This document shows, one piece after another, positions 1-64,000 of a stretch of 64,000 bases of DNA. The notes under the pieces are model-generated. The model saw nothing but the letters and a program-made list of their open reading frames with translations. It had not been told where the DNA came from and did no database searches. Numbering within the stretch: the stretch's first letter is position 1; every line of letters starts with the position of its first letter. The DNA is taken from the IMG/VR virus record IMGVR_UViG_3300045988_154277; one strand, written 5' to 3'. Position numbers and translations under genes: made by a program. Source of the stretch: a virus.

Positions 1-2630
1 CTCTCTTGTCCTTTAGCACTCTTGTCGACAGGACGATATGTCTGGTTGACCTTCTTCGTTCCTGCTCCTCCGACGATCAGGTTACCAGTTACTCCAGCCA
101 GAGCACTATCCTGGTCTTCTGCAGTCAGATATCCAGCAACCTGATCTCTCATCCGAGCTAAATCAGCGTCATACACCAAGGTGAAATCCCCATTCAACAC
201 ATCGTTCATGATCTCGTTGACCAGAACCGAATAGATGTGATGACTATGTGGGATCACGACGAAACTATCATCCACAGGATGCAGCCCTCTGAAATATTCC
301 AAGATCGCGATGCATCGTTCCGTATCGAGGTCATCTCCGTACTGCTGCATCATGTCGTTGACGCTTTCCGGAAGCATCCCTCTGGTGTACCAGATCGCTC
401 CGTTGCGCACACTGTTTGGGAGTTTCAGAAGTCCGTATTCATATTGCAGATCACGGATCGCCAATCCATCACAAGTGAGCATCGCCAGCTCTTGATACCA
501 ATACAAGAGCACGTTCAACGTATCGATGTAGTGAACTTTAACGAATCCATTCTCCTCTGTAAAACAGGGATCTGTTGTCACGTAGATCGTGAGGTTGTTA
601 TCCTCTGTTCCAGAGTTCAAGTATTCACTGTTATTCACCTGGATCGTTTGCGATGCGATATTCCCAAGCATACTCTTATTGACAGCATGAACGTAGTCAA
701 CGTCACGAACCAACTCACGTCCATTCAGATACACGATCGGATGAACCGTGTGGACCAACGGGATCTGGATCTGAGATCCATCACTCCACTGAGTAGCGTT
801 CACCATCAACATACCGGAGCCGATACTGTGACCGTACAGCTCACCTAATTTAAAGGTACGATTGTAAGCAGTGGTCATCAGTCGTTTCGAACAGATCAGG
901 AAGGTTCTTCCGAACTGATCCTCTCCGAACGAGATCGTCGATGTACCGTCTTCATTTTCAGTGATCGAGTAGTACGTCGACGTTAAACTCTCCGGATCGA
1001 TTTGTTCGTAGGTCTGATCTACTGAATACTGATCGGCGAAATAGTTGCTCTTCGGTTCATCGTCATCACGTTCTCTGACACGGAACACTACGACATCACC
1101 AGTGACGGTCAAGGTATTGTTCCCCTCCATCGGAGACAAATATTCCGCATAGAACTTCGAATTCTCAAAGAGTTCCACCACGATCTCTGTATTCAGTGGT
1201 AAAGGAACACTCTTATCGATACTGATGACGACATACTGTCCGTGCTTGTTCACGTTGTAGAGTGTGTCGTCCAGATGTTTTCCATCGACAAACACATGTG
1301 CTCCAATATATCGAAGTGGGATCATCGCCAGTGGAAGATCCACGGTGAACACATGGGTGGTGTTCGGTCCGATGGTTGTTCTGGTAACACGTTTGCACAG
1401 CAGAGACATCGTGTTGTAGAATCCAAGAGCTTGGATGTACCCTGTTAAGGAGTTCACTCCACTGAACAGTGGGTTCTTGAACATCAGGTCCACATATTTG
1501 CTGGATTCCAGATGATCTGCCCTCCAGAAGGGAAGGGATGAGTCTCCTCTTCCCACCAGGAAGTTAAGGATCTCCTCATCGGACAGCTGATACAACATGA
1601 ACAGATAGTTCGCTTCTCGGATCAGCTTCAATCCTTTGTTGTGACGTCTTGCGATCACTCGGATCTCGATCTCCGTGGTATCCAATGCATTCATGTATGC
1701 ATTCAGGAGGATCTCGCTGATCGCGAAATCGTTGTGTGTCAACTGGATGATCGCATCGGTTGTGTTGAACCGATGGAGGAACAGCCCCTTCAGATGAGAG
1801 TTCGCAGTCGATGTATTTAGAGGACGGACGAACATATCACAAGTGTTATGTGTGATCAGATAGTTCTCCGGGTTATCCTCTTTTGGGATATGCATGATGT
1901 AGTTGAATCTCGCGTACTTCTTACTGCGGTAGAGGTAGTTCTGACCAACCACAGACAAGTTCACTGTGAAATCACTGACGATGTCGGGATCCGTGATCAG
2001 CTCGATGTAGTCTCCGATCTGGATATCGTTCATCGAAGCAACCTGGCTTTCACGTCCGTTGATGAACACGATATTCGCCAGACGAGCCATATCCCAAGCT
2101 TGGTTCCTGCTCTCCAGGTTGTTAGGACGGAGACAATCCGTCGATAAGTTCGTCAGAGGTTCTCCGTCACTATCCACATAAACAGAGACGAAGATCTTCT
2201 TAAAGTTGTATCTTGCACCGAGTATCGTCCTGGCCATCTTCGCTTCGATCGCCATGATGAAGGAACTACGGCACGGATAGTTGGTAATGTAGATCCCACG
2301 TCTCCACAACCACTCCCCGTTCGTACCGGTCACTCTGAAATCAAATGGGTTGGTATCCAGCCACTCGTCCAAAGGTACCCAGTCTGGAACGTTGATATTG
2401 AGGTTCCCCATACAGCATTTGGGAACCTCATATACGTAATAAGAGTCGGTATAGGGGAGTAAAAGAGAGACCGGTCCAAGATCGACCGATCCCATCCGTG
2501 GTATCGCACTGATACACCGTGCTATAAAGTTCTGACGATACTCTGTTGTCGGCATGTTCCAAATGTGATCCAGACAGTACTTGTTCAGATATTTGGACAT
2601 CACCGTAGAAGTATCAATCGTAATGGACAT
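1..2630 (-). CDS. Large hypothetical protein, truncated at window edge (>875 aa; start codon at 2630-2628, C-terminal part lies beyond position 1)
   Basis: Manual minus-strand translation from ATG 2630 (MSITIDTSTVMSKYLNKY...) stays open to position 1. Absent from the ORF track because no stop falls inside the window. Start is 4 nt after the stop of the upstream gene (2635). Confidence 0.6.
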   Translation of the reverse strand, partial: MSITIDTSTVMSKYLNKYCLDHIWNMPTTEYRQNFIARCISAIPRMGSVDLGPVSLLLPYTDSYYVYEVPKCCMGNLNINVPDWVPLDEWLDTNPFDFRVTGTNGEWLWRRGIYITNYPCRSSFIMAIEAKMARTILGARYNFKKIFVSVYVDSDGEPLTNLSTDCLRPNNLESRNQAWDMARLANIVFINGRESQVASMNDIQIGDYIELITDPDIVSDFTVNLSVVGQNYLYRSKKYARFNYIMHIPKEDNPENYLITHNTCDMFVRPLNTSTANSHLKGLFLHRFNTTDAIIQLTHNDFAISEILLNAYMNALDTTEIEIRVIARRHNKGLKLIREANYLFMLYQLSDEEILNFLVGRGDSSLPFWRADHLESSKYVDLMFKNPLFSGVNSLTGYIQALGFYNTMSLLCKRVTRTTIGPNTTHVFTVDLPLAMIPLRYIGAHVFVDGKHLDDTLYNVNKHGQYVVISIDKSVPLPLNTEIVVELFENSKFYAEYLSPMEGNNTLTVTGDVVVFRVRERDDDEPKSNYFADQYSVDQTYEQIDPESLTSTYYSITENEDGTSTISFGEDQFGRTFLICSKRLMTTAYNRTFKLGELYGHSIGSGMLMVNATQWSDGSQIQIPLVHTVHPIVYLNGRELVRDVDYVHAVNKSMLGNIASQTIQVNNSEYLNSGTEDNNLTIYVTTDPCFTEENGFVKVHYIDTLNVLLYWYQELAMLTCDGLAIRDLQYEYGLLKLPNSVRNGAIWYTRGMLPESVNDMMQQYGDDLDTERCIAILEYFRGLHPVDDSFVVIPHSHHIYSVLVNEIMNDVLNGDFTLVYDADLARMRDQVAGYLTAEDQDSALAGVTGNLIVGGAGTKKVNQTYRPVDKSAKGQE

Positions 2631-2634
2631 GTTG

Positions 2635-3663
2635 TCACCGTTTAACCTTATTGATCACAGCTCCTGTTCCCATGATGTCATTGGCGAACTGGAGGATCTT
2701 GCCTTTGGTGTTACGTAATTTGATCACATTCGACATCGTCGGGATTTTCGCCCCGGATGCCACTCTCAACAACTGGTAAACCCAGTATGGGGGATACTCC
2801 AACGCGATCGCCATCGTGATGCTGTCTGCTGCACTGGAGGAGAGGAACCGATAGAGCTGAGTTTTCGTCAGCTTCCGCATCCGGTGAGGACCTCTCTGTT
2901 GTAGAGCAGTGCAAATCACTTCTGGTGTCCAGAGTTTATTCGGATGATGGTTAAGATCTTCCACACTCTTGATCCTGGATTGAATATCGTTCATGGTTCC
3001 AAGGAACCCACAACGATTCAACAGAGCAGGATAGAGGTTGGGACCTTCTCCCCCGAGAAGCTGTGCATAATACGCAGCGAACAGAGTCTGAACGAACATC
3101 GATTCATTGTAGTCCAACCCATAGATACGACCCAACTCTACACCGATCGTCGTAGCATACGATTCGATCACGAACGATGCCAGTTTCGGGGAGAGCCAAG
3201 GGTCATGATCCTCATATCCAGTAACCAGTGCAGCACGCACAAACAGACTCGCCAACATGGTCGAATCTGTAATATTGTACTGGACATTGTATGGGTCTAC
3301 TTTTGTCGATATGGAGGTCAAGTTCACCCAACATTTCTGAAACCGTGCCGGTACAGAAAGGTTGCGAACCGACTTCCCGTCGACTACGATGTCTTGGATC
3401 GTTAAGACTTCAGGTATATCGTCCACTACCCCACTTAAGTTGTAGCAGAGGAAGCTTTGAAGCTTATCCGATTCAACAAGATCCTGATAGATCTTGGAGA
3501 TCGGAGTGCTAGAGAAGATCCGTGTCTGCGCAACGTGGGATAACTGATCGGGTGTCAGCACAGTGTCCGCTGTGTCCTTAATAAGAAACGCTACGGCTTG
3601 CTGTAACGGGACTTGCCCGATCCTATCTGCGACGATCGAGACGTCAAAAAGAGATAATTTCAT
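2635..3663 (-). CDS. Hypothetical protein (342 aa)
   Basis: Long minus ORF with unbiased composition, tightly coupled to the downstream gene. Confidence 0.6.
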   Translation of the reverse strand: MKLSLFDVSIVADRIGQVPLQQAVAFLIKDTADTVLTPDQLSHVAQTRIFSSTPISKIYQDLVESDKLQSFLCYNLSGVVDDIPEVLTIQDIVVDGKSVRNLSVPARFQKCWVNLTSISTKVDPYNVQYNITDSTMLASLFVRAALVTGYEDHDPWLSPKLASFVIESYATTIGVELGRIYGLDYNESMFVQTLFAAYYAQLLGGEGPNLYPALLNRCGFLGTMNDIQSRIKSVEDLNHHPNKLWTPEVICTALQQRGPHRMRKLTKTQLYRFLSSSAADSITMAIALEYPPYWVYQLLRVASGAKIPTMSNVIKLRNTKGKILQFANDIMGTGAVINKVKR

Positions 3664-3741
3664 ATCTTTAACCTCGTGTTGTCTAAGATGATTCTAAAGT
3701 CATAGGATCGTCGGCGACAACAAGTAACTGGAGAAATCTTT

Positions 3742-5868
3742 ATGGCGACGACTATTAAGCCATTCCCACATTATCAGATCAATGTGAAAGATAACTCCAT
3801 CTACAACGTGGAGTACACGACCATCCTCCCGGTGCATCGTCCGATCTGGATCATGCGCGCTCAGGAAGGACCGGTTGGGGATCCCGTGTGGTGTCCGACG
3901 TATACATTCGCTGCGGCTACTTTCGGTGAACAGACCTTCACCAATACCAATAAGAAGTACTACAGCAAACAGGCGAAAGTCCTGGTGGATACGCTGACCT
4001 ACAACGGTGCCTTCATCTGTCGTGCCGCCGATGAAACTGCTCTAAACTCAGTGGTGATCATCGAAGCTTGGGTTCGTCAGGTGAATGGAACCGAAGAAGA
4101 CGGAATCCTCCAGTACCTTTACGATGATGATGGACATCGACAAGTCGATGATGATGGCAACTACAAGCCGAAGAAAGACGGTGCTGGCAACAATGTGTAT
4201 GAACCTGGTCTCGAGATCAAGTACACACAGCGTTCCGCTCTGCTCTCTTCGGAAGAAGTTAGCGGTTTCGACTTCAGCTCTCTGCAGATGCGTCCAGAGG
4301 AGGATGGCGGCAAGAACTGGTCGGTTTACCCGATCATGGTCTTCGAAGCCCTCTATCCCGGCGAATACGGCAACGACCTCTGCTTCTCCCTGTTCTACAA
4401 GAACTCTGAGAACCTGGCTGGAGATGTCAACTTCTACAAGACGTTGTTCTACACTTTCGCTCCGGCTCGGAGAGATTACAACAGCACCACGGTTACTCCT
4501 CATTACGACATCTATAACACCACTCAGAACAGCTTCGCTGCGAACCCAGAGACGCTGAACCCCGATACTGGTGCTGAGATGTCGATGCAGGCGGTGTGCA
4601 ATAAAGCCTACGATGAAGATACGCATCAGCTTCCGTACACCATCTACACCTATGAAGAGAACCTGAACAAGATCGGTAACCTTATCGCTCAGTTTGAAAC
4701 GGAAGGGTCTCTTGGACTTACCAAACCTGATAATGTTTCGAATAGCGCTTTCGGCTACATGGTCAATGTGATCTCCTGCCGCAACCTCGGTGGAACGCCG
4801 TATGATCACGTCCGTCTGATCACCATCGACGAGACCGATGAAACTGTCGTTCAGCTTGCTGAAGACAGCTACATCTACCTGGCTGGTGGTTACGATGGCA
4901 GCGACATCGGCGATGAGATGGTTCAGAAGTGCATCCAGCAGTTCTGTGCTAAAAAACTCAATCCGAAGATCGTGGACAAGTTCCGCTATCCATTCACTCA
5001 CATGTACGATGTGGGTTACAACTTCGACACCAAGTACGCGATGCTCGATTTCCTCGATGTTCGCGACGACGTGATGATCGAACTGAGCACCCAGGTGCTC
5101 ATGGCGGATGGTACAGGTCGTACGATCCAGATGAACGACCAGATGACCGATGAGTCCAACGGCGAAGCTCTGCGTAGCCGTGCTCTGCTCATGCGGGAAT
5201 CGGTTCTCAAAGGCACCGACTGCTGCCGTTGTGCGATCTATGCGCATACCGGGTTCCTTGCGGATGGTGTCTACAGTGAACCCATGCCGTTCACTTACTG
5301 GAGTGCGATGAAGCACGCTATGTATGGCAACCTGCCGTATATGAACACGACCGAACCACGTGGTTGGCCTCAGAGCTACAACGAGTACTTCAAAGTCTCG
5401 TCTGTCAACTGGATCAACTACGATCCGGAAGGTCAGTCTCGTGTTTGGGACACTGGTATCAACTATGTCCAGTGGGCAGACATGTCTCGCATCTTCTATC
5501 CTGCTCTTCGCACCGTGTACCGTGCGGAAACCTCGGTGCTCGTCGATCAGTGGTTCGTCGATGCGGTGGTCTACACCAAGCATGTGGTTCGTAAAGCCTG
5601 GGGTAAGTTCAGCGGACGCAACGACAAAGTTGCTGTGCTGCAGCAAGGGATCAAGGAGTACCTTGATACCGAGCTCTCTTACCTGTACAACGGCAAGTAC
5701 GATTTCGAAGTCTCGGTCTATCAGACCGCCGAAGAACAGCGTATCGGATATATCCAGCACGTCCTGATCCGACTCACCAGTCCTGCCACCATGCGTGTGC
5801 TCGACGTTGATATCGAGGTCAACCGTGAAGGTTACAATCCGGAAGAAACAACTGCTGAAGCAGCGTAA
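3742..5868 (+). CDS. Structural protein, possibly contractile tail sheath (708 aa)
   Basis: 708-aa ORF with RBS GGAG 8 nt upstream of ATG. It is followed 10 nt later by a 342-aa ORF (sheath-then-tube arrangement). Size is similar to the phiKZ sheath at about 695 aa. Function inferred only from size and synteny. Confidence 0.35.
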   Translation: MATTIKPFPHYQINVKDNSIYNVEYTTILPVHRPIWIMRAQEGPVGDPVWCPTYTFAAATFGEQTFTNTNKKYYSKQAKVLVDTLTYNGAFICRAADETALNSVVIIEAWVRQVNGTEEDGILQYLYDDDGHRQVDDDGNYKPKKDGAGNNVYEPGLEIKYTQRSALLSSEEVSGFDFSSLQMRPEEDGGKNWSVYPIMVFEALYPGEYGNDLCFSLFYKNSENLAGDVNFYKTLFYTFAPARRDYNSTTVTPHYDIYNTTQNSFAANPETLNPDTGAEMSMQAVCNKAYDEDTHQLPYTIYTYEENLNKIGNLIAQFETEGSLGLTKPDNVSNSAFGYMVNVISCRNLGGTPYDHVRLITIDETDETVVQLAEDSYIYLAGGYDGSDIGDEMVQKCIQQFCAKKLNPKIVDKFRYPFTHMYDVGYNFDTKYAMLDFLDVRDDVMIELSTQVLMADGTGRTIQMNDQMTDESNGEALRSRALLMRESVLKGTDCCRCAIYAHTGFLADGVYSEPMPFTYWSAMKHAMYGNLPYMNTTEPRGWPQSYNEYFKVSSVNWINYDPEGQSRVWDTGINYVQWADMSRIFYPALRTVYRAETSVLVDQWFVDAVVYTKHVVRKAWGKFSGRNDKVAVLQQGIKEYLDTELSYLYNGKYDFEVSVYQTAEEQRIGYIQHVLIRLTSPATMRVLDVDIEVNREGYNPEETTAEAA

Positions 5869-5878
5869 GAGGTGAACT

Positions 5879-6907
5879 ATGGCTTCTAAGAATCAAGAAA
5901 ACCTCGGTCGGTTCTTCTACGAACCGGAACAAGCTGCTCAGATCACCGGTGTCCAGCAGGGTACCTCTCTTCCGATGACCTCGGATGAGAAAGGCATGTC
6001 CTCGGGTCTCCAGCTCGGATCCGGTTCCAACATGCCGCTGTTGGACGTCGCTACGCCGTGTACGTTTACCCCTGTCGTCCTGGTGGTGACTTCGCTCCCT
6101 GCCATGTACGTCGTGGATGGTAAGCCGACCCGCATGGCGTGGGTTCTGAAAGACCTCATCGAAAGTCACGCGAAATCTGTTACTGGCATCGACTTCGGTT
6201 ATACGCTCGGTACACAGGAAGGTCCTGTCGGTCACGACAGCCAGAACTTCCTTGTCCCTGCGAAAACCACTCGTGGTCAGGTCAGTCCTTCGTTCACCTT
6301 CGATGAACTGAGTGGCAACCTTGTCTGGAACACGTTCAAGAAGTGGATCTGGGACATCCAGCATCCCGATACGAACGCGAGTATGGCCAACGTGGTCTTC
6401 CCTGGCGCTTACACGATGTCCGCTTATGCGCTCTCGTTCATGGCGATCCAGTTCGACCCAACCATGCGTCCGGATCACATCATCGACGCCGCCCACTACG
6501 CCAACGTCTGGCCGACGGGCACTGGTGATATCGGATTCCAGCGTGTGATCGGAACGGTTCAGCACCCGGAACGTACGATCCCGATGACGGCTATCGTTCA
6601 ACACAATGATTACATCAAGACCATTGCGATGACGATCGCTGAGCAGTTGGCGCTACACAAGCACAACTACAACATCGCGCCCCCGTACAAATCGAGGGTG
6701 GACAAACCGCTCGAAGGCATGGGTCTCGGTGTGGAACACGAAGAGCGTATGGGTTGGGCGAAGCAGGATGGTATCTCTTCGTTCGATACTCGTCCCTCCA
6801 GTGGCACCACCACCTCGACATCTCATGCGGTTCACCCGGATCAGATGCAGTATCCGGATGGTGTGTCCAACTTCCAGCGTTCCGACAGGAACTGGGACCA
6901 GAACTAA
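5879..6907 (+). CDS. Structural protein, possibly tail tube (342 aa)
   Basis: Immediately downstream of the sheath candidate and followed by a plus-strand terminator hairpin. Confidence 0.3.
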   Translation: MASKNQENLGRFFYEPEQAAQITGVQQGTSLPMTSDEKGMSSGLQLGSGSNMPLLDVATPCTFTPVVLVVTSLPAMYVVDGKPTRMAWVLKDLIESHAKSVTGIDFGYTLGTQEGPVGHDSQNFLVPAKTTRGQVSPSFTFDELSGNLVWNTFKKWIWDIQHPDTNASMANVVFPGAYTMSAYALSFMAIQFDPTMRPDHIIDAAHYANVWPTGTGDIGFQRVIGTVQHPERTIPMTAIVQHNDYIKTIAMTIAEQLALHKHNYNIAPPYKSRVDKPLEGMGLGVEHEERMGWAKQDGISSFDTRPSSGTTTSTSHAVHPDQMQYPDGVSNFQRSDRNWDQN

Positions 6908-6920
6908 TCGTTCTATCGAT

Positions 6921-6954
6921 ATCTACCAAGGAAGTGTATTCTCCCTTGGTAGAT
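6921..6954 (+). terminator. Rho-independent terminator hairpin (atctaccaagg...ccttggtagat) followed by ATTTTACTT
   Basis: 11-bp perfect stem plus T-rich tail, directly after stop 6907. Confidence 0.6.
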
Positions 6955-7048
6955 ATTTTACTTATATCGATCGCATACGATGCCCGGATTGAACACATAC
7001 ATGAATGATCCATCCGTTAATGCTGTTTGATCATTTCTCATGATTTTA

Positions 7049-7066
7049 TCCCTGCTATAGCAGGGA
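7049..7066. repeat. 18-bp perfect palindrome TCCCTGCTATAGCAGGGA; its core CCTGCTATAGCAGG recurs at 34966-34979
   Basis: Exact palindrome seen twice in the window, both times in intergenic DNA next to terminators. Confidence 0.5.
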
Positions 7067-7096
7067 TGTGTTTAAACGAGATGACAAAAAAGAAGA

Positions 7097-7121
7097 AGGT
7101 GTGCCCCGTAGAGCACACCTT
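7097..7121 (-). terminator. Rho-independent terminator (aaggtgtgc...gcacacctt) with U-run on the minus strand
   Basis: 9-bp stem. The minus-strand transcript continues CUUCUUCUUUUUUGUC. Confidence 0.6.
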
Positions 7122-7133
7122 ACTATCCTCTGC

Positions 7134-7361
7134 TTATCGAAGCAGAACTTTTACACGATCTGCAATCACACACATCGTGTCAGTGATCACAGTCGTGAGT
7201 AACGCTGTCGCTTTTGGCATGAACAGCCAGATACCCCAGGTACAGAACCACAAAGCGTTTTCTGTTGTGTAGGCTTTGAAGAGTCCGAACAGTGGGATGT
7301 ATCCGTAGAAGAAGACGGAGAGTGCGATGACGACGACAGTGTCAGTTGTTTTGGTGTTCAT
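7134..7361 (-). CDS. Small membrane protein (about 75 aa, start MNTKTTD)
   Basis: RBS AAGGAAGGAG 8 nt upstream of the ATG at 7361. Two hydrophobic segments (VVVIALSVFFYGYIPLFGLF, LWFCTWGIWLF). The listed ORF has an unsupported N-terminal extension. Confidence 0.5.
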   Translation of the reverse strand: MNTKTTDTVVVIALSVFFYGYIPLFGLFKAYTTENALWFCTWGIWLFMPKATALLTTVITDTMCVIADRVKVLLR

Positions 7362-7495
7362 AATAGAACTCCTTCCTTTTAATTGTTTACGATTACAAAC
7401 ATTATTTGAATAAAGCACGAGTGACATAGCCTATGGCTAGAAGAGTGTTCGCATCACTCAACTAGCAAACAAATTGATTTGGTTAACAGCTCAGT

Positions 7496-7678
7496 TTACT
7501 GAGCTACAGGGATGATGTCGTAAACACCATTCCCAAGGTCAACAACCTTCGCTACTTGAACGTAGCGTCCGTCGTGTGTTCTCACACGAAGACTGGATGC
7601 AGGAAGTCGACCTGTGATGACTTGGCGCAGAAGCCTTGCCATTGTGTAGTCTTTTGGACGTGAGTTAATCACAGCCAT
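7496..7678 (-). CDS. Small hypothetical protein (60 aa)
   Basis: RBS TGGAGGTG upstream. First gene downstream of early-type promoter P1. Confidence 0.5.
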   Translation of the reverse strand: MAVINSRPKDYTMARLLRQVITGRLPASSLRVRTHDGRYVQVAKVVDLGNGVYDIIPVAQ

Positions 7679-7826
7679 AAGTACACCTCCAAGGTTAAGA
7701 CAGTGGCATTGGTTAACGGTAAGGTGAGATTACGATACATCACCAATGAACAACAGAAGCTGATGTAATCACCACTTAACTACATCACAAACAGGAGGCG
7801 AGTCACTCGTCGCTCTATTCGCTTAA

Positions 7827-7847
7827 GTAATATATACGTGAAAAACG
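7827..7847 (-). promoter_or_regulatory. Early-type promoter P1 (minus-strand core TATATATTAC; plus strand GTAATATATACGTGAAAAACG)
   Basis: One of seven copies of the conserved motif. Always placed as gene-stop, hairpin, motif, next minus-strand gene. The core equals the reported phiKZ early consensus TATATTAC. Confidence 0.6.
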
Positions 7848-7866
7848 TTTCACTTACACTTTTAAA

Positions 7867-7902
7867 TAAAGCGATACAGGAGTTGAGGGTTGCCCCTCAA
7901 CT
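7867..7902 (-). terminator. Terminator hairpin (atacaggagttgagggttg/cccctcaactcctgtat)
   Basis: 16-bp stem directly after stop 7920, followed on the minus strand by CGCUUUAUUU. Confidence 0.6.
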
Positions 7903-7919
7903 CCTGTATCTTAATTACG

Positions 7920-10796
7920 TTAGAATGATGGTGGCGGTGGTGTTTCGTCGAAGTTCATGTCCTGAGGTTCTTGTGGTGTACCACCTTCCTCCGGAGCACT
8001 ACCTTGTCCTCCTCCACCTTGATCCACTTGGTCGAATGCCTGATCCAAGTCAGATGCTTGTTCCTCAGGATTCATAGTTCCACCTTCTTCTGGAGCTCCA
8101 CCCGTGGGTTGTTCTCCACCGAACTCATCGGTAGTTCCTCCCATATCGGATCCTCCACCCATATCACCGTACGGGTTATCACCTTGTTCTTCCAGGTGTT
8201 TCCTGGCTTCATCTACGACATATTTCTTGAAGTTATCGAACTTAAGCTTCTGGTTCGTAACGTAGTCGTAGAGATCGAATGCGTTCTTGATGTTGATATC
8301 CTTCGGGAATGGGATATCGAACGAACTCTGGAATCCAACTTGCTTGATGTAATCACGAATCATATCCGATTTAACGGTTTCTCGGAAGAGGGTGAACATC
8401 TCTTTCGCATCCTGATCCATGATCTGATTTTCATTGAAGATCATCTGCAGAACACGATCGATCGCATCCGCATACGAAGTGATCTCTTCGTACTGGGCTT
8501 TGTCGACCACGATCTGAGGAGCAGGCAAGGAAATCTTGATGTTCTTGATCACCGTCTGAAGTTGTTTCTTGATGGAGTCTTTGTTCAGCTCCACTTCCTG
8601 CTTCGACTTCGGAGGTTTCGGATCGGATCCTTCTGCTTCATTGGAAGCTTTCATATCCTTACGGCTCTTGGAAGAGGTCTTCAGGATCTCTTCGATCCTC
8701 TTCTGCAGTGGGGAGGAGTACTTGAGATATGTACGGATCAGCTTGTTTCCGAACTTGGTCGTCGTCTTCTGTTCTCCCTTGATCTTGTTGTTGTACATCA
8801 AGTTCGTAGTAGCAACAGAACGAGAGTATTCCTGTTCCCCTGTTTGGTTAAGAGCAGCATGAGGAACTTCCAACCCGGTGATGATCCAGTTGCTCAGCTG
8901 TTCCAGGAACGCCGTATCAGGAGAGATCGCATTCGCAGATTTCCTATCGGTTGTGATGTTGAGGTTCTCACGAAGTCCTTTCATGTTCTTCGGGAGCAAC
9001 GTAAGTGATCTCTGGAGGAGATCTCGTTGTACCGTCAACGGTTCGTTATCGAACCGCAACATCTTCTTCTCGATGAACGCATCTCGCACCATAGCGAGAT
9101 ACTGTGTGACGTTGGCGTTCTTCTCATCCACATCCACTTCGATGACTTTGTTGTCGATCGCATTCTCTGTGGCAGCCATGATACCGGAGATCAGAAGAAC
9201 CGTTCTCAAGGAGAGAAGTGTACTCAGATCCTCGATACGCGATTTACCAGTTCCATCGATGTGGTAATCATAAGCCATGTACACCATCATGGAAGCTGGG
9301 ACGAATACCAACCCTACTCTCTTACGATCCAAGAGATAACGGAAAAGACAGAGTGTCGTCGCTTCATGCTCTTCGATCGTAGCCCCTGAGAAACCATATT
9401 CTTCCAGTTTGTTGTTGAGCAGGTTCCTCATCGTAAGACCGAACATCATGGCAGTCGCTTTGAAGCGTTGATCGTCGTTGATGCCAGCTGCATATTTGTA
9501 CGCTGCTGGTTGACCGAATGTCGCCTGCATCGCACCTTCTGTCAACTTACGAGGACCGTTGTAGGTAGAACGATCGTAGACATGATCGGTCAATGGAGTA
9601 CCCCACTGGTTCACCAGAATGAAGTAACCGATGTGCTTATCGGGTGCACCAGGGATCGTCACTGGGATCACAGAGGAGTAAGGAAGATCAATCACGGTTG
9701 GATGGTGTTTCTCTTCCAAAGACTCTTCTGTATCGAGAAGATAAGTTGGATTAGCAGCATCCATCAAGAAATGTTCCAGAACTTTCTTCTCCATGTTCTT
9801 CGCAGCACCGTCGTAACGACTCTTCGTATTCAACTTCGTCGCATCGTACGTGATCACAACGGACTTCTTCGCTTCGGAGAACAGCTCCTTGATCGCTTTC
9901 TTGGTCTCTCTTGTGGTTGCAACTACCTCTGGATCTGTGAAGACCTCGTAAGACTTATCACTCAGTCTCCAATTTTCGAACATCTGATCGATATCTGCAT
10001 CGATCTTGTTGAGAAGATCATCATAGTGCTGTTTCTTACGACCCTCTGTTGGACGGATCGTTGGAATAAGCAACTCCATAGATGCGTCTTTGGCGTCGTA
10101 CATCATCGGTGGATCGTTATCATATTCCAGACGTTCACTTCCCATCGTGAAGTTGCCAGGGATCATCTGTTGATTCATCTGAGGATGATTGACATTCTTG
10201 ATGATCTCTTTGACATCGTGACCTGCTTTGATCTCATCGATATCCACCGCCGCATTCAGTGTATCGATATTCACCTGAGGTACTATGAGGATCGGAGAAG
10301 CGCCATCTTGGAAGATGGCTTTCTTCATCCAAGTCTTCATACGAGGAGCCAACTCAAACGTACCGTTGAAGAACTCAGTCAACTCAGAGGAGATCTTATC
10401 TTCGATATCCTGACCGAGATCGGTCTTCTCCAATAAGATCTGAATGCTGTTCGTCTGAAGATCGGTGGGACTGATCACAGAACTCACCCAGATATCGGCA
10501 GCGTCTTTCAGCTCAGGAGCCAACACCCCGAAACTTTGAGCAGTCCGAGACCAATTACCAGCCTGCTGAGAGATACCCAACAGCTGGTCAAGGAATTCAG
10601 AAGTGGAAGGAAGTTGTTCCGTATGGGAACCGTCGGGTGAGTAGATACCAGGAAGGTACCGCATCTCGGTTGGGGTATGAAGAGAGAGTTCGACATCCTG
10701 ATGTTGATCCTGTTCCGGGTTGTCTTCCGGGAACGAAACACCGAGGATTTTGCCTAACCTCTTCAGCCCTCTTGTAAAACTATTGTCTGTAGGCAT
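7920..10796 (-). CDS. Large hypothetical protein (958 aa) with C-terminal acidic Gly-rich low-complexity tail
   Basis: Continuous ORF. The last ~80 aa are GGSDMGGTTDEFGGEQPTGGAPEEGG...PPPPSF. No recognisable catalytic motif. Confidence 0.6.
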   Translation of the reverse strand: MPTDNSFTRGLKRLGKILGVSFPEDNPEQDQHQDVELSLHTPTEMRYLPGIYSPDGSHTEQLPSTSEFLDQLLGISQQAGNWSRTAQSFGVLAPELKDAADIWVSSVISPTDLQTNSIQILLEKTDLGQDIEDKISSELTEFFNGTFELAPRMKTWMKKAIFQDGASPILIVPQVNIDTLNAAVDIDEIKAGHDVKEIIKNVNHPQMNQQMIPGNFTMGSERLEYDNDPPMMYDAKDASMELLIPTIRPTEGRKKQHYDDLLNKIDADIDQMFENWRLSDKSYEVFTDPEVVATTRETKKAIKELFSEAKKSVVITYDATKLNTKSRYDGAAKNMEKKVLEHFLMDAANPTYLLDTEESLEEKHHPTVIDLPYSSVIPVTIPGAPDKHIGYFILVNQWGTPLTDHVYDRSTYNGPRKLTEGAMQATFGQPAAYKYAAGINDDQRFKATAMMFGLTMRNLLNNKLEEYGFSGATIEEHEATTLCLFRYLLDRKRVGLVFVPASMMVYMAYDYHIDGTGKSRIEDLSTLLSLRTVLLISGIMAATENAIDNKVIEVDVDEKNANVTQYLAMVRDAFIEKKMLRFDNEPLTVQRDLLQRSLTLLPKNMKGLRENLNITTDRKSANAISPDTAFLEQLSNWIITGLEVPHAALNQTGEQEYSRSVATTNLMYNNKIKGEQKTTTKFGNKLIRTYLKYSSPLQKRIEEILKTSSKSRKDMKASNEAEGSDPKPPKSKQEVELNKDSIKKQLQTVIKNIKISLPAPQIVVDKAQYEEITSYADAIDRVLQMIFNENQIMDQDAKEMFTLFRETVKSDMIRDYIKQVGFQSSFDIPFPKDINIKNAFDLYDYVTNQKLKFDNFKKYVVDEARKHLEEQGDNPYGDMGGGSDMGGTTDEFGGEQPTGGAPEEGGTMNPEEQASDLDQAFDQVDQGGGGQGSAPEEGGTPQEPQDMNFDETPPPPSF

Positions 10797-10829
10797 CCTA
10801 TGCTCAAACCTTTAAATTAGGAGGTTCAA

Positions 10830-13661
10830 TTGGTTCAGTTAGAATTATACATCAGGGAACCGATCAACTTCTTGAGGACTCTTACACTGAAGAACAGTCA
10901 CTTCGCTGATCTGATTTGGAAGAACGATGTACAACCTGAGTATCAGGATCGATTACCCACTGAGTTGAACCCGTATTACCGGCATATTCGTGGGGAATAT
11001 ATCCTTGCCAATGATACAACGGAAGTGTTCGGAGTTCAGATCCCGAATCATCGGATCTATCGACGTCTCGATGAGATGATTTACATCCAATCTCTCGATA
11101 CGCAACAGCAAGTTCCTTTTACCAAAGAGACGCTTGCTAAGCATCCGAAGACAGCTTCGTTGTATAGGATACCGAATTCCTATTACACAAAACTGTGCGA
11201 GAGCTACCCTCAATATAGCGACTTAATCAAGTCCATCGTGTATCCCATCCAAGAGGAAGTCTGGTGTCCAAGACACCAGCGTATGGAGACGATTGAAACA
11301 GCAGATAACTACACGATCTTCGGATATGATGAAGATATGTTCCAAGAGAACGAACGTACCTCAATCTACACGGCGCTTAAGACAACCCTTGAAATGGTTC
11401 GTGTCCGTTGGGATGTGAAGGAGTTCGACTACGAAGACATGTTCCCGATCGTACATCAGGGGATCTTGTGGCATCTTCTATATCTGACGATCTTCGGACA
11501 GAGGATCCTCAACGTCCGTACCTCCAAGGTACATGAGTTCCATATCTGGAGCTATCTCAATAGCAAGGGTATCGGTGATTACAGAGATGTTCTTTCTTTG
11601 AACCAGGCTCTGTTCTTGTACCGTAACATCAACTATCTGTTGAAGAACAAAGGAACTCAGAAGAACTTCAGTATCCTGATCGGTGCACTTCTCAGACCGA
11701 TGAATGTTTCTCTGTACAGCAAGTCTATCGTGCAGGATGTTACCAGAGGTACTTCTTCTGTTGTCACATCCGGTACAAGTGATGTTGATACGGTCGTTAA
11801 ACCGAAGACGGTTGTCTTGGATCACAACACGTTGAGCGCTTCGTTTTCGAACACTTGTAAACCGTATCCTCAGATCTTGTCGAATGTTGCTGGAGATGAT
11901 GCGATCATCGAACAGGCGGAATGTCTTGTGGATAACACCAGACATCGCGAGTATGGTAAAGCGGTTGATATCGTACAGAGGATCCTGAACCAGTACAAAA
12001 TGGGAGATGGATACACTCGGGTAGAGGAGATGAACACCGGTACGATCGAGGCAACATCGATCACGTACGATAAAGAACAGGAATCCTATCTGGAATACCA
12101 AGATGAGAACTTGTTTGAAGTATCTACTGACAAACAAGACCGTCGATTCGCTGTTACTCCTCACACTTTCTTAGATACGAAAGCTCACGAGATCGACAGA
12201 AACATCACGTCTACTCTGTATAACCAAGTGTATGCGAAGTTCGTTCAAGAGTCGATCTTGTACCGTGCATCCGAGAAAGACCTGAACTTCAGTATCATCA
12301 TAACTCCACCGGATACCAAAGTACCGCTTGCACTGGATGCAGATCAAGTGGTCGCTCTGTTGCTGTACTGTGCGTGTCGGGAAGTTGGGATCACTTTGGA
12401 GAAACCCCCTGTTGCTGCAGAAGTCATGTGGCCGTATAAGAAGGAGTTCCCGGAGATCCCTGAGATCTTCCACTATCAAGGGCACAAGAGACATACGAAA
12501 TCTTACCTCACGGATTACGGGTTTACCGATATGGTACCCTACCCCCTACCGCTCATCTCAGCGGACGATATGGCAGAAAAGATCCACAGCCAGGCGATCA
12601 ACTTTTTGCACAACTTCATCGAAGTGCATCGATCTGCATCATCGATCCACATGGAGATCTTGTTGAAGGTCTACCAGCAGAGATGCGTGAAAGGTTGGAT
12701 CCCGTTGAGTCTGATCAATAACATCCCATACACACAGTTCTTCCGTGTCGTAGATGGATTAGCAGATGTGATCGAACAGTACGACGCCAGTGTTGGTCCA
12801 GAACTGGAATATTCAAGGTTCTTCGATGCCTTAATGGAACAGTTCTATCCTGTGGATACTCCTCTTCTCCTGGAGAGTGAGACTGCTCTGAACGAGAAGT
12901 ATCGCAGAGTGAAACAGTTCTTCGTTGAGATGTGTTCGTACAACATCACGTTCTTCGATCACATCGAAGGGATGACGAACGTATCTCATACATTCTGGCA
13001 CAGTACGTTCGATGTACAGAAGAATATCCAGATCGCACGATTCGAATACATGTGGCATGAGTACTCCATGAAGTGGATGATCCATCATGTGTTCCAAGTC
13101 CCAACGGAACTACTGTTCCGTATGGATGTCCACGGACCTTACGAATACATCTATCGATACGTGTGGGAACTGTGTGATTTCACAGATATCAAACTGGAAC
13201 ATGTCATCCGAACTTACTTCACTTTGTGTGAACGAGATCTGGACATCTCCGGTAAGCTACAACCCAGATGGGAACGTCGCGATAACACGATCACCGATAC
13301 GATCCGAGTAGATCTCGGTGATGATCCGAATATGTACGATCATTACGATCTCACTCAAGAAGAACAAAGTCACTACATGGCTTGTCGTCAAGAGGATCGT
13401 GCGGATGGAAAACGTGTGAAGATATACACTCCATATCCTCAGCATGATCCGAATGATGGTGTGATCATTACCCATTTCAGCATGGGTGTTGAATCCTGGT
13501 CTCCATCGGGAAGTGTAACACCTGTATATCAGAACAACAATGTGGTTGAAGTAATCGAGGAGAAATCTCAATCGTGGAATGAGATCCCAGATTACAAGTT
13601 GATCACAGAGAATGAAACAACAACCTTTGAAAAGATTAACCATAACTACGTAGGAGTTTAA
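10830..13661 (+). CDS. Large hypothetical protein (943 aa, TTG start)
   Basis: TTG start preceded by TAGGAGGTTCAA. Diverges from the 958-aa gene with only 33 bp between the start codons. Confidence 0.6.
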   Translation: MVQLELYIREPINFLRTLTLKNSHFADLIWKNDVQPEYQDRLPTELNPYYRHIRGEYILANDTTEVFGVQIPNHRIYRRLDEMIYIQSLDTQQQVPFTKETLAKHPKTASLYRIPNSYYTKLCESYPQYSDLIKSIVYPIQEEVWCPRHQRMETIETADNYTIFGYDEDMFQENERTSIYTALKTTLEMVRVRWDVKEFDYEDMFPIVHQGILWHLLYLTIFGQRILNVRTSKVHEFHIWSYLNSKGIGDYRDVLSLNQALFLYRNINYLLKNKGTQKNFSILIGALLRPMNVSLYSKSIVQDVTRGTSSVVTSGTSDVDTVVKPKTVVLDHNTLSASFSNTCKPYPQILSNVAGDDAIIEQAECLVDNTRHREYGKAVDIVQRILNQYKMGDGYTRVEEMNTGTIEATSITYDKEQESYLEYQDENLFEVSTDKQDRRFAVTPHTFLDTKAHEIDRNITSTLYNQVYAKFVQESILYRASEKDLNFSIIITPPDTKVPLALDADQVVALLLYCACREVGITLEKPPVAAEVMWPYKKEFPEIPEIFHYQGHKRHTKSYLTDYGFTDMVPYPLPLISADDMAEKIHSQAINFLHNFIEVHRSASSIHMEILLKVYQQRCVKGWIPLSLINNIPYTQFFRVVDGLADVIEQYDASVGPELEYSRFFDALMEQFYPVDTPLLLESETALNEKYRRVKQFFVEMCSYNITFFDHIEGMTNVSHTFWHSTFDVQKNIQIARFEYMWHEYSMKWMIHHVFQVPTELLFRMDVHGPYEYIYRYVWELCDFTDIKLEHVIRTYFTLCERDLDISGKLQPRWERRDNTITDTIRVDLGDDPNMYDHYDLTQEEQSHYMACRQEDRADGKRVKIYTPYPQHDPNDGVIITHFSMGVESWSPSGSVTPVYQNNNVVEVIEEKSQSWNEIPDYKLITENETTTFEKINHNYVGV

Positions 13662-13667
13662 TCGATC

Positions 13668-14501
13668 ATGGCAGATACTGTTTTCAAATCTGCGGGTTCC
13701 GTAACAACGATCATCGGAGCCATGAACCAGTTCCAAGCTTTCGCTGACTTGGACTTCGTGGAAGACCTCAGAACCACGTTGAACACCAAGTACAACATCC
13801 TGGCGGAACGTCGTCCGTCTACGGTACCGATGCTTCGTTACTTCGGGATCGGTGTTCGTGGATATCAGAACACGGATGGCAACCAAGGTGCTCTTCCGTT
13901 CAGCCCTAAAGCTACGGATATGGATCTGTACACTCCGATCCCGTTCCGGTGTGTCCCTGCAACCAACGATCTGACTCAAACCGAACGTCAGAAATATCGC
14001 ATGCGTGTTCGTGCCACCTATAACGGTGTCGAATACATCTGTTACTATCTCAAAACGATCACCTGGGACCCTTCCCATATTGAGCTGGTCCAGAAAGATA
14101 CAGATGATGTTGAGACCCCATACGCTCTGGATCCATCCAACCTGAACCCGGAACCTCCAACATTCGAGACTGGTGGTTCTATCGACACGAACCTGAACCG
14201 TGTGATCGTTCGTGCGACTGGTGTCTGTGAAGTCACTGGTTCGGAAGTGATGGAAGCCGTGAATGTCATCTACGGTGCGAATCTGATGTATGCACGTATC
14301 AGTGAGTTCGGGTTCTACACTGGATGTGAAGTCGGTGTGGATGCGGATGAACAGCCTGTGGATGGATCCGGTGTCAATACCGAAGCAACCTATGTTCAAC
14401 TGTGCAAGAAACGCTGCACACTCGGTACCGATCTGAGTGATCCTGGTTCCTATATGAGACCTTACATCTCGTTTGAATCGAGCTGCTGTCTCGAGATCTA
14501 A
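13668..14501 (+). CDS. Hypothetical protein (277 aa)
   Basis: Begins 7 nt after the upstream stop; same operon. Confidence 0.55.
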   Translation: MADTVFKSAGSVTTIIGAMNQFQAFADLDFVEDLRTTLNTKYNILAERRPSTVPMLRYFGIGVRGYQNTDGNQGALPFSPKATDMDLYTPIPFRCVPATNDLTQTERQKYRMRVRATYNGVEYICYYLKTITWDPSHIELVQKDTDDVETPYALDPSNLNPEPPTFETGGSIDTNLNRVIVRATGVCEVTGSEVMEAVNVIYGANLMYARISEFGFYTGCEVGVDADEQPVDGSGVNTEATYVQLCKKRCTLGTDLSDPGSYMRPYISFESSCCLEI

Positions 14502-14519
14502 TCGAAGACAAAAGAAGAA

Positions 14520-14555
14520 CTACTAGAGAAGAGAGTAACATCTCTTCTCTAGTAG
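14520..14555 (-). terminator. Terminator hairpin followed by UUCUUCUUUUGUC on the minus strand
   Basis: 15-bp stem ctactagagaagaga/tctcttctctagtag. Shares the TTCTTCTTTTGT tail found after several terminators. Confidence 0.6.
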
Positions 14556-14561
14556 TATCAT

Positions 14562-14807
14562 CTATCGGATCAGGGAACATATCGTATCTTCGGTGTAGCA
14601 TGTGGATGATCCATTCACATAGATCTCTGTGACCTCATCCACCGAGTCACAGTTCAGAGTTACTTGTTGACGACCGTCATCGGTCGTGATATCGATCTCT
14701 GGGAACTCCACAGGGACGATGTGTCCGTATTCCTCTGTGTCTTTTCCTTTGATCTTGACCGATCTTACACCGTGTTTTGCTAAGAGTTCCAATAAGAATA
14801 CATTCAC
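14562..14807 (-). CDS. Small acidic hypothetical protein (81 aa, GTG start)
   Basis: RBS GAAGGAGG 5 nt before the GTG. Confidence 0.5.
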   Translation of the reverse strand: MNVFLLELLAKHGVRSVKIKGKDTEEYGHIVPVEFPEIDITTDDGRQQVTLNCDSVDEVTEIYVNGSSTCYTEDTICSLIR

Positions 14808-14902
14808 GGGAACCTCCTTCAGTTAGTGTTGCGTTACCATACCATACTTTCCTATTATCTGTTATCATTTTGTGAAGAACCGACCGTCTCTGTTACATTG
14901 CA

Positions 14903-15097
14903 CTACAGCGGCACGACAGTTACGTCACCAAGGAGATCCTGTTTTGTAACGGGAGTCTTGGCTAATGTATCCATCGACAACTTGTTCTCAGACATAGCTT
15001 TTGCTATACCTTTAAGAAACACAGTGGTTTGCGGTTTCTGAACGAGAGTTGGAATTGGAAGGGTGATTCCATTTCTAACGATAGTTCTTGTATACAT
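14903..15097 (-). CDS. Small early protein, paralog 2 of a tandem pair (64 aa)
   Basis: RBS AAAGGAGG. Protein aligns with 15204..15395 (RTPVTxQDLL, PTLxxQK). The upstream intergenic sequence is also duplicated. Confidence 0.6.
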   Translation of the reverse strand: MYTRTIVRNGITLPIPTLVQKPQTTVFLKGIAKAMSENKLSMDTLAKTPVTKQDLLGDVTVVPL

Positions 15098-15203
15098 ACG
15101 GCACCTCCTTTCACCGTCGTTACCTTAGACGGGGTGAAGTTCAACGTAGTGGTATAACAAGACGATCGGCTCTTCTCAAAATCCTGACAGAGTGTATCAC
15201 AGC

Positions 15204-15395
15204 TCAACCGAGTGGTGTGACAATGGCATTCACCAAGAGGTCCTGTGCTGTGACAGGAGTCCTAGCCAATTGATCCATCGTCGTCCGATTTTCTTTTAGA
15301 AGAGTTGCTGTCTTCTTCAAGAATGGTGTGACACGTGATTTCTGAGTAATCAGAGTGGGTACACGCACACGGGTCGAATTTGTATAGTGATTCAT
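15204..15395 (-). CDS. Small early protein, paralog 1 of a tandem pair (63 aa)
   Basis: RBS AAAGGAGG. First gene after promoter P2. Confidence 0.6.
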   Translation of the reverse strand: MNHYTNSTRVRVPTLITQKSRVTPFLKKTATLLKENRTTMDQLARTPVTAQDLLVNAIVTPLG

Positions 15396-15478
15396 GTTGG
15401 ACCTCCTTTCTCCACCGTTACCTTAGGTGGTGTTGTGTTTAGTGGTTAAGTTGTGATCCTCTGTCAGGTACTCATTAA

Positions 15479-15499
15479 GTAATATATACGTGAAAAACG
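15479..15499 (-). promoter_or_regulatory. Early-type promoter P2 (core TATATATTAC)
   Basis: Sits in a ~55-nt cassette identical to the one at 29850 (ctgtcaggtactcattaagtaatatatacgtgaaaaacgatgaactacactg). Confidence 0.6.
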
Positions 15500-15504
15500 A
15501 TGAA

Positions 15505-15541
15505 CTACACTGAGGGTGCTGACTACGCACCCTCAGTGTAG
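15505..15541 (-). terminator. Terminator hairpin (ctacactgagggtgc...gcaccctcagtgtag)
   Basis: 15-bp stem after stop 15615. The minus-strand tail UUCAUCGUUUUUCACG runs into the promoter. Confidence 0.6.
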
Positions 15542-15614
15542 TTGTGTTATTATACAAAAAAGATAGTGATAACAGAGATGTCCGGACATCTCTGTTATCA
15601 CTTAGTGTGTAAGG

Positions 15615-17318
15615 TTACACCATCATCTTCACCGGCATCAGCCTGATCCAGTCATCGGAGGTGCGCACTGCGATGTAGGAGATCAGAACATTCGAACACG
15701 GCTGGAAGAAGATCGTGAACGTACGAGGATCATTCTGCTTGGACTTCACCATGAAGTACTCACAGTGAGAGGACGGTTTTTCCGGACCACCAAGATCCTG
15801 GGGTTCACAGTTGAACCTGAAGTTCGGCAGTAACATACCGTTGAACGGAAGCGTGGTATACACGACGTTCCTGTTCTTCATACGGACAACCGTATATCTG
15901 AGCAACAGGTCGATCATGTTGGTATAGATCTGCATCGCCTCCAGTGCCTGCGGAGTCTTCTCACCATCGTTGTCGGTATGGAGAGACATCTCACGATATC
16001 TTGCGATATCGCGGATCGGGTGCCCATCCACCAAGACATTGCCATAAACAGCGATGTAGTCGTTCAGACCCTCCGGTGTATTGGGATCGCTCAGCTGGAT
16101 ATCGAGGATCGACTTCAAGATCGTGGAACGAGCCACTGTGTTCAGACGATCACGGAACCCAGCCTGGGACCGAAGTTTGTCGACTTTGGCATCCACCGTC
16201 TCTTCCAAGTCCAGATAGGACAGCAGTTCCCTCAGTGAGTTGATCTTGAACGAACTGTCGGACGGATCCACCGTATTGTCATACAAAGCACCATACATGG
16301 CTGCCATGTTGAACTCCAGGATGAAGATCCCTTCCAACCTGTTCTTGAGATTGGCTTTCAGTTCGCCGAGGATGGCTTCCATGTTGCGGATATATGCACA
16401 CTTGGAGTTCGCCGGAGATGCTTTCGCCATCTCTTTCAGCTTCTTGATCACCGCTTCCGATTCTGCTCTGGGAACCTCATAGGCTTGCAACTGGTTGTAG
16501 TTGACCGATATGTACCTCTCTCTGGAGAGACAGTCCCGCATCCCATGGATCGCCGTCTCGACGGCTTCCTTCGGAGATACGAATCCACGATCCGTATCGA
16601 TCGTAGCCATATCGATCTCCTCTTCCGTAGCGGCATCCTTGTACTGGACGATCGTACCATCACCCCAACCGAGGTGAACATCCGTACCCGCACGACCACT
16701 TTCCGTATTGGTGACCAAGACCGGGGGATTGTAGAGTTCGGGAAGGTCCATCTTCTTCGTCCAGGTCTTCAGATCGGTACCTTCCGAAGACGGCTGCGGC
16801 TGTTGTACAGGCTGCTGAGGCGGAGTGACGATCTGTGTGTTCACCGGAGCTGCTTGCGGGGCAGTCGGAGGCGTCACCACACCATTCGGGTTCGCATAGA
16901 ACCCACCCTGATGAGGAACCGGAGCTTGAACCTGCCCAGTGAACAGAGAGGTTGTCTGATATCCGTTGTTCGCCAACATCGGGTTGTACATCTGAGGTTG
17001 TACCACAACGCCGTTGGTATACTGCGGCTGGTACATCGCCTGACGCTGAACCTGAGCGAACCTGGCAAGCATCTGCTGGATGAGATTCGACAGATACTGC
17101 TGGATCTGTTGATCCGTCGGTTCCGTTCCAAGGGGGAACTTGTTGAAGATAAGGTTGACGAACTCACCGAAGTGCTGGTTGAACTCGTTCACCAGATACG
17201 GCTGGACGTTGGGCAGGATCTGCCCATTGGCGACGAAGGTCTGCAGCATGTTGTTGAACAGAGCATTCACCCTGTTCGAGAACATCGCTGTCGGCGTGTA
17301 GCTAATATTAGCCATAAT
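15615..17318 (-). CDS. Hypothetical protein with Gln/Pro-rich N-terminal region (about 567 aa, start MANISY)
   Basis: RBS TAGGAGAAAACATT before the ATG at 17318. No RNAP motifs. Confidence 0.55.
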   Translation of the reverse strand: MMANISYTPTAMFSNRVNALFNNMLQTFVANGQILPNVQPYLVNEFNQHFGEFVNLIFNKFPLGTEPTDQQIQQYLSNLIQQMLARFAQVQRQAMYQPQYTNGVVVQPQMYNPMLANNGYQTTSLFTGQVQAPVPHQGGFYANPNGVVTPPTAPQAAPVNTQIVTPPQQPVQQPQPSSEGTDLKTWTKKMDLPELYNPPVLVTNTESGRAGTDVHLGWGDGTIVQYKDAATEEEIDMATIDTDRGFVSPKEAVETAIHGMRDCLSRERYISVNYNQLQAYEVPRAESEAVIKKLKEMAKASPANSKCAYIRNMEAILGELKANLKNRLEGIFILEFNMAAMYGALYDNTVDPSDSSFKINSLRELLSYLDLEETVDAKVDKLRSQAGFRDRLNTVARSTILKSILDIQLSDPNTPEGLNDYIAVYGNVLVDGHPIRDIARYREMSLHTDNDGEKTPQALEAMQIYTNMIDLLLRYTVVRMKNRNVVYTTLPFNGMLLPNFRFNCEPQDLGGPEKPSSHCEYFMVKSKQNDPRTFTIFFQPCSNVLISYIAVRTSDDWIRLMPVKMMV

Positions 17319-17449
17319 GTTTTCTCCTATGCATAGATTACTTAAGTGACCAGTTGGACGACTGACCACGGGTCATTAGTCGAATACGTGCGAGATTTCT
17401 TTATACCAGGACGGTATGATAAAGAAACCTGTCTCCATGTCGACTTGGA

Positions 17450-19347
17450 TCATTGGGTTGATCTCACCGGATACAACTGGTGCGGATGGCCTAATGTTGT
17501 TGTTATCATAGCGTTTGCTCGTTAGACAAACTATTCTCTACGTTTCCGTAGATGTTCGGACTATCTTTCAATCCTTATGACTAAGGACAACCGGTCTTTG
17601 GAACACACTTGTGTTCTACTCAGCGTTTCAGCATGATAGTCTCTGATCCTTCTTCCTGGTAACAGGAAGCTTGGAAGCTGATATCCCATTATTACTTCAT
17701 AAGAAGTCTGATCCTTAGCACCATGTGGATACATGGCTTTTATTTCAGCATAGATCATATCAATCATTCTTTCTGCTTTCGCGACTATCACGTTCATCCT
17801 TACGGATCCCGTTGTAGTTGATTGATCTCTTAGGGTATCCCAGCCGTTAACACGGTTTATGCAGCCACAGTGTTACCACTATAGCGCCCCCATACACACC
17901 AGTCATGTGTGAGAGGTAGAGCCAAGATACTTTCAACCACCAACTGAGACGGGTGTGCCTTGAGGAGTGCGACAGGCATATTCCGTCCACCTGTTGTCGA
18001 TTTGGTTTCTGTATTCTCCAGTGAGCGAAATCTCTTCGTGAGTACAGTCAGAAGACTATTGTCGTTGCAAATCGTTGGATTCGCACGGAACACGGAGTTC
18101 GCCATCATCCAGCTCTCTCCTTGAGAAGCTGTGGTGACGAATCGTTTCACCGTATCCGGTGTCAATCCTTCGTTCTTCGCATTGATCACTCCGAAAAGCT
18201 TCGTATTGATTGACGACACCAATGGTGCCATCAACTGACTCAACGAACCGATCTTCTTAGAGAACAAGTTCGTCGGTTCGTAACTGACGATCCACCGATC
18301 GATGTTGTAGAACACCTCTCGGAGAAGTTCGTAGATGCCGTTGACTTGGATGCCGATCGTAGCCAACTGATACTGTGCCGGTGGGTCCAGCAAAGTCGCA
18401 GTGGTCTCAAGATGCTTCTCTGCATTGTCGTAGAGCAGCTGAGCATTCGTAGTACTCGGATAGGTGTATTTGCCTAGCACGGTCTTGTAATAGACCGGGT
18501 GGGTCGCTATCAAATCACGTAATCCGAATCTCGTATACTCAGTGAGACACATCAGGTAAGATGCGATCACCCTTCTCTTGAAGAGATCGTCAAGACAGGA
18601 GTTGTGAACCTTAAGGTAGATATCTTCTCTGATCTCGATGTGAGAGTACTCGTTCGACTCTTCCATCTTCGGTACCAAGGAGATCTCTCCAGGCTGAAAC
18701 CCATAATACTGCATCGTCTTATCGAACGATAGTTCGACCAGATGATACAGGATGATTGGGGTAACACCAGCCTTCTTCCCGCGTCCTCTCTTTCCTTGAT
18801 GGATCTTCACTGTGGGTACGATCTCACGACATACTCTGCCGTCAGTCGTTGTGAAGACGAACTGCTCTGATCTTCTGAAAGTCAATGGTGCACGCATGAC
18901 TTTAATGATCAGACCATCTTGGATACGATGAAGACCGCCGCGCTCTACGATGGCGAACATCGGGAAATATTGCGTGTCGGATAGGATCACCGCTCCATGA
19001 TCCAGATAAGGGATACTGATGTGCAGTGGGTATTGCACATTTTCGAACTCGAAGATGAACTTCAACTGTTCGAATGAACTCTTCTGGATTTGGATCTTCT
19101 TCTTCAGGATCGTGTTGTTACGGATATACTCGATACGCTCGTCAGGAGTTAACCGTTGATACCCAATATAACGTAATCGACCTTTGAAAAGCTTTACTGA
19201 TTCTTGGAACATCACATCGAGATAATCAGGTATCTTCTTAATACTGTTCTCTCTGAAGTGAAGGAGGAAGTCGTCGTTGAAATCCGGGAGCAGATCACTT
19301 GCTCCGATCAGGACATTCCTCAGTACTGGATTGAAATGTTCATCCAC
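17450..19347 (-). CDS. RNAP beta subunit N-terminal fragment, interrupted by a group I intron (exon 1 19347..17905, exon 2 17506..17450)
   Basis: LRYIGYQRLTPDERIEYIRNNTILKKKIQ aligns to E. coli beta [43 protein letters not shown] aligns to the fork-loop GANMQRQAVP. Exon 1 ends on codon CAU (ends in U). The ORF-track reading frame runs on into the intron. Confidence 0.6.
17507..17904 (-). ncRNA. Group I intron A (about 398 nt, no ORF)
   Basis: Homologous to the introns at 40872..41286 and 59203..59606. Shares UGAAAUAAAAGC and the GAAA-capped P4/P5 region (GGUCGAAAGAC-like). Has P7-like GAUCAGAGACUA and a UUAGUC partner. Hairpins carry compensatory changes relative to copy B. Ends ...GCUAUG. 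Confidence 0.6.
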
Positions 19348-19375
19348 TTATGCACTCCTCTCTTATGTGTTGTTG

Positions 19376-20528
19376 CTACTTTGCCCCAGTCTTCATTTTG
19401 ACATAAGCTTCCAACAACTTCACGATGCCCCCGATCACTACGGGGACAGAAGCTGCTACTGCTACATGCCACAACTTGATCTGGGACTCCGCTACCTTAT
19501 TGTCTGATATCGTGACGTTGTTGTCCGATATCTTAGACTTCGTTTCAGTCTCTTTGCGTCTGGCGTTGATATCGCCAAGATCCGCTTGCGTCTTATGGTC
19601 TCCGATGATCGTGTTATATTGATCTCGATATCGATCACGTTCTGCAGTTGTCTGCTCTAGCGTGATCTTCAACTTATCACGCTCTACCTTAAGACCCTCG
19701 ATCGTCACTTTATTACGATCTTCGATTTCAGCGGTTACTTGTTTCTCTCGGTTCTTGAGATCTTGTTCTGTGATCTTACGATACTCACGCTTAAATCGTT
19801 GTGCTTCTCTTCTTGATGTTGCGATGGCTAGATTCAGATTGGAATGTAGTTCGATCACATCGACTGGTTCCTTCGGATCTAACATCGCTTCCAACGATTC
19901 TGTATACGTCATCACTTCACCACCTAACGTCATAGTGGTATAGATCGCACATTGATTGGTGATATCGAGTTGATGAGTGATCGGGATCTCAAAGATCTCA
20001 TCGAACATCACACCATACATCACATCTGTGTTCAGTTTCCGGAACGGATCGTTCACTACGAATTGAACCGTAGGACGATCCTCACGGGTTGCACTGATCT
20101 CACTTTCCGCATTGTTCAGCAGTTGGGCGTAGTTCATGCTGCTATACGGGTGGCTCACAAGATCCGCTCGATCACGGAGACAGATCACCACATTCAGTTC
20201 CTGGATGTAGACTTGGAACTCATTGATCAACAGATTCATCGGGATCGAGATCACGTAGCCTTTCATCAAGACCTGAGTACCATCGTCTTTGATGGATTTA
20301 CCAACAACAGAACGGACGGTGATCGTCACCTGCTGACGTCCGAAGAAGTGCATGTTGCCAGAACACTCCGGAGGCAGGTCAGTTCTCTTCCCACTGAAAT
20401 CAATCACACAGAGATTGGTCGTGCTCGTATTCGAATACGAGATCTCCGTGTAATAGTGGGTTCTAGTCGAAGTTAGCGAGCCCAACGCATCCGCTTGTTC
20501 GACCTTGTAGGGGTTGTCGTTGTACATG
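19376..20528 (-). CDS. Hypothetical coiled-coil protein with C-terminal transmembrane helix (about 384 aa, start MYNDNPY)
   Basis: Promoter P3 lies about 44 nt upstream of this ATG. The listed ORF extends further upstream across the promoter and is trimmed here. Confidence 0.5.
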
Positions 20529-20571
20529 GATGATATCCTTTGGTTGATTTGATTGAACATACTTTCTAGTA

Positions 20572-20588
20572 GTAATATATACGTGAAA
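20572..20588 (-). promoter_or_regulatory. Early-type promoter P3 (core TATATATTAC)
   Basis: Motif GTAATATATACGTGAAAG follows terminator 20658-20693. Confidence 0.55.
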
Positions 20589-20657
20589 GTTGGTTCAGCG
20601 AATATCAACCGAACGAAGGACCCATGTATTCCATTGTCTTGAAGATTAGAAATATAT

Positions 20658-20693
20658 TGATCACTACGTGTAGTTAACTACACGTAGTGATCA
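20658..20693 (-). terminator. Terminator hairpin (tgatcactacgtgtag ttaa ctacacgtagtgatca)
   Basis: 16-bp perfect stem 5 nt after stop 20699. Confidence 0.6.
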
Positions 20694-20698
20694 TCACG

Positions 20699-22456
20699 TT
20701 AACGTAAGACCCATCTGGCTTCATCGATCGCTTTGGTGATATCCGAGTCGAATCGCCATTTGGTTCCAGTGTTGTCACCGAACGATTTCCCGTTGTTGAA
20801 GATCTGTTCGGCAGCTCTAGAGAGTTTCCGATAAGAGCTCCTACCGGAATTATACGAGTTCGAAGATCCATTCTTCGAGAAGACGACTTCTCCTACATCC
20901 TTCAATGCATCCAACTGTCGATAGGTCTCATCATCCAAGACTTCCTTAGCGATACGATCTCCGACATTCGTCAGTTTGTTGAAGAGTTTAGAGTCAGTTG
21001 CTTCATTCATCAACTTTGATACATTATCCACGATGGATCGATCAACACCCAATGCTTCTGCAACATCCCCAACGGTGGATTTCACAGCCTTACAACCGTA
21101 GGATGCGCCTTTGGACAAGATGCCACCAACATTGATCCCAAGGTCATCGATGAGATCCGTGTAATTGCTGAGGTTGTACGGGTTGTTGATCACATTCTCA
21201 GCCATACTGATGATGTCGGATGAGAAGATCCCTTTGTCCTTGGAGAAGTTATCCAAGAGTTTACCGAAGGTGGATACATCTCCGGCATTCTTGGCAACAT
21301 CCAGACCTTTGGTGATGATACCATCGACCAAAGAACTAGTATCAGAGAGGTTGATACCTCCAACACTTTCCAGGACATCACCACCGACACTTTTCGCGAA
21401 GCTGGTAGCAGCACTGGTGATGTTGCTGAGATCGAAAGACCCATTGTTCGATATCGCATCGACAACAGAGCCACCGACACTATCGAGAACTTTATCCGTG
21501 ATACCTTCAAACGTACCACCGGTGATGTCACTGAAGATACTGCTAGCAGTTGTCTCACCGAGGATCGAAGTCATCGAGTTAGAACCGAGCTGCATCCCGT
21601 TGATGCTGGATGCTAGAGTGGAAGTCAGACCAGAGCTTCCACTTAAAGCACCGGTGATCAAACTGGCAGTACCCGATCCACCGAGAAGACCTCCCGTGTA
21701 TCCAGATACCACATTACCAACCAGATCACTTCCGATCGAAGAGAGACTCGGCGTCTCACCTTGGATGATCCCCAACCCAGCATCGGCTACGGTACCAACA
21801 ACAGAAGATGCGATCGTTGGAGGAACCACACCCCCTGTCATAGCAGAGACATACATCCCAGCACCGGATACAGCAAGGTCTCCTAACCCACTGTTCAGAA
21901 GACCTTCTGCACCGCTAGCCAGAGATGATAAATCCCCACTCAGAAGACCGCTAGCTCCACTTGTCAGAGAAGAGAGACCACCTCCCATAGCAGAGCTCAA
22001 TCCACCAGTCAAGGAGGAGAGCCCACTACCACCCAACGCAGATGCTAAACCTCCACCCAGAAGGTCTTTACCTTCGTTGAATAACCCTTGTGTCAATGAG
22101 TTAGCTGTGAGTTCTCCGGTTAAACCACCCAGCAGATCAGAAGACAACGGGTTCGTCACTGCACTTGGCATGATCGATGTCAAGGCAGGTGCAGTGAACC
22201 CAGTTACAAACATATCCTGTGCATGAGACATCATGTCCGTGGCGTAGCTCTGCATCGCAGACAGGTCCAAGTTCGCGATGTCGAGAGCGATCCCACCACG
22301 GACGGTATCGAGAAGACCACGTACATTCGTCGCAGCTTGTAACTGCGACATCATGTTGTTGGCACTCTCGTTGATGATGTCCATTGGATTAAACGGAGCG
22401 ATCTTAAACAACCCACTAAGGTCGAGCGGACTGACTCCGGTTAAATCTGTCAACAT
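20699..22456 (-). CDS. Gly/Ser/Leu/Thr-rich low-complexity protein (585 aa), possibly a virion internal or fibrous protein
   Basis: Long repeats of type GGLSSLTSGASGLLSG. Lies 14 nt downstream of the giant gene in the same operon. Confidence 0.55.
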   Translation of the reverse strand: MLTDLTGVSPLDLSGLFKIAPFNPMDIINESANNMMSQLQAATNVRGLLDTVRGGIALDIANLDLSAMQSYATDMMSHAQDMFVTGFTAPALTSIMPSAVTNPLSSDLLGGLTGELTANSLTQGLFNEGKDLLGGGLASALGGSGLSSLTGGLSSAMGGGLSSLTSGASGLLSGDLSSLASGAEGLLNSGLGDLAVSGAGMYVSAMTGGVVPPTIASSVVGTVADAGLGIIQGETPSLSSIGSDLVGNVVSGYTGGLLGGSGTASLITGALSGSSGLTSTLASSINGMQLGSNSMTSILGETTASSIFSDITGGTFEGITDKVLDSVGGSVVDAISNNGSFDLSNITSAATSFAKSVGGDVLESVGGINLSDTSSLVDGIITKGLDVAKNAGDVSTFGKLLDNFSKDKGIFSSDIISMAENVINNPYNLSNYTDLIDDLGINVGGILSKGASYGCKAVKSTVGDVAEALGVDRSIVDNVSKLMNEATDSKLFNKLTNVGDRIAKEVLDDETYRQLDALKDVGEVVFSKNGSSNSYNSGRSSYRKLSRAAEQIFNNGKSFGDNTGTKWRFDSDITKAIDEARWVLR

Positions 22457-22469
22457 AATCAGACTCTCC

Positions 22470-25400
22470 TTAGAGGTTGGTATCGAGCATCATCGATTGA
22501 AGGAGTTTACTTCCCACTACAGATGCTCGAGTACGACTATTCGGATCGATCGTATCCAGATCAGCTTCTCCGTTCTCTTCCAACATCCTGCGGAACTCGC
22601 TATACCCGTGGATGTTACCACCACGGATGTTCACCAATTCCTGCATCGTCTTGCTGAGTCCACGAGCAGCGAGGATCTGGATCTCCGGGTTCGTGATGGA
22701 ACAAGCGCGACTGTCACCAGTAACTTGCCCAGTCAACCCATCGATCGTCCGATCATTATCCGGAACTGAAATCTTCTCATCCAAGAACTGTTGTTGTCTT
22801 CGGATGGGGAGTTTCACGAACATATACTTGTTGTCGGTCAGATACTTACGACCAGTTGCACGGTCATACATCCAAACACGTTGGAAGAGATCCAACCCGA
22901 TCATATCACAAGCTTTCAGAAGATCTTCGTTCTGCAAGTTCACGATCATGTTGGGAGCGACGATGTGGAGCTGCCACTTGCCTTCCTTCATGTAGTTCAT
23001 GAACTGATCAAACTCTTTGTCATTCATCTGTCCTATGATCTGACGATACCGTTTGGAGTTCAGTCCGGACGGTTCCATCGTATCACAGAGCTTACAGATG
23101 TAGTCCAAGATCTCCTTCTTTTTCTGAGCGATCTTGGATGATGCGGTTGATGCTTCCATAGAAGAACCTAATTGTTCTGTTGACGATTGAGACTCCGAAT
23201 CAAAAGAAGTACATTCCAATGATTCGACAGCTGGTCCGAACTGTTTTACCATACTTGGATCAAACTTAGTTTCCCAAGTCACAGTGATCTTCTGTTTCGA
23301 AGTGTACTTCAATGGTTCATCATCCACATATCGACACTCACGTTTCGTATCTCCACCACCAAACGTTTTTAACTTAGACTTTACATCATCAGTCAGTTTG
23401 ATAGAGTAAAGATACCCAGTGGATTCACCATGTGTTTCTTTAAACGTCTTTGCGTTGTGATACACAGTGATGTGTTTTGGAATTGTATTAAGTTTGGAGA
23501 CGTCTTGTTTCCAAACATCATAACTCCAATGAATAGAACGATAACCGTGGTTCTCTTCTCCATACAAATCTTGTTTGTTTATGATGAAGATAGAAGCGAT
23601 CCCTTTCAGAGGAGAAAGGAAGATTGACTTCTTATATTGAGAAGCTCGTCCATAACCTTTCAGTTCTGTCAGATCGTTTGGAGATCCATGATAGAGTTCA
23701 TCACCCCATGTTTTCATCTGAGCAGAAGTTAGCTTTTCAGCTGACATCTTCAGCACATCAGTCTTCAAGACCATCAAGTACATCTTCTCTCTAGTTTCTA
23801 CAATCTTGAATCCCATAGACTCATACAGATGACACACCTTCTGGTTCGTCTTGTACGCACAGATGTAGATCTCAGTTGTGATTGGGTTGTGTTTCAGCAC
23901 ATATTGAATCGTAGCAGATACACTCTGCTTACCATAGCCCTTTCCCTGATACTTGGGGAAGATACCGAGATTAAACAAATCCACGGTGTTGTCTTTATAG
24001 AACATCACACCGATCGATCCGATCACCTCTGATCCATGCATCAACAAGAAGAACTGACGTCCTTTCTTCAGATCAGCTTTGACATCACTCGGAGTCCATT
24101 TCTTATAGTCATCTGGATCGTCGTCAATCAGATCAGCTGTATCTGTCACATACTTGACTTCTACCTGATTGGATAGATCCAGTTCCTTCAAAGTAATGGA
24201 ACTAGCTGGTAACGTCAGAGATTCAAGACTTATAGGTAACACTTCCATAGACACATGGACAACATCGCCTTCCAATTCCAGACTGGCTAAAGACTTAGAC
24301 ATCCTTTTTGGTTTCGGGGCTTTCCCTCCAGTCAGTTTTGGATTATGAACGTATTGTACATCCACATTGGTGTAAGTATTTGGTTGTATCCCATTAATAC
24401 TCAAATGATTTGGATCACCAGTGTATCTTAGGATAGTCTTCTTGTCTGATACTGTTTCCGAAAGAAAGTCTTGTGTACAGCGGTTTGTTGGAACTTTGTA
24501 AACATCGACCGACACAGTCTGCGTTGGCTTACAACGATATCTCCAATTAGGTTTTCCAATATCGTTGTATTCAACGATGATCAGAGAGTTGTGAAGATTG
24601 ACCTGTTTTGGTATAATGTTAAACAGAACAGTTCCACGTTTCATATTCCAAGTTGCAGTTTTAGCACCAAGCGCAACAGCATAATTGCTATCTGCACACA
24701 CTAGAATTCTATTCCCTACCTTAGGAAGATCCGTTCCACCTGCTGGAATACCAACGTAAACAGGTTTCCCCTTAACGTCAACCACTTCAACTTCGCCAGC
24801 CTGGACATTAGCTGCCTTTTCCTCTGACACCACGCAATCCTCAGGGATATCCAACGACTCAAAACCACGGAAGAACGCTTTCACGTTCTCACGTTCTTTC
24901 TTATCAACGATCTGATCGAACTGGTCTCCGGACCACTGCATGATATCCTCCATACGGGTTGAGAGGTTCGCTTCCTTGCCGGTATCAAGAACCAGACTGA
25001 TGATTTCACAATCTGTATCCTGACCGATACGGTGCACACGGTCAGATGCCTGCTGATACTCGATCGATCTCCAAGGTTTGTTCAGGAAAATCACTGTGTT
25101 GGCAGCCGTCAAGGTTGCTCCAGTACTCAACATCTTCAAAGATGCGATCAATGGATTCAACGACTGATCCTCTTGGAACCGTTTTACCGTGTTAGTCAGT
25201 TCAGAAGCTGTTTTACCGTATACAGCAAGTGGAGAATACCCTTCCTTCTGGAAGTAGTTATAAGCCAACTCGATCGTATCCACATAAGACGTGAATACAA
25301 CAGTCTTCTTCATGGCATCATCCACATACTGCTTCAGATCAGCAGCTTGCATCATCTCAGAGGTCATCTGCATACGGAGATGTGTCAATAAGGTACCGAT

Positions 25401-27623
25401 CACCTCTCCTTTGATCTTGAGAGGAAGGTACTTCACAACAGACTTCGACCAGATGAACTTCTTCTTGAGATCATCAGGAAGAGCAGGGATCAGAACGTCG
25501 CGTTCATACTGATTCGCCCAAACGATATCAGCGTTACCACGAGCATCAACGATATTCGAGTTGCGCAACTCGTCGATGATGTTCATATACCGTTGGAACT
25601 CAGGTTGATCACCGATACCAGGTTCATTCTGCAACCATTCGATCGCGTCTTCGAATGCTGTGATATACGCTGTGAGATTCTGTTGATAATAATCCTGTCG
25701 TTCTTTGACGAAGGTAATGATCTGTTTCTCCACTTGGGATACCGTATACTTCCATCCTGTTGACATACGGACAGAGACCGTTGTTTCTTTCTTCTCAGGA
25801 AGTGACAAGATATCCTTCGTAACACGAGTGATCATACGAGTGAGTCTTGCATTTAAGACGTCGTTTGCGATCGCCGTGTTGAAACCGAATGTCGCTTTGA
25901 AGATCGCACATGCTTCATCATCGAAGTAAGGATCCAAAACAGACATGATCGGGATGAGTTCGACTCCTGCGCACTTGATGGGCGTGCCACTGAGCAAGAG
26001 TAGATCTGCATTCTGATTGTATCTGGCAAGATCCAACAACAACTGTGTACGAAGAGACGAAGTTCTCAGGAAGTTATGAGACTCATCTACGATTACACCG
26101 AGGTTGTTGAGTTTGTTCTTGATCAAGAACTCTTTCACTTCTTCGATCCTCTCATAGTTCACGATGATCCATCGGGAGGATGTAGTGAGAGGACCTTTGG
26201 TATACCCAGCAACCCACACCTTCTGTTTTTGGTTGAAGAACTTAATCAGATGTGTGTTCCAAGTCTCCAACATCGTGTTCTTCGGACAGATGATAACGAC
26301 ATGTTCTTTCTTCAGAGCTGTCATCAACCCTAGAGCTGTGATCGTCTTACCAAGTCCTTGTTCGAAGGACAACAGATAACCTCTCAGGTGGTTCGTCGTC
26401 TTATTGGTTACATAGTTCTTGATGAACTCGATCTGATGCTCATAGAACTTGGCGTTGATCTCTCTATTGAGAACAGTCAGATCTGCGAATTCTGTCGGTT
26501 GAACAGCAGTACCTACCCAAGTATGACTTTTGATCGTATCGGTTAAGCTAACAGGGAATTGAAACTTATCCAAAAGATAGATGAGTTCCGGTATGAAGAA
26601 CTTATGGATACTGATCGTTCTCTTCTGAGCGAAGAAGAACCGGATACCGATCACCTTGAACAGGTGTTCCAGTTTCGTAGTTTTATACTCTTTGCGGAGT
26701 TTGTTGAAGAACTGGATCACCGGAAAGTTCCGTATCGTGTAATACATCCCCTCTTCCACAACAGGATCGAACAACCCTTCTGAAGATATCACAATAGCTT
26801 CAGTAGATGTGGTTTCCTCTCCGACCTGCGAAGTCACACTCATCTTAAGCTTAGGCGGATCCGGGATCGGCTCGCTGCTCTGAACATAGAGTTTAGATGG
26901 GATCCACATCAAGCAAGCTTCCAACACTTGAGTATATCTCGGACCATAAGACCAACGTTTGTCTTTGTTCTTCAGCCACCAGTCTTTCGCGGTATCACCC
27001 ATCTCGATACCAACAGCAGCCCAGTCAGCTACCATTTCACCGAGAGCCATCAGGATCGCAGGATGCCCTCCCTTATCCTTATATGCATCCTTCAGTTTTT
27101 CATCTGAGATCACCCACTGTTCTTTCTCAGGATCCGGACGATGCATATAGTTCTCAGGGTGATGGTCGTTGAGTTGGTGGTGCTTAGGCCATTCAATCTC
27201 TTCATAGACTCGCTTTGCTTCTGGAGAGATCTCATAGAGATCCTTATACTTATAAAGCGGAGCATTCAGTGCGAAAGACGCAACATGTTCGTTCCCTTGA
27301 AGCTTATCGTAATCATGCTGTTGGACTTTGGCGATGAACCGATCGAAATATCCTCCGAACTGGAAGAACTCGCGAAGGTAGTTCGCGCAGATCTTCACAT
27401 TCTCAACGTGGTTCTTCGTCCTTTGAATATGGTAACGTAAGATCCACTGAGCCAATTCAGCATCCGACAGAACAGTGTTGTTCTTCGTGATACAGGACTC
27501 GATGATCTTTAATACAGTTCTGTTAGGATCACACTCGATCAGTACTTGACCGCCTTTTTTAGACAGGTTGTTATAGTACATCGTATCGAATGGGACCTGT
27601 TTGAAATTGAGTTGGTCACTCAT
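22470..27623 (-). CDS. Giant multidomain protein (1717 aa): unknown N-terminal region, SNF2-family helicase, GNAT acetyltransferase, unknown C-terminal region
   Basis: SNF2 motifs LSFEQGLGKTITALG (motif I), VIVDESHNF (motif II), LLLSGTPIKCAG (motif III) and QASDRVHRIGQDTD (motif VI). The GNAT signature is LGIFPKYQGKGYGKQ...HLYESMGFKIVE. Confidence 0.7.
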   Translation of the reverse strand: MSDQLNFKQVPFDTMYYNNLSKKGGQVLIECDPNRTVLKIIESCITKNNTVLSDAELAQWILRYHIQRTKNHVENVKICANYLREFFQFGGYFDRFIAKVQQHDYDKLQGNEHVASFALNAPLYKYKDLYEISPEAKRVYEEIEWPKHHQLNDHHPENYMHRPDPEKEQWVISDEKLKDAYKDKGGHPAILMALGEMVADWAAVGIEMGDTAKDWWLKNKDKRWSYGPRYTQVLEACLMWIPSKLYVQSSEPIPDPPKLKMSVTSQVGEETTSTEAIVISSEGLFDPVVEEGMYYTIRNFPVIQFFNKLRKEYKTTKLEHLFKVIGIRFFFAQKRTISIHKFFIPELIYLLDKFQFPVSLTDTIKSHTWVGTAVQPTEFADLTVLNREINAKFYEHQIEFIKNYVTNKTTNHLRGYLLSFEQGLGKTITALGLMTALKKEHVVIICPKNTMLETWNTHLIKFFNQKQKVWVAGYTKGPLTTSSRWIIVNYERIEEVKEFLIKNKLNNLGVIVDESHNFLRTSSLRTQLLLDLARYNQNADLLLLSGTPIKCAGVELIPIMSVLDPYFDDEACAIFKATFGFNTAIANDVLNARLTRMITRVTKDILSLPEKKETTVSVRMSTGWKYTVSQVEKQIITFVKERQDYYQQNLTAYITAFEDAIEWLQNEPGIGDQPEFQRYMNIIDELRNSNIVDARGNADIVWANQYERDVLIPALPDDLKKKFIWSKSVVKYLPLKIKGEVIGTLLTHLRMQMTSEMMQAADLKQYVDDAMKKTVVFTSYVDTIELAYNYFQKEGYSPLAVYGKTASELTNTVKRFQEDQSLNPLIASLKMLSTGATLTAANTVIFLNKPWRSIEYQQASDRVHRIGQDTDCEIISLVLDTGKEANLSTRMEDIMQWSGDQFDQIVDKKERENVKAFFRGFESLDIPEDCVVSEEKAANVQAGEVEVVDVKGKPVYVGIPAGGTDLPKVGNRILVCADSNYAVALGAKTATWNMKRGTVLFNIIPKQVNLHNSLIIVEYNDIGKPNWRYRCKPTQTVSVDVYKVPTNRCTQDFLSETVSDKKTILRYTGDPNHLSINGIQPNTYTNVDVQYVHNPKLTGGKAPKPKRMSKSLASLELEGDVVHVSMEVLPISLESLTLPASSITLKELDLSNQVEVKYVTDTADLIDDDPDDYKKWTPSDVKADLKKGRQFFLLMHGSEVIGSIGVMFYKDNTVDLFNLGIFPKYQGKGYGKQSVSATIQYVLKHNPITTEIYICAYKTNQKVCHLYESMGFKIVETREKMYLMVLKTDVLKMSAEKLTSAQMKTWGDELYHGSPNDLTELKGYGRASQYKKSIFLSPLKGIASIFIINKQDLYGEENHGYRSIHWSYDVWKQDVSKLNTIPKHITVYHNAKTFKETHGESTGYLYSIKLTDDVKSKLKTFGGGDTKRECRYVDDEPLKYTSKQKITVTWETKFDPSMVKQFGPAVESLECTSFDSESQSSTEQLGSSMEASTASSKIAQKKKEILDYICKLCDTMEPSGLNSKRYRQIIGQMNDKEFDQFMNYMKEGKWQLHIVAPNMIVNLQNEDLLKACDMIGLDLFQRVWMYDRATGRKYLTDNKYMFVKLPIRRQQQFLDEKISVPDNDRTIDGLTGQVTGDSRACSITNPEIQILAARGLSKTMQELVNIRGGNIHGYSEFRRMLEENGEADLDTIDPNSRTRASVVGSKLLQSMMLDTNL

Positions 27624-27660
27624 CAGTAACCTCCTTGGTTCGACATATCTATTGTGAATT

Positions 27661-27670
27661 GCATAGCATG
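27661..27670 (-). promoter_or_regulatory. Candidate second-class promoter element (minus strand CATGCTATGC), 37 nt upstream of the giant gene ATG
   Basis: The same decamer, allowing one mismatch, occurs 35 nt upstream of the 33447..34919 ATG and 33 nt upstream of the beta-prime ATG. It contains TATG, the reported phiKZ late element. Confidence 0.35.
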
Positions 27671-27689
27671 CCTGAACATCAAGAAATCT

Positions 27690-27720
27690 AACTGAGGTAG
27701 AGAGCTACTCTACCTCAGTT
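27690..27720 (-). terminator. Terminator hairpin (aactgaggtagag...ctctacctcagtt) followed by AGAUUUCUUGAUGUUC
   Basis: 13-bp stem downstream of stop 27735. Confidence 0.5.
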
Positions 27721-27734
27721 AGGGTCGATATATC

Positions 27735-28520
27735 TTACATATTGTTCAGTGTACTGCAGATCGCTCTTACAGTACTGATCTCCTGGCGCACTACAAGATC
27801 AGAGAAGTTCAACCAGCATACAGCACATTTACGAATATCTCGTACCGTGCTATCGTTCGATGTGCGAAGCTTCGTATTGTATTCATTTACAACACGATTA
27901 CCAGCATCATCAAGTTTCCAACTGATATCATCCATCTGCAGAACGATAGACTGCATCCGTTTCACGGCTTGTTCAGAACTCCATTTGGAAGATTTGAACT
28001 TGACGACGGGACGAGCCACTCGCGGATCGAAGGTCAAATCATCGTTCTTGTCCAGATAGAAGTTCTTCTGACCGTTCAGAATGGTACGGATCGTTGCAAG
28101 CAATTTCACCATAGAAGTATGCTTCAACGGATCGATACCGACGAAGCCTTGGGTCACTTTCGTAGTAGCCAAAACGAGAGCTTGGATATCCTCGTACTTG
28201 TAGGGATCGGTTTCTTTCTCGGCAAGACGTTTAGGATCCAAGCTGTTCAGCCAATCATAGTAACCTTCGAATGTTTGATTGATTCCATTTTGCCAATTCT
28301 GTTTCTGCTGAGCTCTTCGACGTTCAGCACGCTCTTTCTGTTTCTTGCGGAACCACTCGATAAGATTGGAGATGATACCCTCTTCCGAGATGTAGAGAGA
28401 CTCGGTTCCGATGAATAACTCATCTGGAATACGATCCGATGTGACCGTTTGCATACGTACGTCGAACGATGGATCATTCGTGGTTTTGTTCAGGATATCA
28501 CCCAGGTGAAGATCGATCAT
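27735..28520 (-). CDS. Hypothetical protein (about 262 aa, start MIDLHLG)
   Basis: RBS AAGGAG before the internal ATG at 28520. The upstream extension lacks an RBS. Confidence 0.5.
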   Translation of the reverse strand: MIDLHLGDILNKTTNDPSFDVRMQTVTSDRIPDELFIGTESLYISEEGIISNLIEWFRKKQKERAERRRAQQKQNWQNGINQTFEGYYDWLNSLDPKRLAEKETDPYKYEDIQALVLATTKVTQGFVGIDPLKHTSMVKLLATIRTILNGQKNFYLDKNDDLTFDPRVARPVVKFKSSKWSSEQAVKRMQSIVLQMDDISWKLDDAGNRVVNEYNTKLRTSNDSTVRDIRKCAVCWLNFSDLVVRQEISTVRAICSTLNNM

Positions 28521-28609
28521 AGTAAACTCCTTGATGTTGATAGTTACATAGGATGCTCTGTGCATCAAACGTTCTTCAAACAAAAAGAAAACATCAATAC
28601 CATCGAATA

Positions 28610-28634
28610 CAGGAGGAGTCTCCAGCTCCTCCTG
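28610..28634 (-). terminator. Weak terminator-like hairpin (caggaggag...ctcctcctg)
   Basis: 9-bp stem. The U-run lies about 20 nt further on. Confidence 0.3.
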
Positions 28635-28677
28635 GGTTGCGTTGTTGATGTTCAGCTATAAACTAAGATAGGTTAGG

Positions 28678-28887
28678 TTACGCTACCTTAAATTCACAGT
28701 TGTAGGTACGACCAGTTAGCCAGACCTCGTATTGGATCTTGCGAACCGCCAATTGTGATGCGACAAAGGCATCGTAACCTTGATCCAAGTAATGTTGGTT
28801 CAAGGTATAATACCGTTGTGCAAATTCGGACATAAACTCACCTCCTTTCAAAGTTAGTAGTTTGGAAACATGTTGACAATGCAACAT
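28678..28887 (-). CDS. Small hypothetical protein (69 aa)
   Basis: RBS-like GGAGGTGAGTTT upstream. Confidence 0.45.
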   Translation of the reverse strand: MLHCQHVSKLLTLKGGEFMSEFAQRYYTLNQHYLDQGYDAFVASQLAVRKIQYEVWLTGRTYNCEFKVA

Positions 28888-28941
28888 AGCGACCTGTGTG
28901 GGTGTAGGGATGTTCGCGCATCCCTACACCCACACACCTAT

Positions 28942-29478
28942 TTACGCATCCACGTGAAGCTTATATTCCCTACACACTCGATATAATTCCCAGATGTCCT
29001 GATCGTCCAGATGTTCGAACTCCGCATGGAGACATTTCGTCTTAACGGAGGTTATCTCATCTCTCTTGTTCGATCTCAGGAACCAGAATAACATGATCCC
29101 AGTCAAATTACTGGTCAATGCTCTCTCGTATTTCTTGAGAGCGATGTCCTGGTAGAAGAGATCGCGTGTTGGGAAGGACGATGTGATATCATCCTTCTCA
29201 TCATAGAACGGGATGTTGATCGATCCAAGGAGATGCGATTCATCATCCCCGTGAGTTAAATAGGATACCACATACGGGTACACTTCCTCATCAGGACGAT
29301 ATTCGATAATGATCTCATCAACTTTGGGTTTGTCACACTCCGGGCACTTGCTGTATTTGTCAGCTATGTGTTCCCGAATGACCTTCTCCAATCTGTCACG
29401 AGAGGTGATTCCCGGCATCAAAATGTTGTTGACATCTCCAGTGGGTGCTCCATAGAACGTTCTGTAAATAGCGTGCAT
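28942..29478 (-). CDS. Hypothetical early protein (178 aa)
   Basis: First substantial ORF downstream of promoter P4, after about 370 nt of leader. Confidence 0.55.
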   Translation of the reverse strand: MHAIYRTFYGAPTGDVNNILMPGITSRDRLEKVIREHIADKYSKCPECDKPKVDEIIIEYRPDEEVYPYVVSYLTHGDDESHLLGSINIPFYDEKDDITSSFPTRDLFYQDIALKKYERALTSNLTGIMLFWFLRSNKRDEITSVKTKCLHAEFEHLDDQDIWELYRVCREYKLHVDA

Positions 29479-29849
29479 TTTCTTTTCCTTTTTAGTTATT
29501 GATTATACATGTTGTGAGTACCTGCAGAGTTACATATCCGGACTAGACGTTAGTAATCAACGCCTTTGGAAGGTTGTCCCAAGTGCTTTGGGGCATTCCA
29601 AACTCCTGAACAAAGAACTGCTCAGTGCGTTTGAGATCTCTCCCAAGAAGCAAGTAGACGCTCCGCATATGGACGACTGCAGGATGCAATCCCCATTTCG
29701 AATTAGCCATTGCCATTCGACACCACCGTCCTTTCTGATCTCTTCTTTGAACTACGTGATCAACGTAGGTTCTTGCGATGCTGGTTACATCGCAAGGGTC
29801 GTGGATGAAGTTGTGTAGGAACGATATGTCTCTGTCAGGTACTCATTAA

Positions 29850-29870
29850 GTAATATATACGTGAAAAACG
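29850..29870 (-). promoter_or_regulatory. Early-type promoter P4 (core TATATATTAC), in a duplicated 55-nt cassette
   Basis: Identical to the P2 cassette. Confidence 0.6.
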
Positions 29871-29875
29871 ATGAA

Positions 29876-29910
29876 CTACACTGGGTAGGATCATCTCCTA
29901 CCCAGTGTAG
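29876..29910 (-). terminator. Terminator hairpin (ctacactgggtagga...tcctacccagtgtag)
   Basis: 15-bp stem after stop 29917. Confidence 0.6.
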
Positions 29911-29916
29911 TTGTTA

Positions 29917-30237
29917 TCATAACAGTCCGTGAGACTTGACGGTATTCGCTCTTGCGAATGAGAATGGAACACTCATATCTAGATTCGGGATAACTGTCGT
30001 GCTCGCTCTGGACGGTACTTGTTTAACCAGTCCATCATCTCCGCATATAAACGAAGATGGGTTCGCAAGGAAAGTCTTCAGGTCGATCCTGTTACCAGAG
30101 TGATCCGTAATCACATTTTCGGATACAGAACGAACACGAAGACCATTGGTATCTTCAATAGGAGCTTTCTGTGACTCATTGTACACTTCGGCTCTTACAA
30201 CCACGTCGTCTTCATTGACATATACTGCGATACGCAT
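29917..30237 (-). CDS. Hypothetical protein (106 aa)
   Basis: Last gene of the minus-strand structural-looking block. Confidence 0.5.
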   Translation of the reverse strand: MRIAVYVNEDDVVVRAEVYNESQKAPIEDTNGLRVRSVSENVITDHSGNRIDLKTFLANPSSFICGDDGLVKQVPSRASTTVIPNLDMSVPFSFARANTVKSHGLL

Positions 30238-30247
30238 AGTTGCCTCC

Positions 30248-32245
30248 TTAGACCAACAGGTCGACTTGCTGCAGAACGAATCGATCGTTCAACAGACTGT
30301 TGGTTCCAGTTTGACTCTTCAGGGTCAATGTGAAGTCGGTGATCGTTCTCATGGAACTCTTCGCACTGACCTGTCTGTTCTGCTGAGTCAGAGAACACGA
30401 GATCGCACAGAGATCCTGGATATAATACATCACGATCGGTTCAACACGATCCTGCAATTCGATCACCTGGTTGGAAGACTCCTCGATCACCTGGTTCTTA
30501 TACCGGTCGAAGACCTTCACTTTGATACCTCTGATTTGAGAGATATCGATGTCGTTGTTGTTGATCGTGTGGTTGACCACCATACCCGCTCCATCGATGA
30601 ACGGATCTTCGGGCATACCTCTATCCACAACCCAGGTGTTGTCGGTTGTAATGGCAGCATCTCCATCTCCATTCTTGTAAGACACATTCTCGATGTCCAC
30701 CACATTGACTGTACCAACCCAGGTAGTGTAACGATCGCCCAACACCGATACCGTATTGGTGACAGCAGAGTTCGCTTGAGATGCGATCCACTGTGTACCA
30801 TCCGGGAGAACTGTCTCCGTTTCCGTATTGGGGTGTTTCACACCACCACTGTCGATCACATCCCACACGGTAGCACTACCTGTCTTATCGTAGAACGTAA
30901 GCTGAACATCACCAGGTGTTTTGCCATTGATCGACATCTGCAGGATGAACCCGTGATTGATATCGGTACTGTCATACACGATACGGAACTTCGGAACGAT
31001 CCGAGTATCGAAGTGAGACAACCCATTGTCCTCATATGTGGTTCCATGGACCGACACGTTCGACAACGAGATCTTACCAGAGATCATGTTGTACGTCAAT
31101 GCGAAGTCTGCGTTGTAATCGTAAGTTGGGACTTCCAACCGGAAATACCCAGTACCCACATTGACGATGGGGTTCATCTCGGTCCACGGACCGTGCGATA
31201 CTGCTGCGATATCCACCCAGTTATCGTCACTGTACTGGATCGCGTTGTACGAGAAGTTGGTGATCTCGTAAGTGAACGACACCTGCTTGTAGTGGCGTAC
31301 CGCTTCTTCCACGATCGTCAACCGGTTTTCGATCTCTGTGATGATCGGCTGAGCCGGAAGGTTCTCTGTTGTGATGAATTGACCGCTTCCCAACAACTGG
31401 ATCACATCGATCAGCTCGTCACGCAGACTGTAGAAGTCGTTGGCTGTGATCTCTCCTCCGAACGCACGGTAGTCCACTTGGATCGTACCAACGATCGGTG
31501 TTGTGAGCACGATATACTCATACACGCCACTCTTGTGAGAAGAGACTCTCGTTTTCCCGTGATTCACACCACGAACGATATAGTCTCTACCTTCCACAAG
31601 ATCAGTTCCGTTGTAGGTGAGAACAAGATCGTGTTTGTAGAAGGATCCGTTCGCAGGTCTGATCACGTACTTGTTGTTCGGAACGTTGACCTGATGCTCT
31701 TCGTTGAAGATATGGTTGTTCTCATTCAGACCGGTATAGTCCTCATCCAGGATCTGGAGTGTTGCCAGAGTGTCGCTGGTTACATCGACCACTGGGTCTT
31801 TGACATACTTCAAATACTGAAGATCTTTCAGCATCGCAAGCATCAGACCTGGTGTTGGTGTGGGACCGACACTGGTGTCCGGGTAATCGGTCAAGTACCG
31901 ATAGAACCCTTGGTATTCCACACTGATTTGGAACTCTTGTCCGGTCAGAACGGATCCTGTCATCAGGATCCCACGAACAAGGTTCGCTTGGAAGGTAGAA
32001 TCCTCAAGCTTCGCTTCGGAGATCGCGTTCGTTGCCTGCAGACTGGAACGATGTGCCCAGTCTGTGTTCTCATGCAACTCGATCGGTGCTCCTTGTACGA
32101 TCTTGTAAACTTTGATCGTGCTTGCGAACGCAGGCTCTCCAAAGTCGATCGTCTGTGTGGACTGGAACACCATGTAGCGTCTATCTCCACGCTTGAACTC
32201 GGGATCACTACCAGTGAGATCTGTCATTTTGATATCGTCTGGCAT
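30248..32245 (-). CDS. Structural protein, tail-fibre/baseplate-like (665 aa)
   Basis: Asn/Thr/Gly/Tyr-rich, beta-rich composition typical of fibre proteins. The 702-aa antisense ORF 30146..32254 has Arg/His/Cys/Asp shadow-ORF composition and is rejected. Confidence 0.5.
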   Translation of the reverse strand: MPDDIKMTDLTGSDPEFKRGDRRYMVFQSTQTIDFGEPAFASTIKVYKIVQGAPIELHENTDWAHRSSLQATNAISEAKLEDSTFQANLVRGILMTGSVLTGQEFQISVEYQGFYRYLTDYPDTSVGPTPTPGLMLAMLKDLQYLKYVKDPVVDVTSDTLATLQILDEDYTGLNENNHIFNEEHQVNVPNNKYVIRPANGSFYKHDLVLTYNGTDLVEGRDYIVRGVNHGKTRVSSHKSGVYEYIVLTTPIVGTIQVDYRAFGGEITANDFYSLRDELIDVIQLLGSGQFITTENLPAQPIITEIENRLTIVEEAVRHYKQVSFTYEITNFSYNAIQYSDDNWVDIAAVSHGPWTEMNPIVNVGTGYFRLEVPTYDYNADFALTYNMISGKISLSNVSVHGTTYEDNGLSHFDTRIVPKFRIVYDSTDINHGFILQMSINGKTPGDVQLTFYDKTGSATVWDVIDSGGVKHPNTETETVLPDGTQWIASQANSAVTNTVSVLGDRYTTWVGTVNVVDIENVSYKNGDGDAAITTDNTWVVDRGMPEDPFIDGAGMVVNHTINNNDIDISQIRGIKVKVFDRYKNQVIEESSNQVIELQDRVEPIVMYYIQDLCAISCSLTQQNRQVSAKSSMRTITDFTLTLKSQTGTNSLLNDRFVLQQVDLLV

Positions 32246-32250
32246 GGTGA

Positions 32251-33450
32251 TTAGCCCTTTATATTTTCAATCGCTTTTTCATATGCAGCTAGCTTGACTT
32301 TCAAGCTATCATTCTCTGCGATGAGTTGTTTCATCTCGGTATTGAAGAGTTTGTCGATCAACAGCTCACCAGGTGTATCGTCGATCACTTCCTGTCTGGC
32401 TTGGTTGATACTGTTGTACTCTTCTGTGGTAAGATAGATATCATCGTAGCGGTTGATCTTAACCAGTTCCTTATCCGCTGGGAACTGCTTCCCATCCGCT
32501 TTGATGCCGTATCTCACTTCCAAGAGTTCGGTGAGAAGCATGATCATATCCGTGACCATCTCCAGATCAGAGAAGACTCCAAGATTGATACCTAAGATCA
32601 GTTTGTCATATCGTGCGATGGATCCATCCGGAACTCCATCGACAAAAGACAAAGGTATGTAGATCACGATATCTTCATTCCGTGGATCAACCAACTTGTA
32701 GAACATCGTGTTCTGGAAAGAAGGTTCGTCCTTGTTGTAGACATCCTTAGCAACTCCGATCGGGGCGTACAGATTGTTGTACACGTCGATACCAGACGAC
32801 AACACATCTTTGTAAGAGAGGATCTTATCAACTCGATATACCCCACAGTACACATCGTGATATGGACTGTCTGGATCTCGAGAGTAACCCAACTTCTCAA
32901 AGTCTTTTACGAAGGTGAACCGATAGATCTTCCCAAGGATCAGATTGACTGTATCGTAACGTTGTGTCGTCAACGTGTTGTAGTTGGTCTTGGTCACCGT
33001 CCGGTTGGTCTCAGAGAACCGATAATTCGTGAATGCATTGTAGTACATCACGGACTGCGTTGTGATCAGATCACCTGTCACAGGATCGGTAGATGTGACG
33101 GGTTCACCGACGGTGATCTGGATGTTCGGATCATCGAACGCTGCAAGAGTTGGAGCATTATCCTCTCCGATATCACCTTTCTCCGTATCAACAGCATAGG
33201 TGACATTCCAAGGATCGGTAACTTCTGTTGTCGGTTGATATTCCGAGTAGTAGATTTTGAGACGATCGTACGAAGCGATCACCCATCCTCTACCACTCAA
33301 GTAATATACAACGACCCGTTGATCGAGCTTATCAGCGATACCACTCCACTCTCGGGCATTCCCAGATGTGGAAGGATCAACAACGGTGAGGTTTTGATTG
33401 ACAACAGCGGTTCCGGCTCCTGTAATACGGATACCTCTCTGTTCCATCAA
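32251..33450 (-). CDS. Structural hypothetical protein (399 aa)
   Basis: Tightly coupled within the block. Confidence 0.5.
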   Translation of the reverse strand: MMEQRGIRITGAGTAVVNQNLTVVDPSTSGNAREWSGIADKLDQRVVVYYLSGRGWVIASYDRLKIYYSEYQPTTEVTDPWNVTYAVDTEKGDIGEDNAPTLAAFDDPNIQITVGEPVTSTDPVTGDLITTQSVMYYNAFTNYRFSETNRTVTKTNYNTLTTQRYDTVNLILGKIYRFTFVKDFEKLGYSRDPDSPYHDVYCGVYRVDKILSYKDVLSSGIDVYNNLYAPIGVAKDVYNKDEPSFQNTMFYKLVDPRNEDIVIYIPLSFVDGVPDGSIARYDKLILGINLGVFSDLEMVTDMIMLLTELLEVRYGIKADGKQFPADKELVKINRYDDIYLTTEEYNSINQARQEVIDDTPGELLIDKLFNTEMKQLIAENDSLKVKLAAYEKAIENIKG

Positions 33451-34919
33451 TAACTCTCCTGTTTCAGAAGGTGGAATTCAATGAAGTTGGAGATGAATGC
33501 CAGATACTTCTTCTGTTCCAACGTTTCTTCGGTGAAAAGGTTGTTGTCATTGGATTGCAACCCAAGCGCTACTTTCATAGCGAGTGCAAGATCCATATTG
33601 AAAGATTGTGTCTCCTCAGTCATGAGGTCCCAATACATCCCAGCGTTGGCATCGATATTCTGGTAAGTCGGATGGATGCTTCCGAGATTCAGAAGATCAC
33701 TCGGGTTATCGAGCAACGGGAACGCGTAGATATACAACCCAGATCCAGCAGCCATCAACAGAGAACCGTTCTTACGGATCCAATCGATATCCGTGTTCGG
33801 GAACAGCTGAGCCATCTTCTGGATCATCTGATTGTATCCGATGATGTTCTTATCGATGACATATCCGTCAGTCAGAGAGACACGGTTGATGTAGAACGGG
33901 ATCAAGTAGAACCCACCATCGACGAACAAGTCAGGAAGGACACCTTTCCACACTTCTTCTGTTGCCAACCCAAGAGCAAGGAGTTCTTCACGGATGTAAT
34001 CACGCATCGCAGCAGAGGACGGGGCACACCCCTTGTACAGTACAGTGAACGGCATCCTGTAATACGTGGCGAGGCTGCTGTTGACATATCTCGACACATA
34101 GGTCGCCAACCCACTGTGATCTTCGGATTTGATCGCTTGCTGAAGCTGTTCATCTTTAAACCCAGAAGATTCGACGATAGCAGCAACAGTATTCGCGAAA
34201 TCCATGTCCAGAAGACGTGCTGGATCACAAGGCCAAACAACCTTCACCAAAATGGACAGAGGGTAATCAGCCAGGAACGCTTCCATCCCAAGCCAAATCT
34301 TGAATGTCAACACATCGGTGCCAACTCGGAACTGAAACTGGATCGACTGATAGAACGGAACAGCTGTTCCGTACATTTTGTATCCAGCAAGACTGGTATC
34401 CGACAACCGAATGTCGGAGTTGGTTGTTCCTGCAGATACTTGGATACTTCCAGGGACATACCCAGAGAACGAAGCAGATTCACTCTTCATCGCGCCATCC
34501 AACTGTTCAGCAGAAGGAAGCGTATCAGTACTGGTGTGTTGCAGGAAGCAATACTCGATGATGTTGAACAGATAAGTTCTTGTGACATCACTTTGACTGA
34601 TCGCGTCGATCCCGCGAGCATCCGCTTCATCCATGTACACAGGACGTACATGGGTATAGTCGTTACCATCTCCTTTACGGGTGTTGTCGAACTGAAGAGC
34701 CATACGACCGAACGCCTGTCTTCCAAAGGGAGTAAGAGACATACGTTTGTTATTCTGCGATACCGATCTTGGATCGAACAGAGAAGTTGGGTTGAGGAAG
34801 TAGTTGATCATCTGATCATTGAGAACCCCAAGTTGACTCTTACCGATATCCGGATAAGAGAGCATGGAGCCTCCACTCACCCCAGCGAACGATCCGTCGG
34901 AGCAAAAGGCATAAATCAT
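33447..34919 (-). CDS. Structural hypothetical protein (about 490 aa, start MIYAFCSDG)
   Basis: RBS AGGAGG 6 nt before the ATG at 34919. Candidate promoter CATGCTATGC lies 35 nt upstream. Confidence 0.5.
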   Translation of the reverse strand: MIYAFCSDGSFAGVSGGSMLSYPDIGKSQLGVLNDQMINYFLNPTSLFDPRSVSQNNKRMSLTPFGRQAFGRMALQFDNTRKGDGNDYTHVRPVYMDEADARGIDAISQSDVTRTYLFNIIEYCFLQHTSTDTLPSAEQLDGAMKSESASFSGYVPGSIQVSAGTTNSDIRLSDTSLAGYKMYGTAVPFYQSIQFQFRVGTDVLTFKIWLGMEAFLADYPLSILVKVVWPCDPARLLDMDFANTVAAIVESSGFKDEQLQQAIKSEDHSGLATYVSRYVNSSLATYYRMPFTVLYKGCAPSSAAMRDYIREELLALGLATEEVWKGVLPDLFVDGGFYLIPFYINRVSLTDGYVIDKNIIGYNQMIQKMAQLFPNTDIDWIRKNGSLLMAAGSGLYIYAFPLLDNPSDLLNLGSIHPTYQNIDANAGMYWDLMTEETQSFNMDLALAMKVALGLQSNDNNLFTEETLEQKKYLAFISNFIEFHLLKQESY

Positions 34920-34954
34920 AGTTAACCTCCTATGACGATTGAAGTAGAATTTAG

Positions 34955-34964
34955 GCATAGCATG
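34955..34964 (-). promoter_or_regulatory. Candidate second-class promoter element (minus strand CATGCTATGC)
   Basis: See 27661..27670. Confidence 0.35.
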
Positions 34965-34965
34965 A

Positions 34966-34979
34966 CCTGCTATAGCAGG
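34966..34979. repeat. Palindrome CCTGCTATAGCAGG (second copy)
   Basis: Identical to the core at 7051-7064. Confidence 0.5.
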
Positions 34980-34991
34980 CAAAAAAGATAC

Positions 34992-35024
34992 GTAGATCAG
35001 GAGAGAACACCCCTCCTGATCTAC
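34992..35024 (-). terminator. Terminator hairpin (gtagatcagga...tcctgatctac) followed by GUAUCUUUUUUGCC
   Basis: 11-bp stem with a clear U-tract. Confidence 0.65.
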
Positions 35025-35027
35025 GGT

Positions 35028-35363
35028 TCACAGATAGTATCCGAAGCCCTCTCTGGACTTCCTCTGTTTGGTCATGTTGGACTGTATCTTAGCGATTAAA
35101 GAGTCTGTCTTTTGTGACGGAATCTTCTTCTTGAGATTCGACTCGATCAACCAGTAAGGTTGTCCTTTGTTCGGAACGTGGAATGTGAAAGCCACGTGTG
35201 TCTGGTCGAACCCTCTCGCTATCGAAAAGTGGTAGATCGTTTCATCCTTCGTGAATGTCGCAGGATACTTCTCGATCAAATAACCTTTCGGTAGATACAT
35301 ATGCGGTACTCGCATCCCGATCGTTTGGGAAAAGTCGATCCAAGTGCCATTTAACGTAAACAT
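35028..35363 (-). CDS. Hypothetical protein (111 aa)
   Basis: Overlaps the helicase stop by 13 nt. Confidence 0.5.
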   Translation of the reverse strand: MFTLNGTWIDFSQTIGMRVPHMYLPKGYLIEKYPATFTKDETIYHFSIARGFDQTHVAFTFHVPNKGQPYWLIESNLKKKIPSQKTDSLIAKIQSNMTKQRKSREGFGYYL

Positions 35364-36856
35364 CCTTCAGATCCTCCTCCTGGAAGATGGTAGAAGTAAA
35401 CATTGCGTGCTCGTTCCTGATGCAGATCTTTCCTTTCATGGTAGTGACGTACTTGGGCTTGGATCGCCCAATCTACGATCTCTACATATTCAGGAGTCTC
35501 TCCATCTGGAAGCTCTCTTAACCGTCCTCTTGTCTGATCCACAACAGTATCCGCTTTACAGGATACGGTTTGTATCACAGTCTTAAGGTTCTTGATGTCT
35601 GTCCCACATCCTGCTTTCTTAGGAGTGGAGATGATGATCTCGTGGTTCATCAACACAGTATCATCCATCCCTCCGGTGTACGTTGTGATCTTAAATCCAG
35701 GATACTTGTCTTTGAACCAGTTGTATGCATAATCCACCATTTCCAAACGAGCGAAATAGATCAGCATCTTCTGACCTTCTTTTCTTCTATTGATGAAATG
35801 GATGTTAACAACCGGGAAGACAACTTCGTTGAAAAAAGCCCTCAGATACGTGGGTCTTTTTAACAACTCCAGCTCGTATTTTGCATGGTTGTACCCCCTA
35901 GCCTTGACGCACTTCTTTTCGTTCACATTCCCCATAAAGGCATAGGTGTAAACATCGATGTATCTCTTCCTGAGATGCTCTCCATATCGCATCTCAGATG
36001 GATAAATCATCTTGAAGATCCGACGGGTGATATTGGAAGCAGCAGAGAAGGTAGCTGTCAAGTAGATGTTGTTGATCACATTCGAGTTGAGATCGATGAT
36101 CGTATCAGCGTGGAAGTTCAGATGAACTTCATCCATGATCTTCGTACCAATACCGAAGTACTTCAAAAACGAAGACCAGGAGGGAAGATCCTGATAGTTG
36201 TTCTTCTTGTTCACCCAAAGACGAATGGTCTCCAAGCTACACACGAAGATATCAGGTTTGACCTTCCCTTCCAGAAGTCTGGTGATACTGTCGATCCCTT
36301 GGATCATATACACTTGCCCTGGTTTGGCATTGGTGAACTGGTAGATCGAACGTACCCATTGATCCTGTAGACCAGAGACGATGATCAATCCAGCATAGCC
36401 TAGCTTCACCAGGGAAGCGATCGATGAGACAGTTTTCCCAGAACCAGTTGCCGTCGCCAACCCTTTGCGATACATGTCCTGGTTCGTTAGAAAATTGATC
36501 ACTCCAACCTGTTCTGGTCGAGGAGTGAATGAGTTGATCATGCGGATATCGATCTTCCTTGGGGTAACCAAAGGTTCATCCACGATGTTCAACTCTACGC
36601 CAACTTCTTCGAGTTGGTCGATGATCAGAGGTAGTGCGTTGATCGGAACATAGAGACGATCTCGCACATAATCTGCACTGATGAACTTCCTCGTGGGCAT
36701 CATACGTCTACCGTATCGTGTCTTCACGAAGTCGTAATCTGTGAGTTTATGATGAGTGATCGCTCGGATGTTCGGAGCCCATGCATTGTTAGGGTTGACA
36801 TGGATGATCGCCCTAGTGCTACCTCGTTCGATCAGAACTTGGTTGTTGTTACTCAT
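35351..36856 (-). CDS. SF2 DEAD/DEAH-box helicase (501 aa)
   Basis: Motif I ATGSGKT, motif II DEVH (IMDEVHLNF), motif III TATF and motif VI QTRGRLRE. Confidence 0.7.
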   Translation of the reverse strand: MSNNNQVLIERGSTRAIIHVNPNNAWAPNIRAITHHKLTDYDFVKTRYGRRMMPTRKFISADYVRDRLYVPINALPLIIDQLEEVGVELNIVDEPLVTPRKIDIRMINSFTPRPEQVGVINFLTNQDMYRKGLATATGSGKTVSSIASLVKLGYAGLIIVSGLQDQWVRSIYQFTNAKPGQVYMIQGIDSITRLLEGKVKPDIFVCSLETIRLWVNKKNNYQDLPSWSSFLKYFGIGTKIMDEVHLNFHADTIIDLNSNVINNIYLTATFSAASNITRRIFKMIYPSEMRYGEHLRKRYIDVYTYAFMGNVNEKKCVKARGYNHAKYELELLKRPTYLRAFFNEVVFPVVNIHFINRRKEGQKMLIYFARLEMVDYAYNWFKDKYPGFKITTYTGGMDDTVLMNHEIIISTPKKAGCGTDIKNLKTVIQTVSCKADTVVDQTRGRLRELPDGETPEYVEIVDWAIQAQVRHYHERKDLHQERARNVYFYHLPGGGSEGCLR

Positions 36857-37014
36857 ACTTGTATTATAGGTGGTTATACACCAGGGGTGTTATCCCCTGG
36901 TGTATGGATATTAGTGATGATGTATGTGTACGGTTCTACCGCGAAACATGCATGCTACGATATAACCGATCACGAATCCGATGAAAATCTCGAACATGAT
37001 CACCTCTTACTATA

Positions 37015-38931
37015 TCAATCTAAGATACCGAAGAACGGACCGAACAGACCGATCGGTCGAGCGATGTTCGAAGTCTGAGGATCGTTGAAATAATCCTTGA
37101 GTCGTTCGAATGCAAGCTCCATCGACACAGTTCGGTTGCTGATCACATCTTCCAACTTACCGAACGTCACATGATAGGGATCGGTTACCGTACAGAGTTG
37201 ATAGTTCTGCTGGTTGTCGATCACCAAGTTGTGAAGCACGGTCTCCAGGTGGAAGATCGGGATCGAAGATTTTCGCCAGACGATCTCGCAGAAATCGTTC
37301 AACGCGTGAGGAACACTGTTATAGTTCCCTATCGTAGCGGTCAGGAAGGTCGCTACGCTCTTGGTATACGTGATCATATCATCGTTCATGATGATGAATT
37401 TGAACACGTCCTGCTTCGCATCGAACCCTGCCATCGGTACGATCACACCATCTTCGTCGAACTCCAACTTGTTGTAGTTGGTTCTCATGTGGTCCAGGAA
37501 CGCCTCACTCAGATACGGTACGAACGCATCGTACTCCATCTGGATCGTCTCCACCAGTTCCCCATCTTTCAACAGCTCCAGGTAAGACACCTTACTGAAC
37601 GACTCTGCGATGGGAAGTGTATCCAGGTTCAAGTCAACGATCGGCCCAAGCGCATCACTCGGGATCCGGATCTGATACTTATGGATATGTTTCCCCCACT
37701 TCTGATCGAACAGGATGGAGTTGTTGTTCTTGATGAAATACCTTGCAGCACTTTCCGTCAAGTTGTAGATGAGCGAGTTGGTGTTGATCAGGTGTTTCGC
37801 CGACAACACTTTCTGTGATACAGTGGATGATACCTTCGTAGAGCACAGCAGTCCGATATGGATCCCATGTGGAAGATACTTGATCAACCGATCCTTCCCA
37901 TATCCAGCACAGTGTTCACACATCCCGTCCAGATGGTTGCACCCGAACTGAGAGATCATGTTCACTGTTTGACCAACGTATCGATCGATGACGTTCATGT
38001 TGCTGAGAGCGACCCTTCGTCCATCATCGATGATGATCTTGTTGATGAAGTTCTTGGCATACTCTGGTTTGATCGTCATCGGGATCACGTTGTGATCGGA
38101 TCCACAATTTCCAGGATGAACCGTCTGTACCGTGGAACAACCGAGTCTCATCTTCCTTCCGAAATACTGAGACTTCTTGATCACATCTCGTGAGAAGAAG
38201 ATGGACTTCTTCGCTGAGAGGGATTCGGTTGCGAACTCCACCGGTGATTTCAACCCACTGAAGGATGAGGATGAGATCACGAACTTCCGCATCGTATCAT
38301 CGATGTCCGACCGAGGTCCATATGCCAGCAGCATCTGTGGGATCTGGTTGGTCTTCAGAACACCAGCTTGGATGTAGTGATACAGCACGTTGTTCGGAGT
38401 CTTCGGATCTTTCAAGATCTTCAGAAGTTCCTTCCCATCCTGTCTCAGCTGAGCTTCCGCAACCTGAGTACCCCACTTCGGATCGTAGACCTTATCAGCC
38501 AGTTCCTTGATCGGAGGATACTCCAACAGTTGCGTCAAGCTCAGACCATCGATAGATGGCATGTACTCACCCAACTCCGTTGTGATGAAGTTGTAGATCC
38601 TCGATACATTCCGGAAGATCTTGTGGACCATGAGCATGTGGTCCACGTCTGGACGCTCATCCAAAAACCGATCATAGATGATACTGTAGATCTTACTGCT
38701 ACTATCGCTGGAGATACTCTTGATATTGAACGTCTCCTTGATCGTTGGTAAGATCCCGAAGTACATCAACGGTTCCCAGTACAGGATATTCAGGATCGCC
38801 ATGCGTGTAGGCATCTGAACACTCTTGTTGTCTCCAAGAACCAGTTTACACATCCCACGATCTTGATGTGTCTGACGAAGTTGATCGGCATAACCGGCTT
38901 GGGTATACTGATCTGGTGTTAATACAAGCAT
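37015..38931 (-). CDS. RNAP beta-prime subunit C-terminal fragment (638 aa)
   Basis: NVLYHYIQAGVLKT aligns to bridge-helix NVLQYFISTHGARKG. GCSTVQTVHPGNCG aligns to trigger-loop GEPGTQLTMRTFHIGG. Start overlaps the stop of the beta C-terminal gene (ATGA). Confidence 0.5.
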   Translation of the reverse strand: MLVLTPDQYTQAGYADQLRQTHQDRGMCKLVLGDNKSVQMPTRMAILNILYWEPLMYFGILPTIKETFNIKSISSDSSSKIYSIIYDRFLDERPDVDHMLMVHKIFRNVSRIYNFITTELGEYMPSIDGLSLTQLLEYPPIKELADKVYDPKWGTQVAEAQLRQDGKELLKILKDPKTPNNVLYHYIQAGVLKTNQIPQMLLAYGPRSDIDDTMRKFVISSSSFSGLKSPVEFATESLSAKKSIFFSRDVIKKSQYFGRKMRLGCSTVQTVHPGNCGSDHNVIPMTIKPEYAKNFINKIIIDDGRRVALSNMNVIDRYVGQTVNMISQFGCNHLDGMCEHCAGYGKDRLIKYLPHGIHIGLLCSTKVSSTVSQKVLSAKHLINTNSLIYNLTESAARYFIKNNNSILFDQKWGKHIHKYQIRIPSDALGPIVDLNLDTLPIAESFSKVSYLELLKDGELVETIQMEYDAFVPYLSEAFLDHMRTNYNKLEFDEDGVIVPMAGFDAKQDVFKFIIMNDDMITYTKSVATFLTATIGNYNSVPHALNDFCEIVWRKSSIPIFHLETVLHNLVIDNQQNYQLCTVTDPYHVTFGKLEDVISNRTVSMELAFERLKDYFNDPQTSNIARPIGLFGPFFGILD

Positions 38932-41388
38932 TATACTTCCTCCTCGACTTCTTCGACCTCGAACCCGACGGCTGCCAGCTGGTGTTTGAAGATCCCGATG
39001 TTACTGGCACCATCGATCATCTCTTCTGTAGACATCCCGAGATCGTAGATCCCGCTGGGTTTATCAGCCGTCAGCAACAGATACTGGAGTCGATCGATCG
39101 CTGCAGGAGAGTTGCTGTATGTACACAGTAATCTCACAGCCATCTTCGCACCACAACACATCGTAAGAATAGCGGTCTCATCCTCACCATATCGGATCGG
39201 TGTTTGACCGAACATACTCTGTGCTTTCAGACTCTTGCTGTTGGGTTTGATCGGAGATAGGAACTGACTCTGATATCCGAACTCGATGCAGTTCAACTGG
39301 TCGATCGGGATCTTACCGAGCAGGTGGATATAGAGTTCTCCACAGAGAGCATCCGTACAGGTCTTCACCTGTTTCTTACCACCTTTCCCATCTTTGGCGT
39401 TGTAAGTAACCGGAGTTCTCCGGATCCCATACTTCTTCGCCAATCGATCGATCATCTCAGGACTGATGCTGTCACAGAACGGAGGGATCACCATAAAGAT
39501 CCCGTGTTTCTTGCAGCTGTCCACGAACTCATCTTCATAGTTCTTGGTCTTCTCACGAACATACTGCGCGAACACAGGTCTTACCTCTTGGAGATAATCG
39601 AGGATATACTCATATTGAGCTTCGATCGAACTCCACTGTTGAGTCCAGAGATTCCGCACAACCACATCAGAGACATAGTTGATATATTGTTCGTAATACT
39701 GACCACCATTCAGACGGTTGAACGGAGATGCACCTGTGATCAAGATACTGGCTCTGGTTCCATCCTCCATCGTCGGCATATCTTCATCTTCCCAGATGTC
39801 CGAGATCACACCTTTGTTACCAGCGTTACCAACCAGCTTGTAACCACGGTCGACTTCCCGCTGATAAGCATAAGTGATCTTAACTCGGATGAAGTCAACC
39901 GGTTCCTTCTTATTCATCAGGAACATGGACTTCCCACCTCTCCAGTAACTCCAACCTTTACAGCTGGTTACCAGAGTGTTGAACGCAGGAGTAACCTCAC
40001 GTCCTTCTCGTTTCATCTGCTCATACACATCAACGATAGCCGTCCAATAGGTGTGATACTGATCCTGATACTGCATCAGCTGGGCGTATGCTGTATCAGA
40101 ACTCAGCTCTGGATACTTCTTGTGGTTCGTGAAAATCTCAACATCGATCACAGTTGCACCGGCTTCTGCTCGATAGAGATCATCGTGGAACTCCTCTGCA
40201 CGACGGAGCTTCTCATCGGTCATATCCGTTAAGAACGAACTCTTGTTCTGTTTCCGGAATCCGATCAGGATCCCATCTTCACGGATCTGTTCACCGATTT
40301 CAGGGAACGTCTTATACTCGTTCTCCCCACCGTACAGATTCAGAGGGATGTCGTCGATCTTGACATCGATCGTCACACTGTCGATCACCGTGTGTGAGAG
40401 TTGTTTCTGAAGGCTTCTGCTGATCACGAATGCGTCTTCTGTGGTAGCCCACAGAGGAAGATATGCGACGTTGGCATTCACTCCCATCTTGTACAACCCA
40501 TCTTCGTGATTCGGAGATGTAACGAACTTCGTTGTTTGACTGACCAGACGTCCTTCTTGCAGCTGGTCAAAGTTCATCTGTTTGTTGATGTATCCGAATC
40601 CGCTATACAGTTCGGTATAACTGTCGACTTCGAAATACCCAACTTTACCATCTTCTGCTCCGATGTAGATCACAGTGAGACTGGGGTTGTTCTTGATCTT
40701 CTGAAGACCTGCGTTGACTCGGAACTTCGGGATCACAGCGACGATCTGTACGTCCTGATCTCGAGTACTTTTGTCAAATTCATATTTTCCGATCTTCGTC
40801 TCGTAGCCGGACTGGATCCGTGCTGTCTGACACCCATCCACCACCATCATCTGCGGGGCATTTGAGGAGAGCATTCTTTATGTTCAACCGAGTGCGTTAC
40901 TTCTCGGCCCGCAGCATTACCTGCTCCGCTTATAGATTTGCTATAAGAACAGACTATATCTCACTCCTTACTGAGTAAGGAGAACCTCCATTTCCACCCA
41001 CTTGGGTGTACATTTAGTCGTTGATCTTTCTTCTCAGAGAGAAGCTTAGAAGCTGATTTCCCATTGTTCGTTATCACACGATAACGACATCCCTTAGCAC
41101 CGTGTTGTTACACACAGCTTTTATTTCAGCATAGGACATTCTAATCATTCTTTCTGTCTTTCGACCGCGTTCACGCTTACCCTTGCGAGTTACGTTGTAG
41201 CTGATTAGACTTTAGTGGATCCCAGACCGTTAGAAGGTTGATTTCACCACTACATTACTGTAATAGCGCCCAATGTTGTTTAGGCCACGTTGCGAACTGA
41301 TGAACTGTAAGAAAGGTGAAAGGAGCGCAGGCGTTCCTGTCAATTCCGGTCTTACATTTAGATCTGATACAAATTGCGATGTCTTCAC
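38931..41388 (-). CDS. RNAP beta subunit C-terminal fragment, spliced (exon 1 about 41388..41287, exon 2 40871..38931)
   Basis: GNAGNKGVISDIWEDEDMPTMEDGTRASILITGASPFNRLNGGQYYEQ aligns to beta GRHGNKGVISKI...PSRMNIGQ. QSMFGQTPIRYGEDETAIL aligns to GGQRFGEMEVWAL. The listed ATG at 40874 is the last three nt of the intron. Exon 1 has a GTG start with AGGAGG 7 nt upstream and ends on CGU. Confidence 0.65.
40872..41286 (-). ncRNA. Group I intron B (about 415 nt, no ORF)
   Basis: Contains P7/P8/P7-prime as UCAACGACUAAAUG / CACCCAAGUGGGUG / GAUAUAGUCU. The P4/P5 region GCGGUCGAAAGACAGAAAG is near-identical to the beta-prime intron. P9 hairpins are present. Ends ...AAGAAUG. Confidence 0.65.
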
Positions 41389-41449
41389 ATTGATTCCTCC
41401 TAGTTTGGGTGTTATAGTTTCCAATGTTATGACTCAACATACTCAGATA

Positions 41450-41463
41450 GTAATATATACTCA
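41450..41463 (-). promoter_or_regulatory. Early-type promoter P5 (core TATATATTAC) driving the intron-containing beta-C gene
   Basis: Motif GTAATATATACTC sits about 60 nt upstream of the exon 1 start. The plus-strand gene 41482 also begins 20 nt to its right, so orientation here is ambiguous. Confidence 0.45.
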
Positions 41464-41481
41464 AAAGGGAGATGAAGCCAT

Positions 41482-41835
41482 ATGCCATCTACATTACGTG
41501 AACTCTTCGAAGAGCAAGTGGATCAGTACTGCAGTGAAGATCAGAACTGGGTACAGTTCGTAAGAGATCATTTTCAGTATCTCAGGAACACCGCACAAGA
41601 AGTCACTTTGGATGTCTACCGACACAACACGATGAAGTATCGATTGGAAGACTTCTTGGAGGATCAGCTCAAGATGTACCGATCTACTGCTTGGATCGTG
41701 TTGCTGATCAACCAGATGAACAGTAACGTGGATTTCCGAGAGATGTCATCGATCTTGATCCCTGACATGCGTGTGATCCAGTATCTGAGGAACACATACA
41801 ACACTGTAAAAGCCAATCAAGAAAACATGGTTTGA
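41482..41835 (+). CDS. Hypothetical protein (117 aa)
   Basis: RBS AAGGGAGA upstream. The only plus-strand gene in this region. Confidence 0.5.
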   Translation: MPSTLRELFEEQVDQYCSEDQNWVQFVRDHFQYLRNTAQEVTLDVYRHNTMKYRLEDFLEDQLKMYRSTAWIVLLINQMNSNVDFREMSSILIPDMRVIQYLRNTYNTVKANQENMV

Positions 41836-41839
41836 CCGA

Positions 41840-41874
41840 TAGTGAAGGTAGGGCTAATATCACCCTACCTTCAC
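41840..41874. terminator. Bidirectional terminator hairpin between convergent genes (agtgaaggtaggg...ccctaccttcact)
   Basis: 13-bp stem. Confidence 0.5.
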
Positions 41875-41881
41875 TATATCG

Positions 41882-42340
41882 TTATTGCTTGGAAACTGAC
41901 TTGTAGAGGAAGTTCTGGTACGCTCTGATGAACAGAGGATACGTCCAGAATGTATTATACTTGCGATCGAGATCTCGGATCACATCCCTCGATACATGGA
42001 ACTCTTCCAAGGAACGTAAGCAACGTTCTTTGTACTCAGCCATAACCGATGGTCCGTATTTCACGATACAAGACGCTGTGAATACAGCGATCCGATGTCC
42101 TGTCTTGTAAACAGGACTCTTCGATCCGAATAGATAATCTACACGTTTCACACCAGCTTTAGCGTTCAACGATGATGGATCCAATAGAGCGATGTTCTCA
42201 CAGACGTTATCATTCACCTCTGAAGAACGATCTTGATTCCTTCTATGAAGTTGACACTCCAGATCATAGAAGTATAAGAAATCATTGTAGATCTGATCAT
42301 CCAACTGTGGAGTCAGATGGGATGCTTTTGAAAAGAACAT
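41882..42340 (-). CDS. Hypothetical protein (about 152 aa, start MFFSKASH)
   Basis: RBS AGGAG 7 nt before the internal ATG at 42340. Confidence 0.45.
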   Translation of the reverse strand: MFFSKASHLTPQLDDQIYNDFLYFYDLECQLHRRNQDRSSEVNDNVCENIALLDPSSLNAKAGVKRVDYLFGSKSPVYKTGHRIAVFTASCIVKYGPSVMAEYKERCLRSLEEFHVSRDVIRDLDRKYNTFWTYPLFIRAYQNFLYKSVSKQ

Positions 42341-42383
42341 ATAGTATCTCCTGTTGTATAGGAAGATTGCATGTGATATCTTT

Positions 42384-43589
42384 CTACCCGATCGAAGAGA
42401 TCTTGCAGGGGACCCTTCCGATCGATGGGATCTCGAGCATATAAACATCATCGATCTCACCGATGTTCCAATTACCAGTGGACGCTGTAATAAGGGATGA
42501 TCCAGTAACCAATGTATCACTTCCTATCGTAGTTACTGTACGTGTCGTTTGATTACGGAGTACTGTAGTAGCATTGACGATGTCCGTTTGTAATGTGGTC
42601 ACAGTACGCAGACCTTGGTTGTTGATCATCGCCATCGGAGTATTCGTGATGATGTTCTTCAGCACAGAGAGGGCAAATCCACCCGCTACAGCAGTACCAA
42701 CATCTCCTACATAATTGAACGTAGCGTTCCCAAATCCTTTGTGATGGAACACATCCATCATCGTAGTTCCCACAGGTCCCTTGAACGACGCAACCGTGTT
42801 ACCATTTACATTGGTCACCAGGTTCCCACCTACGAAGAACTCTAAGTTCTTGGGAACATGGATCGCCATGTTCTTATCTTCCAGAGTGATCGATGTGCCA
42901 GCTGCATTTTCCAGCTTGATCCTTCCTCTGCAACCAGGTATCGGCTGAGACTCCAGCTTGATCGAGTTCGATGGGATCGATTTGTCTTTGACAGGTTGGT
43001 CCCAGATCTCAACGCTGCGTGAGTTCGTATCGATCTTGAAGAAATACCTCCAGTCTTCACCATCAGAAGCAGAAGTAGATAACAAGATGTGTTTATGATA
43101 CTTCGTATCGATCTCTAAGAAATAACTGTTGTCATCCGTGATACCAGCTTGTTTGCCTTCTACATCATCTCCGACAGCTCGACTCTTGTTGGTAATCGCT
43201 TGATCCAGAGCTGAGAACCGGATCTGTTCGAAGGTTCGCATGTAATCATCTCGTTCCAACGGTAACCAGAAGAACCGATCATCCGTTGCGAAGTTCAACA
43301 CGAGAACCTGTTGGTTCTTGTACATCGTCGGTACAGTACGGGATGTGAGTACACCAAGATACTCTGCAGTGATCGTCGTAGCGGTCTGTACGTTGACGGA
43401 CTCTTTCTGGTTTGTCATTACATTGGTCACTTCAACCGTATGAGTTGATGTTTCAGGGGTGATATCACCAGTCAACGTTGGGAGATATTCGGGTACGTAT
43501 ATGTGGAAGGTTCTCTGATTCCTGTAACCAGTTGATTCAGCCAGGTAACCGATGAACACTCTCCATCGATCAGACATAGGTGCTGCCAT
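42384..43589 (-). CDS. Hypothetical protein, structural-like (about 402 aa, start MAAPMSDRW)
   Basis: RBS AGGAGG 9 nt before the ATG at 43589. Confidence 0.5.
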   Translation of the reverse strand: MAAPMSDRWRVFIGYLAESTGYRNQRTFHIYVPEYLPTLTGDITPETSTHTVEVTNVMTNQKESVNVQTATTITAEYLGVLTSRTVPTMYKNQQVLVLNFATDDRFFWLPLERDDYMRTFEQIRFSALDQAITNKSRAVGDDVEGKQAGITDDNSYFLEIDTKYHKHILLSTSASDGEDWRYFFKIDTNSRSVEIWDQPVKDKSIPSNSIKLESQPIPGCRGRIKLENAAGTSITLEDKNMAIHVPKNLEFFVGGNLVTNVNGNTVASFKGPVGTTMMDVFHHKGFGNATFNYVGDVGTAVAGGFALSVLKNIITNTPMAMINNQGLRTVTTLQTDIVNATTVLRNQTTRTVTTIGSDTLVTGSSLITASTGNWNIGEIDDVYMLEIPSIGRVPCKISSIG

Positions 43590-43647
43590 GAGTATAATCC
43601 TCCTAATATTTAGGTCGTATAGGATCACTTCCGTAACAAAAGAAGAA

Positions 43648-43680
43648 CTATAGAGAGGGGTACCACCACCCTCTCTATAG
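43648..43680 (-). terminator. Terminator hairpin followed by UUCUUCUUUUGUU
   Basis: 12-bp stem ctatagagaggg/ccctctctatag. Confidence 0.65.
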
Positions 43681-43681
43681 T

Positions 43682-44050
43682 TCAATATACCAGATGTACG
43701 TTAGGATAGTCCTGCGATAACTTCTGTAACACAGGACTGATGATCTCATCGTAGATATGATAACGGTTCGCTAGTCCACTTCCTAACTTCGAGATCAGAT
43801 AGATCCTGTCAGGATGTGACTGGATCTCATCCAGAAGTCTAGCTAACTCTTGATCGAATACAGGACGATACTCGTCTGGACGGTAATACGAACGCTCAGA
43901 TAGACTGGGTCGTCGCTTCGTTACGAACCCATACGTCTGAGGATGCCACCGTAATGCAGCTGCACCACCTCTTCCCTGATGAAGCAGATTATCTCCATAT
44001 ACGAAGATCACGTTCGGATGATCGTCCAAGTACCGTTCTGTTACGATCAA
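43682..44050 (-). CDS. Hypothetical protein (122 aa; motif VIFVYGDNLLHQGRGGAA)
   Basis: ORF only; I could not assign a family confidently. Confidence 0.45.
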   Translation of the reverse strand: MIVTERYLDDHPNVIFVYGDNLLHQGRGGAAALRWHPQTYGFVTKRRPSLSERSYYRPDEYRPVFDQELARLLDEIQSHPDRIYLISKLGSGLANRYHIYDEIISPVLQKLSQDYPNVHLVY

Positions 44051-44505
44051 GCCTTGATAGGGTCCTGAGGATTCACCGGACCAACTCCTGCGTTGGAAGA
44101 TCCTTTGGTCTCCATCATGGTCAAGTAGAACCGAACCTTCGGTCGATCATCCACTTTCTTATCTTCGATCAGCTTCTTGTACCAGGGCGGGATCGCCGTG
44201 GGAGGGACGAAGATATCGATGTATCCCATTCCGTTGTCAACGCCAGTATCGGCTTTCAGACCGAACTCCGTCAACCACGTCGAGTTGATCTTCCGACCTT
44301 CGACGATCTGTTCGAATTCAAGAGCCCATTTCCGTTTGGTGATGTCAGATACTTCCTGATCCAACATCTGCCCAAGGAGTCGATGCAGACGTTCCTTGGG
44401 AGTGAGATTGCGGTCTACCGCACGCTTTACAGCCACAATAACCTCCTTGGTTAGTTGTTGATCGTTCGATTTATCACTCGATGATGTCCGTTGTCCAAAC
44501 ACCAC
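44047..44505 (-). CDS. Hypothetical protein (152 aa)
   Basis: ORF in an operon. Confidence 0.45.
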   Translation of the reverse strand: MVFGQRTSSSDKSNDQQLTKEVIVAVKRAVDRNLTPKERLHRLLGQMLDQEVSDITKRKWALEFEQIVEGRKINSTWLTEFGLKADTGVDNGMGYIDIFVPPTAIPPWYKKLIEDKKVDDRPKVRFYLTMMETKGSSNAGVGPVNPQDPIKA

Positions 44506-44672
44506 GGACAGAGTAATCGAGTATAATGTTGATTCCCTTGCGTAATTGCAAGGTAGTGTTCTTTACAGTGTGGGCAATACACTCTCCCACAACCATCACA
44601 AGCGTACTTGGGATCGTTGGGTTCTAGCTTCTTACCACACTGAGAACAGGTGACTTGATAGTTCGTATGCAT
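44451..44672 (-). CDS. Cys-rich zinc-ribbon-like small protein (about 73 aa)
   Basis: CSQCG...CDGCG...CPHC...CPWC. RBS AAGGAG upstream. Confidence 0.5.
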   Translation of the reverse strand: MHTNYQVTCSQCGKKLEPNDPKYACDGCGRVYCPHCKEHYLAITQGNQHYTRLLCPWCLDNGHHRVINRTINN

Positions 44673-45034
44673 CACTTCTCCTTCTTGATCGTTTCAAGAA
44701 GATCGCGAACAAGCATGTTGATTGCTTGGTTCTCTGGAAGATGACGGTGACCGGAGGCATTCCTTTCCAGCTTATCTTGTATCGTATCGTAGAAAGGTTC
44801 TGACTCTGGGTACCGTCCAACATCCGTCAGGATCTTCGTCAACTCCTCACGAACGATCTTCCTTACATACTCGTGATCGATACACTCATTCGGAAACTTC
44901 CATGCAGGATGCATCCTCGTGACACCTGGAGGGAGCGGTTCTTTTCCAGATGCAGTATCATCGATCAACTTATTCAATTCATCACTCATGATCATTTCTC
45001 CTTGATCGTCCAGATCTTCGAGTTCTTGAAACAA
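44672..45034 (-). CDS. Hypothetical protein (120 aa)
   Basis: ORF in an operon. Confidence 0.45.
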   Translation of the reverse strand: MFQELEDLDDQGEMIMSDELNKLIDDTASGKEPLPPGVTRMHPAWKFPNECIDHEYVRKIVREELTKILTDVGRYPESEPFYDTIQDKLERNASGHRHLPENQAINMLVRDLLETIKKEK

Positions 45035-47268
45035 GACTCCATCGTAAGACCCGTTGAAGTCTGTTTCTTATTCAGAAGGATCTGAACACGTTTCTTGGTC
45101 ATCAGGAATCTGAGACTCTTCAGATAAATGTGTTTAACCACACATCGCATCAGGATATCAGACGGTACTGTAAATCCAACCGACTCGTCCAACTTGAACA
45201 ACCCAACGAAGTGTGTCGTTCCCATCAGAAGTCGGTTGTACTTGGAACCATCTGTTACAAGCTCCAACGTCACAGTATTGAGATCGTTGGTGTTCATCGT
45301 GACCAGAACCAACCCTTCTCCCTGATCCAGTTTATCACCGACATACACCACATCGGTCTTCACACCGGTAGCCATCAGATTCGATCGCTTGGAGAACTCT
45401 GTATAGCGAACGGTACGAACACGACCACTCTTCTCGATCACGGTGAAATCATCACCAACAGGATAACAACTGTAGTTGCTATCGTCGATATACTGAGTTT
45501 CATTCACTCGATAAATCGTGTTCTCAGCGTGGTTCAAGATGATCGTGTGATGTGCGAAGTAAGGTGTGACTCGGAACACGTCACATTGGAACTCCTTCTG
45601 CAGATCGTAGTCTTTTGACAGGAACTGCGGAGGGATATTCGGATAGGGTGTTCCACTCAGATAAGGGATCTTCTTGTGCTTCGTAGAGGGATAGATCATG
45701 ATCTCGATATCACGAGACTCCCAACGACTTACCAAAGAAGACAACTCGGTAAGATCCTTCGCTTGGATCACGCCAGAGCCTTTCACTCTCAGTGCACAAG
45801 TAAACCGATTGAACTCGGTCTTACGAGTACACTTCTTACCATATTTCTCCTTGATCTTGAGAACCTGTTCGCTGACGATCTCATCCACTCTGCCGAACTG
45901 ATGTTGAAGATCATTGATGCGTTTCTTCACATCTTCCACCTTCGCAACCAGTTCTGCTTTACCCTGATGGGTGATCTGATGCATCTGGAGTCGAGACAGA
46001 AACTTCGCCTGATACTGAGACAACCCGAATGCTTGACACAATGGTTTGATCGTTGCTTCTTTGTTCTCCGCTTCTTTGAAGATACGAAGAACCTTATTCG
46101 TATTGTCAGCGATCACAACCAGCGCTGTCAATTCACGATATTCGTTGAAGAGATCAACATTGGTTTGTTTCAGATCAGATACGATCGAGGCGGTACGCAT
46201 CTGATACCAAGCATCCAACAATGTGATCGGATCCATACAGAGAAGTTTACCCTCGTGATTACAGAAGTTCCAGATCGGTGCTCTGGACATCGTGAACCGT
46301 ACGGTCTTCTTCAAAGTATCCAATACTTCGAATGGATCTCCACCTCGCTTCAGAGGGAGTTCCACATCACCCATCATCTTACCAGTAGTAAGATCGAGTA
46401 CTTCTGTGAAGTTCGACGTAACGAACGATGCTTTCTTGGTGAGCTGACCAAGTGGTTGTTTCACACACTTGGAGAAATCCTGACCGAACGGAATCGTACG
46501 GATGTTGATCTTATTGGGATGCAACTCCATCACACCACACGATACCAAAGAAGTATCGAACTTCCCTTCGCTGTAATCCTGCAACAGCTCCTGTTCATTC
46601 AAGATCAAACCAGCGACCGGATAGTCCGGGATCAGATACTTAGCATACTCTTTGTACGCTGTTGCAGCACTGATCGAGTTGTGATGACGTAAGTTGATAT
46701 ACTTCATCACAAGATCACAGACTGAGTTCAGGTTCAGATGAGGAAGTACTGAACGGAATCCGATCGCGATCCCTTGAGATCCTGTCAATAGAGCCATCGG
46801 GATCACCGGGATCAGATACGCTGGTTCCACTCCTTTACCAGTCTCTCTTGGAACATACACCAATGTTTTCTGGTTGGTATAGTTGAAGTAGACATCCCTA
46901 GCGAACTCCGCACTGGTTACGTCCAGATAACGAGGTGCTGCAGGATCACCACCACCATACGCTCCGATATTGCCTTCGCTGTAAACCAGAGGCTGACACT
47001 GGTTGAACGGTTGACACAGTCGGATCACGGCATCGTAGATACCACTATCGCCATGTGGATGATATTGATGCATGCAATCACCAACAACAGCTGCTCCTTT
47101 GATACGATCAGTACTATCTCCGATCGTAACCAAAATACGACGGTGGACCAATCTTAATCCATCGATATAGTTGGGTAATGCTTCCAGGATGGTGTACTTC
47201 CCATACTGTTCCATGTTCATCACAGAAGCATCACTTGCTGATATTTCACTTCTGAAATCTGTTTCCAT
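44992..47268 (-). CDS. DNA topoisomerase II large subunit, GyrA/ParC/T4-gp52-like (about 759 aa, start METDFRS)
   Basis: DGLRLVHRRIL (GyrA DGLKPVHRR), VVGDCMHQYHPHGDSGIYDAVIRLCQPF ([24 protein letters not shown]) and LLTGSQGIAIGFRSVLPHLNL ([21 protein letters not shown]). RBS AGGAG. Confidence 0.75.
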   Translation of the reverse strand: METDFRSEISASDASVMNMEQYGKYTILEALPNYIDGLRLVHRRILVTIGDSTDRIKGAAVVGDCMHQYHPHGDSGIYDAVIRLCQPFNQCQPLVYSEGNIGAYGGGDPAAPRYLDVTSAEFARDVYFNYTNQKTLVYVPRETGKGVEPAYLIPVIPMALLTGSQGIAIGFRSVLPHLNLNSVCDLVMKYINLRHHNSISAATAYKEYAKYLIPDYPVAGLILNEQELLQDYSEGKFDTSLVSCGVMELHPNKINIRTIPFGQDFSKCVKQPLGQLTKKASFVTSNFTEVLDLTTGKMMGDVELPLKRGGDPFEVLDTLKKTVRFTMSRAPIWNFCNHEGKLLCMDPITLLDAWYQMRTASIVSDLKQTNVDLFNEYRELTALVVIADNTNKVLRIFKEAENKEATIKPLCQAFGLSQYQAKFLSRLQMHQITHQGKAELVAKVEDVKKRINDLQHQFGRVDEIVSEQVLKIKEKYGKKCTRKTEFNRFTCALRVKGSGVIQAKDLTELSSLVSRWESRDIEIMIYPSTKHKKIPYLSGTPYPNIPPQFLSKDYDLQKEFQCDVFRVTPYFAHHTIILNHAENTIYRVNETQYIDDSNYSCYPVGDDFTVIEKSGRVRTVRYTEFSKRSNLMATGVKTDVVYVGDKLDQGEGLVLVTMNTNDLNTVTLELVTDGSKYNRLLMGTTHFVGLFKLDESVGFTVPSDILMRCVVKHIYLKSLRFLMTKKRVQILLNKKQTSTGLTMESCFKNSKIWTIKEK

Positions 47269-47319
47269 TGTAACTCCTAGGGTGTTGTGTTCTTGTATAC
47301 TGTGACTTCTTGCTATAGA

Positions 47320-47338
47320 GTTATATATACTTGAAACC
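47320..47338 (-). promoter_or_regulatory. Early-type promoter P6 (variant core TATATATAAC)
   Basis: GTTATATATACTTGAAACC sits about 52 nt upstream of the topoisomerase ATG. Confidence 0.5.
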
Positions 47339-47375
47339 AAGAAGAAACTAATAGTACTAGACATTACTTAAATGC

Positions 47376-47469
47376 ATCTAGTTGAGATGGACACCCATCT
47401 CAACTAGATACTTGAATATAAATCAGTATGTGGTTGTGAACTTGCGCTCTGTATAGTAATACAGAGCGC
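47376..47469 (-). terminator. Two consecutive terminator-like hairpins (15-bp stem atctagttgagatgg; 11-bp stem gcgctctgtat)
   Basis: Directly after stop 47474. Confidence 0.5.
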
Positions 47470-47473
47470 TTAT

Positions 47474-47842
47474 TTAAATATGATCAACTAGTTCACATTC
47501 ACGAAGCAGATCATCGATGTTTGGAATAGTTGGTTTCAACTGATCATACATCGCTTTAAAGATCGGGTCGTTCATTGTAAAGTCTCTAGCGAGATATAGA
47601 AACTCTTTCTGTTCATCTGTGAGATTATTCTTCAGGGTATCCCACAGACCAAGCTCCATGAGTTTCTGAGCAACTTTATACTTACTAAAGATGATACGAT
47701 CTAGAGGAACAACAGGGGTTGGTAGTTCCGGAAGTGTATCAACCTTTTCATACCCTTTTAGTTGCATAGCGGTAGGACCCATACTTGGACCATACCACAC
47801 ATCGTAATTTGTTTTGTCTTCATTCCACTTGATGTAGGGCAT
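47474..47842 (-). CDS. Hypothetical protein (122 aa)
   Basis: ORF. Confidence 0.5.
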   Translation of the reverse strand: MPYIKWNEDKTNYDVWYGPSMGPTAMQLKGYEKVDTLPELPTPVVPLDRIIFSKYKVAQKLMELGLWDTLKNNLTDEQKEFLYLARDFTMNDPIFKAMYDQLKPTIPNIDDLLRECELVDHI

Positions 47843-47843
47843 T

Positions 47844-48707
47844 TTAGTTCTCTGATATAAGTTTAATTTCGTCGGGTGTCATAACCGTGTTAAACACAGC
47901 TCCATATTCAAAGAGTGCGTGGCAATTACTAGTTTTATAGTTATTGTTATTGTTTCCTATTCCAAACCGACATGATCGATAGCTATTATCAACCTGTTGT
48001 CCAACACTCAGTTCATCTCTAGTAGCACTCCACTGTGATGTGGACGCTACAAGACTCCCATTTAAATACAAATTACCTTTTCTAGTTGTTTGATCACAAG
48101 TGAGTGCTAAAGTGATCCACTTGTCAAACAATTCTTTCTTTGCATCATCTACAGTAGAATAGGATTTGCGACATCTAACAATTTGCCCAGAAAAATTATC
48201 AGCAACGTTCTCAGCATGAGTCGCTACCCAAACATCTCCTTTCACCGTAACACCATTTATAGCTGGAGATGGATTACCAGGATCTCCAGTAGTTCCTTCT
48301 ATACCAACATAACACATTGTACCACTTGTATCTAAAAGCGGTGCACCTGCACCTGAAACAAAGCCAATACCAACATAATCTGTAATTATCACATACGGTA
48401 TATACATTCGCATAATAATCGTGTGATTCGGAGTCATCCCAGCTAAGTATAACTTACTAGTAATAAGTGGTGCTTGAGTTTGTTTTGGAGGAAAATAGAA
48501 AGTACCATCTGTACCAGATTGACACGTAACATTCTGCAGTGTCAATAACCCATCCTTGATATCGGTGGAACCGTTCGTTGCACTACCAGGGATCGGAAAT
48601 ACCTGATTATTCATAGGAGAAAACACACTCCCAGCATTATCAGGAAATACAGCCCACAAACAGTCAGGTTGACGTACTCGAGCCCTTATATAGTCCATAA
48701 CAGGCAT
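47844..48707 (-). CDS. LamG/concanavalin-like jelly-roll domain protein, probably tail-fibre associated (about 287 aa, start MPVMDYIR)
   Basis: C-terminal LYLNGSLVAS...FGIGNNNN...ALFEYGAVFNTVMTPDEIKLI resembles the LamG signature. The start overlaps the upstream stop (ATGA-type). Confidence 0.45.
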   Translation of the reverse strand: MPVMDYIRARVRQPDCLWAVFPDNAGSVFSPMNNQVFPIPGSATNGSTDIKDGLLTLQNVTCQSGTDGTFYFPPKQTQAPLITSKLYLAGMTPNHTIIMRMYIPYVIITDYVGIGFVSGAGAPLLDTSGTMCYVGIEGTTGDPGNPSPAINGVTVKGDVWVATHAENVADNFSGQIVRCRKSYSTVDDAKKELFDKWITLALTCDQTTRKGNLYLNGSLVASTSQWSATRDELSVGQQVDNSYRSCRFGIGNNNNNYKTSNCHALFEYGAVFNTVMTPDEIKLISEN

Positions 48708-48708
48708 A

Positions 48709-49278
48709 TCAACTACACCTCCAGTCAACAACCATAGCAGTGATAAGTTCACCATCATCAACCAGTCCATCCGTAGCAGCTAACTCAGCAGTTGTATCTC
48801 TGGATATAGTGATATCACTACCGGTTAGTGGTGTTGACAATTTCAATGTGCTATGTAGGATGATTCCGGCGCCAGCTCTTGCTTTAAACGACTCACTAAC
48901 AGGAACTGCTGCGATACCAAGACCACCCACATTCGCTACACCACTACCAGTCACTTTCAAATATACAATTCCATTGTAATTACTAGCAGGAGTTATCCAT
49001 AGATCGATCGTTGTTATAGGTTGAATGTATGTTCCAGAGAACACCATAGAATTAGTTGCATCTAGATAAGCTACTGTACCATAGGTGCTATTTGCAAATA
49101 TTCGATTGATAAATGGTCTTTCAGAACTAGACCCTCCACCAAGTGATTGTTCTGTTCCATCTTTATCATAGACTTTCAACCCGTCTGACGTTGCACTAAG
49201 CATGAGGTGTCCATCTAGTGCGTTCTTAGAGATCGGGGTATCCACGATCTTAAGATTAAGAGATGCTTGATCTTTCAT
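48709..49278 (-). CDS. Structural hypothetical protein (about 189 aa, start MKDQASL)
   Basis: Start reassigned: the listed N-terminus includes a PPP run encoded by the G11 tract. Confidence 0.45.
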   Translation of the reverse strand: MKDQASLNLKIVDTPISKNALDGHLMLSATSDGLKVYDKDGTEQSLGGGSSSERPFINRIFANSTYGTVAYLDATNSMVFSGTYIQPITTIDLWITPASNYNGIVYLKVTGSGVANVGGLGIAAVPVSESFKARAGAGIILHSTLKLSTPLTGSDITISRDTTAELAATDGLVDDGELITAMVVDWRCS

Positions 49279-49352
49279 ACAACTATTAACTCTCATTCCG
49301 AGCAATATTACAACGGATGCTCGGTTCCCTACCCCTCGATAGTACTGATGTC

Positions 49353-49363
49353 GGGGGGGGGGG
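49353..49363. repeat. G11 homopolymer tract in intergenic DNA
   Basis: gtcgggggggggggtaag. Confidence 0.8.
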
Positions 49364-49466
49364 TAAGCCCTCCCGATAGTCGCATACAACACACAATCAT
49401 AACATCGTTAGTGCTAAAACAGCACTAACGATGTTAGATCGATTCAAACAGTAAGTAGATAGTGCA

Positions 49467-50441
49467 TCACTTGATGTGTTTCTTCATCTTCTGGATCGTA
49501 TAAGCTGCGAATGCAGCTTCGTCTTCCATCTGATCAAGAGCAACCGAGTAGTAGCTCCAGAGATGGACGATGAACGCCCGGAACTGAGCGAAGTTCTTAT
49601 GACGTTCCCTTGCGTTCTCTTTGTCATTCGCATTCAGCATACGACGGATATCCGAAGATGCTTTCTTGGCACCGGATGCGAAGATCGGTCCGAGTTTCTC
49701 ATAATCGGCATAGAGGTCAAACATCTGATCGCCGAACTTCATGACATTATCCAAGGACTGAGCCGTGTAGCCGAGTGCACTCAGCTTTGCCTTACCGAAC
49801 ATTTTCTGAAGAAGACTGTCTTTCTTGTAGGCAACGAACGAGAAGATACGCTTCGTGTTGGAGGAGTCAAGCGATGCAAGGACCTTGTCAACACCACCGT
49901 TCATCATGTTGATCGCTTCTTTCAAAGCGTCCAGACCGTCTTTACGAAGCTTATAGACGCCATCCAGTTTGGAGGCGTTGATCCCACGAACAGACTCATC
50001 GAGGACCGCTTCGTAGTCGATCTGTTTACCTTGGATCGCTGATTTGCCTTCATTGAAGAGTTTCTCATAACGGTTGATCGTCGGGAACCACGTGGAGATC
50101 TTGTGACCGATCCGTGTTCCAAGCCATTCGAATTTCTCTGCGATGCTTGCAAAGAATCCAGTGATCGCATCATCGAGACGCTCCAGAGAGTAGTCATCTC
50201 CGATCAGAGCTCTGATCTGACCGTTGTCGTCGATCAGGGTACGGAACGCTTCCGTAGCACCATACTGTTTCAGATACTGTCCGATCTGGATCAGGTTATC
50301 AACCGCCGTGATATCCCGTTGCAGTTCATCCAACATCGCTGCACATTCCATCGATGTGGTGAGATGCTCGTAAGCGAGTTCCGCATCATCCCACTTAGGA
50401 TATACCTTGGTTTGAGTGAGTGATTCAATACCGAGTTGCAT
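49467..50441 (-). CDS. Alpha-helical hypothetical protein (about 324 aa, start MQLGIESL), member of a 3-gene paralog family
   Basis: RBS AGGAG 7 nt upstream. N-terminus parallels 56575..57567 (MNLGLEHL). Confidence 0.5.
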   Translation of the reverse strand: MQLGIESLTQTKVYPKWDDAELAYEHLTTSMECAAMLDELQRDITAVDNLIQIGQYLKQYGATEAFRTLIDDNGQIRALIGDDYSLERLDDAITGFFASIAEKFEWLGTRIGHKISTWFPTINRYEKLFNEGKSAIQGKQIDYEAVLDESVRGINASKLDGVYKLRKDGLDALKEAINMMNGGVDKVLASLDSSNTKRIFSFVAYKKDSLLQKMFGKAKLSALGYTAQSLDNVMKFGDQMFDLYADYEKLGPIFASGAKKASSDIRRMLNANDKENARERHKNFAQFRAFIVHLWSYYSVALDQMEDEAAFAAYTIQKMKKHIK

Positions 50442-50489
50442 TTGTATGCTCCTGTATAAACACACATATCCCCTTTTAAGATATCATTA

Positions 50490-50521
50490 CATCTATGGGG
50501 GGGGGTTACCACCCATAGATG
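50490..50521. repeat. Hairpin with 9-bp stem (catctatgg/ccatagatg) and G9-containing loop
   Basis: Sits between two paralog genes. No U-tract follows, so it is not a canonical terminator. Confidence 0.6.
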
Positions 50522-50547
50522 TTAACACAACACACTACATAGGATCG

Positions 50548-51741
50548 TTAGTGGTTGATATCGAATGTACCGCGTTTACCTTCACGGTCGTTACCAGTTG
50601 CTCGTAATTGATTGATAATAGCTCGTAAGCGAGAAGCTGCTTGTTCTACACTCCCAAACACCTTCTCCATATCAGTTGAGATTCTCGTGAGACATGTGTG
50701 TATGCTTCTAACAGTCTCTAACATCGCTTGACATGCAGCTGCAAAATTACGCAAATACGTCTTAAAATCAGTTTGTTCCGTTTGCGTTTGTAAACTCTGA
50801 ATGTGTTCGAGTACACGTATATTCACGAGCGACTTACCACTCAATCGTTTGGCAGCAGTTGACAGAGTACGAGTCACAGATGTTATTCGAGCTTCGAGAT
50901 CATGATAATCGTTAACAACCCGATCTACAGAACGAGCTGTATCCCAACCGCTATCAATCGGACCACGCTCCAACCGATTCTCATTCAACTCTGTTATCGC
51001 ATTGTGTAACGTGGTTAAATCGTCTCCTAGTCTATCGACAATCGTTTGTAACTCATCAGTCTTTTTAGTTACATCACAAGAATAAACACCATTCATGATG
51101 TTATCGACCTCTACAGAGGTAAACGCGTTTGCTTGATCTAAACTACGACTTACATCACGTTCGATCGTACGCATGATGTCTCGAATGCACGATAATCTGC
51201 TTTGCAGTGCTGAAAATATAACGTGACTCTTAGGGTTAATTTCACCCTTAGTGTTATACACATCATCACTATCATCAATTTTCATCGCCTGAGTAAACAC
51301 GGGTGGGATAGATATTGGATTCACAGCTTCCTGGCTTATCGTGAAGTTATTCATGTATTTGTCATAAATCTCACGATGCTCCATGATGAACGCTCTGTTT
51401 TCATCCAACTTATCGGTTCTCTTCTTAGAGAACCACTTCTTGATATGTTCAGAGATCCAATCACAGATCTTCTTAAAATATTCACCCAGCTTACGGATGA
51501 ACTTCACAACAAGATCCCAAGCACTCTCCAACAACCCTTCATATGAAGGTGTGATGTTAGCATTTACAAGCGCATCCGTCACTTGTTGGATAAGCAGTGC
51601 TTCTCCAGCTCCAGATGGTTGTAGAGGATGTTCATATACAGGTACTAACTCTACAACATTATTCAAGGCCATCGCAAGCATATAACACTCATGCTGAGCC
51701 TGGTACAACTCAGATATCATCAAATCGTAATCCATATCCAT
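50548..51741 (-). CDS. Alpha-helical hypothetical protein (about 397 aa, start MDMDYDLM)
   Basis: RBS AAGGAG before the ATG at 51741. Confidence 0.5.
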   Translation of the reverse strand: MDMDYDLMISELYQAQHECYMLAMALNNVVELVPVYEHPLQPSGAGEALLIQQVTDALVNANITPSYEGLLESAWDLVVKFIRKLGEYFKKICDWISEHIKKWFSKKRTDKLDENRAFIMEHREIYDKYMNNFTISQEAVNPISIPPVFTQAMKIDDSDDVYNTKGEINPKSHVIFSALQSRLSCIRDIMRTIERDVSRSLDQANAFTSVEVDNIMNGVYSCDVTKKTDELQTIVDRLGDDLTTLHNAITELNENRLERGPIDSGWDTARSVDRVVNDYHDLEARITSVTRTLSTAAKRLSGKSLVNIRVLEHIQSLQTQTEQTDFKTYLRNFAAACQAMLETVRSIHTCLTRISTDMEKVFGSVEQAASRLRAIINQLRATGNDREGKRGTFDINH

Positions 51742-51817
51742 AACGTTCTCCTTATATAGGTCATAGCATGAGACTAAGAATGTGTCTCTCGGAGAAAGAA
51801 AAAGAAGCAAAAAGAAA

Positions 51818-51843
51818 GAGAGTAGAGTGTGATCTCTACTCTC
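51818..51843 (-). terminator. Terminator hairpin (gagagtagag...ctctactctc) with a long U-rich tail
   Basis: 10-bp stem. Confidence 0.55.
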
Positions 51844-51846
51844 TTC

Positions 51847-52191
51847 TCTATACTCTAAATAATATGGTTATCTAACCCCCTAAGAACCCCCGGGTAGGGG
51901 TTGGGGCGTAGCCCTACATTTATGATGCTAAGGATGGAGGGTAGGGGAGATCTGATCATACACTGGATCTATCTCTAACCAATTCAAGATATCTATATCT
52001 TCGATTGATTAGAGGATAGATCTGACAGGCTTACGCTGGTGGATCTCCCCTACCCATCTCTGGATAGATACTCTTATGGTATTCCCGTTCGCTTCACGTA
52101 CGTTACGCTCACTCAAATAATATAGTTGTAGCAATATTTAATTACAGAGTAAAAAGTTACATCGTTATAGGTTAATCATATCTAACAAAAG
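51847..52191. other. About 345-bp non-coding, highly structured element: 14-bp outer inverted repeat (gggtaggggagatc/gatctcccctaccc) enclosing a 13-bp inner inverted repeat, with G-rich palindromes at its 5-prime side
   Basis: No ORF on either strand. Terminators flank it on both sides. Confidence 0.5.
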
Positions 52192-52193
52192 AA

Positions 52194-52226
52194 GAAGAGT
52201 AGAGAGGGTGGATCTCTCTACTCTTC
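52194..52226 (-). terminator. Terminator hairpin followed by UUCUUCUUUUGUU
   Basis: 12-bp stem gaagagtagaga/tctctactcttc. Confidence 0.6.
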
Positions 52227-52261
52227 CATGTAAGATCTTCTACGTTGATAGAGTTATCTGA

Positions 52262-52951
52262 TTAGATATCTCTCATACGTCTTACGACGTCATACAGTTG
52301 GTTGTTGTATTCAGCTAACCTTCTGGTGTAGGTTCTCATCTGTTCAGGGAGGTTAGGAACCTCCCTCTGGATCAGACGGATCGTCGTCTCCATGTTGAGA
52401 TGGGTATCGCTTAATTCAGCAGTCAATGACTTGTACTTATCGATCGTAGACTGCATCTCTGCATAAGCCTTCTTGGAAGACTCGATACCACTCTCCGTGA
52501 CTGCTTTCTGGTTCATCAGATAGAGTAGATATCCACGATAATCTTCGATCGTACAGTCTATACATCCTGCACAAGTCAGCTGACAGGATACCACTACAGG
52601 TGTATGACCTTGATGCTTATATACTTTGGTCTGTACATGGATATCGTAGACGTTCTCGATATCCACGATCGACATCAGGTGTACAGTCACCAGGAAGTCA
52701 TTCTCCACTTTGGATTTATAGAGCATCCCTTCGTGACGGACATACCCATCACTGAATACTTGTTGAGTCGTATGAGTTAACACCTCCAGGTAACTCCCAT
52801 CGTTCTTGGGATAGCCTTCTGGGAAGACTACACGTTTGTGGTCCTCATCCCACTTTAATAGATCGATCTTGTCTTCTGGGAAGACATACGTAGTATCCAT
52901 CAGGTGTTGAACTTTGTTCAACATCGATGTGATCAGTTCGTTCTGTTCCAT
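52262..52951 (-). CDS. Hypothetical protein (229 aa)
   Basis: ORF; RBS GAAGGAG. Confidence 0.5.
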   Translation of the reverse strand: MEQNELITSMLNKVQHLMDTTYVFPEDKIDLLKWDEDHKRVVFPEGYPKNDGSYLEVLTHTTQQVFSDGYVRHEGMLYKSKVENDFLVTVHLMSIVDIENVYDIHVQTKVYKHQGHTPVVVSCQLTCAGCIDCTIEDYRGYLLYLMNQKAVTESGIESSKKAYAEMQSTIDKYKSLTAELSDTHLNMETTIRLIQREVPNLPEQMRTYTRRLAEYNNQLYDVVRRMRDI

Positions 52952-52969
52952 ATTAGATTAATACTCCTT

Positions 52970-53404
52970 CTATTTATGAGTTGGTTGTAACTTGGAGAAC
53001 TCGATCTGTCCTCCGTAGAATGCGTTGTACTTCGGTAAGTGATAGGCTTTCGCTGCACGCTTACCATGTAACTCCCACCAACATCCCCGGATCCACATCT
53101 TCGTAGAACAAGTTGTGGTGAATGTTACATAGGACCAGTGGTTGCTGATCCTTAGTAATTTCTCCTTGAACATATCTACATAGTAGATGCTGAGGTTGTC
53201 CGTATTACAGCTGACGTATTTTAGGATCCATCTTCTCTTATGATAGAAGATGGAGGATGGGAGTCGTTCTTTGATTATGTCGGCATTTACGCTTGTCATA
53301 TCAAGATGTTTTAGTCTGTAGAGGACGTTGGATATAACCTCGTACTCTACTGACCAGAAGTGCCCTAACGACTGATAGGAATAGTTGTTCTCTGTGTACT
53401 TCAC
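52970..53404 (-). CDS. Hypothetical protein (144 aa)
   Basis: ORF. Confidence 0.45.
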   Translation of the reverse strand: MKYTENNYSYQSLGHFWSVEYEVISNVLYRLKHLDMTSVNADIIKERLPSSIFYHKRRWILKYVSCNTDNLSIYYVDMFKEKLLRISNHWSYVTFTTTCSTKMWIRGCWWELHGKRAAKAYHLPKYNAFYGGQIEFSKLQPTHK

Positions 53405-53581
53405 ATGTCACACACTCCTCATCTGACACCTGCATGTTTGATCGACATGCAGGTAGTATAGGTCACCTCTTCAGAGACCCGTTCGAACTTCTTAGTTTGG
53501 GGATACCGTATGTACAGTAACCCATTCCACTTGATGATGACAAGACCATCGTTGCCTTTGTGTAATATTCTGTTGGTCATG

Positions 53582-54157
53582 TTAAACTCTCCCTGGTATA
53601 AATGTGAGGTTCACTCTGAGCATCGGTATGTTGTGGTTGTGATACATCTCAAGAGTTTCTTGTTTTTGATTATCATAGAGTACAGTACACCGGACATTCT
53701 TGAGTGGAGTGTATTGTATCAGTTGTTTGGTGAACTCCTCCGTATCAAGATCCACGTAGAATCTGATGTTTTCCTTATCGGTTGGGAATATATCAGGACT
53801 GAACTCACGATTCAATACAGCTCGGAATGACTCTTCCGAAATGAATTGTATATCCGGTAGTACCGGGCTGGACCATAGTGAGATTTTGCGATCCCACATG
53901 GTACTCCACACAATGTTTTTACTCACTACGTAGTAGTGGAGATCGGGTCGCTGTATGCATTCGGATATGAGCATCGAGAGCAATGTCTCTGTCTTACCGG
54001 ATTGCCGACATCCGCATATTGCAGTGAACACCGGTTCCGGATGCCAAACACGAGTACGAACTTTATCAAAGAACACATCCAACTCATGGTCGTACATGTG
54101 TTCGAAGGTTCGACGAATGGTTTCGAGCTTCTCAGCTCTGTTTGGTTTAGATTGCAT
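53582..54157 (-). CDS. P-loop NTPase (about 191 aa, start MQSKPN)
   Basis: Walker A GCRQSGKT. RBS AAGGAGG before the ATG at 54157. Confidence 0.5.
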   Translation of the reverse strand: MQSKPNRAEKLETIRRTFEHMYDHELDVFFDKVRTRVWHPEPVFTAICGCRQSGKTETLLSMLISECIQRPDLHYYVVSKNIVWSTMWDRKISLWSSPVLPDIQFISEESFRAVLNREFSPDIFPTDKENIRFYVDLDTEEFTKQLIQYTPLKNVRCTVLYDNQKQETLEMYHNHNIPMLRVNLTFIPGRV

Positions 54158-54280
54158 TAGAATCCTCCTTGGGTTGATGGGTATAACTTGTTTGTCCTTG
54201 TGATATATTAAGAGTGACATCATACAACAACGACGATCTACATTGACCAGATCAGACATCAGGGTAGAATTGGGAGAACG

Positions 54281-54421
54281 TTAGTTAGTTACAACACTCT
54301 TCTTAGAGAAGAGTTGTCGTCTTAATTCTCGCAGATATGCTTCTTTTGCTCTGACACGAGTCATGACCTCGTCCATATGCTGAGAAGCACTCTTACTTGA
54401 ATTAGCGTAAGAGAACGCCAT
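54281..54421 (-). CDS. Small protein (46 aa, MAFSYANSSKSASQHMDEV...), member of a tandem small-gene family
   Basis: Below the ORF-track cut-off; found by manual translation. RBS GGAGGTGATCGAT. Paralogous to the next three small genes. Confidence 0.5.
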   Translation of the reverse strand: MAFSYANSSKSASQHMDEVMTRVRAKEAYLRELRRQLFSKKSVVTN

Positions 54422-54581
54422 ATCGATCACCTCCAGTCTAACCGTTCAGGTACGAATGAACGGATAAGTTCGGTTAGATCAGATCTGTATGTTGTTGTAT
54501 GAGTCACTTAAATTCAAAGAGTGATAGGAAATGTTACGGCAGTTGTTGACCAGACAAGACATCAACAACCGAGTTCACTGG

Positions 54582-54728
54582 TTATTTCTGTGGATGCTTG
54601 ACGATCCATCTTCTCCAATCTAAGTTAGACTGGTTAGGATGTCTTTGCATTACAGATTGCATGTGTTCTGAAGCTGTCGGTGGGACTAATACTTCAGGAT
54701 GTTTAGCATCGATGTATGCAAATGCCAT
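54582..54728 (-). CDS. Small protein (48 aa, MAFAYIDAKHPEVLVPPTASEHMQSV...)
   Basis: Manual translation. RBS GAAGGAGGTGAGCTCT. Confidence 0.5.
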   Translation of the reverse strand: MAFAYIDAKHPEVLVPPTASEHMQSVMQRHPNQSNLDWRRWIVKHPQK

Positions 54729-54894
54729 AGAGCTCACCTCCTTCTACCACAAACAGGGAACTGTCTTTGTGGTGTGACAGGTTGGAGCATGTCTGTAATA
54801 CACCTCCTATCACTTAAATTCAAAAGAGTGATGGGTTGTAGATGTGCGAAAATCACCAACCAGATCAGTCATCGGTGATTTGTGTCACGTACGA

Positions 54895-55068
54895 TCATTG
54901 AGCGATAGCAACACTCGATGCTTTTGACGTGAGTTTTGCATCAATAACACGTGTTTGCTTAAGAGCATTGCGCTCCCAGCGTTGACGATCACGTGCTTCT
55001 TGTTCAGCAACACACTTGTATCCGGCATTCGGATCTAAGATGCGTTTGAAGAACTCATCTGAGGTCAT
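54895..55068 (-). CDS. Small protein (57 aa, MTSDEFFKRILDPNAGYKCVAEQ...)
   Basis: Manual translation. RBS TAGGAGGTGATGTCAT. Confidence 0.45.
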   Translation of the reverse strand: MTSDEFFKRILDPNAGYKCVAEQEARDRQRWERNALKQTRVIDAKLTSKASSVAIAQ

Positions 55069-55547
55069 ATGACATCACCTCCTAACTACTGTAGATTAAA
55101 CAGTCTTGCAGTAGGACTGGTTATAAGAGTCAGTAACAGAACCTCTCTCCTTCAGGTGAGGGATGTATGTTACTACGAACTATTCTTCCGTTGGACGTTA
55201 GTCCATCGTGATGTAATAGAAGGACAGTATGCTAAGAACATATGGTTAAAATGTTCTTGTTGCCTGGAACAGGCCATCGACGTAAGTCGGTGTACTCGGT
55301 AACACGAGGAAGCTCCTTCCTTCAGGTAGGAGTAGTTCACGTTCAGATCTGTAGTCACCTACCATCCATCACTCGTCTTATCGAAAAAGAGACAGCTAAG
55401 GGATGAAGGATACAACTCCTTCATCCCTTAGCTAATCGTGTATTCGAAGTATAACTCTACACACGTTGGATATAGTAAGAACAACACTTCACAGTTGTCG
55501 AAACAACATCGACCAGATCAGTCATCGATGTTGAATTGTACTCACAT

Positions 55548-55745
55548 CTAAGTGGTTAACATTGCCACGATAGATGGCGTTTTAGTTGGTTTGTTGCTGT
55601 GATATATTCCGTAGTGTTTACGGAGCATATCCATCAACATCTTCTGCTTAGCTTTGGCACGTGCTACACGAGCATCATGCATTTCAGAAGCAGATTTAGG
55701 AGATAGCACGGTTGGGTGCTTCTCATCCATCATCGCAAACGGCAT
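55548..55745 (-). CDS. Small protein (65 aa, MPFAMMDEKHPTVLSPKSASEMHDARV...)
   Basis: RBS TAGGAGGTGATTTGT. Shares MxFA...KHPxVL...ASExH with the 54582 gene. Confidence 0.5.
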   Translation of the reverse strand: MPFAMMDEKHPTVLSPKSASEMHDARVARAKAKQKMLMDMLRKHYGIYHSNKPTKTPSIVAMLTT

Positions 55746-55846
55746 ACAAATCACCTCCTAACTACCGACTCAAGCACAAGTGAGTCGATCAGCTTGGTTG
55801 GATCAGATCTGTAAAACTATGAAGTGTTGTTCAATACAAACAAGTT

Positions 55847-55886
55847 AGCTAGGGATAGTGGAGTGTTCGCCTCCACTATCCCTAGC
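55847..55886 (-). terminator. Terminator hairpin (17-bp stem agctagggatagtggag)
   Basis: Follows the lysozyme stop at 55893. Confidence 0.55.
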
Positions 55887-55892
55887 TGGTTA

Positions 55893-56426
55893 TTAGTTGA
55901 CTTTGTTCCAGAGGTTGGACTCAGCCTGTCTACGTTTAACAAGCCCCGGTGCGATATCGTAAACGATCTTACCGTTCTTATCCTTTACGATTTTGCCCTT
56001 CGAGACTCTCTTCACTTTGTTCCATCTCTGGATCTCAGAGGGAACCGAACCATACTGGCGCTGGTTCAGTTTCTTAAGGAGAGTGGATGAAGCGAAGTTC
56101 GATCTCCCCACGTTGTAAGTGAATACGATGAGAGCAGCCTTCTGGTTGTCCGTCAGAGGGACCTTGACCTGTGTATCGATATATCCACCGATACTGGTTA
56201 CGTATCCGTCCAGAATACGATTTGCTTCTTCTTTAGTCATGTGACCACGAGCAACGAGGTTCTTATCATTAAACCCCCAACCGATGGCTTTCTTGTTGAC
56301 ATCAGTGTAGGGGGCTGAACGGAAGGTTTCGAACTGCTTGATCAGTTCGGTTGCCGAAGTCTTCCAATCTTGTGCGAAGACGTTGATGGTGAGGATGATG
56401 GTGATAAGAGTGATGATGTGTTTCAT
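55893..56426 (-). CDS. GH24 (T4-lysozyme family) muramidase with N-terminal signal peptide (177 aa)
   Basis: Signal peptide [45 protein letters not shown] aligns to [44 protein letters not shown] aligns to [29 protein letters not shown] at the C-terminus. Confidence 0.7.
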   Translation of the reverse strand: [177 protein letters not shown]

Positions 56427-56485
56427 GTTGTTGATTCCTTTTGTTTAGGGTTGTTGGGTTGATACAGCTAGATGTATTCAATAAG

Positions 56486-56504
56486 TAATATATATGCGAA
56501 ATCT
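56486..56504 (-). promoter_or_regulatory. Early-type promoter P7 (core TATATATTAC) with upstream CAGTGTAGTTCA element
   Basis: CAGTGTAGTTCA sits 12 nt upstream of the core, the same spacing as in P2 and P4. Confidence 0.55.
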
Positions 56505-56527
56505 TTTGAACTACACTGCATACGGTG

Positions 56528-56562
56528 TATCTAGGTATGGGATAACTACCCATACCTAGATA
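56528..56562 (-). terminator. Terminator hairpin (tatctaggtatggg...cccatacctagata)
   Basis: 14-bp stem after stop 56575. Confidence 0.6.
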
Positions 56563-56574
56563 CGTTGAAATGTA

Positions 56575-57567
56575 TTATGCGTTGGCGGGAGCAGGAAGTT
56601 CTTTCGTATTGGAGAACTTACGATTGAATGCTTCAAGACGGTTCTTGATGTAGAAGATACCATTAGCTGCTTGTTTCGCACATTCTTCGATAGCATACAT
56701 CACAGTTGCGGCTTGTCTGATTGTATTCTGAGCAACCTTAAGTTGATCTACATCACCCTTCTTCTCAGCACGTGCTTTGAGTTTCTCAGGGATCGTACGG
56801 AGACTGTTCACCAGGTTCTCACCCTTCTTGCACATTTCGTGGAGAGATTTGGACATCTCAGGCGCTTCATTGATAAACTTCTCATCGACTGGCTTTTTAG
56901 GATACTCACGTCCACCAGTCATAACAATACCGAGTTCGCCAGCCAGATCATTGCCGTGCTGACGGATCTGATTAGATTCTTCGTCGTTCATAGAACGGAT
57001 CACATCAACATTGGCTTTGGCACAGATCGACCGATCGAAATCAGAGATGATCTTCTGGATGTTGGAGTTGGTGAACGATTCGGCAACCATCGTTGGATTA
57101 CTGTCTGTAATGATGGTATCTGCTCTGAATGGTTGCTTCTTTGACTGTCGTTTCTTTGAATGATTGTTTTTGGCTTCCTTAGCCTCCTCTTGGACAGCTT
57201 GGTTGGCTTTGTCCGTAGACTTGAACAAGTTCGTAAAGAACTTCTTGATCTTCGTCCACAGATCTTGGAACCATTTCACAACAGCATCCCAACCTTTCGA
57301 GATGGTCTCACCGAGACCTTCCATCGTGAGCGATATGTTGTTCTGTCCGTAAAGGTACTGAATTGTTTCAGTACTTCCAGACTGTTGGATCACATCACGG
57401 ATTTGGATCAGCTGATCCATCGTGGTGATACGATCCATCAAGCAGTTGTATGCTTCCCAAGTGACGTCATAAGCCGACTCCATCGCGATATAAGCATCCA
57501 GGAGTTCTTCGTTGCTTGCGACACTGGATGTCTGCGGGATGCTCAGGTGTTCTAATCCGAGGTTCAT
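56575..57567 (-). CDS. Alpha-helical hypothetical protein (330 aa), paralog of 49467..50441
   Basis: N-terminal similarity (MNLGLEHL...MDQLIQIRDVIQQSGSTE versus MQLGIESL...VDNLIQIGQYLKQYGATE). Confidence 0.5.
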   Translation of the reverse strand: MNLGLEHLSIPQTSSVASNEELLDAYIAMESAYDVTWEAYNCLMDRITTMDQLIQIRDVIQQSGSTETIQYLYGQNNISLTMEGLGETISKGWDAVVKWFQDLWTKIKKFFTNLFKSTDKANQAVQEEAKEAKNNHSKKRQSKKQPFRADTIITDSNPTMVAESFTNSNIQKIISDFDRSICAKANVDVIRSMNDEESNQIRQHGNDLAGELGIVMTGGREYPKKPVDEKFINEAPEMSKSLHEMCKKGENLVNSLRTIPEKLKARAEKKGDVDQLKVAQNTIRQAATVMYAIEECAKQAANGIFYIKNRLEAFNRKFSNTKELPAPANA

Positions 57568-57601
57568 GATGTTGTTTCCTTTTGATGATACATTGTAATT
57601 A

Positions 57602-57611
57602 CCCCCCCCCC
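57602..57611. repeat. C10 homopolymer tract (G10 on the minus strand) in a divergent intergenic region
   Basis: accccccccccgcag. Confidence 0.8.
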
Positions 57612-57686
57612 GCAGAGGGAGAGAAGGGTAAGTGATAATACGAGTAAAAGCCCTCTGTATACCATTGTTTCTTGAGGGTATCCCAG

Positions 57687-57696
57687 CATGGTATGC
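57687..57696 (+). promoter_or_regulatory. Candidate second-class promoter element CATGGTATGC, 33 nt upstream of the beta-prime ATG
   Basis: See 27661..27670. Confidence 0.35.
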
Positions 57697-57729
57697 ACTC
57701 TGATATACACTACACTGAAGGAGGTATTT

Positions 57730-59786
57730 ATGGCTTTAGATCCAGTACGCATCTGGCTGATGGATGTGCCTAAATTCATACGAGAGAATAAATGTCAACC
57801 TGTAACATCCGTCTTCATCCGTGAGACCACAACGAATGAATTTAAACACGATGGGTTGTTCTCAGAAGACATCTTCGGTCAGATCAATACTCCGGAGCGG
57901 TTGATCCGGTTCGGATATGTCGATCTTCGGACGAAGATCCTACATCCGCTCATCTACATCGATATCGTGAAGCTGAAGGCTTTCTATGGAGAGATCATGG
58001 CTCGGAAAGCTTATGCCGTGTTCAATCCAGAGACCAAAGAGTTCATTCGTGCATCGGAAGAAGACGAAGATGCTGATACAGGGTATCAGTTTTTCATGAG
58101 TCATTTGGATGATTTGAAGTTCGAGAAGAACAAGTCCTTGAAACACAACGAGATGGTTGATGTGATCGAGCGACACCAAGGCAAGTTGACATTGGAACAA
58201 TGCCTTGTGATGCCAGCTGGATTACGAGACCTTAGAGAAGACGAAGGTAAACCAGCTGCAGATAGTATCAACAAACTCTACTCTTCTCTGATCAACTACA
58301 CACTGGCTCTTCCCACTACCAAGACTACGTCTGATATTTATGACAATGTCAGGTTCTCGATCCAGAAGAAAGTCTCTGAGATCTATCAGTATCTATTCGA
58401 TATGATCGAAGGGAAGTTCGGGTTCTTCCAGAGGAAGTACGGTTCTCGTAACCTTGCATTGGGTACTCGTAATGTGGTATCCACAGCATCCATGGCTGCG
58501 TTATCACCAGATGATCCTCAGTATCTGAAAATGGATGAGATCAAGATCCCACTCTTCCAGTTATGCAAGATGTTCACTCCGTTGATCATCTACAACATCC
58601 GGATGCTATTCCTGAACGAAGTGTTCCATATCACATCGGACCAGGTTGCTTTGATCGATCCAGAAACCAATAACTTGGTCTACCAGCCGATCGATGAGGA
58701 TGAGAAGAGTCGGTTCCTCTCATCGGAAGGGATCGAGAAGATGATCGATCTTTTCAGGGATCCTGAGTTCCGGTTCACTCCTGTTGTGGTATACAACGAA
58801 GAGGGCAAAGGATATTACCTCTACATGGTCTACGATGATACGGAAGTGATCTACTTGACGAGAAGCGTCAGTGAAGTGATCAACAAGATCAAGGATAAAG
58901 TAGGTGTCTACGATCCTCAGAAACTGAGACCTCTCACTTATGCTGAGATGTTCTACATCGCAGCGTATCGTGCTACTTACGACAAGACTTCATTGATCAC
59001 ACGATATCCTGCCATCGAAGTAGGATCTGAAGTACCGAATCGTGTACATCTGATCTCAACGAACCCTGCAAGGAAGATCAATCTGTTCTCTACGATGGAT
59101 GATGATAACTGGATCATGCTTCCAGAGTATCCGATCATCAACAATACCTTTGTGGATAGTCTGATCCCGCATCCACAGATCTTAGGAGGGTTAGGGATGG
59201 ATTCGCTAAACAGTCGAAGTCCCGCTATCGGGTAACCGGTGGTGACAAGAAAGTGAATTGCTGGAAACATCTAAGAGCTAGTTTGGCTACAGCGTGATCC
59301 GAAAGGATGAATGCGATATGCGGTCGAAAGACAGAAAAAACAAACTAGATGACCTATGGTGAAATAAAAGCTTGTATGTACCACACCAACATACAGGTCC
59401 TAAAGGTTGATGCTTCTATATGAAGCGGAACAATGTGCAATCAGCAGCTAAGCTTATAGATAACTCTCTGAGTCGCTATGAGAAAGTTCATCGACTAGGT
59501 GCTCCCACCCGAGCGATTGGGTGGATGGTATAGTCAGGCCGCTAATGAAGATTAGTGGGTAAACGTATGTAAGTTATTGATATTCAATGAGTTACAACGG
59601 AAGATGTTTGATGGCGACACAGCCTCGTCCAATGGTGTATTGAGCAAACAAGCCAACCAAGAAGTCAATGAGTATTTGGATTCAATAGGACGTTACATCC
59701 ACAGTAACGGAAAATTGATGCACGGTACCACTGACTTGATCAAATTGACGATCTTCAACTTATCGAGAGATCCTGTTCTCGTTTAA
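57730..59786 (+). CDS. RNAP beta-prime subunit N-terminal fragment, interrupted by a group I intron (exon 1 57730..59202, exon 2 59607..59786; about 550 aa spliced)
   Basis: RBS AGGAGG 7 nt before the ATG at 57730. FKHDGLFSEDIFGQ aligns to PERDGLFCARIFGP. LVMPAGLRDLREDEGKPAADSINKLYSSLINYTLAL aligns to [39 protein letters not shown]. Joining ...GLGMD (exon 1, ends in U) to FDGDTASS... (exon 2) recreates the catalytic NADFDGD motif. Exon 2 continues HSNGKLMHGTTDLIKLTIFNLSRD, matching [25 protein letters not shown]. Confidence 0.7.
59203..59606 (+). ncRNA. Group I intron in the beta-prime gene (about 404 nt, no ORF)
   Basis: P7/P8/P7-prime present as UCGACUAGG / CCCACCCGAGCGAUUGGGUGG / GGUAUAGUCAGG, matching the phage group I R/S consensus. 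GAAA-capped helices AUCCGAAAGGAU and GGUCGAAAGAC. P9 is CGCUAAU-GAAG-AUUAGUG. The 5-prime exon ends in U and the intron ends in G (AAGAUG). Confidence 0.75.
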
Positions 59787-59799
59787 AACAAAAGAAGAA

Positions 59800-59835
59800 C
59801 TAAGGAGGGATAGGACCAACCCTATCCCTCCTTAG
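59800..59835 (-). terminator. Terminator hairpin (14-bp stem ctaaggagggatag) followed by UUCUUCUUUUGUUUU
   Basis: After stop 59838. It also lies 14 nt downstream of beta-prime exon 2 on the other strand, so it may act bidirectionally. Confidence 0.65.
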
Positions 59836-59837
59836 TA

Positions 59838-60164
59838 TTAGTACAGGTCCTCTTCCTCTTTTTGGATCTGTATTTCATCGTCCATCAACCCTTCGACTAG
59901 TTCGATGATCTCTTCATCATCTTCCGGCATACCAGTTAGATACCGTTTCTGAACGAAAGATCCACCACACCAATCGACTGTCCATTCAGCTTTTACTTCA
60001 GTCCGATCATCACCCAAGAGGTTGGTGATGATACACAGACTCCAAGCACCACGTGTGTTCTCATGTGGTATTTCGATGGAGCCTTCTGCTCTACGAACAT
60101 CTCCGGCTTCTGGATGATGCATCGTGAGCTCGTTGTAATCAACTTTGGTTTGGTACTTGGACAT
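59838..60164 (-). CDS. Acidic hypothetical protein (108 aa)
   Basis: ORF. Confidence 0.5.
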   Translation of the reverse strand: MSKYQTKVDYNELTMHHPEAGDVRRAEGSIEIPHENTRGAWSLCIITNLLGDDRTEVKAEWTVDWCGGSFVQKRYLTGMPEDDEEIIELVEGLMDDEIQIQKEEEDLY

Positions 60165-60165
60165 A

Positions 60166-61059
60166 TCAACTCTCCAGGTTGGAGTTGAGGATCTTGTGAC
60201 ACAGATCCAACCGGCTGTTCAACATCCTCAGGTGGTTTTCGATAGCTGAGGTGAAATCGATCCGTTTCAGAGCATCGTGCATGTAGATGGCTGTCAGCTC
60301 CATAAATCCCACATCATCGAGTTGGAAATCGGTGATGGAAACACCGTTGATCCGTACGGTTTCCACCTTGGTATGGAACTTCTGGGAAGTTCCATCGTAA
60401 CACACATAAACATTCAGAAGAACGGATTTGATGTGTGGATAAACACCGATGCCTGTCAGATCTACTTCAATTTCGTAGATCGGTGTTGGTGACTGATTGG
60501 GGACACCACTCAGATTGTAGATGATGTTGTTGATTTTGATCCTCTTCCTGAGAGCATCCGGAAGTTTGGTCACATCCTCTTGGTTGCATTCATTTTCTTT
60601 CATGGCAGCTATGCCTTTCTCTGGTTGTTCCATTTTGGTGTTCTTGTAATACTGAACGATTCTTTCAGCGATGTCTTCCAACAATTTGTTGAAGTCATAA
60701 TCTGTGTTGTTGATCGTTGTGTGATTCGTGACATAGTAAGGAGATCGTAAGAAGGTATCGTACGGTGTTTTGTCAATCGATAACCTCCATGTGATATTTG
60801 ACGTATCGATGTTACGTGGTGTATCACCTTCGATTCCTAAGAACCCGATGCGAACATCCACATCTTGGTTCATCTTTGTTGGAACATCGATCGATTGTGG
60901 CTGTTTGCGACCGACTGTGCTGTGTTGATAGACCAACATGTCTTTCTTGGTGGTATAGATCACATCTATGATAGTCTTGTTATAGGTGTGATCGTCGTTA
61001 TATTCCGTGTTCACAACCACGAACTTAATCGGTCCGTTATTCGGTTGGTAAGTTTTCAT
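60166..61059 (-). CDS. Hypothetical protein (297 aa)
   Basis: ORF, coupled to its neighbour. Confidence 0.5.
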   Translation of the reverse strand: MKTYQPNNGPIKFVVVNTEYNDDHTYNKTIIDVIYTTKKDMLVYQHSTVGRKQPQSIDVPTKMNQDVDVRIGFLGIEGDTPRNIDTSNITWRLSIDKTPYDTFLRSPYYVTNHTTINNTDYDFNKLLEDIAERIVQYYKNTKMEQPEKGIAAMKENECNQEDVTKLPDALRKRIKINNIIYNLSGVPNQSPTPIYEIEVDLTGIGVYPHIKSVLLNVYVCYDGTSQKFHTKVETVRINGVSITDFQLDDVGFMELTAIYMHDALKRIDFTSAIENHLRMLNSRLDLCHKILNSNLES

Positions 61060-62002
61060 AATGATTCTCCTTAAATGGGTTTAACACTTCTACGCGATTG
61101 TACAGTTCGTTGATGTACGACGGATCTGTGATGCGAAGTACCGTGGGCGCATCTTGTTCGACAGTCTGTTTGGTTGGTGAACAAAGACGATCCAACATTC
61201 CGTATTGTGTGATGTAGGTGGCTTCGAAGAAGAGAACGTACAACTGTATCAGTGTCTTCGCAGACACTGATACATCTTTGTATGTCTCGAAGGTCGGCCC
61301 ATCGATTACATACGGACGGAACAGAGTGTTGATGAGATGCTTTGATTCTCCAGACAGAGAATTAGCTTCGATTCCACCCAGACTGAGTGGACTGATGCGG
61401 ATACAGTCTTTTTCGTAAGATACAAATACGGATCCGATAGTGATGTGCCGTAGTATCTGGCTTACAATACGGAAGTCCACATGTCCTCCATTCTTGGCAA
61501 ATCCAGCATCTTCAATCACCACGTGGAATGGTGTATGAAAGATCGTAAGATACGAATCCTTCGGGTTGGGCAGTATTGTGTTCAGCTCTCGTACATAGAT
61601 CGGAAGTTGATCGAACGGTATGCGATAATGAGCTTTGTGTTTTGCATCATATCCGTACTGTTCGATGAACTCTGCTGTTTTGTGAAACAGGTTGTTCAGT
61701 ATAGATGGTGTAACGAGTAAGTTTGGAAAAACAACATTGTCGAATGAACTGACATAACACAGATTATCACCTCTATCATTGTCGAGATACACATCGATAG
61801 CGATGAATGGAGCATTGGGTGCCGGTTGGACCTTCAGCAACATGATTCGACCGATTGTCAGCTCATTGGTTATGATGTCATACACACAAACCAATTCTTT
61901 CAGGTTCGGCATGAGTTGATGTTGTCTCAATGCATAAGTGTCGTTCTTAACGAACGTCACGTTTCCGACGACCATTTCGGTTGTCAATTCTACTTTAGTC
62001 AT
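61037..62002 (-). CDS. Hypothetical protein (321 aa)
   Basis: ORF. Confidence 0.5.
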   Translation of the reverse strand: MTKVELTTEMVVGNVTFVKNDTYALRQHQLMPNLKELVCVYDIITNELTIGRIMLLKVQPAPNAPFIAIDVYLDNDRGDNLCYVSSFDNVVFPNLLVTPSILNNLFHKTAEFIEQYGYDAKHKAHYRIPFDQLPIYVRELNTILPNPKDSYLTIFHTPFHVVIEDAGFAKNGGHVDFRIVSQILRHITIGSVFVSYEKDCIRISPLSLGGIEANSLSGESKHLINTLFRPYVIDGPTFETYKDVSVSAKTLIQLYVLFFEATYITQYGMLDRLCSPTKQTVEQDAPTVLRITDPSYINELYNRVEVLNPFKENHYENLPTE

Positions 62003-62097
62003 GATTGTATCCTTCTTCGTTGTTAGTTGAAATAGAGTCTATAAGTGTACGGTATACCGTACACTTATAGTTCTCAGTTGGTTAGATTTCGTTGGGT

Positions 62098-63354
62098 CTA
62101 GTCAGTAGAGCACGGCTGTGTATTCTGCTGAAGATGTTGTAGGTACTGAAGGTGTGGAAGATACTTCAACGCGTTGTTGTATTGTTCGTGGAAGTTCTTG
62201 TTCCAAGCGACGGTATAGATCCGTGCGAGCTCGACAAGATCTTCACACTCTGAATCAGAACCAACAAGTTTGAAGCTTTCTCCTTCGTCTATCTCGGTAC
62301 CATTGATGCATTCGGCGAAGATGGTCCAACCATCTTGTCCTCTGTGGATCCGTATCCTTGCATTGTTGAGGTAATGTGGTGGAACCGCTCCATATGCTTC
62401 TTTTGGGATGACGTGATAAGTAAGAATGAATCCTTCCGATCCCCAAAATACACGAGGTATGATGGAGTCACATACCACCTGTATCGTGTAATCGATGTGA
62501 CTTTGTTTTTGGTTGGCTGTTTCTTTCGGTTGTTCTTGACGGACTTGTTTGGTCTTCTTGCGCTCCTTACGAACCTTCTTAGGTGTCTGCTTGAAGAACT
62601 CATCATAGAGTTCCTTTATAACAGCTTCAAGATGATCCTCGATGTTGGAGTATTCGTAACCACACTGCACGATCCAGTGTTTGAAAGTTCTTTCAGAATC
62701 AGGTATGATGGAAACTTCACCTGTGACGTAGTTGGCTGTTTCACCAAGCTTATCACGCGAGATGTTTCTCGTTATGACGACATGACCGATATATCGTGAT
62801 GTGCTTGTGAAGATTTCCCAGCGTGAAGATCTGCACTCGGCATTTTCTTCATCAAGACAAAGCGTGAAATCCTTCGTCTGTACACTGATGATCTTATCGC
62901 AGTCGTTACGTCTGTATCGATACTCCAGGTTGTCTTCAGCATCCGACTTCACCCTACCGTTTAACAACTTTTGAAGTTTAACACCTAGTTCATTAAGTGT
63001 CTTGGCATCGGTTGAGAATCCAGTGACAATCGTTATAAAGATTGCTCTTTGGAGTTCTGTATGAGGTAGATCAGACCGTTTATAGTGTACCAACGAATAG
63101 ATCCCTGCATCGTTAGTGATATATTCGATTTGCGATAATGGGTGATGAGTGGCGCAGTATATCTGTATCTCTCCATGTTTCTGGCCATTCTTGAACACAT
63201 CCCATACGACCTTTCGAAAAGTCTCCATAGCGGGTGTGTCACTGTAGTCGCCGGTCCACGGTTTCTGTACATAGCAGGATGAATTAATATTGATTGTAAA
63301 CACACCGTGTGTGAGTGTTACGATACAATCGTCTGGTGGTTGATTGGTAGTCAT
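62098..63354 (-). CDS. Hypothetical protein (418 aa) with internal Lys/Arg-rich linker
   Basis: ORF. Confidence 0.5.
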   Translation of the reverse strand: MTTNQPPDDCIVTLTHGVFTININSSCYVQKPWTGDYSDTPAMETFRKVVWDVFKNGQKHGEIQIYCATHHPLSQIEYITNDAGIYSLVHYKRSDLPHTELQRAIFITIVTGFSTDAKTLNELGVKLQKLLNGRVKSDAEDNLEYRYRRNDCDKIISVQTKDFTLCLDEENAECRSSRWEIFTSTSRYIGHVVITRNISRDKLGETANYVTGEVSIIPDSERTFKHWIVQCGYEYSNIEDHLEAVIKELYDEFFKQTPKKVRKERKKTKQVRQEQPKETANQKQSHIDYTIQVVCDSIIPRVFWGSEGFILTYHVIPKEAYGAVPPHYLNNARIRIHRGQDGWTIFAECINGTEIDEGESFKLVGSDSECEDLVELARIYTVAWNKNFHEQYNNALKYLPHLQYLQHLQQNTQPCSTD

Positions 63355-63356
63355 AG

Positions 63357-63524
63357 TTACTCTTCTTCCTTCTGAGGTAAATACTGATCACAGTGGTAGT
63401 TGCGTTTAACCACGTGATGGTTCAATTGACAACGTACAACCTCGTGGTGGTTGTACCGAACAACCACCCTGTGCACGCAGTTGCGGCAACAGGGTGTGTG
63501 ATGTACTGGATGCAATTCGTTCAT
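63357..63524 (-). CDS. Possible Cys/His-rich small protein (55 aa, MNELHPVHHTPCCRNCVHR...)
   Basis: Manual translation. Starts 2 nt after the upstream stop and ends 2 nt before the next ATG. No clear RBS. Confidence 0.3.
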   Translation of the reverse strand: MNELHPVHHTPCCRNCVHRVVVRYNHHEVVRCQLNHHVVKRNYHCDQYLPQKEEE

Positions 63525-63526
63525 CG

Positions 63527-63985
63527 TCACCGAACAGGTTCGATGTTCTTCAGAGTTTCCATGATGTCTTCTGCCGTTGGCATCGTATCATGGAACTTCT
63601 TCAACCTGGAAGTAGCGTTCTCCACCACGAGGTTCAGCTCTTCCAGAGTCAAACTGTCTGTATCCGTCACCCAGTCAGCGACGTAATAGAGTCGTCTGGA
63701 TCCTTCGATCATGCCGAAGAGGATCGGATCTCTCTTCTTGATCACGGCTTTGTCCAGTTCCGCTACTTTGAAAGCTTCCAAGTTGGGATCGTAGTGTGCG
63801 ATACAGTAGTTATCGAACACCTTCAGTTTGTCCATCTTGTCTTTCTTCTCAGCAACAGGGAACGGAATCAACCCAGTGTAGTTCCTTATGAAGTCGATCC
63901 GAACACCTTTCTTACATTTCAGGAAGAACTCAACCATCTTCTCTTCTGAGACGTATTCAAGATATCCATTCTTGACCAACGTCAT
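63527..63985 (-). CDS. Hypothetical protein (152 aa)
   Basis: ORF. Confidence 0.5.
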   Translation of the reverse strand: MTLVKNGYLEYVSEEKMVEFFLKCKKGVRIDFIRNYTGLIPFPVAEKKDKMDKLKVFDNYCIAHYDPNLEAFKVAELDKAVIKKRDPILFGMIEGSRRLYYVADWVTDTDSLTLEELNLVVENATSRLKKFHDTMPTAEDIMETLKNIEPVR

Positions 63986-64000
63986 CTCACCGACAAGTGC

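What the first reader, a model, noticed from the sequence alone, without database searches (positions are those of the whole stretch)
7827..56504. Seven copies of a conserved promoter (minus-strand consensus cAGTGTAGTTCa-N12-TATATATTACtta) that matches the phiKZ early consensus
The plus-strand motif GTAATATATAC(G/T)TGAAA(A/G) occurs at 7827, 15479, 20572, 29850, 41450, 47320 and 56486. It is always immediately downstream of a terminator hairpin and upstream of a minus-strand gene, so it is functionally oriented on the minus strand as TATATATTAC. Three copies also share an upstream CAGTGTAGTTCA box at a fixed 12-nt spacing. Two copies (15479 and 29850) sit in an identical 55-nt cassette. Downstream genes are small proteins of unknown function, RNAP subunits, topoisomerase and lysozyme, a typical early or host-takeover set. 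This is probably the virion-RNAP promoter of this phage.
Basis: partly seen in the sequence, partly recalled or inferred. Interest (0 to 1): 0.7.

Follow-up and report, generated by a model that had tools for sequence, protein, structure and literature searches.

The report
Early promoters of a giant phage
The seven repeated motifs are real. They are almost certainly the start signals that an uncultivated phiKZ-like giant phage uses, through the RNA polymerase it carries in its particle, to switch on its first genes, which is a well-known kind of signal found here in a new, distant relative.

Summary
A weight-matrix scan finds exactly the seven listed sites in the window. All seven lie on the minus strand and in intergenic DNA, score 28.9-36.2 bits, and nothing else reaches 12 bits (0.3 expected by chance).

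The window is part of a 278-kb metagenomic phiKZ-like jumbo phage whose proteins are under 35% identical to any GenBank phage. The 8-nt core TATATTAC equals the published phiKZ early-promoter consensus. The flanks match phiKZ early promoters in register (TTT-N6-core, then TG about 5 nt downstream).

Two sites precede the non-virion RNA polymerase operons, as in phiKZ, 201phi2-1, Erwinia RAY, Proteus phage 10 and Serratia 2050HW. In a 361-kb relative (65-80% protein identity) the promoter is a conserved island, while the flanking hairpin and leader sequences have diverged.

- The strict 18-mer fits only 4 of 7 sites.
- The identical cassette is 54 nt, not 55.
- The last site starts at 56485.
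- A terminator hairpin precedes 6 of 7 sites, not all.
- The upstream box AGTGTAGTTCA is a real promoter element (11 of 14 sites in this species), specific to this clade.

Verdict: virion-RNAP early promoters, a new member of a known kind. In passing, three group I introns were found inside RNA polymerase subunit genes.

The parts
7821..7860 (-). Early promoter 1: AGTGTAAGTGAA-N6-TTTCACGTATATATTAC plus the predicted start region. It drives two small ORFs (7496-7678 and 7134-7361).
   Evidence: (30.5 bits). The orthologous promoter sits at the same place in the 361-kb relative, at L149:2910.
15473..15512 (-). Early promoter 2: CAGTGTAGTTCA-N5-TTTCACGTATATATTAC. The box is also the 3' arm of the preceding hairpin. 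It drives three small ORFs, two of them paralogues.
   Evidence: 36.2 bits; 54-nt cassette.
20566..20588 (-). Early promoter 3 (no upstream box): TTTCACGTATATATTAC. It drives a 383-aa gene, the nvRNAP beta-N gene (gp123-like, 17857-19347) and a 566-aa gene. The predicted 5' UTR is about 39 nt.
   Evidence: (30.6 bits). phiKZ has an early promoter at 120657 ahead of gp121-gp123.
29844..29883 (-). Early promoter 4, identical to promoter 2 over 54 nt. It drives small genes down to the hairpin at 27688-27722.
   Evidence: Conserved in the 97%-identical IMG/VR relative L011.
41444..41466 (-). Early promoter 5 (no box, no hairpin, divergent intergenic region): TTTTGAGTATATATTAC. It drives exon 1 of nvRNAP beta-C (GTG at 41388), then nvRNAP beta'-C, a gp75-like helicase and a 111-aa gene, ending at the hairpin 34991-35025.
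   Evidence: (28.9 bits). A promoter at the same position exists in 201phi2-1, Erwinia RAY, Proteus phage 10 and Serratia 2050HW.
47314..47336 (-). Early promoter 6 (core variant TATATAAC, no box): TTTCAAGTATATATAAC. It drives topoisomerase II (44992-47268). The predicted 5' UTR is about 46 nt.
   Evidence: (29.0 bits). An orthologous box-less TTTTCAGCTATATATAAC lies upstream of the topoisomerase gene in the 361-kb relative. The TATATAAC core recurs at 4 other sites of this species.
56479..56518 (-). Early promoter 7: CAGTGTAGTTCA-N5-TTTCGCATATATATTAC. Here the box is not part of a hairpin. It drives the lysozyme gene (55893-56426).
   Evidence: 34.7 bits; PF00959.
7873..7910 (-). Terminator-like hairpin (17 bp) after the 958-aa virion protein gene, 35 nt upstream of promoter 1.
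   Evidence: In the 361-kb relative the structure is kept but the sequence is entirely different.
15503..15543 (-). Terminator-like hairpin (17 bp). Its 3' arm is the upstream box of promoter 2, and its T-run is the promoter's TTT element.
20658..20693 (-). Terminator-like palindromic hairpin (16 bp) after the 585-aa gene, 75 nt upstream of promoter 3.
29874..29912 (-). Terminator-like hairpin (17 bp) whose 3' arm is the upstream box of promoter 4.
47374..47411 (-). Hairpin (17 bp) 43 nt upstream of promoter 6.
56527..56563 (-). Hairpin (15 bp) 31 nt upstream of promoter 7.
40876..41281 (-). Group I intron between exon 1 (41388-41282) and exon 2 (40875-38931) of the nvRNAP beta-C gene. It explains the 600-nt gap between promoter 5 and the long RNAP ORF.
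   Evidence: RF00028, 36.5 bits, E = 1.2e-7, below the gathering score of 50. (the spliced protein aligns colinearly with five relatives across the junction).
37015..38931 (-). nvRNAP beta'-C subunit gene (phiKZ gp74-like), second gene of the unit driven by promoter 5.
17857..19347 (-). nvRNAP beta-N subunit gene (phiKZ gp123-like) in the unit driven by promoter 3.
57730..59786 (+). vRNAP beta'-N gene (phiKZ gp180-like). It encodes part of the enzyme proposed to read the motif. It has no early motif upstream and is interrupted by a group I intron (about 59203-59606).
22470..27623 (-). 1717-aa fusion of a gp203-like SNF2 helicase, an acetyltransferase and a gp149-like vRNAP beta-C segment. It is separated from promoter 4's unit by the hairpin at 27688-27722.

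Best explanation
These are the early promoters of an uncultivated phiKZ-like (Chimalliviridae-type) jumbo phage.

Promoter anatomy (shown):
- The full promoter is about 40 nt on the minus strand.
- An upstream box AGTGTAGTTCA is present at 4 of the 7 window sites and 11 of 14 sites in the species.
- 5-6 nt downstream of the box comes TTTC(A/G)N.
- Then follows the AT-rich core (G/A)TATATAT(T/A)AC.
- A purine lies 6-7 nt after the core.

Mechanism (inferred):
- By analogy with phiKZ and AR9, the core lies at about -13 to -6 and transcription starts at the G/A 6-7 nt downstream of it.
- In window coordinates the predicted starts are about 7821, 15473, 20566, 29844, 41444, 47314 and 56479.
- The multisubunit virion RNA polymerase, injected with the DNA, recognises these sites without host RNA polymerase or new protein synthesis.
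- It transcribes short units that end at strong hairpins.
- These units encode small proteins of unknown function, lysozyme, topoisomerase II and, importantly, the subunits of the second (non-virion) polymerase, which then takes over middle and late genes.

Terminator-promoter junctions (shown):
- Where an early unit follows another unit on the same strand, the promoter is packed directly behind that unit's terminator hairpin.
- At three sites (two in the window, one just outside it) the box itself forms the hairpin's 3' arm and the promoter's T-run is the terminator's T-tail.

Shown: the motif, its placement, its register match to phiKZ, and its conservation in relatives. Inferred: start sites, the enzyme, and the timing.
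For: Statistics and placement:
- 7 sites against 0.3-0.57 expected, all on one strand and all intergenic.

Identity of the phage:
- A 278-kb scaffold with phiKZ-specific Pfam families and phiKZ-like proteins at about 30% identity.
- It carries vRNAP (gp180-, gp149-like) and nvRNAP (gp123-, gp71/73-, gp74-like) homologues.

Match to known promoters:
- The core equals the published phiKZ consensus TATATTAC and resembles 201phi2-1 (TTTRARR_BTATATTACDWHDGTG), OBP and N1M2 (PMC7058600), and AR9 (AAATATATATTAT-(6N)-G, PMC5312081).
- My scan of the phiKZ genome gave 25 extended sites, all on the + strand and intergenic, often just behind a GGGGAGGGCTTTAT hairpin. These include sites ahead of gp68 and gp121-123.
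- Flank profiles correlate best in register (r = 0.59 upstream at offset 0; r = 0.48 downstream at offset +1).

Positional conservation:
- A motif of this kind lies in the same divergent intergenic region before the nvRNAP beta-C gene in 201phi2-1, RAY, Proteus phage 10 and Serratia 2050HW.

Footprint in a relative:
- In the 361-kb relative (coding DNA 72-76% identical), the promoter after the 958-aa gene and the one before topoisomerase are conserved islands. The hairpin keeps its structure but not its sequence, and the leader is unalignable.

Not a host promoter:
- Sigma-70-like sites are depleted (5 vs 20, 26 vs 33, 25 vs 40 expected), and none lies at a motif site in the right orientation.

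Other support:
- Predicted 5' UTRs of 39-56 nt at the four sites with clear start codons fall within the 27-66 nt that the same start rule gives for ten phiKZ early promoters checked by hand (site positions; gene starts); dRNA-seq found typical phiKZ 5' UTRs of 31-40 nt (PMC8244752).
- Density is about 11 sites in 83 kb, roughly 37 per genome. Published counts are 28-32 in phiKZ, 31 in N1M2 and 41 in AR9.
- The review PMC7598289 states that such a motif is found in every RNAP-encoding jumbo phage, and that wherever it was tested it proved to be the early-promoter consensus.
Against: - There are no transcript data for this phage. Start sites, timing and rifampicin resistance are all untested.
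- Even for phiKZ, the link between the motif and the virion enzyme rests on physiology (independence from rifampicin and from protein synthesis). No vRNAP had been purified as of the 2020 review (PMC7598289).
- Three units have long predicted leaders (78, 128 and 143 nt), which is unusual.
- A lysozyme gene and, further down unit 6, a baseplate-like gene are not classic early genes. These genes may have further promoters or be expressed continuously, as some AR9 genes are.
- The downstream G is 1 nt closer to the core than in phiKZ, so the exact start site is uncertain by 1-2 nt.
Confidence: 0.88

Rival explanations
1. The sites are host sigma-70 promoters. The AT-rich TATATT would act as a -10 box read by the bacterial RNA polymerase early in infection.
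For: The core contains TATATT and TATATA, both close to TATAAT. Some RNAP-encoding jumbo phages (RSL2, RSF1) are rifampicin-sensitive (PMC7598289).
Against: - No -35-like hexamer lies 16-18 nt upstream. The consensus scan calls no sigma-70-type site at any of the 7 sites in the gene's orientation.
- The invariant positions (the terminal AC, and TTTC 3 nt upstream of the core) are not sigma-70 features.
- Sigma-70-like matches are depleted across the window.
- The same core is used by phiKZ, whose infection is rifampicin-resistant (PMC7598289).
Confidence: 0.04
2. The sites are promoters for the non-virion polymerase (middle or late class), or for both enzymes, rather than for the virion enzyme.
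For: No timing data exist. A lysozyme gene and a baseplate-like gene lie downstream of two sites. AR9 has continuously expressed genes with dual promoters (PMC5312081).
Against: - Known nvRNAP promoters look different: phiKZ late promoters are TATG at the start site, phiKZ middle promoters have a weak AT-rich motif at -24, and AR9 late promoters are AACA-N6-TA (PMC7598289).
- The motif drives the nvRNAP subunit genes themselves, which that enzyme cannot first transcribe.
- Structural and vRNAP genes in the window lack the motif.
Confidence: 0.05
3. The motif is a dispersed repeat with no promoter function. It could be a mobile terminator-linked cassette or a recombination or protein-binding site that happens to be AT-rich.
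For: Two copies are identical over 54 nt. The box sequence GTGTAGTT also occurs in hairpin arms and in a palindrome at 20658-20693.
Against: - Outside that one pair, the copies share only the roughly 35-nt consensus, not flanking sequence.
- Orientation always matches the next gene.
- Two sites have no hairpin within 70 nt upstream: none at 41450, and the nearest at 20572 ends 75 nt away.
- Orthologous positions are kept across genera with protein identity under 30%.
- The identical cassette is not followed by paralogous genes.
Confidence: 0.03

Closest known systems
phiKZ early promoters (28-32 sites, consensus TATATTAC, attributed to the virion RNAP)
   Same: - The 8-nt core is identical.
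- TTT lies 6 nt upstream of the core, in the same register.
- An upstream element is centred about 20 nt before the core (GTA at the same three positions).
- A T-G follows about 5 nt downstream.
- Sites are intergenic and co-oriented with the downstream gene.
- They often lie just behind a terminator hairpin.
- They lie ahead of the nvRNAP operons (PMC7058600; PMC8244752).
   Different: - The upstream element here is AGTGTAGTTCA rather than phiKZ's A/T-rich tAtT.AAA.
- The spacer between TTT and the core is CAC/CGC-GTA rather than aAaat.
- The downstream G is 1 nt closer to the core.
- A TATATAAC core variant is common here.
- The genome is 46% G+C against 37% for phiKZ, and the polymerase subunits are only about 25-30% identical.
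Predicted early promoters of 201phi2-1, OBP and Klebsiella phage N1M2
   Same: - TTT(C/Y)A-RR-YA-(K/T)ATATTA(C/T) is nearly the same string as TTTCACGTATATATTAC here.
- 31 sites were reported in N1M2, ahead of genes of unknown function, an RNAP beta subunit and a lytic transglycosylase. This is the same mix of genes as here (PMC7058600).
   Different: - Those phages end the core in T (OBP, N1M2) or have an A/T-rich upstream part (TTAWTAVAA).
- None has the AGTGTAGTTCA box.
Bacillus phage AR9 early promoters (AAATATATATTAT-(6N)-G, 41 mapped by dRNA-seq)
   Same: An AT-rich TATATTA(T/C) core with the start site 6-7 nt downstream. Transcription is independent of protein synthesis and is attributed to the injected vRNAP (PMC5312081).
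   Different: AR9 has uracil-containing DNA, belongs to a different phage lineage, and has no upstream box.
Serratia phage 2050HW (Moabitevirus) motif copies
   Same: TTTCACGTATATATTAC is identical over 17 nt. One copy lies ahead of a gene in the position of phiKZ gp68 (orthology not tested), and one lies in the divergent region ahead of the nvRNAP beta gene.
   Different: There is no AGTGTAGTTCA box. The proteins are only about 27% identical.
Phage N4 virion-RNAP hairpin promoters
   Same: An injected virion polymerase reads phage-specific early promoters.
   Different: N4 uses a single-subunit enzyme that recognises a small DNA hairpin. Here the hairpins are terminators of the upstream unit, vary in sequence and distance, and are absent at 41450 and 75 nt away at 20572.

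Membership tests
[quoted passage not shown] | A highly conserved AT-rich element of about 10 nt (TATATTAC-like), repeated many times in the genome. | tested here: met
   7 sites in 64 kb and 7 more in flanking or relative loci. The core is TATAT(T/A)AC.
[quoted passage not shown] | The element is centred at about -10 relative to mapped early transcription start sites. | not testable with these tools
   No RNA data. Only a conserved purine 6-7 nt downstream and plausible UTR lengths.
[quoted passage not shown] | The genome encodes two sets of split beta/beta' subunits (virion and non-virion RNAP). | tested here: met
   Homologues of gp180 and gp149 (vRNAP) and of gp123, gp71/73 and gp74 (nvRNAP) lie in the window. 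Packaging into the virion was not tested.
[quoted passage not shown] | The motif lies upstream of early operons, including the nvRNAP subunit genes, and is absent from structural and late genes. | tested here: met
   Sites 20572 and 41450 precede the nvRNAP operons. No site precedes the tail sheath, virion protein or vRNAP genes. The position is conserved in five other phages.
[quoted passage not shown] | Transcription is resistant to rifampicin and independent of new protein synthesis. | not testable with these tools
   This requires infection experiments, and the host is unknown.
[quoted passage not shown] | The extended architecture is shared with phiKZ (upstream element, TTT, core, downstream TG) in a fixed register. 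| tested here: met
   Profile comparison with 25 phiKZ sites: the best upstream correlation is at offset 0 (r = 0.59), and the best downstream correlation is at +1.
Bacterial sigma-70 promoters | A -35 hexamer lies 16-18 nt upstream of a TATAAT-like -10 hexamer. | tested here: not met
   The consensus scan reports no such site at any motif position in the gene's orientation.
Group I intron (side finding, nvRNAP beta-C and vRNAP beta'-N genes) | Match to the RF00028 covariance model at the curated gathering score. | tested here: not met
   36.5 and 38.9 bits against a gathering score of 50. Both are full-length matches with E = 1e-7 to 2e-8. The third copy gives no hit at E <= 1.
Group I intron (side finding, nvRNAP beta-C and vRNAP beta'-N genes) | Removing the element restores a colinear, conserved protein, with U before the 5' splice site and G at the intron's 3' end. 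| tested here: met
   Spliced beta-C aligns without a gap to five relatives. Spliced beta'-N restores the catalytic D|FDGD motif.

The most novel reading that the evidence does not exclude
The AGTGTAGTTCA box may define a distinct sub-class of early promoter, read through an extra contact (a virion-delivered specificity subunit or an upstream-binding domain of this clade's vRNAP).

The box lies about 25 nt upstream of the core and is conserved in two uncultivated phages, but not in phiKZ, Serratia 2050HW or 201phi2-1.

Box-bearing promoters drive the small presumed host-takeover genes and lysozyme. Box-less promoters drive nvRNAP and topoisomerase, and the topoisomerase promoter is box-less in both species. 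That would give a two-tier early programme.
Probability: 0.15. Interest if true: 0.5.

Novelty: new member of a known kind. Interest (0 to 1): 0.3.

Why it matters
- It gives a ready transcription map for a deep-branching, uncultivated phiKZ-like phage: seven early units in this window, bounded by hairpins. It marks which genes of unknown function are likely early (candidate host-takeover) genes.
- The 8-nt core recognised by the virion polymerase has stayed identical although the polymerase subunits have diverged to about 25-30% identity. The upstream element has changed over the same span. That contrast is useful for anyone trying to work out how this sigma-less enzyme recognises promoters.
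- It is not a new principle. The same kind of motif is routinely found in every jumbo phage of this type.

Tried and rejected
- Megablast of 12 kb against GenBank phages found nothing, so there is no annotated close relative.
- The Ceyssens 2014 paper and the supplements of two phiKZ transcriptome papers are not held. I therefore could not check the phiKZ start-site offset against published coordinates. I used the AR9 consensus and the review statement instead.
- The search for related loci with the nvRNAP beta-C protein returned only the 97%-identical contig.
- Close relatives L136-L138 are too similar for footprinting. The 361-kb relative served instead.
- The exact TATATTAC at 33301 (inside a CDS) and TATATTAT at 52117 lack the flanking consensus and score below 12 bits, so I did not count them as promoters.
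- Rfam at gathering thresholds and tRNA scans of the window found nothing.
- The idea that the upstream box is merely a hairpin arm was rejected. It is present without any hairpin partner at 56485 and 7827 and at several sites outside the window.

Full report
**What the window is**

The 64-kb window has no DNA match among 50,697 GenBank phage records. Its largest protein and its RNA polymerase subunit match phiKZ-like jumbo phages at 26-35% identity.

An exact-protein look-up places the window inside a 278,450-bp metagenomic scaffold (ENA ERZ28568400, scaffold_10). The called genes there carry phiKZ-specific Pfam families: phiKZ_gp29PR, PhiKZ_VTX and phiKZ_IP.

Local tblastn against the whole phiKZ genome (fetched) identifies these homologues:

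| Window gene | phiKZ homologue |
|---|---|
| 17857-19347 | gp123 (non-virion RNAP, beta-N) |
| 38931-40850 | gp71/73 (non-virion RNAP, beta-C) |
| 37015-38931 | gp74 (non-virion RNAP, beta'-C) |
| 35351-36856 | gp75 (helicase) |
| 57730-59235, + strand | gp180 (virion RNAP) |
| C-terminus of the 1717-aa ORF 22470-27623 | gp149 (virion RNAP) |
| several structural genes | gp27, gp29, gp128, gp129, gp139, gp164 |

The window therefore comes from a deep-branching phiKZ-like jumbo phage that encodes both polymerases.

**Checking the observation**

- The 11-mer GTAATATATAC occurs 5 times exactly and twice with one mismatch. All copies are on the + strand, against 0.57 expected from shuffles.
- The last copy begins at 56485, not 56486.
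- The exact 8-mer TATATTAC occurs seven times, all on the minus strand. Six are intergenic. One (33301) lies inside a CDS and lacks the flanking consensus.
- I built a weight matrix from 13 non-redundant sites of this phage species: the window sites plus sites from the scaffold flanks and a 97%-identical IMG/VR contig.
Nothing else on either strand reaches 12 bits, against 0.3 expected.
- An independent repeat finder ranks the motif as its top two families. It shows that the identical cassette is 54 nt (15459-15512 = 29830-29883).
- All seven sites lie in the roughly 11% of the window that is non-coding, and all point toward the next minus-strand gene.

**Hairpins**

- Six sites have a 15-17-bp hairpin ending 13-75 nt upstream, directly after the stop codon of the preceding gene.
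- Site 41450 lies in a divergent intergenic region and has no hairpin. 'Always' is therefore an overstatement.
- At 15479 and 29850 (and at a further site outside the window), the hairpin's 3' arm is the promoter's upstream box, and the T-run after the stem is the promoter's TTT element. This makes a compact terminator-promoter junction.
- phiKZ early promoters likewise sit just behind its conserved GGGGAGGGCTTTAT terminators.

**The full motif**

Additional sites come from outside the window: L135:7308, L136:15855/19813/20852, L003:2039/3367 and L005:1134. With these, the consensus is AGTGTAGTTCA, then 5-6 nt, then TTTC(A/G)N(G/A)TATATAT(T/A)AC, then 4 nt, then T-G-A.

- The box is present at 11 of 14 sites. 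This includes sites such as 56485 and 7827 where it has no hairpin partner, so it is a promoter element and not just a stem arm.
- The TATATAAC core of site 47320 recurs at four other sites, so that site is a normal variant.

**Comparison with known promoters**

A published table lists predicted early promoters (PMC7058600):

| Phage | Consensus |
|---|---|
| phiKZ | TATATTAC |
| 201phi2-1 | TTAWTAVAA_HYWTTTRARR_BTATATTACDWHDGTG |
| OBP | ...TTTYARRYAKATATTATYWWADTG |
| N1M2 | similar; 31 sites |

The N1M2 sites lie ahead of unknown genes, an RNAP beta subunit and a lytic transglycosylase. AR9 early promoters are AAATATATATTAT-(6N)-G, with the G as the mapped start site (PMC5312081).

A review states that such a motif can be located in every RNAP-encoding jumbo phage. 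It is centred near -10 and proved to be the early-promoter consensus wherever it was tested. Early transcription is rifampicin-resistant and independent of protein synthesis, and is therefore attributed to the injected virion RNAP. The nvRNAP genes are early genes (PMC7598289; also PMC13282480).

I tested the match directly.

- phiKZ has 42 copies of TATATTAC. 25 of them, all on the + strand and intergenic, share tAtT.AAA..aaTTTaAaat.TATATTAC-N5-TG.
- These include sites ahead of gp54 (the nuclear shell protein), gp68 (start of the nvRNAP operon) and gp121-gp123.
- Aligned on the core, the flanking profiles of the two phages correlate best at offset 0 upstream (r = 0.59). TTT lies at -9 to -7 and GTA at -22 to -20 in both.
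- Downstream the best offset is +1 (r = 0.48).

**Positional conservation**

The gene order is the same in Xanthomonas LucasX, Proteus phage 10, Goslar, 201phi2-1, Erwinia RAY and Serratia 2050HW. It runs: small divergent gene, nvRNAP beta-C, beta'-C, helicase.

In the divergent intergenic region, four of these phages carry a motif of this kind in the same place as site 41450:

| Phage | Sequence |
|---|---|
| 201phi2-1 | TTTgagattTATATTACtaaagTG |
| RAY | TTTaagccTATATTAT |
| Proteus phage 10 | TATATTAT |
| Serratia 2050HW | TTTCATGTATATATTAC |

Goslar and LucasX show none there.

**A mid-distance relative**

The composite pattern (box plus TTTC plus TATAT, 20 specified bases) hits only two IMG/VR contigs. 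One is the 97%-identical relative. The other is a 361-kb contig from the same metagenome.

- The 361-kb phage has proteins 65-80% identical and coding DNA 72-76% identical to the window.
- It uses AGTGTAGTTCA-N5-TTTCATCTATATATAAC.
- After the orthologue of the 958-aa virion gene, the terminator hairpin keeps its structure with an entirely different sequence. The promoter block is conserved, and the leader and next gene are unalignable.
- The topoisomerase orthologue is preceded by a hairpin and TTTTCAGCTATATATAAC, which is box-less as in the window.
- This is the footprint expected of a functional promoter.

**Rival explanations**

- *Sigma-70 promoters.* The consensus scan reports no sigma-70-type site at any of the seven sites in the gene's orientation. 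Such sites are depleted overall: 5 vs 20.2, 26 vs 32.8 and 25 vs 40.3 expected.
- *nvRNAP promoters.* Known nvRNAP promoters have a different form (PMC7598289), and that enzyme cannot first transcribe its own genes.
- *Passive dispersed repeat.* This is contradicted by orientation, by conservation across genera, and by the lack of shared flanks. The one exception is the 54-nt pair, whose downstream genes are not paralogues.

**Predicted units**

I took the start site as the purine 6-7 nt after the core, as in AR9, and by register in phiKZ.

| Promoter | Predicted start | Unit | Predicted leader |
|---|---|---|---|
| 7827 | ~7821 | two small ORFs, to hairpin 7096-7121 | 143 nt |
| 15479 | ~15473 | three small ORFs, to 14519-14556 | 78 nt |
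| 20572 | ~20566 | 383 aa, nvRNAP beta-N, 566 aa, to 15565-15602 | 39 nt |
| 29850 | ~29844 | small genes, to 27688-27722 | 128 nt |
| 41450 | ~41444 | nvRNAP beta-C, beta'-C, helicase, 111 aa, to 34991-35025 | 56 nt |
| 47320 | ~47314 | topoisomerase II and following genes | 46 nt |
| 56485 | ~56479 | lysozyme, to 55847-55887 | 53 nt |

The three long leaders (78, 128 and 143 nt) are unexplained.

**Side finding: group I introns in the polymerase genes**

The 600-nt gap between promoter 41450 and the long RNAP ORF is a group I intron.

- Rfam RF00028 gives a full-length match of 36.5 bits, E = 1.2e-7, below the gathering score of 50.
- Joining exon 1 (GTG 41388-41282, preceded by AGGAGG) to exon 2 (40875-38931) gives a 684-aa protein. 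It aligns colinearly across the junction with five relatives. The promoter therefore lies 56 nt from the true start codon.
- A homologous intron (38.9 bits, E = 2.2e-8) interrupts the gp180-like vRNAP gene.
- Splicing 59202|59607 restores the catalytic ...GMD|FDGD... motif.
- phiKZ gp180 ends ...PLGAD*, and an unannotated frame 1.4 kb downstream, beyond gp179, reads FDGDTVSFNAV. This suggests the same insertion point in phiKZ.
- A third copy follows the gp123-like ORF. It gives no Rfam hit at E <= 1, and its junction is unresolved.

**Verdict**

This is a new member of a known kind. Interest is modest. The clade-specific upstream box and the core that stays identical despite roughly 70-75% divergence of the polymerase subunits are the only points beyond routine annotation.

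Noticed in passing
window 40876-41281 (-), with exons 41388-41282 and 40875-38931: An ORF-less group I intron of about 406 nt splits the nvRNAP beta-C (gp71/73-like) gene after codon 35. RF00028 scores 36.5 bits, E = 1.2e-7. The spliced protein aligns colinearly with five relatives. The ORFs called at 41230-41424 and 41255-41488 are artefacts of this structure.
   Followed up: yes
window about 59203-59606 (+); phiKZ NC_004629 186235-186345: A homologous group I intron (RF00028, 38.9 bits) interrupts the vRNAP beta'-N (gp180-like) gene inside the catalytic NADFDGD motif. Splicing gives ...GMD|FDGDT.... In phiKZ, gp180 ends ...PLGAD*, and an unannotated frame past gp179 reads FDGDTVSFNAV. phiKZ may therefore carry an insertion (gp179) at the same point.
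   Followed up: partly
window about 17490-17900 (-): A third copy of the same intron-like element (65-73% identical core blocks) overlaps the 3' end of the gp123-like nvRNAP beta-N ORF. It gives no Rfam hit at E <= 1. A possible 37-aa second exon ends at 17376. The junction is not resolved.
   Followed up: partly
window 22470-27623 (-): A single 1717-aa ORF fuses a gp203-like SNF2/DEAD helicase, a GNAT acetyltransferase domain and a gp149-like vRNAP beta-C segment. These are separate virion proteins in phiKZ.
   Followed up: partly
whole window: Sigma-70-type promoter matches are depleted relative to shuffles (5 vs 20, 26 vs 33, 25 vs 40). Long perfect hairpins (15-20 bp) mark nearly every unit boundary, many without a canonical T-tail.
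   Followed up: no
IMGVR_UViG_3300045988_163688 (loci L145-L149, L152, L153, L007, L063): A 361-kb contig from the same metagenome is a second species of this clade (65-80% protein identity). It uses the promoter variant AGTGTAGTTCA-N5-TTTCATCTATATATAAC. In L146 a gene with an HExxH-type motif (LEHELGH) lies between the promoter and the lysozyme gene.
   Followed up: partly
window 53400-55900 (-) and 14900-15400 (-): There are arrays of small paralogous ORFs. The 14903-15097 and 15204-15395 products are 49% identical, and 54582-54728 resembles 55548-55745. Repeated 5' regions and individual hairpins accompany them (repeat families D4, D5, D7, D13). No early motif lies between 47320 and 56485, so these genes must use another promoter class.
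   Followed up: no
window 52117-52124 (-) and 33301-33308 (-): Two weak look-alikes. TATATTATttgagtg lies in a 350-nt stretch between two hairpins. An exact TATATTACttgagtg lies inside the DUF7194 gene. Both lack TTTC and the box, and both score below 12 bits.
   Followed up: partly

What the first reader, a model, noticed from the sequence alone, without database searches (positions are those of the whole stretch)
17450..59786. A family of three ORF-less group I introns confined to RNAP subunit genes
All three introns share about 60-70% identity in core helices, with compensatory substitutions in hairpins. Examples are uuccugGUAAcaggaa versus uucucAGAgagaa, and ccauguGGAUacaugg versus guguUGUUACacac. 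Each lies in a different fragment of a split multisubunit RNAP (beta-N, beta-C, beta-prime-N), all at highly conserved catalytic-region sequence. I recall phiKZ gp71-73 as a beta-N gene joined by splicing an HNH-encoding intron; here the introns are about 400 nt with no endonuclease. That raises the question of how they spread, for example a trans-acting homing endonuclease elsewhere in the genome. It also raises the possibility that splicing is used as a regulatory checkpoint for RNAP assembly.
Basis: inference. Interest (0 to 1): 0.8.

Follow-up and report, generated by a model that had tools for sequence, protein, structure and literature searches.

The report
Three ORF-less group I introns in phage RNAP genes
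Three related self-splicing group I introns, none carrying an endonuclease gene, interrupt three RNA polymerase subunit genes of an uncultured phiKZ-like jumbo phage at conserved active-site motifs; they are real, but they belong to a widespread and already known kind of phage intron.

Summary
The window comes from a distant phiKZ-like jumbo phage (about 30% aa identity to known ones). It holds three homologous group I introns with no ORF: I1 17490-17913(-), I2 40876-41281(-), I3 59203-59606(+). Removing them restores colinear, conserved proteins:
- I1: nvRNAP beta-N, ..ILALP|PSAPVVSGEINP.
- I2: nvRNAP beta-C, ..SSQRGL|MLSSNAPQ.
- I3: vRNAP beta'-N, ..GLGMD|FDGD, the catalytic Mg site.

Each intron has a U.G 5' splice site in P1, a contiguous P10, a terminal G, the P7/J8-7 consensus and P2-P9 helices. 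Covariation is strong, both among the three and across 35 family members. Only I3's P3 is weak.

They are not a private family. The same intron family occurs in many IMG/VR phage contigs, in RNAP beta', nrdD, topoisomerase, DNA polymerase and terminase genes. Its 3' core matches the HNH-bearing phiKZ gp56 and gp72 introns. ORF-less introns in jumbo-phage RNAP genes already exist: PhiPA3 gp065, and probably 201phi2-1 gp273/274.

No homing endonuclease gene is in the window. The three introns are only about 63% alike, so they are not recent copies. Verdict: new members of a known kind. The regulatory and trans-homing ideas remain untested.

The parts
17914..19347 (-). Exon 1 of the nvRNAP beta-N gene (host of I1); ends ..HPSQLVVESILALP
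   Evidence: phrog_2943 'polymerase' E=1.6e-45. tblastn hits include 'putative nvRNAP beta subunit 1' of Erwinia phage RAY. Translation.
17490..17913 (-). Intron I1, 424 nt. 5' splice site after U17914, terminal G at 17490. It has P7.1 and P7.2 hairpins. An alternative splice pair (U17912 with G17491) is also in frame but gives no P10 and one extra residue.
   Evidence: Homology to I2 and I3. P1 CCU/GGG and P10 CCAU/AUGG read from the sequence. The junction is colinear with Halocynthia phage JM-2012 and Bacillus phage BpSp homologs. MFE z-score -4.1. Rfam does not detect it.
17374..17489 (-). Exon 2 of nvRNAP beta-N (PSAPVVSGEINPMIQVDMETGFFIIPSWYKEISHVFD*)
   Evidence: The 80%-relative phage has the same exon 2.
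41282..41388 (-). Exon 1 (35 codons, GTG start with a GGAGG ribosome-binding site) of the nvRNAP beta-C gene; ends ..SPFLQFISSQRGL
   Evidence: Colinear with intron-less LucasX and PhiPA3 gp065 N-termini.
40876..41281 (-). Intron I2, 406 nt. P1 GCCU/GGGC, P10 AAUG/CAUU (IGS 41268-41275). P3 AACCUUC/GGAGGUU. P7 GACUA (41015-41019) / UAGUC (40952-40956). One P7.2-like hairpin. Terminal G at 40876.
   Evidence: RF00028 36.5 bits, E=1e-5. The MFE fold recovers P1, P2, P3, P8 and P9. Covariation.
38931..40875 (-). Exon 2 of nvRNAP beta-C (MLSSNAPQ...)
   Evidence: PF00562 RNA_pol_Rpb2_6 E=1.3e-18 on the spliced protein. Homolog of phiKZ gp71-73 and PhiPA3 gp065.
57730..59202 (+). Exon 1 of the vRNAP beta'-N gene (MALDP...GGLGMD). 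An upstream in-frame ATG at 57688 is also possible.
   Evidence: tblastn gives about 30% identity over 95-99% of the length to phiKZ gp180-type proteins such as PhiPA3 gp212. Alignment.
59203..59606 (+). Intron I3, 404 nt. P1 GGAU/GUCC and P10 UUUGA/UCGAA (IGS 59214-59222). P7 GACUA (59493-59497) / UAGUC (59531-59535). P8 59505-59524 with a GCGA loop. No P7.1 or P7.2. P3 is only weak and irregular (GAAAGU 59249-59254 with GUGCUC 59499-59504). Terminal G at 59606.
   Evidence: RF00028 38.9 bits, E=2e-6, with non-canonical marks in P3. MFE z-score -5.1. P3 analysis. Coordinates.
59607..59786 (+). Exon 2 of vRNAP beta'-N (FDGDTASSNGVLSKQ...); it carries four of the five residues of the catalytic DFDGD motif.
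   Evidence: The intron-less relative L128 reads GLGADHDGDTAS continuously.
17736..17752 (-). Family signature UAUGCUGAAAUAAAAGC in the P5 extension of I1. The same element is at 41117-41133 (-) in I2 and 59355-59371 (+) in I3. UAUGS pairs with SCUAAG downstream, which resembles an 11-nt GNRA-tetraloop receptor followed by an A-rich bulge.
   Evidence: 3 matches, 0.41 expected. The C-G/G-C covariation of the closing pair is columns 229/290 (CG 18, GC 15, AU 2). The receptor reading is my inference from the known CCUAAG...UAUGG motif.

Best explanation
These are three bona fide self-splicing group I introns with no endonuclease gene. They are transcribed as part of three RNA polymerase subunit mRNAs of a phiKZ-like jumbo phage: nvRNAP beta-N, nvRNAP beta-C and vRNAP beta'-N. 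In each, an internal guide sequence pairs with the last 3-4 exon-1 bases (P1, with a U.G wobble at the cleavage site). The adjacent guide bases pair with the first 4-5 exon-2 bases (P10). Exogenous guanosine bound at P7 attacks the 5' splice site, and the terminal G then occupies the same site for exon ligation. Ligation rebuilds codons in conserved catalytic-region motifs, including the Mg-binding DFDGD of beta'. A large P5 extension, with a tetraloop-receptor-like motif and conserved GAAA loops, probably stabilises the core so that no protein cofactor is needed. What is shown: identity, structure, junctions, homology, absence of an ORF, and presence or absence among relatives. What is inferred: splicing activity, and the origin of the introns. 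As to origin, they are most likely descendants of endonuclease-driven (HNH-type) homing into conserved RNAP sequence that later lost the endonuclease ORF. They are now inherited vertically and kept because imprecise loss would destroy an essential active site.
For: Rfam RF00028 matches I3 at E=2e-6 and I2 at E=1e-5. I1 is homologous to both. P1, P10 and the terminal G were read from the sequence at junctions that restore colinear proteins. Covariation among the three: 89.4% of cells paired versus 36-39% for slid controls, and 33 double-sided pairs versus 1-6. Covariation in the 35-member family: 95.3% versus 27-40%, score 0.656 versus 0.05-0.10, 0 of 500 shuffles. P3 next to P8 covaries across the family. 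A homologous family member reaches 60.7 bits and PhiPA3 gp065 reaches 79.2 bits, both above the Rfam gathering score. Against the 93-97% relative contig, all 9 differences at paired positions keep the pair, and the exons stay under purifying selection at 97-100% aa identity. There is no ORF. No endonuclease domain was found in 40 window ORFs. HNH-bearing relatives exist: an HNH_3 ORF beside tandem family introns in a beta' gene (L054), and the phiKZ gp56 and gp72 introns share the 3' core (E 1e-15 to 1e-17). Site occupancy varies among relatives: the I3 site is empty in two relatives, and the I1 site carries a different intron 6 nt away. Spliced gp71-73 is a subunit of the purified and solved phiKZ nvRNAP (PMC8287921).
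Against: No RNA or protein data exist for this phage, so splicing is inferred. All Rfam scores are below the gathering cut-off of 50, and I1 is not detected at all. I3 has no convincing P3: four pairs, two of them wobbles, around a 2x2 loop. ONT-cappable-seq did not see splicing of the predicted phiKZ introns under the conditions tested (PMC10914365). HEG loss is a historical inference. Only 64 kb of a genome of at least about 200 kb was visible, so a trans-acting endonuclease cannot be excluded.
Confidence: 0.88

Rival explanations
1. The introns are still mobile. They would be moved in trans by a free-standing homing endonuclease encoded elsewhere in the genome (collaborative homing), rather than being immobile relics.
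For: Occupancy of the I1 and I3 sites differs among related phages. An HNH_3 ORF lies directly beside ORF-less family introns in L054. Free-standing endonucleases are abundant in intron-rich huge phages (PMC12880540).
Against: No HNH, GIY-YIG or LAGLIDADG domain was found in 40 ORFs of the window. The three target sites share no sequence, so one enzyme could not serve all three. Intron and flanking exons diverge about equally from the close relative (95-97% versus 91-97%), so there is no sign of recent transfer.
Confidence: 0.15
2. The three copies arose inside this genome by ectopic transposition, either by reverse splicing into new RNAP mRNAs followed by reverse transcription and recombination, or by illegitimate recombination. 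This would make them a lineage-specific paralogous family targeted at RNAP genes.
For: I1 and I2 are each other's nearest relatives in a rough NJ tree (63%) and both sit in nvRNAP genes. Each guide sequence matches its own exons, as reverse splicing requires.
Against: The 63% identity is barely above the 55-60% seen with introns from unrelated contigs. I3 is closer to an intron of another phage (L130) than to I1 or I2. Peripheral architecture differs between the three: P7.1 plus P7.2 in I1, one hairpin in I2, none in I3. The beta' DFDGD region is hit independently in many phages, including phiKZ gp55/56 and L085. No reverse transcriptase was seen in the window.
Confidence: 0.07
3. Splicing is used as a regulatory checkpoint, with splicing efficiency changing during infection and gating RNAP assembly. 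This is an added function, not an alternative identity.
For: All three hosts are polymerase subunits needed at defined stages. I3's weak P3 could make its splicing conditional. Condition-dependent splicing of phage group I introns has been reported (Sandegren and Sjoberg 2007, cited in PMC10914365).
Against: There is no direct evidence. Family members sit in many unrelated essential genes, which fits selfish targeting of conserved sequence rather than regulation. Close relatives manage without the I3 intron.
Confidence: 0.08
4. They are not introns. They would be intergenic or UTR/terminator modules between further-split RNAP fragments that are translated separately.
For: phiKZ-type RNAP subunits are already split. 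An ATG lies at the very start of exon 2 of I2 (40872-40874) and at the last three bases of I3 (59604-59606).
Against: Neither ATG has a usable Shine-Dalgarno sequence, and exon 2 of I1 has no start codon. The catalytic DFDGD would be divided between two polypeptides. The exons are colinear with single ORFs in intron-less homologs. The group I core, the P1/P10 register and the covariation would be left unexplained.
Confidence: 0.02

Closest known systems
phiKZ group I introns carrying HNH endonucleases in RNAP genes (gp55/gp56 and gp71/gp72/gp73), and the PhiPA3 gp211/gp210/gp209 intron (Birkholz et al. 2024, PMC11620839)
   Same: They are group I introns in split RNAP subunit genes of phiKZ-like jumbo phages, at catalytic motifs. 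The 3' core (P6-P7-P3'-P8-P7') of the gp56 and gp72 introns matches the family HMM at E 1e-15 to 1e-17. The phiKZ gp55 intron sits at N|ADFDGD, two codons from the I3 site D|FDGD, but in the paralogous beta'-N gene. By my reading of the RpoB motif, the PhiPA3 gp210 intron lies after the conserved DD of the beta motif EHDDANRALMG, and I2 lies five codons further on in the nvRNAP paralog.
   Different: Those introns carry a 300-330-aa HNH ORF; ours carry none. The insertion sites are not identical: the phiKZ/PhiPA3 nvRNAP beta intron is at our residue ~389 (GNKGV|IS), not at the I2 site. The P5 extension with the UAUGSUGAAAUAAAAGC signature is not detected in them.
ORF-less introns in jumbo-phage RNAP genes: PhiPA3 gp065 (nvRNAP beta), and the intron in 201phi2-1 gp273/274 (vRNAP beta; PMC11512511), whose ORF-less state I infer
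   Same: PhiPA3 gp065 has a roughly 450-nt gap between protein matches with no ORF, and scores 79.2 bits on RF00028. The 201phi2-1 intron is supported by proteomics and two spliced reads. That it lacks an ORF is my inference from the adjacent gene numbers; the paper does not state it.
   Different: They sit at different insertion sites. PhiPA3's intron is smaller and lacks the P5-extension signature. It is annotated only as a 'fragment' misc_feature.
Classical phage group I introns with P7.1/P7.2, which I recall being classed as subgroup IA2: T4 td/nrdB/nrdD, SPO1/SP82 DNA polymerase, Staphylococcus phage Twort and K
   Same: They show the same habit of interrupting conserved motifs of essential nucleic-acid-metabolism genes. 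I1 and I2 carry P7.1/P7.2-type hairpins between P7 and P3'. blastn finds the P4-P5-extension segment at 73-85% identity in Staphylococcus, Enterococcus, Lactococcus, Listeria, Aeromonas and Klebsiella phage genomes. Family members also sit in nrdD near the glycyl-radical region.
   Different: Subgroup assignment was not tested with subgroup-specific models. I3 lacks P7.1 and P7.2. The T4 introns carry, or once carried, GIY-YIG or HNH ORFs.
Abundant ORF-less group I introns of huge gut 'Jug' phages (PMC12880540)
   Same: Many short introns without an internal endonuclease split essential genes of very large phages. Endonucleases there are mostly stand-alone genes. Splicing was confirmed by metatranscriptomics for 37 of 76 predictions.
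   Different: Those were reported mainly in terL, nrdD and DNA polymerase genes, with an average length of about 206 nt. Ours are about 400 nt, in RNAP genes, in a phiKZ-like lineage.

Membership tests
Group I self-splicing intron | 5' splice site follows a U that forms a U.G wobble in P1 with an internal guide sequence near the intron's 5' end | tested here: met
   I1 CCU|CU with GGGGG. I2 GCCU|AA with UUGGGC. I3 GGAU|UCG with CGA(A)GUCC. Read from the sequence. The I1 site is ambiguous by 2 nt.
Group I self-splicing intron | The last intron nucleotide is G (omega-G), and P10 pairs the 3' exon start with guide bases next to P1 | tested here: met
   Terminal G at 17490, 40876 and 59606. P10 is CCAU/AUGG (I1), AAUG/CAUU (I2) and UUUGA/UCGAA (I3), each contiguous with P1 on the guide.
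Group I self-splicing intron | Conserved catalytic core: P4-P5-P6 domain, P3-P8 domain, and P7 (guanosine site) with the J8/7 consensus, P3 and P7 forming a pseudoknot | tested here: met
   P4, P5, P6 and P7 (GACUA / A-UAGUC, as in the RF00028 consensus) are present in all three. P3 next to P8 is good in I1 and I2. In I3 it is weak: four pairs around a 2x2 loop. So the feature is met for I1 and I2 and only marginally for I3's P3.
Group I self-splicing intron | Helices supported by covariation | tested here: met
   Family alignment A6: 95.3% of cells paired versus 27-40% slid, 436 versus 50-82 double-sided cells, 0 of 500 shuffles. Three window copies: 89.4% versus 36-39%. Caveat: the structures were derived by RNAalifold on the same alignments. 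R-scape was not available.
Group I self-splicing intron | Operational criterion: Rfam RF00028 score at or above the gathering cut-off (50 bits) | tested here: not met
   I3 38.9 bits, I2 36.5 bits, I1 no hit even in a 521-nt search. This is a sensitivity limit, not a defining property. The homologous family member L028 scores 60.7 bits and PhiPA3 gp065 scores 79.2 bits.
Group I self-splicing intron | Removal restores an uninterrupted, conserved host reading frame | tested here: met
   Colinear with intron-less homologs at all three junctions.
Group I self-splicing intron | GTP-dependent self-splicing and ligated exons in vivo | not testable with these tools
   No transcriptome or biochemistry is available for this uncultured phage.
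Mobile (homing) group I intron | Intron-encoded homing endonuclease ORF (HNH, GIY-YIG, LAGLIDADG, etc.) | tested here: not met
   Longest stop-free runs are 48 codons (I2), 42 codons (I3) and 103 codons (I1; no Pfam hit, overlaps the conserved core).
Subgroup IA (phage-type) group I introns | Extra P7.1/P7.2 hairpins between P7 (5' strand) and P3 (3' strand) | tested here: inconclusive
   I1 has two hairpins there, I2 has one and I3 has none. Subgroup-specific covariance models were not available.

The most novel reading that the evidence does not exclude
In a phage that probably transcribes inside a protein-shell nucleus without coupled translation, endonuclease-free introns could have been retained in subunits of both polymerases because splicing efficiency times or gates polymerase assembly. 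I3's crippled P3 might need a phage factor. The introns might also be re-mobilised in trans by an endonuclease elsewhere in the genome and act as weapons or barriers between co-infecting relatives, as shown for PhiPA3 gp210.
Probability: 0.08. Interest if true: 0.65.

Novelty: new member of a known kind. Interest (0 to 1): 0.3.

Why it matters
Correct annotation matters first. Three essential RNAP subunit genes of this uncultured jumbo phage would otherwise be called truncated or fragmented, as happened to PhiPA3 gp065. The catalytic DFDGD motif of the virion polymerase would be missed because it lies in a 59-codon second exon.

The data also show that the codons around the beta' Mg-binding motif are a recurrent landing pad for different selfish elements:
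- I3 at D|FDGD.
- phiKZ gp55/56 at N|ADFDGD.
- A tandem pair of introns in L085.
- An unexplained in-frame 196-aa insert in an 80%-identical relative.

The 17-nt signature retrieves many members of one large phage intron family that the general Rfam model mostly misses, which is useful for metagenome annotation. None of this changes the current understanding of group I introns.

Tried and rejected
- Megablast of 5 kb against 50,697 phage records gave no match, so the phage is new at the DNA level.
- Rfam at gathering threshold gave nothing in the window.
- tblastn with only the C-terminal 135 aa of the I1 host gave no match. The full protein was needed.
- My first hand-derived splice coordinates were off by 1-6 nt and were corrected by script.
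- For I1, the pair U17912/G17491 was rejected in favour of U17914/G17490. Only the latter gives a P10 and a residue count colinear with homologs.
- A second reading frame for exon 2 of I1 (..LHPHQLYPVRSTQ*) was rejected by alignment.
- A covariance model of the whole intron was not built, because 476 columns exceed the 400-column and time limits. nhmmer profiles were used instead.
- P1 and P3 could not be scored on the MAFFT alignments because the strands are out of register. P3 was therefore checked per sequence by duplex folding.
- The in-frame insert in the relative L126 was tested as an intein, with no support: no Pfam, NCBIfam or PDB sequence match.
- ORF 61037-62002, absent from the close relative, was tested as a possible endonuclease. 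Pfam and PHROGs gave no hit and no motif was seen by eye.
- The idea that the introns are more conserved than their exons, which would suggest recent transfer, was not supported.

Full report
**What the window is.** Megablast finds no near relative among 50,697 phage records. Protein searches place the window in a distant phiKZ-like jumbo phage. The I3 host gene matches phiKZ gp180-type virion RNAP beta'-N proteins at about 30% identity over 95-99% of its length. The I2 host gene carries PF00562 RNA_pol_Rpb2_6 (E=1.3e-18) and matches phiKZ gp71-73 and PhiPA3 gp065. It is followed, as in phiKZ, by a gp74-like beta' fragment (phrog_3015, E=2.7e-87) and a helicase. The I1 host gene matches phrog_2943 (E=1.6e-45) and the 'putative nvRNAP beta subunit 1' of Erwinia phage RAY. 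Other ORFs hit phiKZ gp28, gp29, a tail-tube protein and an internal-head-protein family. An IMG/VR contig (3300045988_142450, 197 kb) is 93-97% identical in DNA. Contig 3300045988_163688 is about 80% identical in protein, and 2061766007_000586 about 52%.

**The observation.** Three non-coding inserts interrupt these genes. They align with 68% mean column identity. Rfam RF00028 (group I intron) matches two of them below its gathering score: 59198-59557(+) at 38.9 bits, E=2e-6, and 40929-41292(-) at 36.5 bits, E=1e-5. The third is missed by Rfam even in a local search, but it is plainly homologous to the other two. Two nhmmer profiles find exactly three copies in the 64 kb.

**Splice junctions.** Homolog alignments and P1/P10 pairing give the following.
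- I3 is 59203-59606(+). It joins ..GGLGMD|FDGDTAS. Xoo-sp14, PhiPA3 gp212 and the 52% relative read G(A)D(F/H)DGD without interruption.
- I2 is 41281-40876(-). It joins ..SSQRGL|MLSSNAPQ, colinear with LucasX and PhiPA3 gp065.
- I1 is 17913-17490(-). It joins ..ILALP|PSAPVVSGEINP, colinear with Halocynthia phage JM-2012 and Bacillus phage BpSp. The alternative pair 17912/17491 is also in frame, but it gives one extra residue and no P10.

In each intron the guide sequence pairs with the end of exon 1, including a U.G at the splice site. The adjacent guide bases pair with the first 4-5 bases of exon 2, and the intron ends in G. By my own reading of bacterial RpoB and RpoC motifs, the sites correspond to beta HPSHYGRxCPIETP|EG (I1), beta EHDDANRAL|MGANMQRQ (I2) and beta' NAD|FDGD (I3).

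**Structure.** RNAalifold on the three copies recovers several elements:
- P2, with a conserved base CGCUAU/GUGGYG, a covarying tip and a GUAA loop.
- P4, P5 and P6/P6a.
- A roughly 150-nt branched P5 extension.
- P7 (GACUA/UAGUC), P7.2, P8 and P9.

Of 94 pairs, 37 change on both sides. Counting on that structure gives 89.4% paired cells versus 36-39% when partners are slid, and 33 double-sided pairs versus 1-6. MFE z-scores are -5.1, -2.7 and -4.1. The I2 MFE fold itself contains P1, P2, P3, P8 and P9. P3 and P7 form the expected pseudoknot. P3 is AACCUUC/GGAGGUU in I2 and AACCG(U)G/CCGGUU in I1.

In I3, and in its nearest relative L130, only GAAAGU/GUGCUC can be drawn: four pairs, two of them wobbles, around a 2x2 loop. 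Rfam marks the same region as non-canonical. This is the one weak point of the core.

Peripheral elements differ between the three. I1 has P7.1 and P7.2, I2 has one such hairpin and I3 has none.

**A large family.** The 17-nt motif UAUGNUGAAAUAAAAGC occurs in all three introns (3 matches versus 0.41 expected). Of these, 72 contain nhmmer-significant homologs, many of them 330-450 nt and therefore ORF-less. On a 35-sequence alignment, 41 of 51 consensus pairs show double-sided changes. There, 95.3% of cells pair versus 27-40% slid, the covariation score is 0.656 versus 0.05-0.10, and no shuffle in 500 reaches the observed values. P7 itself covaries (GACUA, GAGCA, GAUCA, GAGUA). P3 adjacent to P8 is found with quite different sequences in most members. 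One family member scores 60.7 bits on RF00028, above the gathering score. The signature resembles the 5' half of an 11-nt tetraloop receptor (UAUGG...CCUAAG) followed by an A-rich bulge. Its closing pair switches C-G/G-C 18:15. That functional reading is my inference.

**Relationships among the three.** On well-aligned columns, I1 and I2 are 63% identical and are mutual nearest neighbours. I3's nearest neighbour, also at 63%, is the intron of the 80% relative at the I1 locus. Introns from unrelated contigs reach 55-60%. So the three are ordinary members of the family, not recent duplicates.

**Host genes of family members.** Upstream peptides show hosts in RNAP beta' (PF00623), nrdD-like, topoisomerase II/GyrB-like, family B DNA polymerase-like, DNA polymerase III alpha (PF07733), terminase-like and RecA-like genes. 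About 21 of 75 hits are in multisubunit RNAP genes. 'Confined to RNAP genes' therefore holds only for this window.

**Presence and absence in relatives.**
- The 93-97% relative has I2 and I3 at the same sites. The introns are 95-97% identical and the exons 91-97%. All 9 differences at paired positions keep the pair.
- The 80% relative has no intron at the I3 site. It carries instead a 196-codon in-frame insert after MDFDG(N), starting CLIGSTRV. That insert has no Pfam, NCBIfam or PDB sequence match.
- At the I1 locus the 80% relative has a different, smaller family intron, 6 nt downstream (LPPSS|PVVTGEINP), with its own matching P1 and P10.
- The 52% relative is intron-less at the I3 site.

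**Endonucleases.** None of 40 window ORFs shows an HNH, GIY-YIG or LAGLIDADG domain. Endonuclease-bearing relatives do exist. In L054 an HNH_3 ORF (E=1.8e-7) lies directly beside three tandem family introns in a beta' gene. The phiKZ gp56 and gp72 HNH genes are each followed by a 3' core that matches the family profile at E 1e-15 to 1e-17.

**Comparison with what is known.**
- phiKZ gp55 is interrupted at ..KAPN|ADFDGDQ, two codons from the I3 site, in the paralogous gene.
- The phiKZ and PhiPA3 nvRNAP beta genes are interrupted at our residue ~389 (GNKGV|IS), not at the I2 site.
- In PhiPA3 that intron is ORF-less and scores 79.2 bits on RF00028, yet the gene is annotated only as a 'fragment'.
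- The literature already records HNH-bearing introns in phiKZ and PhiPA3 RNAP genes and a competitive role for PhiPA3 gp210 (PMC11620839, PMC12908238).
- It records a spliced intron in 201phi2-1 vRNAP gp273/274 (PMC11512511).
- It records about 18 ORF-less group I introns per genome in huge gut phages (PMC12880540).
- It records failure to see splicing of the phiKZ introns by ONT-cappable-seq under the tested conditions (PMC10914365).
- Spliced gp71-73 is nevertheless a subunit of the purified and solved nvRNAP (PMC8287921).

**Mechanism and origin.** The best-supported account is ordinary group I self-splicing that restores three essential polymerase subunits. The introns were most likely installed by endonuclease-mediated homing into conserved sequence, and the ORF was lost later. 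The first part rests on structure and junction evidence. The second is inference from HNH-bearing relatives, variable site occupancy and the absence of any endonuclease nearby. Trans-homing, reverse-splicing spread and regulated splicing cannot be excluded with 64 kb of DNA, and nothing here favours them. The alternative that these are intergenic modules between further-split subunits is very unlikely: there are no usable start sites, the DFDGD motif would be divided, and the covarying ribozyme core would be unexplained.

**Verdict.** The finding is real and correctly interpreted in its essentials. It adds new members to a known kind, so interest is modest.

Noticed in passing
L126 4465-5070 (IMGVR_UViG_3300045988_163688, the 80%-identical relative); corresponds to window 59607-59615: At the I3 locus the relative has no intron. 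Instead, a continuous 196-codon in-frame insert lies inside the catalytic motif: MDFDG-N-[CLIGSTRV...VNDGVVVY]-D-TASSNG. It looks intein-like at its start (Cys) but ends YD|T rather than HN|T. It has no Pfam, NCBIfam or PDB sequence match.
   Followed up: partly
L130 4436-4769 (same relative); corresponds to window ~17484: At the I1 locus the relative carries a smaller (~330 nt), divergent intron of the same family, inserted 6 nt downstream of the I1 site (LPPSS|PVVTGEINP). It has its own matching P1 (GUCU/GGAC) and P10 (CCAG/CUGG). It is the nearest relative of I3, not of I1.
   Followed up: partly
L132 1186-2520 (phiKZ gp55-gp56) and L085 rc 840-1620: The beta' DFDGD codons are a recurrent target. 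phiKZ gp55 is split at N|ADFDGD by the gp56-HNH intron. An IMG/VR phage (L085) has two tandem family introns, at about ..STGMN| and ..DHD|GDT.
   Followed up: partly
L003 4129-4581 (PhiPA3 gp065, NC_028999 ~55002-55454): PhiPA3's nvRNAP beta gene contains an ORF-less group I intron (RF00028 79.2 bits) at the site where phiKZ has the gp72-bearing intron. The record annotates the gene only as a misc_feature 'fragment'.
   Followed up: partly
window 61073-62019: ORF 61037-62002 (-), 321 aa, is absent from the 93-97% identical contig, a clean ~947-bp indel. It has no Pfam or PHROG hit and no endonuclease motif seen by eye.
   Followed up: partly
window 17603-17911 (-), inside I1: A 103-codon stop-free run (77 aa from its first ATG) overlaps the conserved intron core. 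It has no Pfam hit, and I2 and I3 have stops in the equivalent frame. It is probably chance.
   Followed up: partly
window 14519-14556, 15503-15543, 15565-15602, 55394-55433, 55847-55887, ~59800-59835: Perfect hairpins with 15-19-nt arms and 0-7-nt loops lie between genes. Several share AGCTA(A)GGGAT-like arms, which looks like the phage's bidirectional terminator style. The one at 15.5 kb caused a spurious mir-5881 Rfam match on both strands.
   Followed up: no
window 54260-55892: A 1.6-kb stretch has no ORF longer than 77 aa on either strand and contains two of the perfect hairpins. No Rfam match was found there.
   Followed up: no
window 22470-27623 (-): A 1717-aa ORF fuses DUF5662, an SNF2/ResIII helicase core and a GNAT acetyltransferase domain.
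   Followed up: no
window 30146-32254 (+) and 30248-32245 (-): Two almost fully overlapping long ORFs (702 and 665 aa) lie on opposite strands. Neither has a Pfam hit, so which one is the gene is unresolved.
   Followed up: no
L054 1062-3121 (IMGVR_UViG_3300045988_175426): Three tandem family introns plus an HNH_3 ORF are packed into the NRxP...DFDGD region of a beta' gene. These are the closest non-self relatives of the window introns (131 bits). A tRNA gene lies nearby (431-501).
   Followed up: partly
L049 2575-2651: A RAGATH-18 RNA (67 bits, above the gathering score) lies in a viral contig that also carries two family introns.
   Followed up: no

Follow-up and report, generated by a model that had tools for sequence, protein, structure and literature searches.

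Organization of the locus

We analysed a window of 64,000 nucleotides (the whole stretch of DNA introduced above) from a metagenome-assembled phiKZ-like (Chimalliviridae-type) jumbo phage. It contains a complete open reading frame (ORF) of 1717 aa with an ATG start (22470..27623; the ORF, its modules and linkers, the neighbouring gene and the hairpins described below are on the minus strand), whose product of about 195 kDa is, we propose, a polyprotein precursor. The ORF is real, and a protein identical to its product is encoded on three metagenomic contigs, one of them of 278,450 bp (ENA ERZ28568400, BRIT16-1 scaffold_10). On a related contig, an IreB-RuvX-DUF1292 cluster gives a hint of a host among the Bacillota. 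At the nucleotide level it matched none of the 50,697 phage records searched.

A co-oriented gene (20699..22456) starts 13 nt 3' of the giant ORF and encodes a 585-aa protein rich in Ser (14%), Gly (14%) and Leu (12%), which matched no PHROG and no Pfam family. We rejected this neighbour as a counterpart of phiKZ gp201, the gene beside gp203, since it has no similarity to gp201. Terminator-like hairpins lie upstream of the giant ORF (27688..27722, 15-bp stem) and at the end of the gene pair (20658..20693, 16-bp stem). Because these two strong minus-strand hairpins bracket exactly both genes, a two-gene unit is plausible, as the initial annotation had suggested in proposing an operon with a Gly/Ser-rich protein. 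The 64-nt leader of the giant ORF, considered in view of the candidate late promoter of the initial annotation, contains only two TATG tetramers.

Domain composition of the giant protein

The protein starts with a metal-dependent phosphohydrolase-like domain of the HD superfamily (residues 31-247, 26883..27533). Pfam family DUF5662, now assigned to this superfamily, matches residues 64-234 (E 2e-10), and the domain carries the metal-binding signature H...HD...H...D within an all-helical HD fold. Hence, the initial annotation was mistaken in leaving about 400 N-terminal residues without a recognisable motif. A word-indexed protein search with this domain alone returned just one near-identical protein, PDB sequence and profile searches gave chance hits only, and a literature search on 'DUF5662' returned nothing.

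The second module (residues 283-925, 24849..26777) is an SNF2-family helicase. It has the sequences GLGKT at 423, DESH at 513, LSGTP at 544 (SGTP at 545) and QASDRVHRIGQ at 858, i.e. motifs I, II, III and VI of the two RecA-like lobes, which place it among the SNF2/SWI2 helicase-like ATPases. Two Pfam models score above their gathering cut-offs (SNF2-rel_dom at 396-625, E 1e-17; Helicase_C at 768-867, E 2e-16), and the best PDB matches are SNF2/Rad54-type proteins. The presence of an SNF2 helicase with all its motifs was thus correctly recognized from the start, except that the module ends near residue 925 and not around 1000. It matches PHROG 62 (E 3e-77) and is orthologous to the gp203-type virion helicase: residues 297-925 align with positions 23-653 of the 703 residues of phiKZ gp203 (BLASTP against PHIKZ203, 29% identity, E 2e-78). 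We found the module by tblastn in 446 phage records, mostly of jumbo phages among the matches listed. In phiKZ, gp203 is described as a 'structural protein', a packaged, DNA-associated head protein that undergoes proteolytic processing (PMC12676376). It is non-essential in laboratory conditions (PMC12676376), which speaks neither for nor against a role in defence. The homologues PhiPA3 gp233 and RAY gp131 localise with capsids.

Three modules follow the helicase. The first, module A (residues 945-1116, 24276..24791), belongs to no recognisable family, with no Pfam match at E<=10 and no phage match by tblastn. The second is a GNAT acetyltransferase domain (residues 1170-1281, 23781..24116), matched by Pfam Acetyltransf_1 (E 1e-11, 45.5 bits for a cut-off of 20.7), by three more GNAT models above their cut-offs (Acetyltransf_3, 7 and 10) and by PDB entries 6wqb and 2fl4. 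The sequence QGKGYG at 1226-1231 (within YQGKGYGKQ at 1225) corresponds to the acetyl-CoA-binding motif A (Q/R-x-x-G-x-G/A) of the GNAT fold, and GFKIVE lies at 1271. A GNAT domain had indeed been noticed, but it was placed at 1270-1360, about 90 residues away from its actual position at 1176-1280.

The third of these modules has an ADP-ribosyltransferase (ART) fold (residues 1297-1470, 23214..23735) and starts directly after the sequence MSAE. It contains a candidate H-Y-E triad (H1312, Y1404/Y1406 and E1429), which, if catalytic, would put it in the clade of Tpt1/KptA, PARP, diphtheria toxin and Arr. Across the corresponding family, conservation is at least 90% for both Y and E, and H is frequently replaced by F. 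This family is newly defined, was previously without annotation and comprises 98 clusters in a set of 1.84 billion representative proteins. For the ART module, sequence and profile searches of the PDB turned up chance hits only. ART-like modules also occur in unrelated large proteins, alongside SNF2, InPase, LigD, GNAT and HD domains. The 573 aa spanning module A, GNAT and ART had no tblastn match in phages, which indicates that cultured phages have no close relative of these cassettes.

The C-terminal module (residues 1491-1717, 22473..23153) corresponds to the C-terminal fragment of the beta subunit of the virion RNA polymerase, hereafter beta-C, and is orthologous to phiKZ gp149 and SPN3US gp218. 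Residues 1500-1717 match PHROG 3233, 'RNA polymerase beta subunit' (E 2e-64), and the last 218 residues align end to end with residues 3-223 of the 224 of gp149 (BLASTP against PHIKZ149, 34% identity, E 2e-44). Together with the ART fold at 1297-1470, this match fills the roughly 350 C-terminal residues in which the initial annotation had seen no motif. Neither the single sequence nor a 16-sequence profile of beta-C matched a solved polymerase, and the assignment to the polymerase rests on the gp149 literature and on our own reading of motifs resembling beta regions H and I. PDB sequence and profile searches gave chance matches at best for beta-C, DUF5662 and the ART module, and fold comparison was required. 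Beta-C is present in a single copy in the 64-kb window; by tblastn, 293 phage records have its counterpart as a gene of its own, about 225 aa long. Elsewhere in the window, the ORF at 57688-59235 is a candidate for another fragment (beta-N or beta') of the virion polymerase. In phiKZ, gp149 is a subunit of the virion RNA polymerase that enters the cell with the DNA (bioRxiv 10.1101/2024.03.24.586471). In SPN3US, the 25-kDa beta-C protein gp218 belongs to the head ejection proteins and is essential; the virion polymerase of this phage is assembled before it enters the prohead.

Putative cleavage sites at the module junctions

The prohead proteases of phiKZ, 201phi2-1 and SPN3US all cleave after the Glu of A-x-E or S-x-E. 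Motifs of the type S/A(/G)-x-E are conserved at all five module junctions of the giant protein, which suggests that it is a substrate of such a protease. Linker 1 (residues 249-282, 26778..26879) has four [SAG]-x-E sites, with E at 251, 270, 275 and 282. Its site directly before the helicase, ISSE/GLFDP (the slash marks the putative cut), is conserved, and the motif is found there in 54 of the 58 unique junction contexts. Linker 2 (residues 920-944, 24792..24864; GFESLDIPEDCVVSEEKAANVQAGE) has S-x-E sites with E at 922, 935 and 944, and linker 5 (residues 1467-1490, 23154..23225; VESLECTSFDSESQSSTEQLGSSME) has four [SAG]-x-E sites. The five junction zones make up 12% of the length and hold 14 of the 29 [SAG]-x-E sites (binomial P 2e-6). 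When residues were shuffled within the zones we obtained 6.1 +/- 2.0 sites, and none of 5000 shuffles reached 14.

The position of the sites is fixed relative to the modules. The site ahead of beta-C, SSME/AS, is invariant: S-x-E-A occurs 6-14 residues before beta-C in 65 of 65 unique contexts, whatever the preceding module, against 0.136 for random windows. After a cut at SSME/A, the new N-terminus would extend only about 6 residues beyond the start of the stand-alone gp149-type proteins (MSIA.KKK). Similarly, the ART module always starts immediately after S-x-E, behind helicase or GNAT alike. In two more distant IMG/VR lineages, other modules are joined to beta-C by the same xME/A junction. 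Within the 64-kb window we found no tblastn match to the phiKZ prohead protease gp175 or its neighbours gp174, gp176 and gp177. We also considered the ORF at 7920-10796 as a possible portal protein, with a view to reading the phage's own cleavage motif, and dropped the idea because the ORF matches only 'virion structural protein' entries, at 21-25% identity.

Conserved frame and exchanged cassettes among relatives

The order HD, helicase, beta-C is kept in about 80 metagenomic relatives, while the modules between are exchanged. We counted 64 architectures among 88 compared proteins. Beta-C is present in 82 of the 88, which come from many samples, and is nearly always C-terminal: the fusion of modules with beta-C is real and conserved. 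GNAT, marked 20 times in this set, is an optional cassette, and module A was marked seven times. The modules in the clade include ART-fold, GNAT, HD, NADAR, EVE and unknown ones. The locus suggests cassette-by-cassette exchange of the injected set between close relatives, the signature of an arms race.

A proposed polyprotein dismantled in the head

We consider it fairly probable that the 1717-aa protein is a head-packaged polyprotein of six modules, cut at S-x-E sites into pieces that are ejected with the DNA. The modules would be, in order, HD (DUF5662), gp203-type helicase, unknown module, GNAT, ART fold and beta-C. The precursor would be incorporated into the prohead, perhaps carried there by the virion RNA polymerase. 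A prohead protease of the gp175/gp21 type, cutting after Glu in S/A-x-E, would then separate the modules, which would be ejected along with the DNA. Once in the cell, beta-C would complete the virion polymerase and allow early transcription, and the helicase would work on the injected DNA or, like RapA, beside the polymerase. In the manner of T4 Alt, the HD, GNAT and ART enzymes would modify targets of the host or the phage within minutes of the start of infection. Packaging and cleavage of the precursor are both inferred, and the conserved S-x-E junctions speak for modules that come apart once packaged and against a single working fusion. The earlier suggestion of a head-packaged, injected protein gains indirect support, in that two parts are orthologous to the phiKZ head proteins gp203 and gp149. 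A wider version, in which beta-C and the gp203 helicase in this clade carry a hypervariable array of injected-enzyme cassettes in a polyprotein dismantled at S-x-E by the prohead protease, is one we advance tentatively. We found no description in the literature of a precursor combining helicase, polymerase subunit and swappable enzymes.

The protein could instead be an uncleaved 'polyvalent' virion protein: the whole chain would be ejected, with its enzymes tethered to the polymerase by beta-C and a RapA-type motor among them. The strict conservation of the fusion to beta-C fits this reading, as do the polyvalent proteins of Iyer et al., the many SPN3US ejection proteins that undergo no processing, and the proposal of a RapA-like partnership between the jumbo-phage SNF2 helicase and the phage polymerase, whose phyletic patterns correlate (Iyer et al. 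2021). Yet it gives no obvious purpose to an invariant S-x-E found at a fixed position at every boundary, across swapped modules, and phiKZ gp203 is itself known to undergo processing. The helicase and beta-C are unlinked, separate genes in most other phages, so that function requires no tether. Moreover, a 195-kDa chain of six domains on a polymerase subunit would have to traverse the tail tube and refold. We regard the uncleaved reading as unlikely.

Phage P1 DarB, a giant head protein thought to act on injected DNA, combines an N6-adenine methyltransferase with a helicase. The initial annotation drew on this example to suggest a helicase-acetyltransferase fusion as an anti-defence or host-takeover effector. 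On a DarB-like, anti-restriction reading of this, function would come from the combination itself; the helicase would, for example, translocate on the injected DNA while GNAT acetylates a host defence protein or small molecule. The protein does have both domains, apparently intact for catalysis, the helicase orthologue is associated with DNA in phiKZ heads, and phage GNAT effectors that modify the host RNA polymerase are known (Rac of phiKMV). However, GNAT is exchangeable with other cassettes among the 88 relatives, and an unrelated module and S-x-E linkers separate it from the helicase. The fusion enzyme is thus too narrow a description of a protein with six modules, one of which is the optional GNAT, and S-x-E junctions between them. 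No methyltransferase family matched the giant protein at E<=1, and with it the analogy loses the defining partner of the DarB helicase. We find this reading quite improbable, even if an anti-defence or host-takeover role of some kind may be what the injected enzymes serve.

There is a negligible chance that the protein is an artefact or a pseudogene, i.e. an assembly or sequencing fusion of neighbours, or a product of internal starts or frameshifting: two related contigs (L002 and L003) have a frameshift in the GNAT-beta-C linker that gives ORFs of 1285 and 240 aa, but they do not differ anywhere in the 4.8 kb compared (locus positions 6001-10800) and so are not independent, about 80 protein clusters from several sources (ENA, JGI, NCBI and Logan assemblies) show the unbroken frame, the protein is identical on three contigs, and we rejected internal initiation ahead of beta-C because the internal ATG there has no Shine-Dalgarno sequence.

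An active question is how phiKZ-like phages get through the first minutes of infection, when their protective nucleus has yet to form. To our knowledge, little is understood of their injected head proteins beyond the virion RNA polymerase subunits. The locus suggests that some of these phages inject a set of enzymes physically coupled to the virion polymerase. On the wider version above, a tailed phage would use a polyprotein strategy to deliver its own transcription machinery together with rapidly shuffling takeover or anti-defence effectors, which would be active ahead of phage nucleus formation. The junctions give concrete candidate cleavage sites, and cargo riding on a polymerase subunit is a candidate packaging route. 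Should modules flanked by S-x-E indeed be packaged and then released, foreign proteins could be loaded into the heads of jumbo phages by the same design.

Comparison with known systems

The helicase module, with all its motifs, is shared with phiKZ gp203, PhiPA3 gp233, RAY gp131 and the 'virion-associated SNF2 helicase' of OBP. In contrast to gp203, a stand-alone protein of 703 aa, the helicase lies here between an HD domain and three enzymatic or unknown modules plus beta-C. Likewise, beta-C has end-to-end homology and a common PHROG with gp149 and gp218, but the gp149-type protein has a gene to itself (about 225 aa) in phiKZ, SPN3US and 76 of 80 IMG/VR loci, whereas here it is the C-terminus of a 1717-aa ORF. 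As in E. coli RapA, an SNF2 ATPase is functionally linked to a multisubunit RNA polymerase, in this case physically, by a shared ORF. The difference from RapA is that the link is a gene fusion that probably contains a cleavage site, and Pfam detected no RapA-specific N- or C-terminal domains. The likeness to DarB is that of a giant head protein with a helicase; the difference is that no methyltransferase is detectable here.

Polyvalent proteins, including those with N4-type virion RNA polymerases, were described by Iyer et al. 2017 (PMC5512222). Like them, the giant protein is large, has several unrelated domains in one polypeptide of variable architecture, among them SNF2 ATPase, ART, GNAT and HD-type modules, and is predicted to be injected with the DNA. 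None of the polyvalent anchors (MuF, N4-type polymerase, zincin-like MPTase, methylase-helicase dyad) was found in it by Pfam or PHROGs. It is anchored by a multisubunit-polymerase fragment and not by a single-subunit N4 polymerase or MuF, and, instead of an embedded MPTase or methylase, its junctions carry the motif of a prohead protease acting in trans.

[quoted passage not shown] The logic that we propose is the same: a packaged precursor, cut after Glu by a prohead protease, and an injected ART or other effector. In T4, however, targeting peptides of 10-20 residues lie on separate small proteins, whereas up to six or more modules share a chain here, and Alt is of the R-S-E type, while the ART module here would be of the H-Y-E type (Tpt1/PARP/DT-like). 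The design thus resembles themes of both polyvalent proteins and T4 Alt, but with a multisubunit-polymerase fragment and sites for a protease acting in trans.

Domain composition of the giant protein

The giant open reading frame on the minus strand (22470..27623) is uninterrupted, starts with ATG and has 1717 codons, as initially annotated. Its SNF2 motifs were recovered as described (GLGKT at residue 423, DESH at 513, LSGTP at 544 and QASDRVHRIGQ at 858), and the Pfam domains SNF2-rel_dom (396-625) and Helicase_C (768-867) are both far over their gathering scores. The nearest solved structures to this helicase are ATPases of the SNF2/Rad54/SWR1 type. The GNAT domain is also real (Acetyltransf_1, 45.5 bits for a cut-off of 20.7, with three sister models likewise over their cut-offs), but it lies at residues 1176-1280, around 90 residues upstream of its first placement (YQGKGYGKQ at 1225 and GFKIVE at 1271).

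The N- and C-terminal ends had been regarded as free of recognisable motifs, which proved incorrect. Residues 297-925 match residues 23-653 of phiKZ gp203 (703 aa; 29% identity, E = 2e-78), i.e. the match spans the entire gp203 protein and extends beyond the helicase core. Residues 1500-1717 match PHROG 3233, 'RNA polymerase beta subunit' (E = 2e-64). Given its orthology to phiKZ gp149, and the description of the SPN3US orthologue gp218 as a 25-kDa 'head ejection, vRNAP beta-C' protein, this C-terminal domain is probably a fragment of the virion RNA polymerase (beta-C); no direct match to a solved polymerase was found for it. Together with an N-terminal HD domain (DUF5662) and an ART-fold module between GNAT and beta-C, this gives six modules, among which module A (residues 945-1116, between helicase and GNAT) was assigned to no family by our searches. 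The combination of helicase and GNAT was initially thought to be undescribed for phiKZ-like phages. Yet IMG automatically annotates exactly this 1717-aa protein as 'SNF2 family helicase / RimI-like acetylase', and the combination by itself is therefore not new information.

Constant anchors and variable cassettes

A search of 5.8 billion proteins retrieved 87 relatives of the giant protein, on contigs of up to 280 kb. We mapped the query onto them and catalogued the modules, crudely, across the resulting 88 proteins (the relatives and the giant protein itself). The beta-C domain is found in 82 of the 88, nearly always at the C-terminus. The helicase was marked 80 times and the HD domain, mostly at the N-terminus, 73 times. 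The ART-fold module received 69 marks among the 88 proteins, with two or three copies in several of them, GNAT 20 and module A seven. There are two variable slots, one between the HD domain and the helicase and the other between the helicase and beta-C, whose contents vary even where the anchors are more than 90% identical. This results in 64 distinct architectures among 88 proteins. NADAR, EVE and a second HD domain are among the other cassettes found in the relatives. The ART-fold module is not confined to this clade, and accompanies SNF2, InPase, LigD, GNAT and HD domains in other giant proteins. Five related giant proteins (P0077, P0072, P0069, P0142 and P0166) carry cassettes of NADAR (ADP-ribose-processing), HD, EVE, InPase, AAA kinase-like, and LigD phosphoesterase plus ATP-dependent ligase type, a set that hints at the repair or modification of nucleic-acid ends and at conflicts involving ADP-ribose.

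Protease-type motifs at the junctions

In phiKZ, 201phi2-1 and SPN3US, the prohead protease recognizes S/A-x-E and cuts after Glu; T4 gp21 also cuts after Glu. We set five junction zones from homologue break points, covering 12% of the length of the giant protein, and found that they contain 14 of its 29 [SAG]-x-E tripeptides (binomial P = 2e-6). When residues were shuffled within zones, thus keeping their S/E-rich composition, we obtained 6.1 +/- 2.0 sites, and none of 5000 shuffles reached 14.

The position-specific conservation of these motifs is more telling than their enrichment. Upstream of beta-C, 6-14 residues ahead of the start of homology to stand-alone gp149 proteins, there is an S-x-E in 64 of 65 distinct contexts and an [AG]-x-E in one, whatever module precedes (e.g. 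SSME/A, LSVE/A, VSTE/A and PSME/A, where the slash is the proposed cut point); the motif frequency in random windows of equal size is 0.136. The predicted cut would leave beta-C with only some six extra N-terminal residues compared with the stand-alone proteins ('MSIA.KKK...'). Such a motif also precedes the helicase in 54 of 58 contexts ('ISSE/GLFDP') and follows it in 53 of 69 ('PEDCVxS-x-E/K'). An S-x-E directly precedes the ART module, be it after the helicase or after GNAT. Such motifs recur in two more distant IMG/VR lineages, L010 and L011 (PSME/G, PSME/A and PAME/A). Independent translation of beta-C is unlikely, since the internal ATG preceding it has no ribosome-binding site. That each boundary between cassettes carries a conserved motif of a trans-acting protease implies a polyprotein. 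No prohead protease gene was found within the 64-kb window.

Fused and stand-alone genes

Cultured relatives encode the helicase and the gp149 homologue as two unlinked genes, and the gp149 relative stands alone (approx. 225 aa) in 76 of the 80 IMG/VR loci encoding one. The genome that holds the giant ORF may also have a second gp149 gene, outside the window. The L010 and L011 contigs (238 kb and 236 kb) carry independent, more distant fusions of gp149-like domains. The former (2968-6660) has an N-domain without known family ('GGRIPVYMPVT...'), PSME/G, the helicase, PSME/A and beta-C, with no cargo cassettes; the latter (4918-6651) lacks the helicase and joins an N-domain of the same type straight to beta-C via PAME/A.

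The related loci L002 and L003 share an identical sequence across the compared 4.8 kb (locus positions 6001-10800) and count as one genome. This 96%-identical relative lacks the ART module; a frameshift in the linker between GNAT and beta-C (10001-10059) breaks its ORF into two that overlap, one of 1285 aa and one of 240 aa. The break may be an error or a natural split, and shows that a separate gene can encode beta-C. A few kb downstream, L002 encodes an IreB-RuvX-DUF1292 cluster (16641-17631), a trio characteristic of the chromosomes of Bacillota. The cluster may point to the host, stem from a captured piece of host DNA or reflect a chimeric assembly. Sample names (BRIT16, NIEL14) resemble those of human-microbiome studies. 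In another contig (IMGVR_UViG_3300045988_163688, 361 kb), the fused locus occurs twice, inverted, near both ends (L007 and L008). This probably reflects an inverted duplication introduced during assembly, not a larger genome.

Genomic context

The source contig of the window is metagenomic and 278,450 bp long. A nucleotide comparison of the giant ORF with 50,697 phage records turned up no close relative. The gene content is that of a phiKZ-like jumbo phage: the genes encode a tail sheath, structural proteins of the virion and several split subunits of RNA polymerase, one of them (57688-59235, plus strand) orthologous to gp180 of phiKZ, the beta' subunit of the virion polymerase (30% identity, E = 5e-60). 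Two adjacent beta-like ORFs (37015-38931 and 38931-40874, minus strand) match PHROGs 3015 and 3295, and the second gene downstream of the giant ORF (17857-19347, minus strand; 496 aa) matches PHROG 2943, 'polymerase'. A second, smaller SF2 helicase 8 kb upstream (35351-36856, minus strand; 501 aa, PHROG 16, E = 9e-22) may be the counterpart of RAY gp250, a non-virion helicase of the SWI/SNF family.

The Gly/Ser-rich neighbour of 585 aa was confirmed (20699..22456; 14% Ser, 14% Gly, 12% Leu). It begins 13 nt past the end of the giant ORF. Since long terminator-like hairpins flank the two genes on their strand, directly before the giant ORF (27722-27688) and directly after the 585-aa gene (20693-20658), the operon proposed in the initial annotation is plausible as a two-gene transcription unit. 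On the opposite strand, a long ORF (21165-22226) lies inside the 585-aa gene. Antisense ORFs of 350-700 aa, nearly co-extensive with probable genes, occur at several other sites: 30146-32254 (plus) versus 30248-32245 (minus), 33471-34925 (plus) versus 33447-34982 (minus), and 4048-5760 (minus) within the tail sheath gene (3742-5868, plus). In the first of these pairs, the gene calls of the source contig take the minus-strand ORF (665 aa). These ORFs are probably an effect of codon composition, though their extent is unusual. The window has no tRNA genes and a uniform G+C content (0.43-0.52), with a GC skew that is steadily negative over 1-52 kb and turns near 52-54 kb, together with the orientation of the genes.

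Proposed processing and delivery

The domain identities, their conserved order, the variability of the cassettes and the protease-type motifs at every boundary are observations. We favour, with some confidence, a model where the protein is a head-packaged precursor that the prohead protease cuts into separate ejected proteins. In phiKZ-like phages, both conserved anchors, helicase and beta-C, belong to the head: DNA is injected together with gp149 and gp180, helicase homologues co-localise with capsids, and phiKZ gp203 was reported to be packaged and proteolytically processed. In SPN3US, polymerase subunits must assemble before any one is incorporated, so the polymerase could carry in whatever is fused to beta-C. 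A weak point of the model is that ejection-protein cleavage varies among relatives. It is rather improbable that the chain stays intact, as a polyvalent protein tethered to the polymerase.

In the favoured model, the precursor would enter the prohead, where the protease would free six products that would exit the head with the DNA. Beta-C would complete the early transcription enzyme, the helicase would work on DNA or on the polymerase, and the HD, GNAT and ART enzymes might hit host or phage targets in the vulnerable phase that precedes the phage nucleus. On their targets there are only leads: structural neighbours suggest cyclic-dinucleotide phosphodiesterases for the HD domain and Tpt1 for the ART module, and IMG's automatic name suggests RimI-like enzymes for GNAT. 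Tpt1 can transfer ADP-ribose to the 5'-phosphate ends of nucleic acids.

Comparison with known systems

In the searchable literature, we found no description of a multisubunit virion RNA polymerase fragment as the constant C-terminus of a polyvalent-type protein, of the gp203 helicase fused to beta-C, of motifs for a trans-acting protease conserved at each boundary between cassettes, of DUF5662 assigned to the HD fold, or of the new ART-fold family. Giant, variable, injected multi-enzyme phage proteins are already known (Iyer et al. 2017, 2021, 2022), as are the anchors gp203 and gp149. The cassette pattern is the same as in the 'polyvalent proteins' of Iyer et al. (2017), which are large, variable, multi-enzyme and predicted to be injected with DNA. 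The same group noted that the SNF2 helicase of jumbo phages co-occurs with the subunits of the phage polymerase, and proposed for it a role like that of RapA. The proposed scheme has a precedent in T4 Alt, an ART that is packaged with a targeting peptide, which the prohead protease trims before injection.
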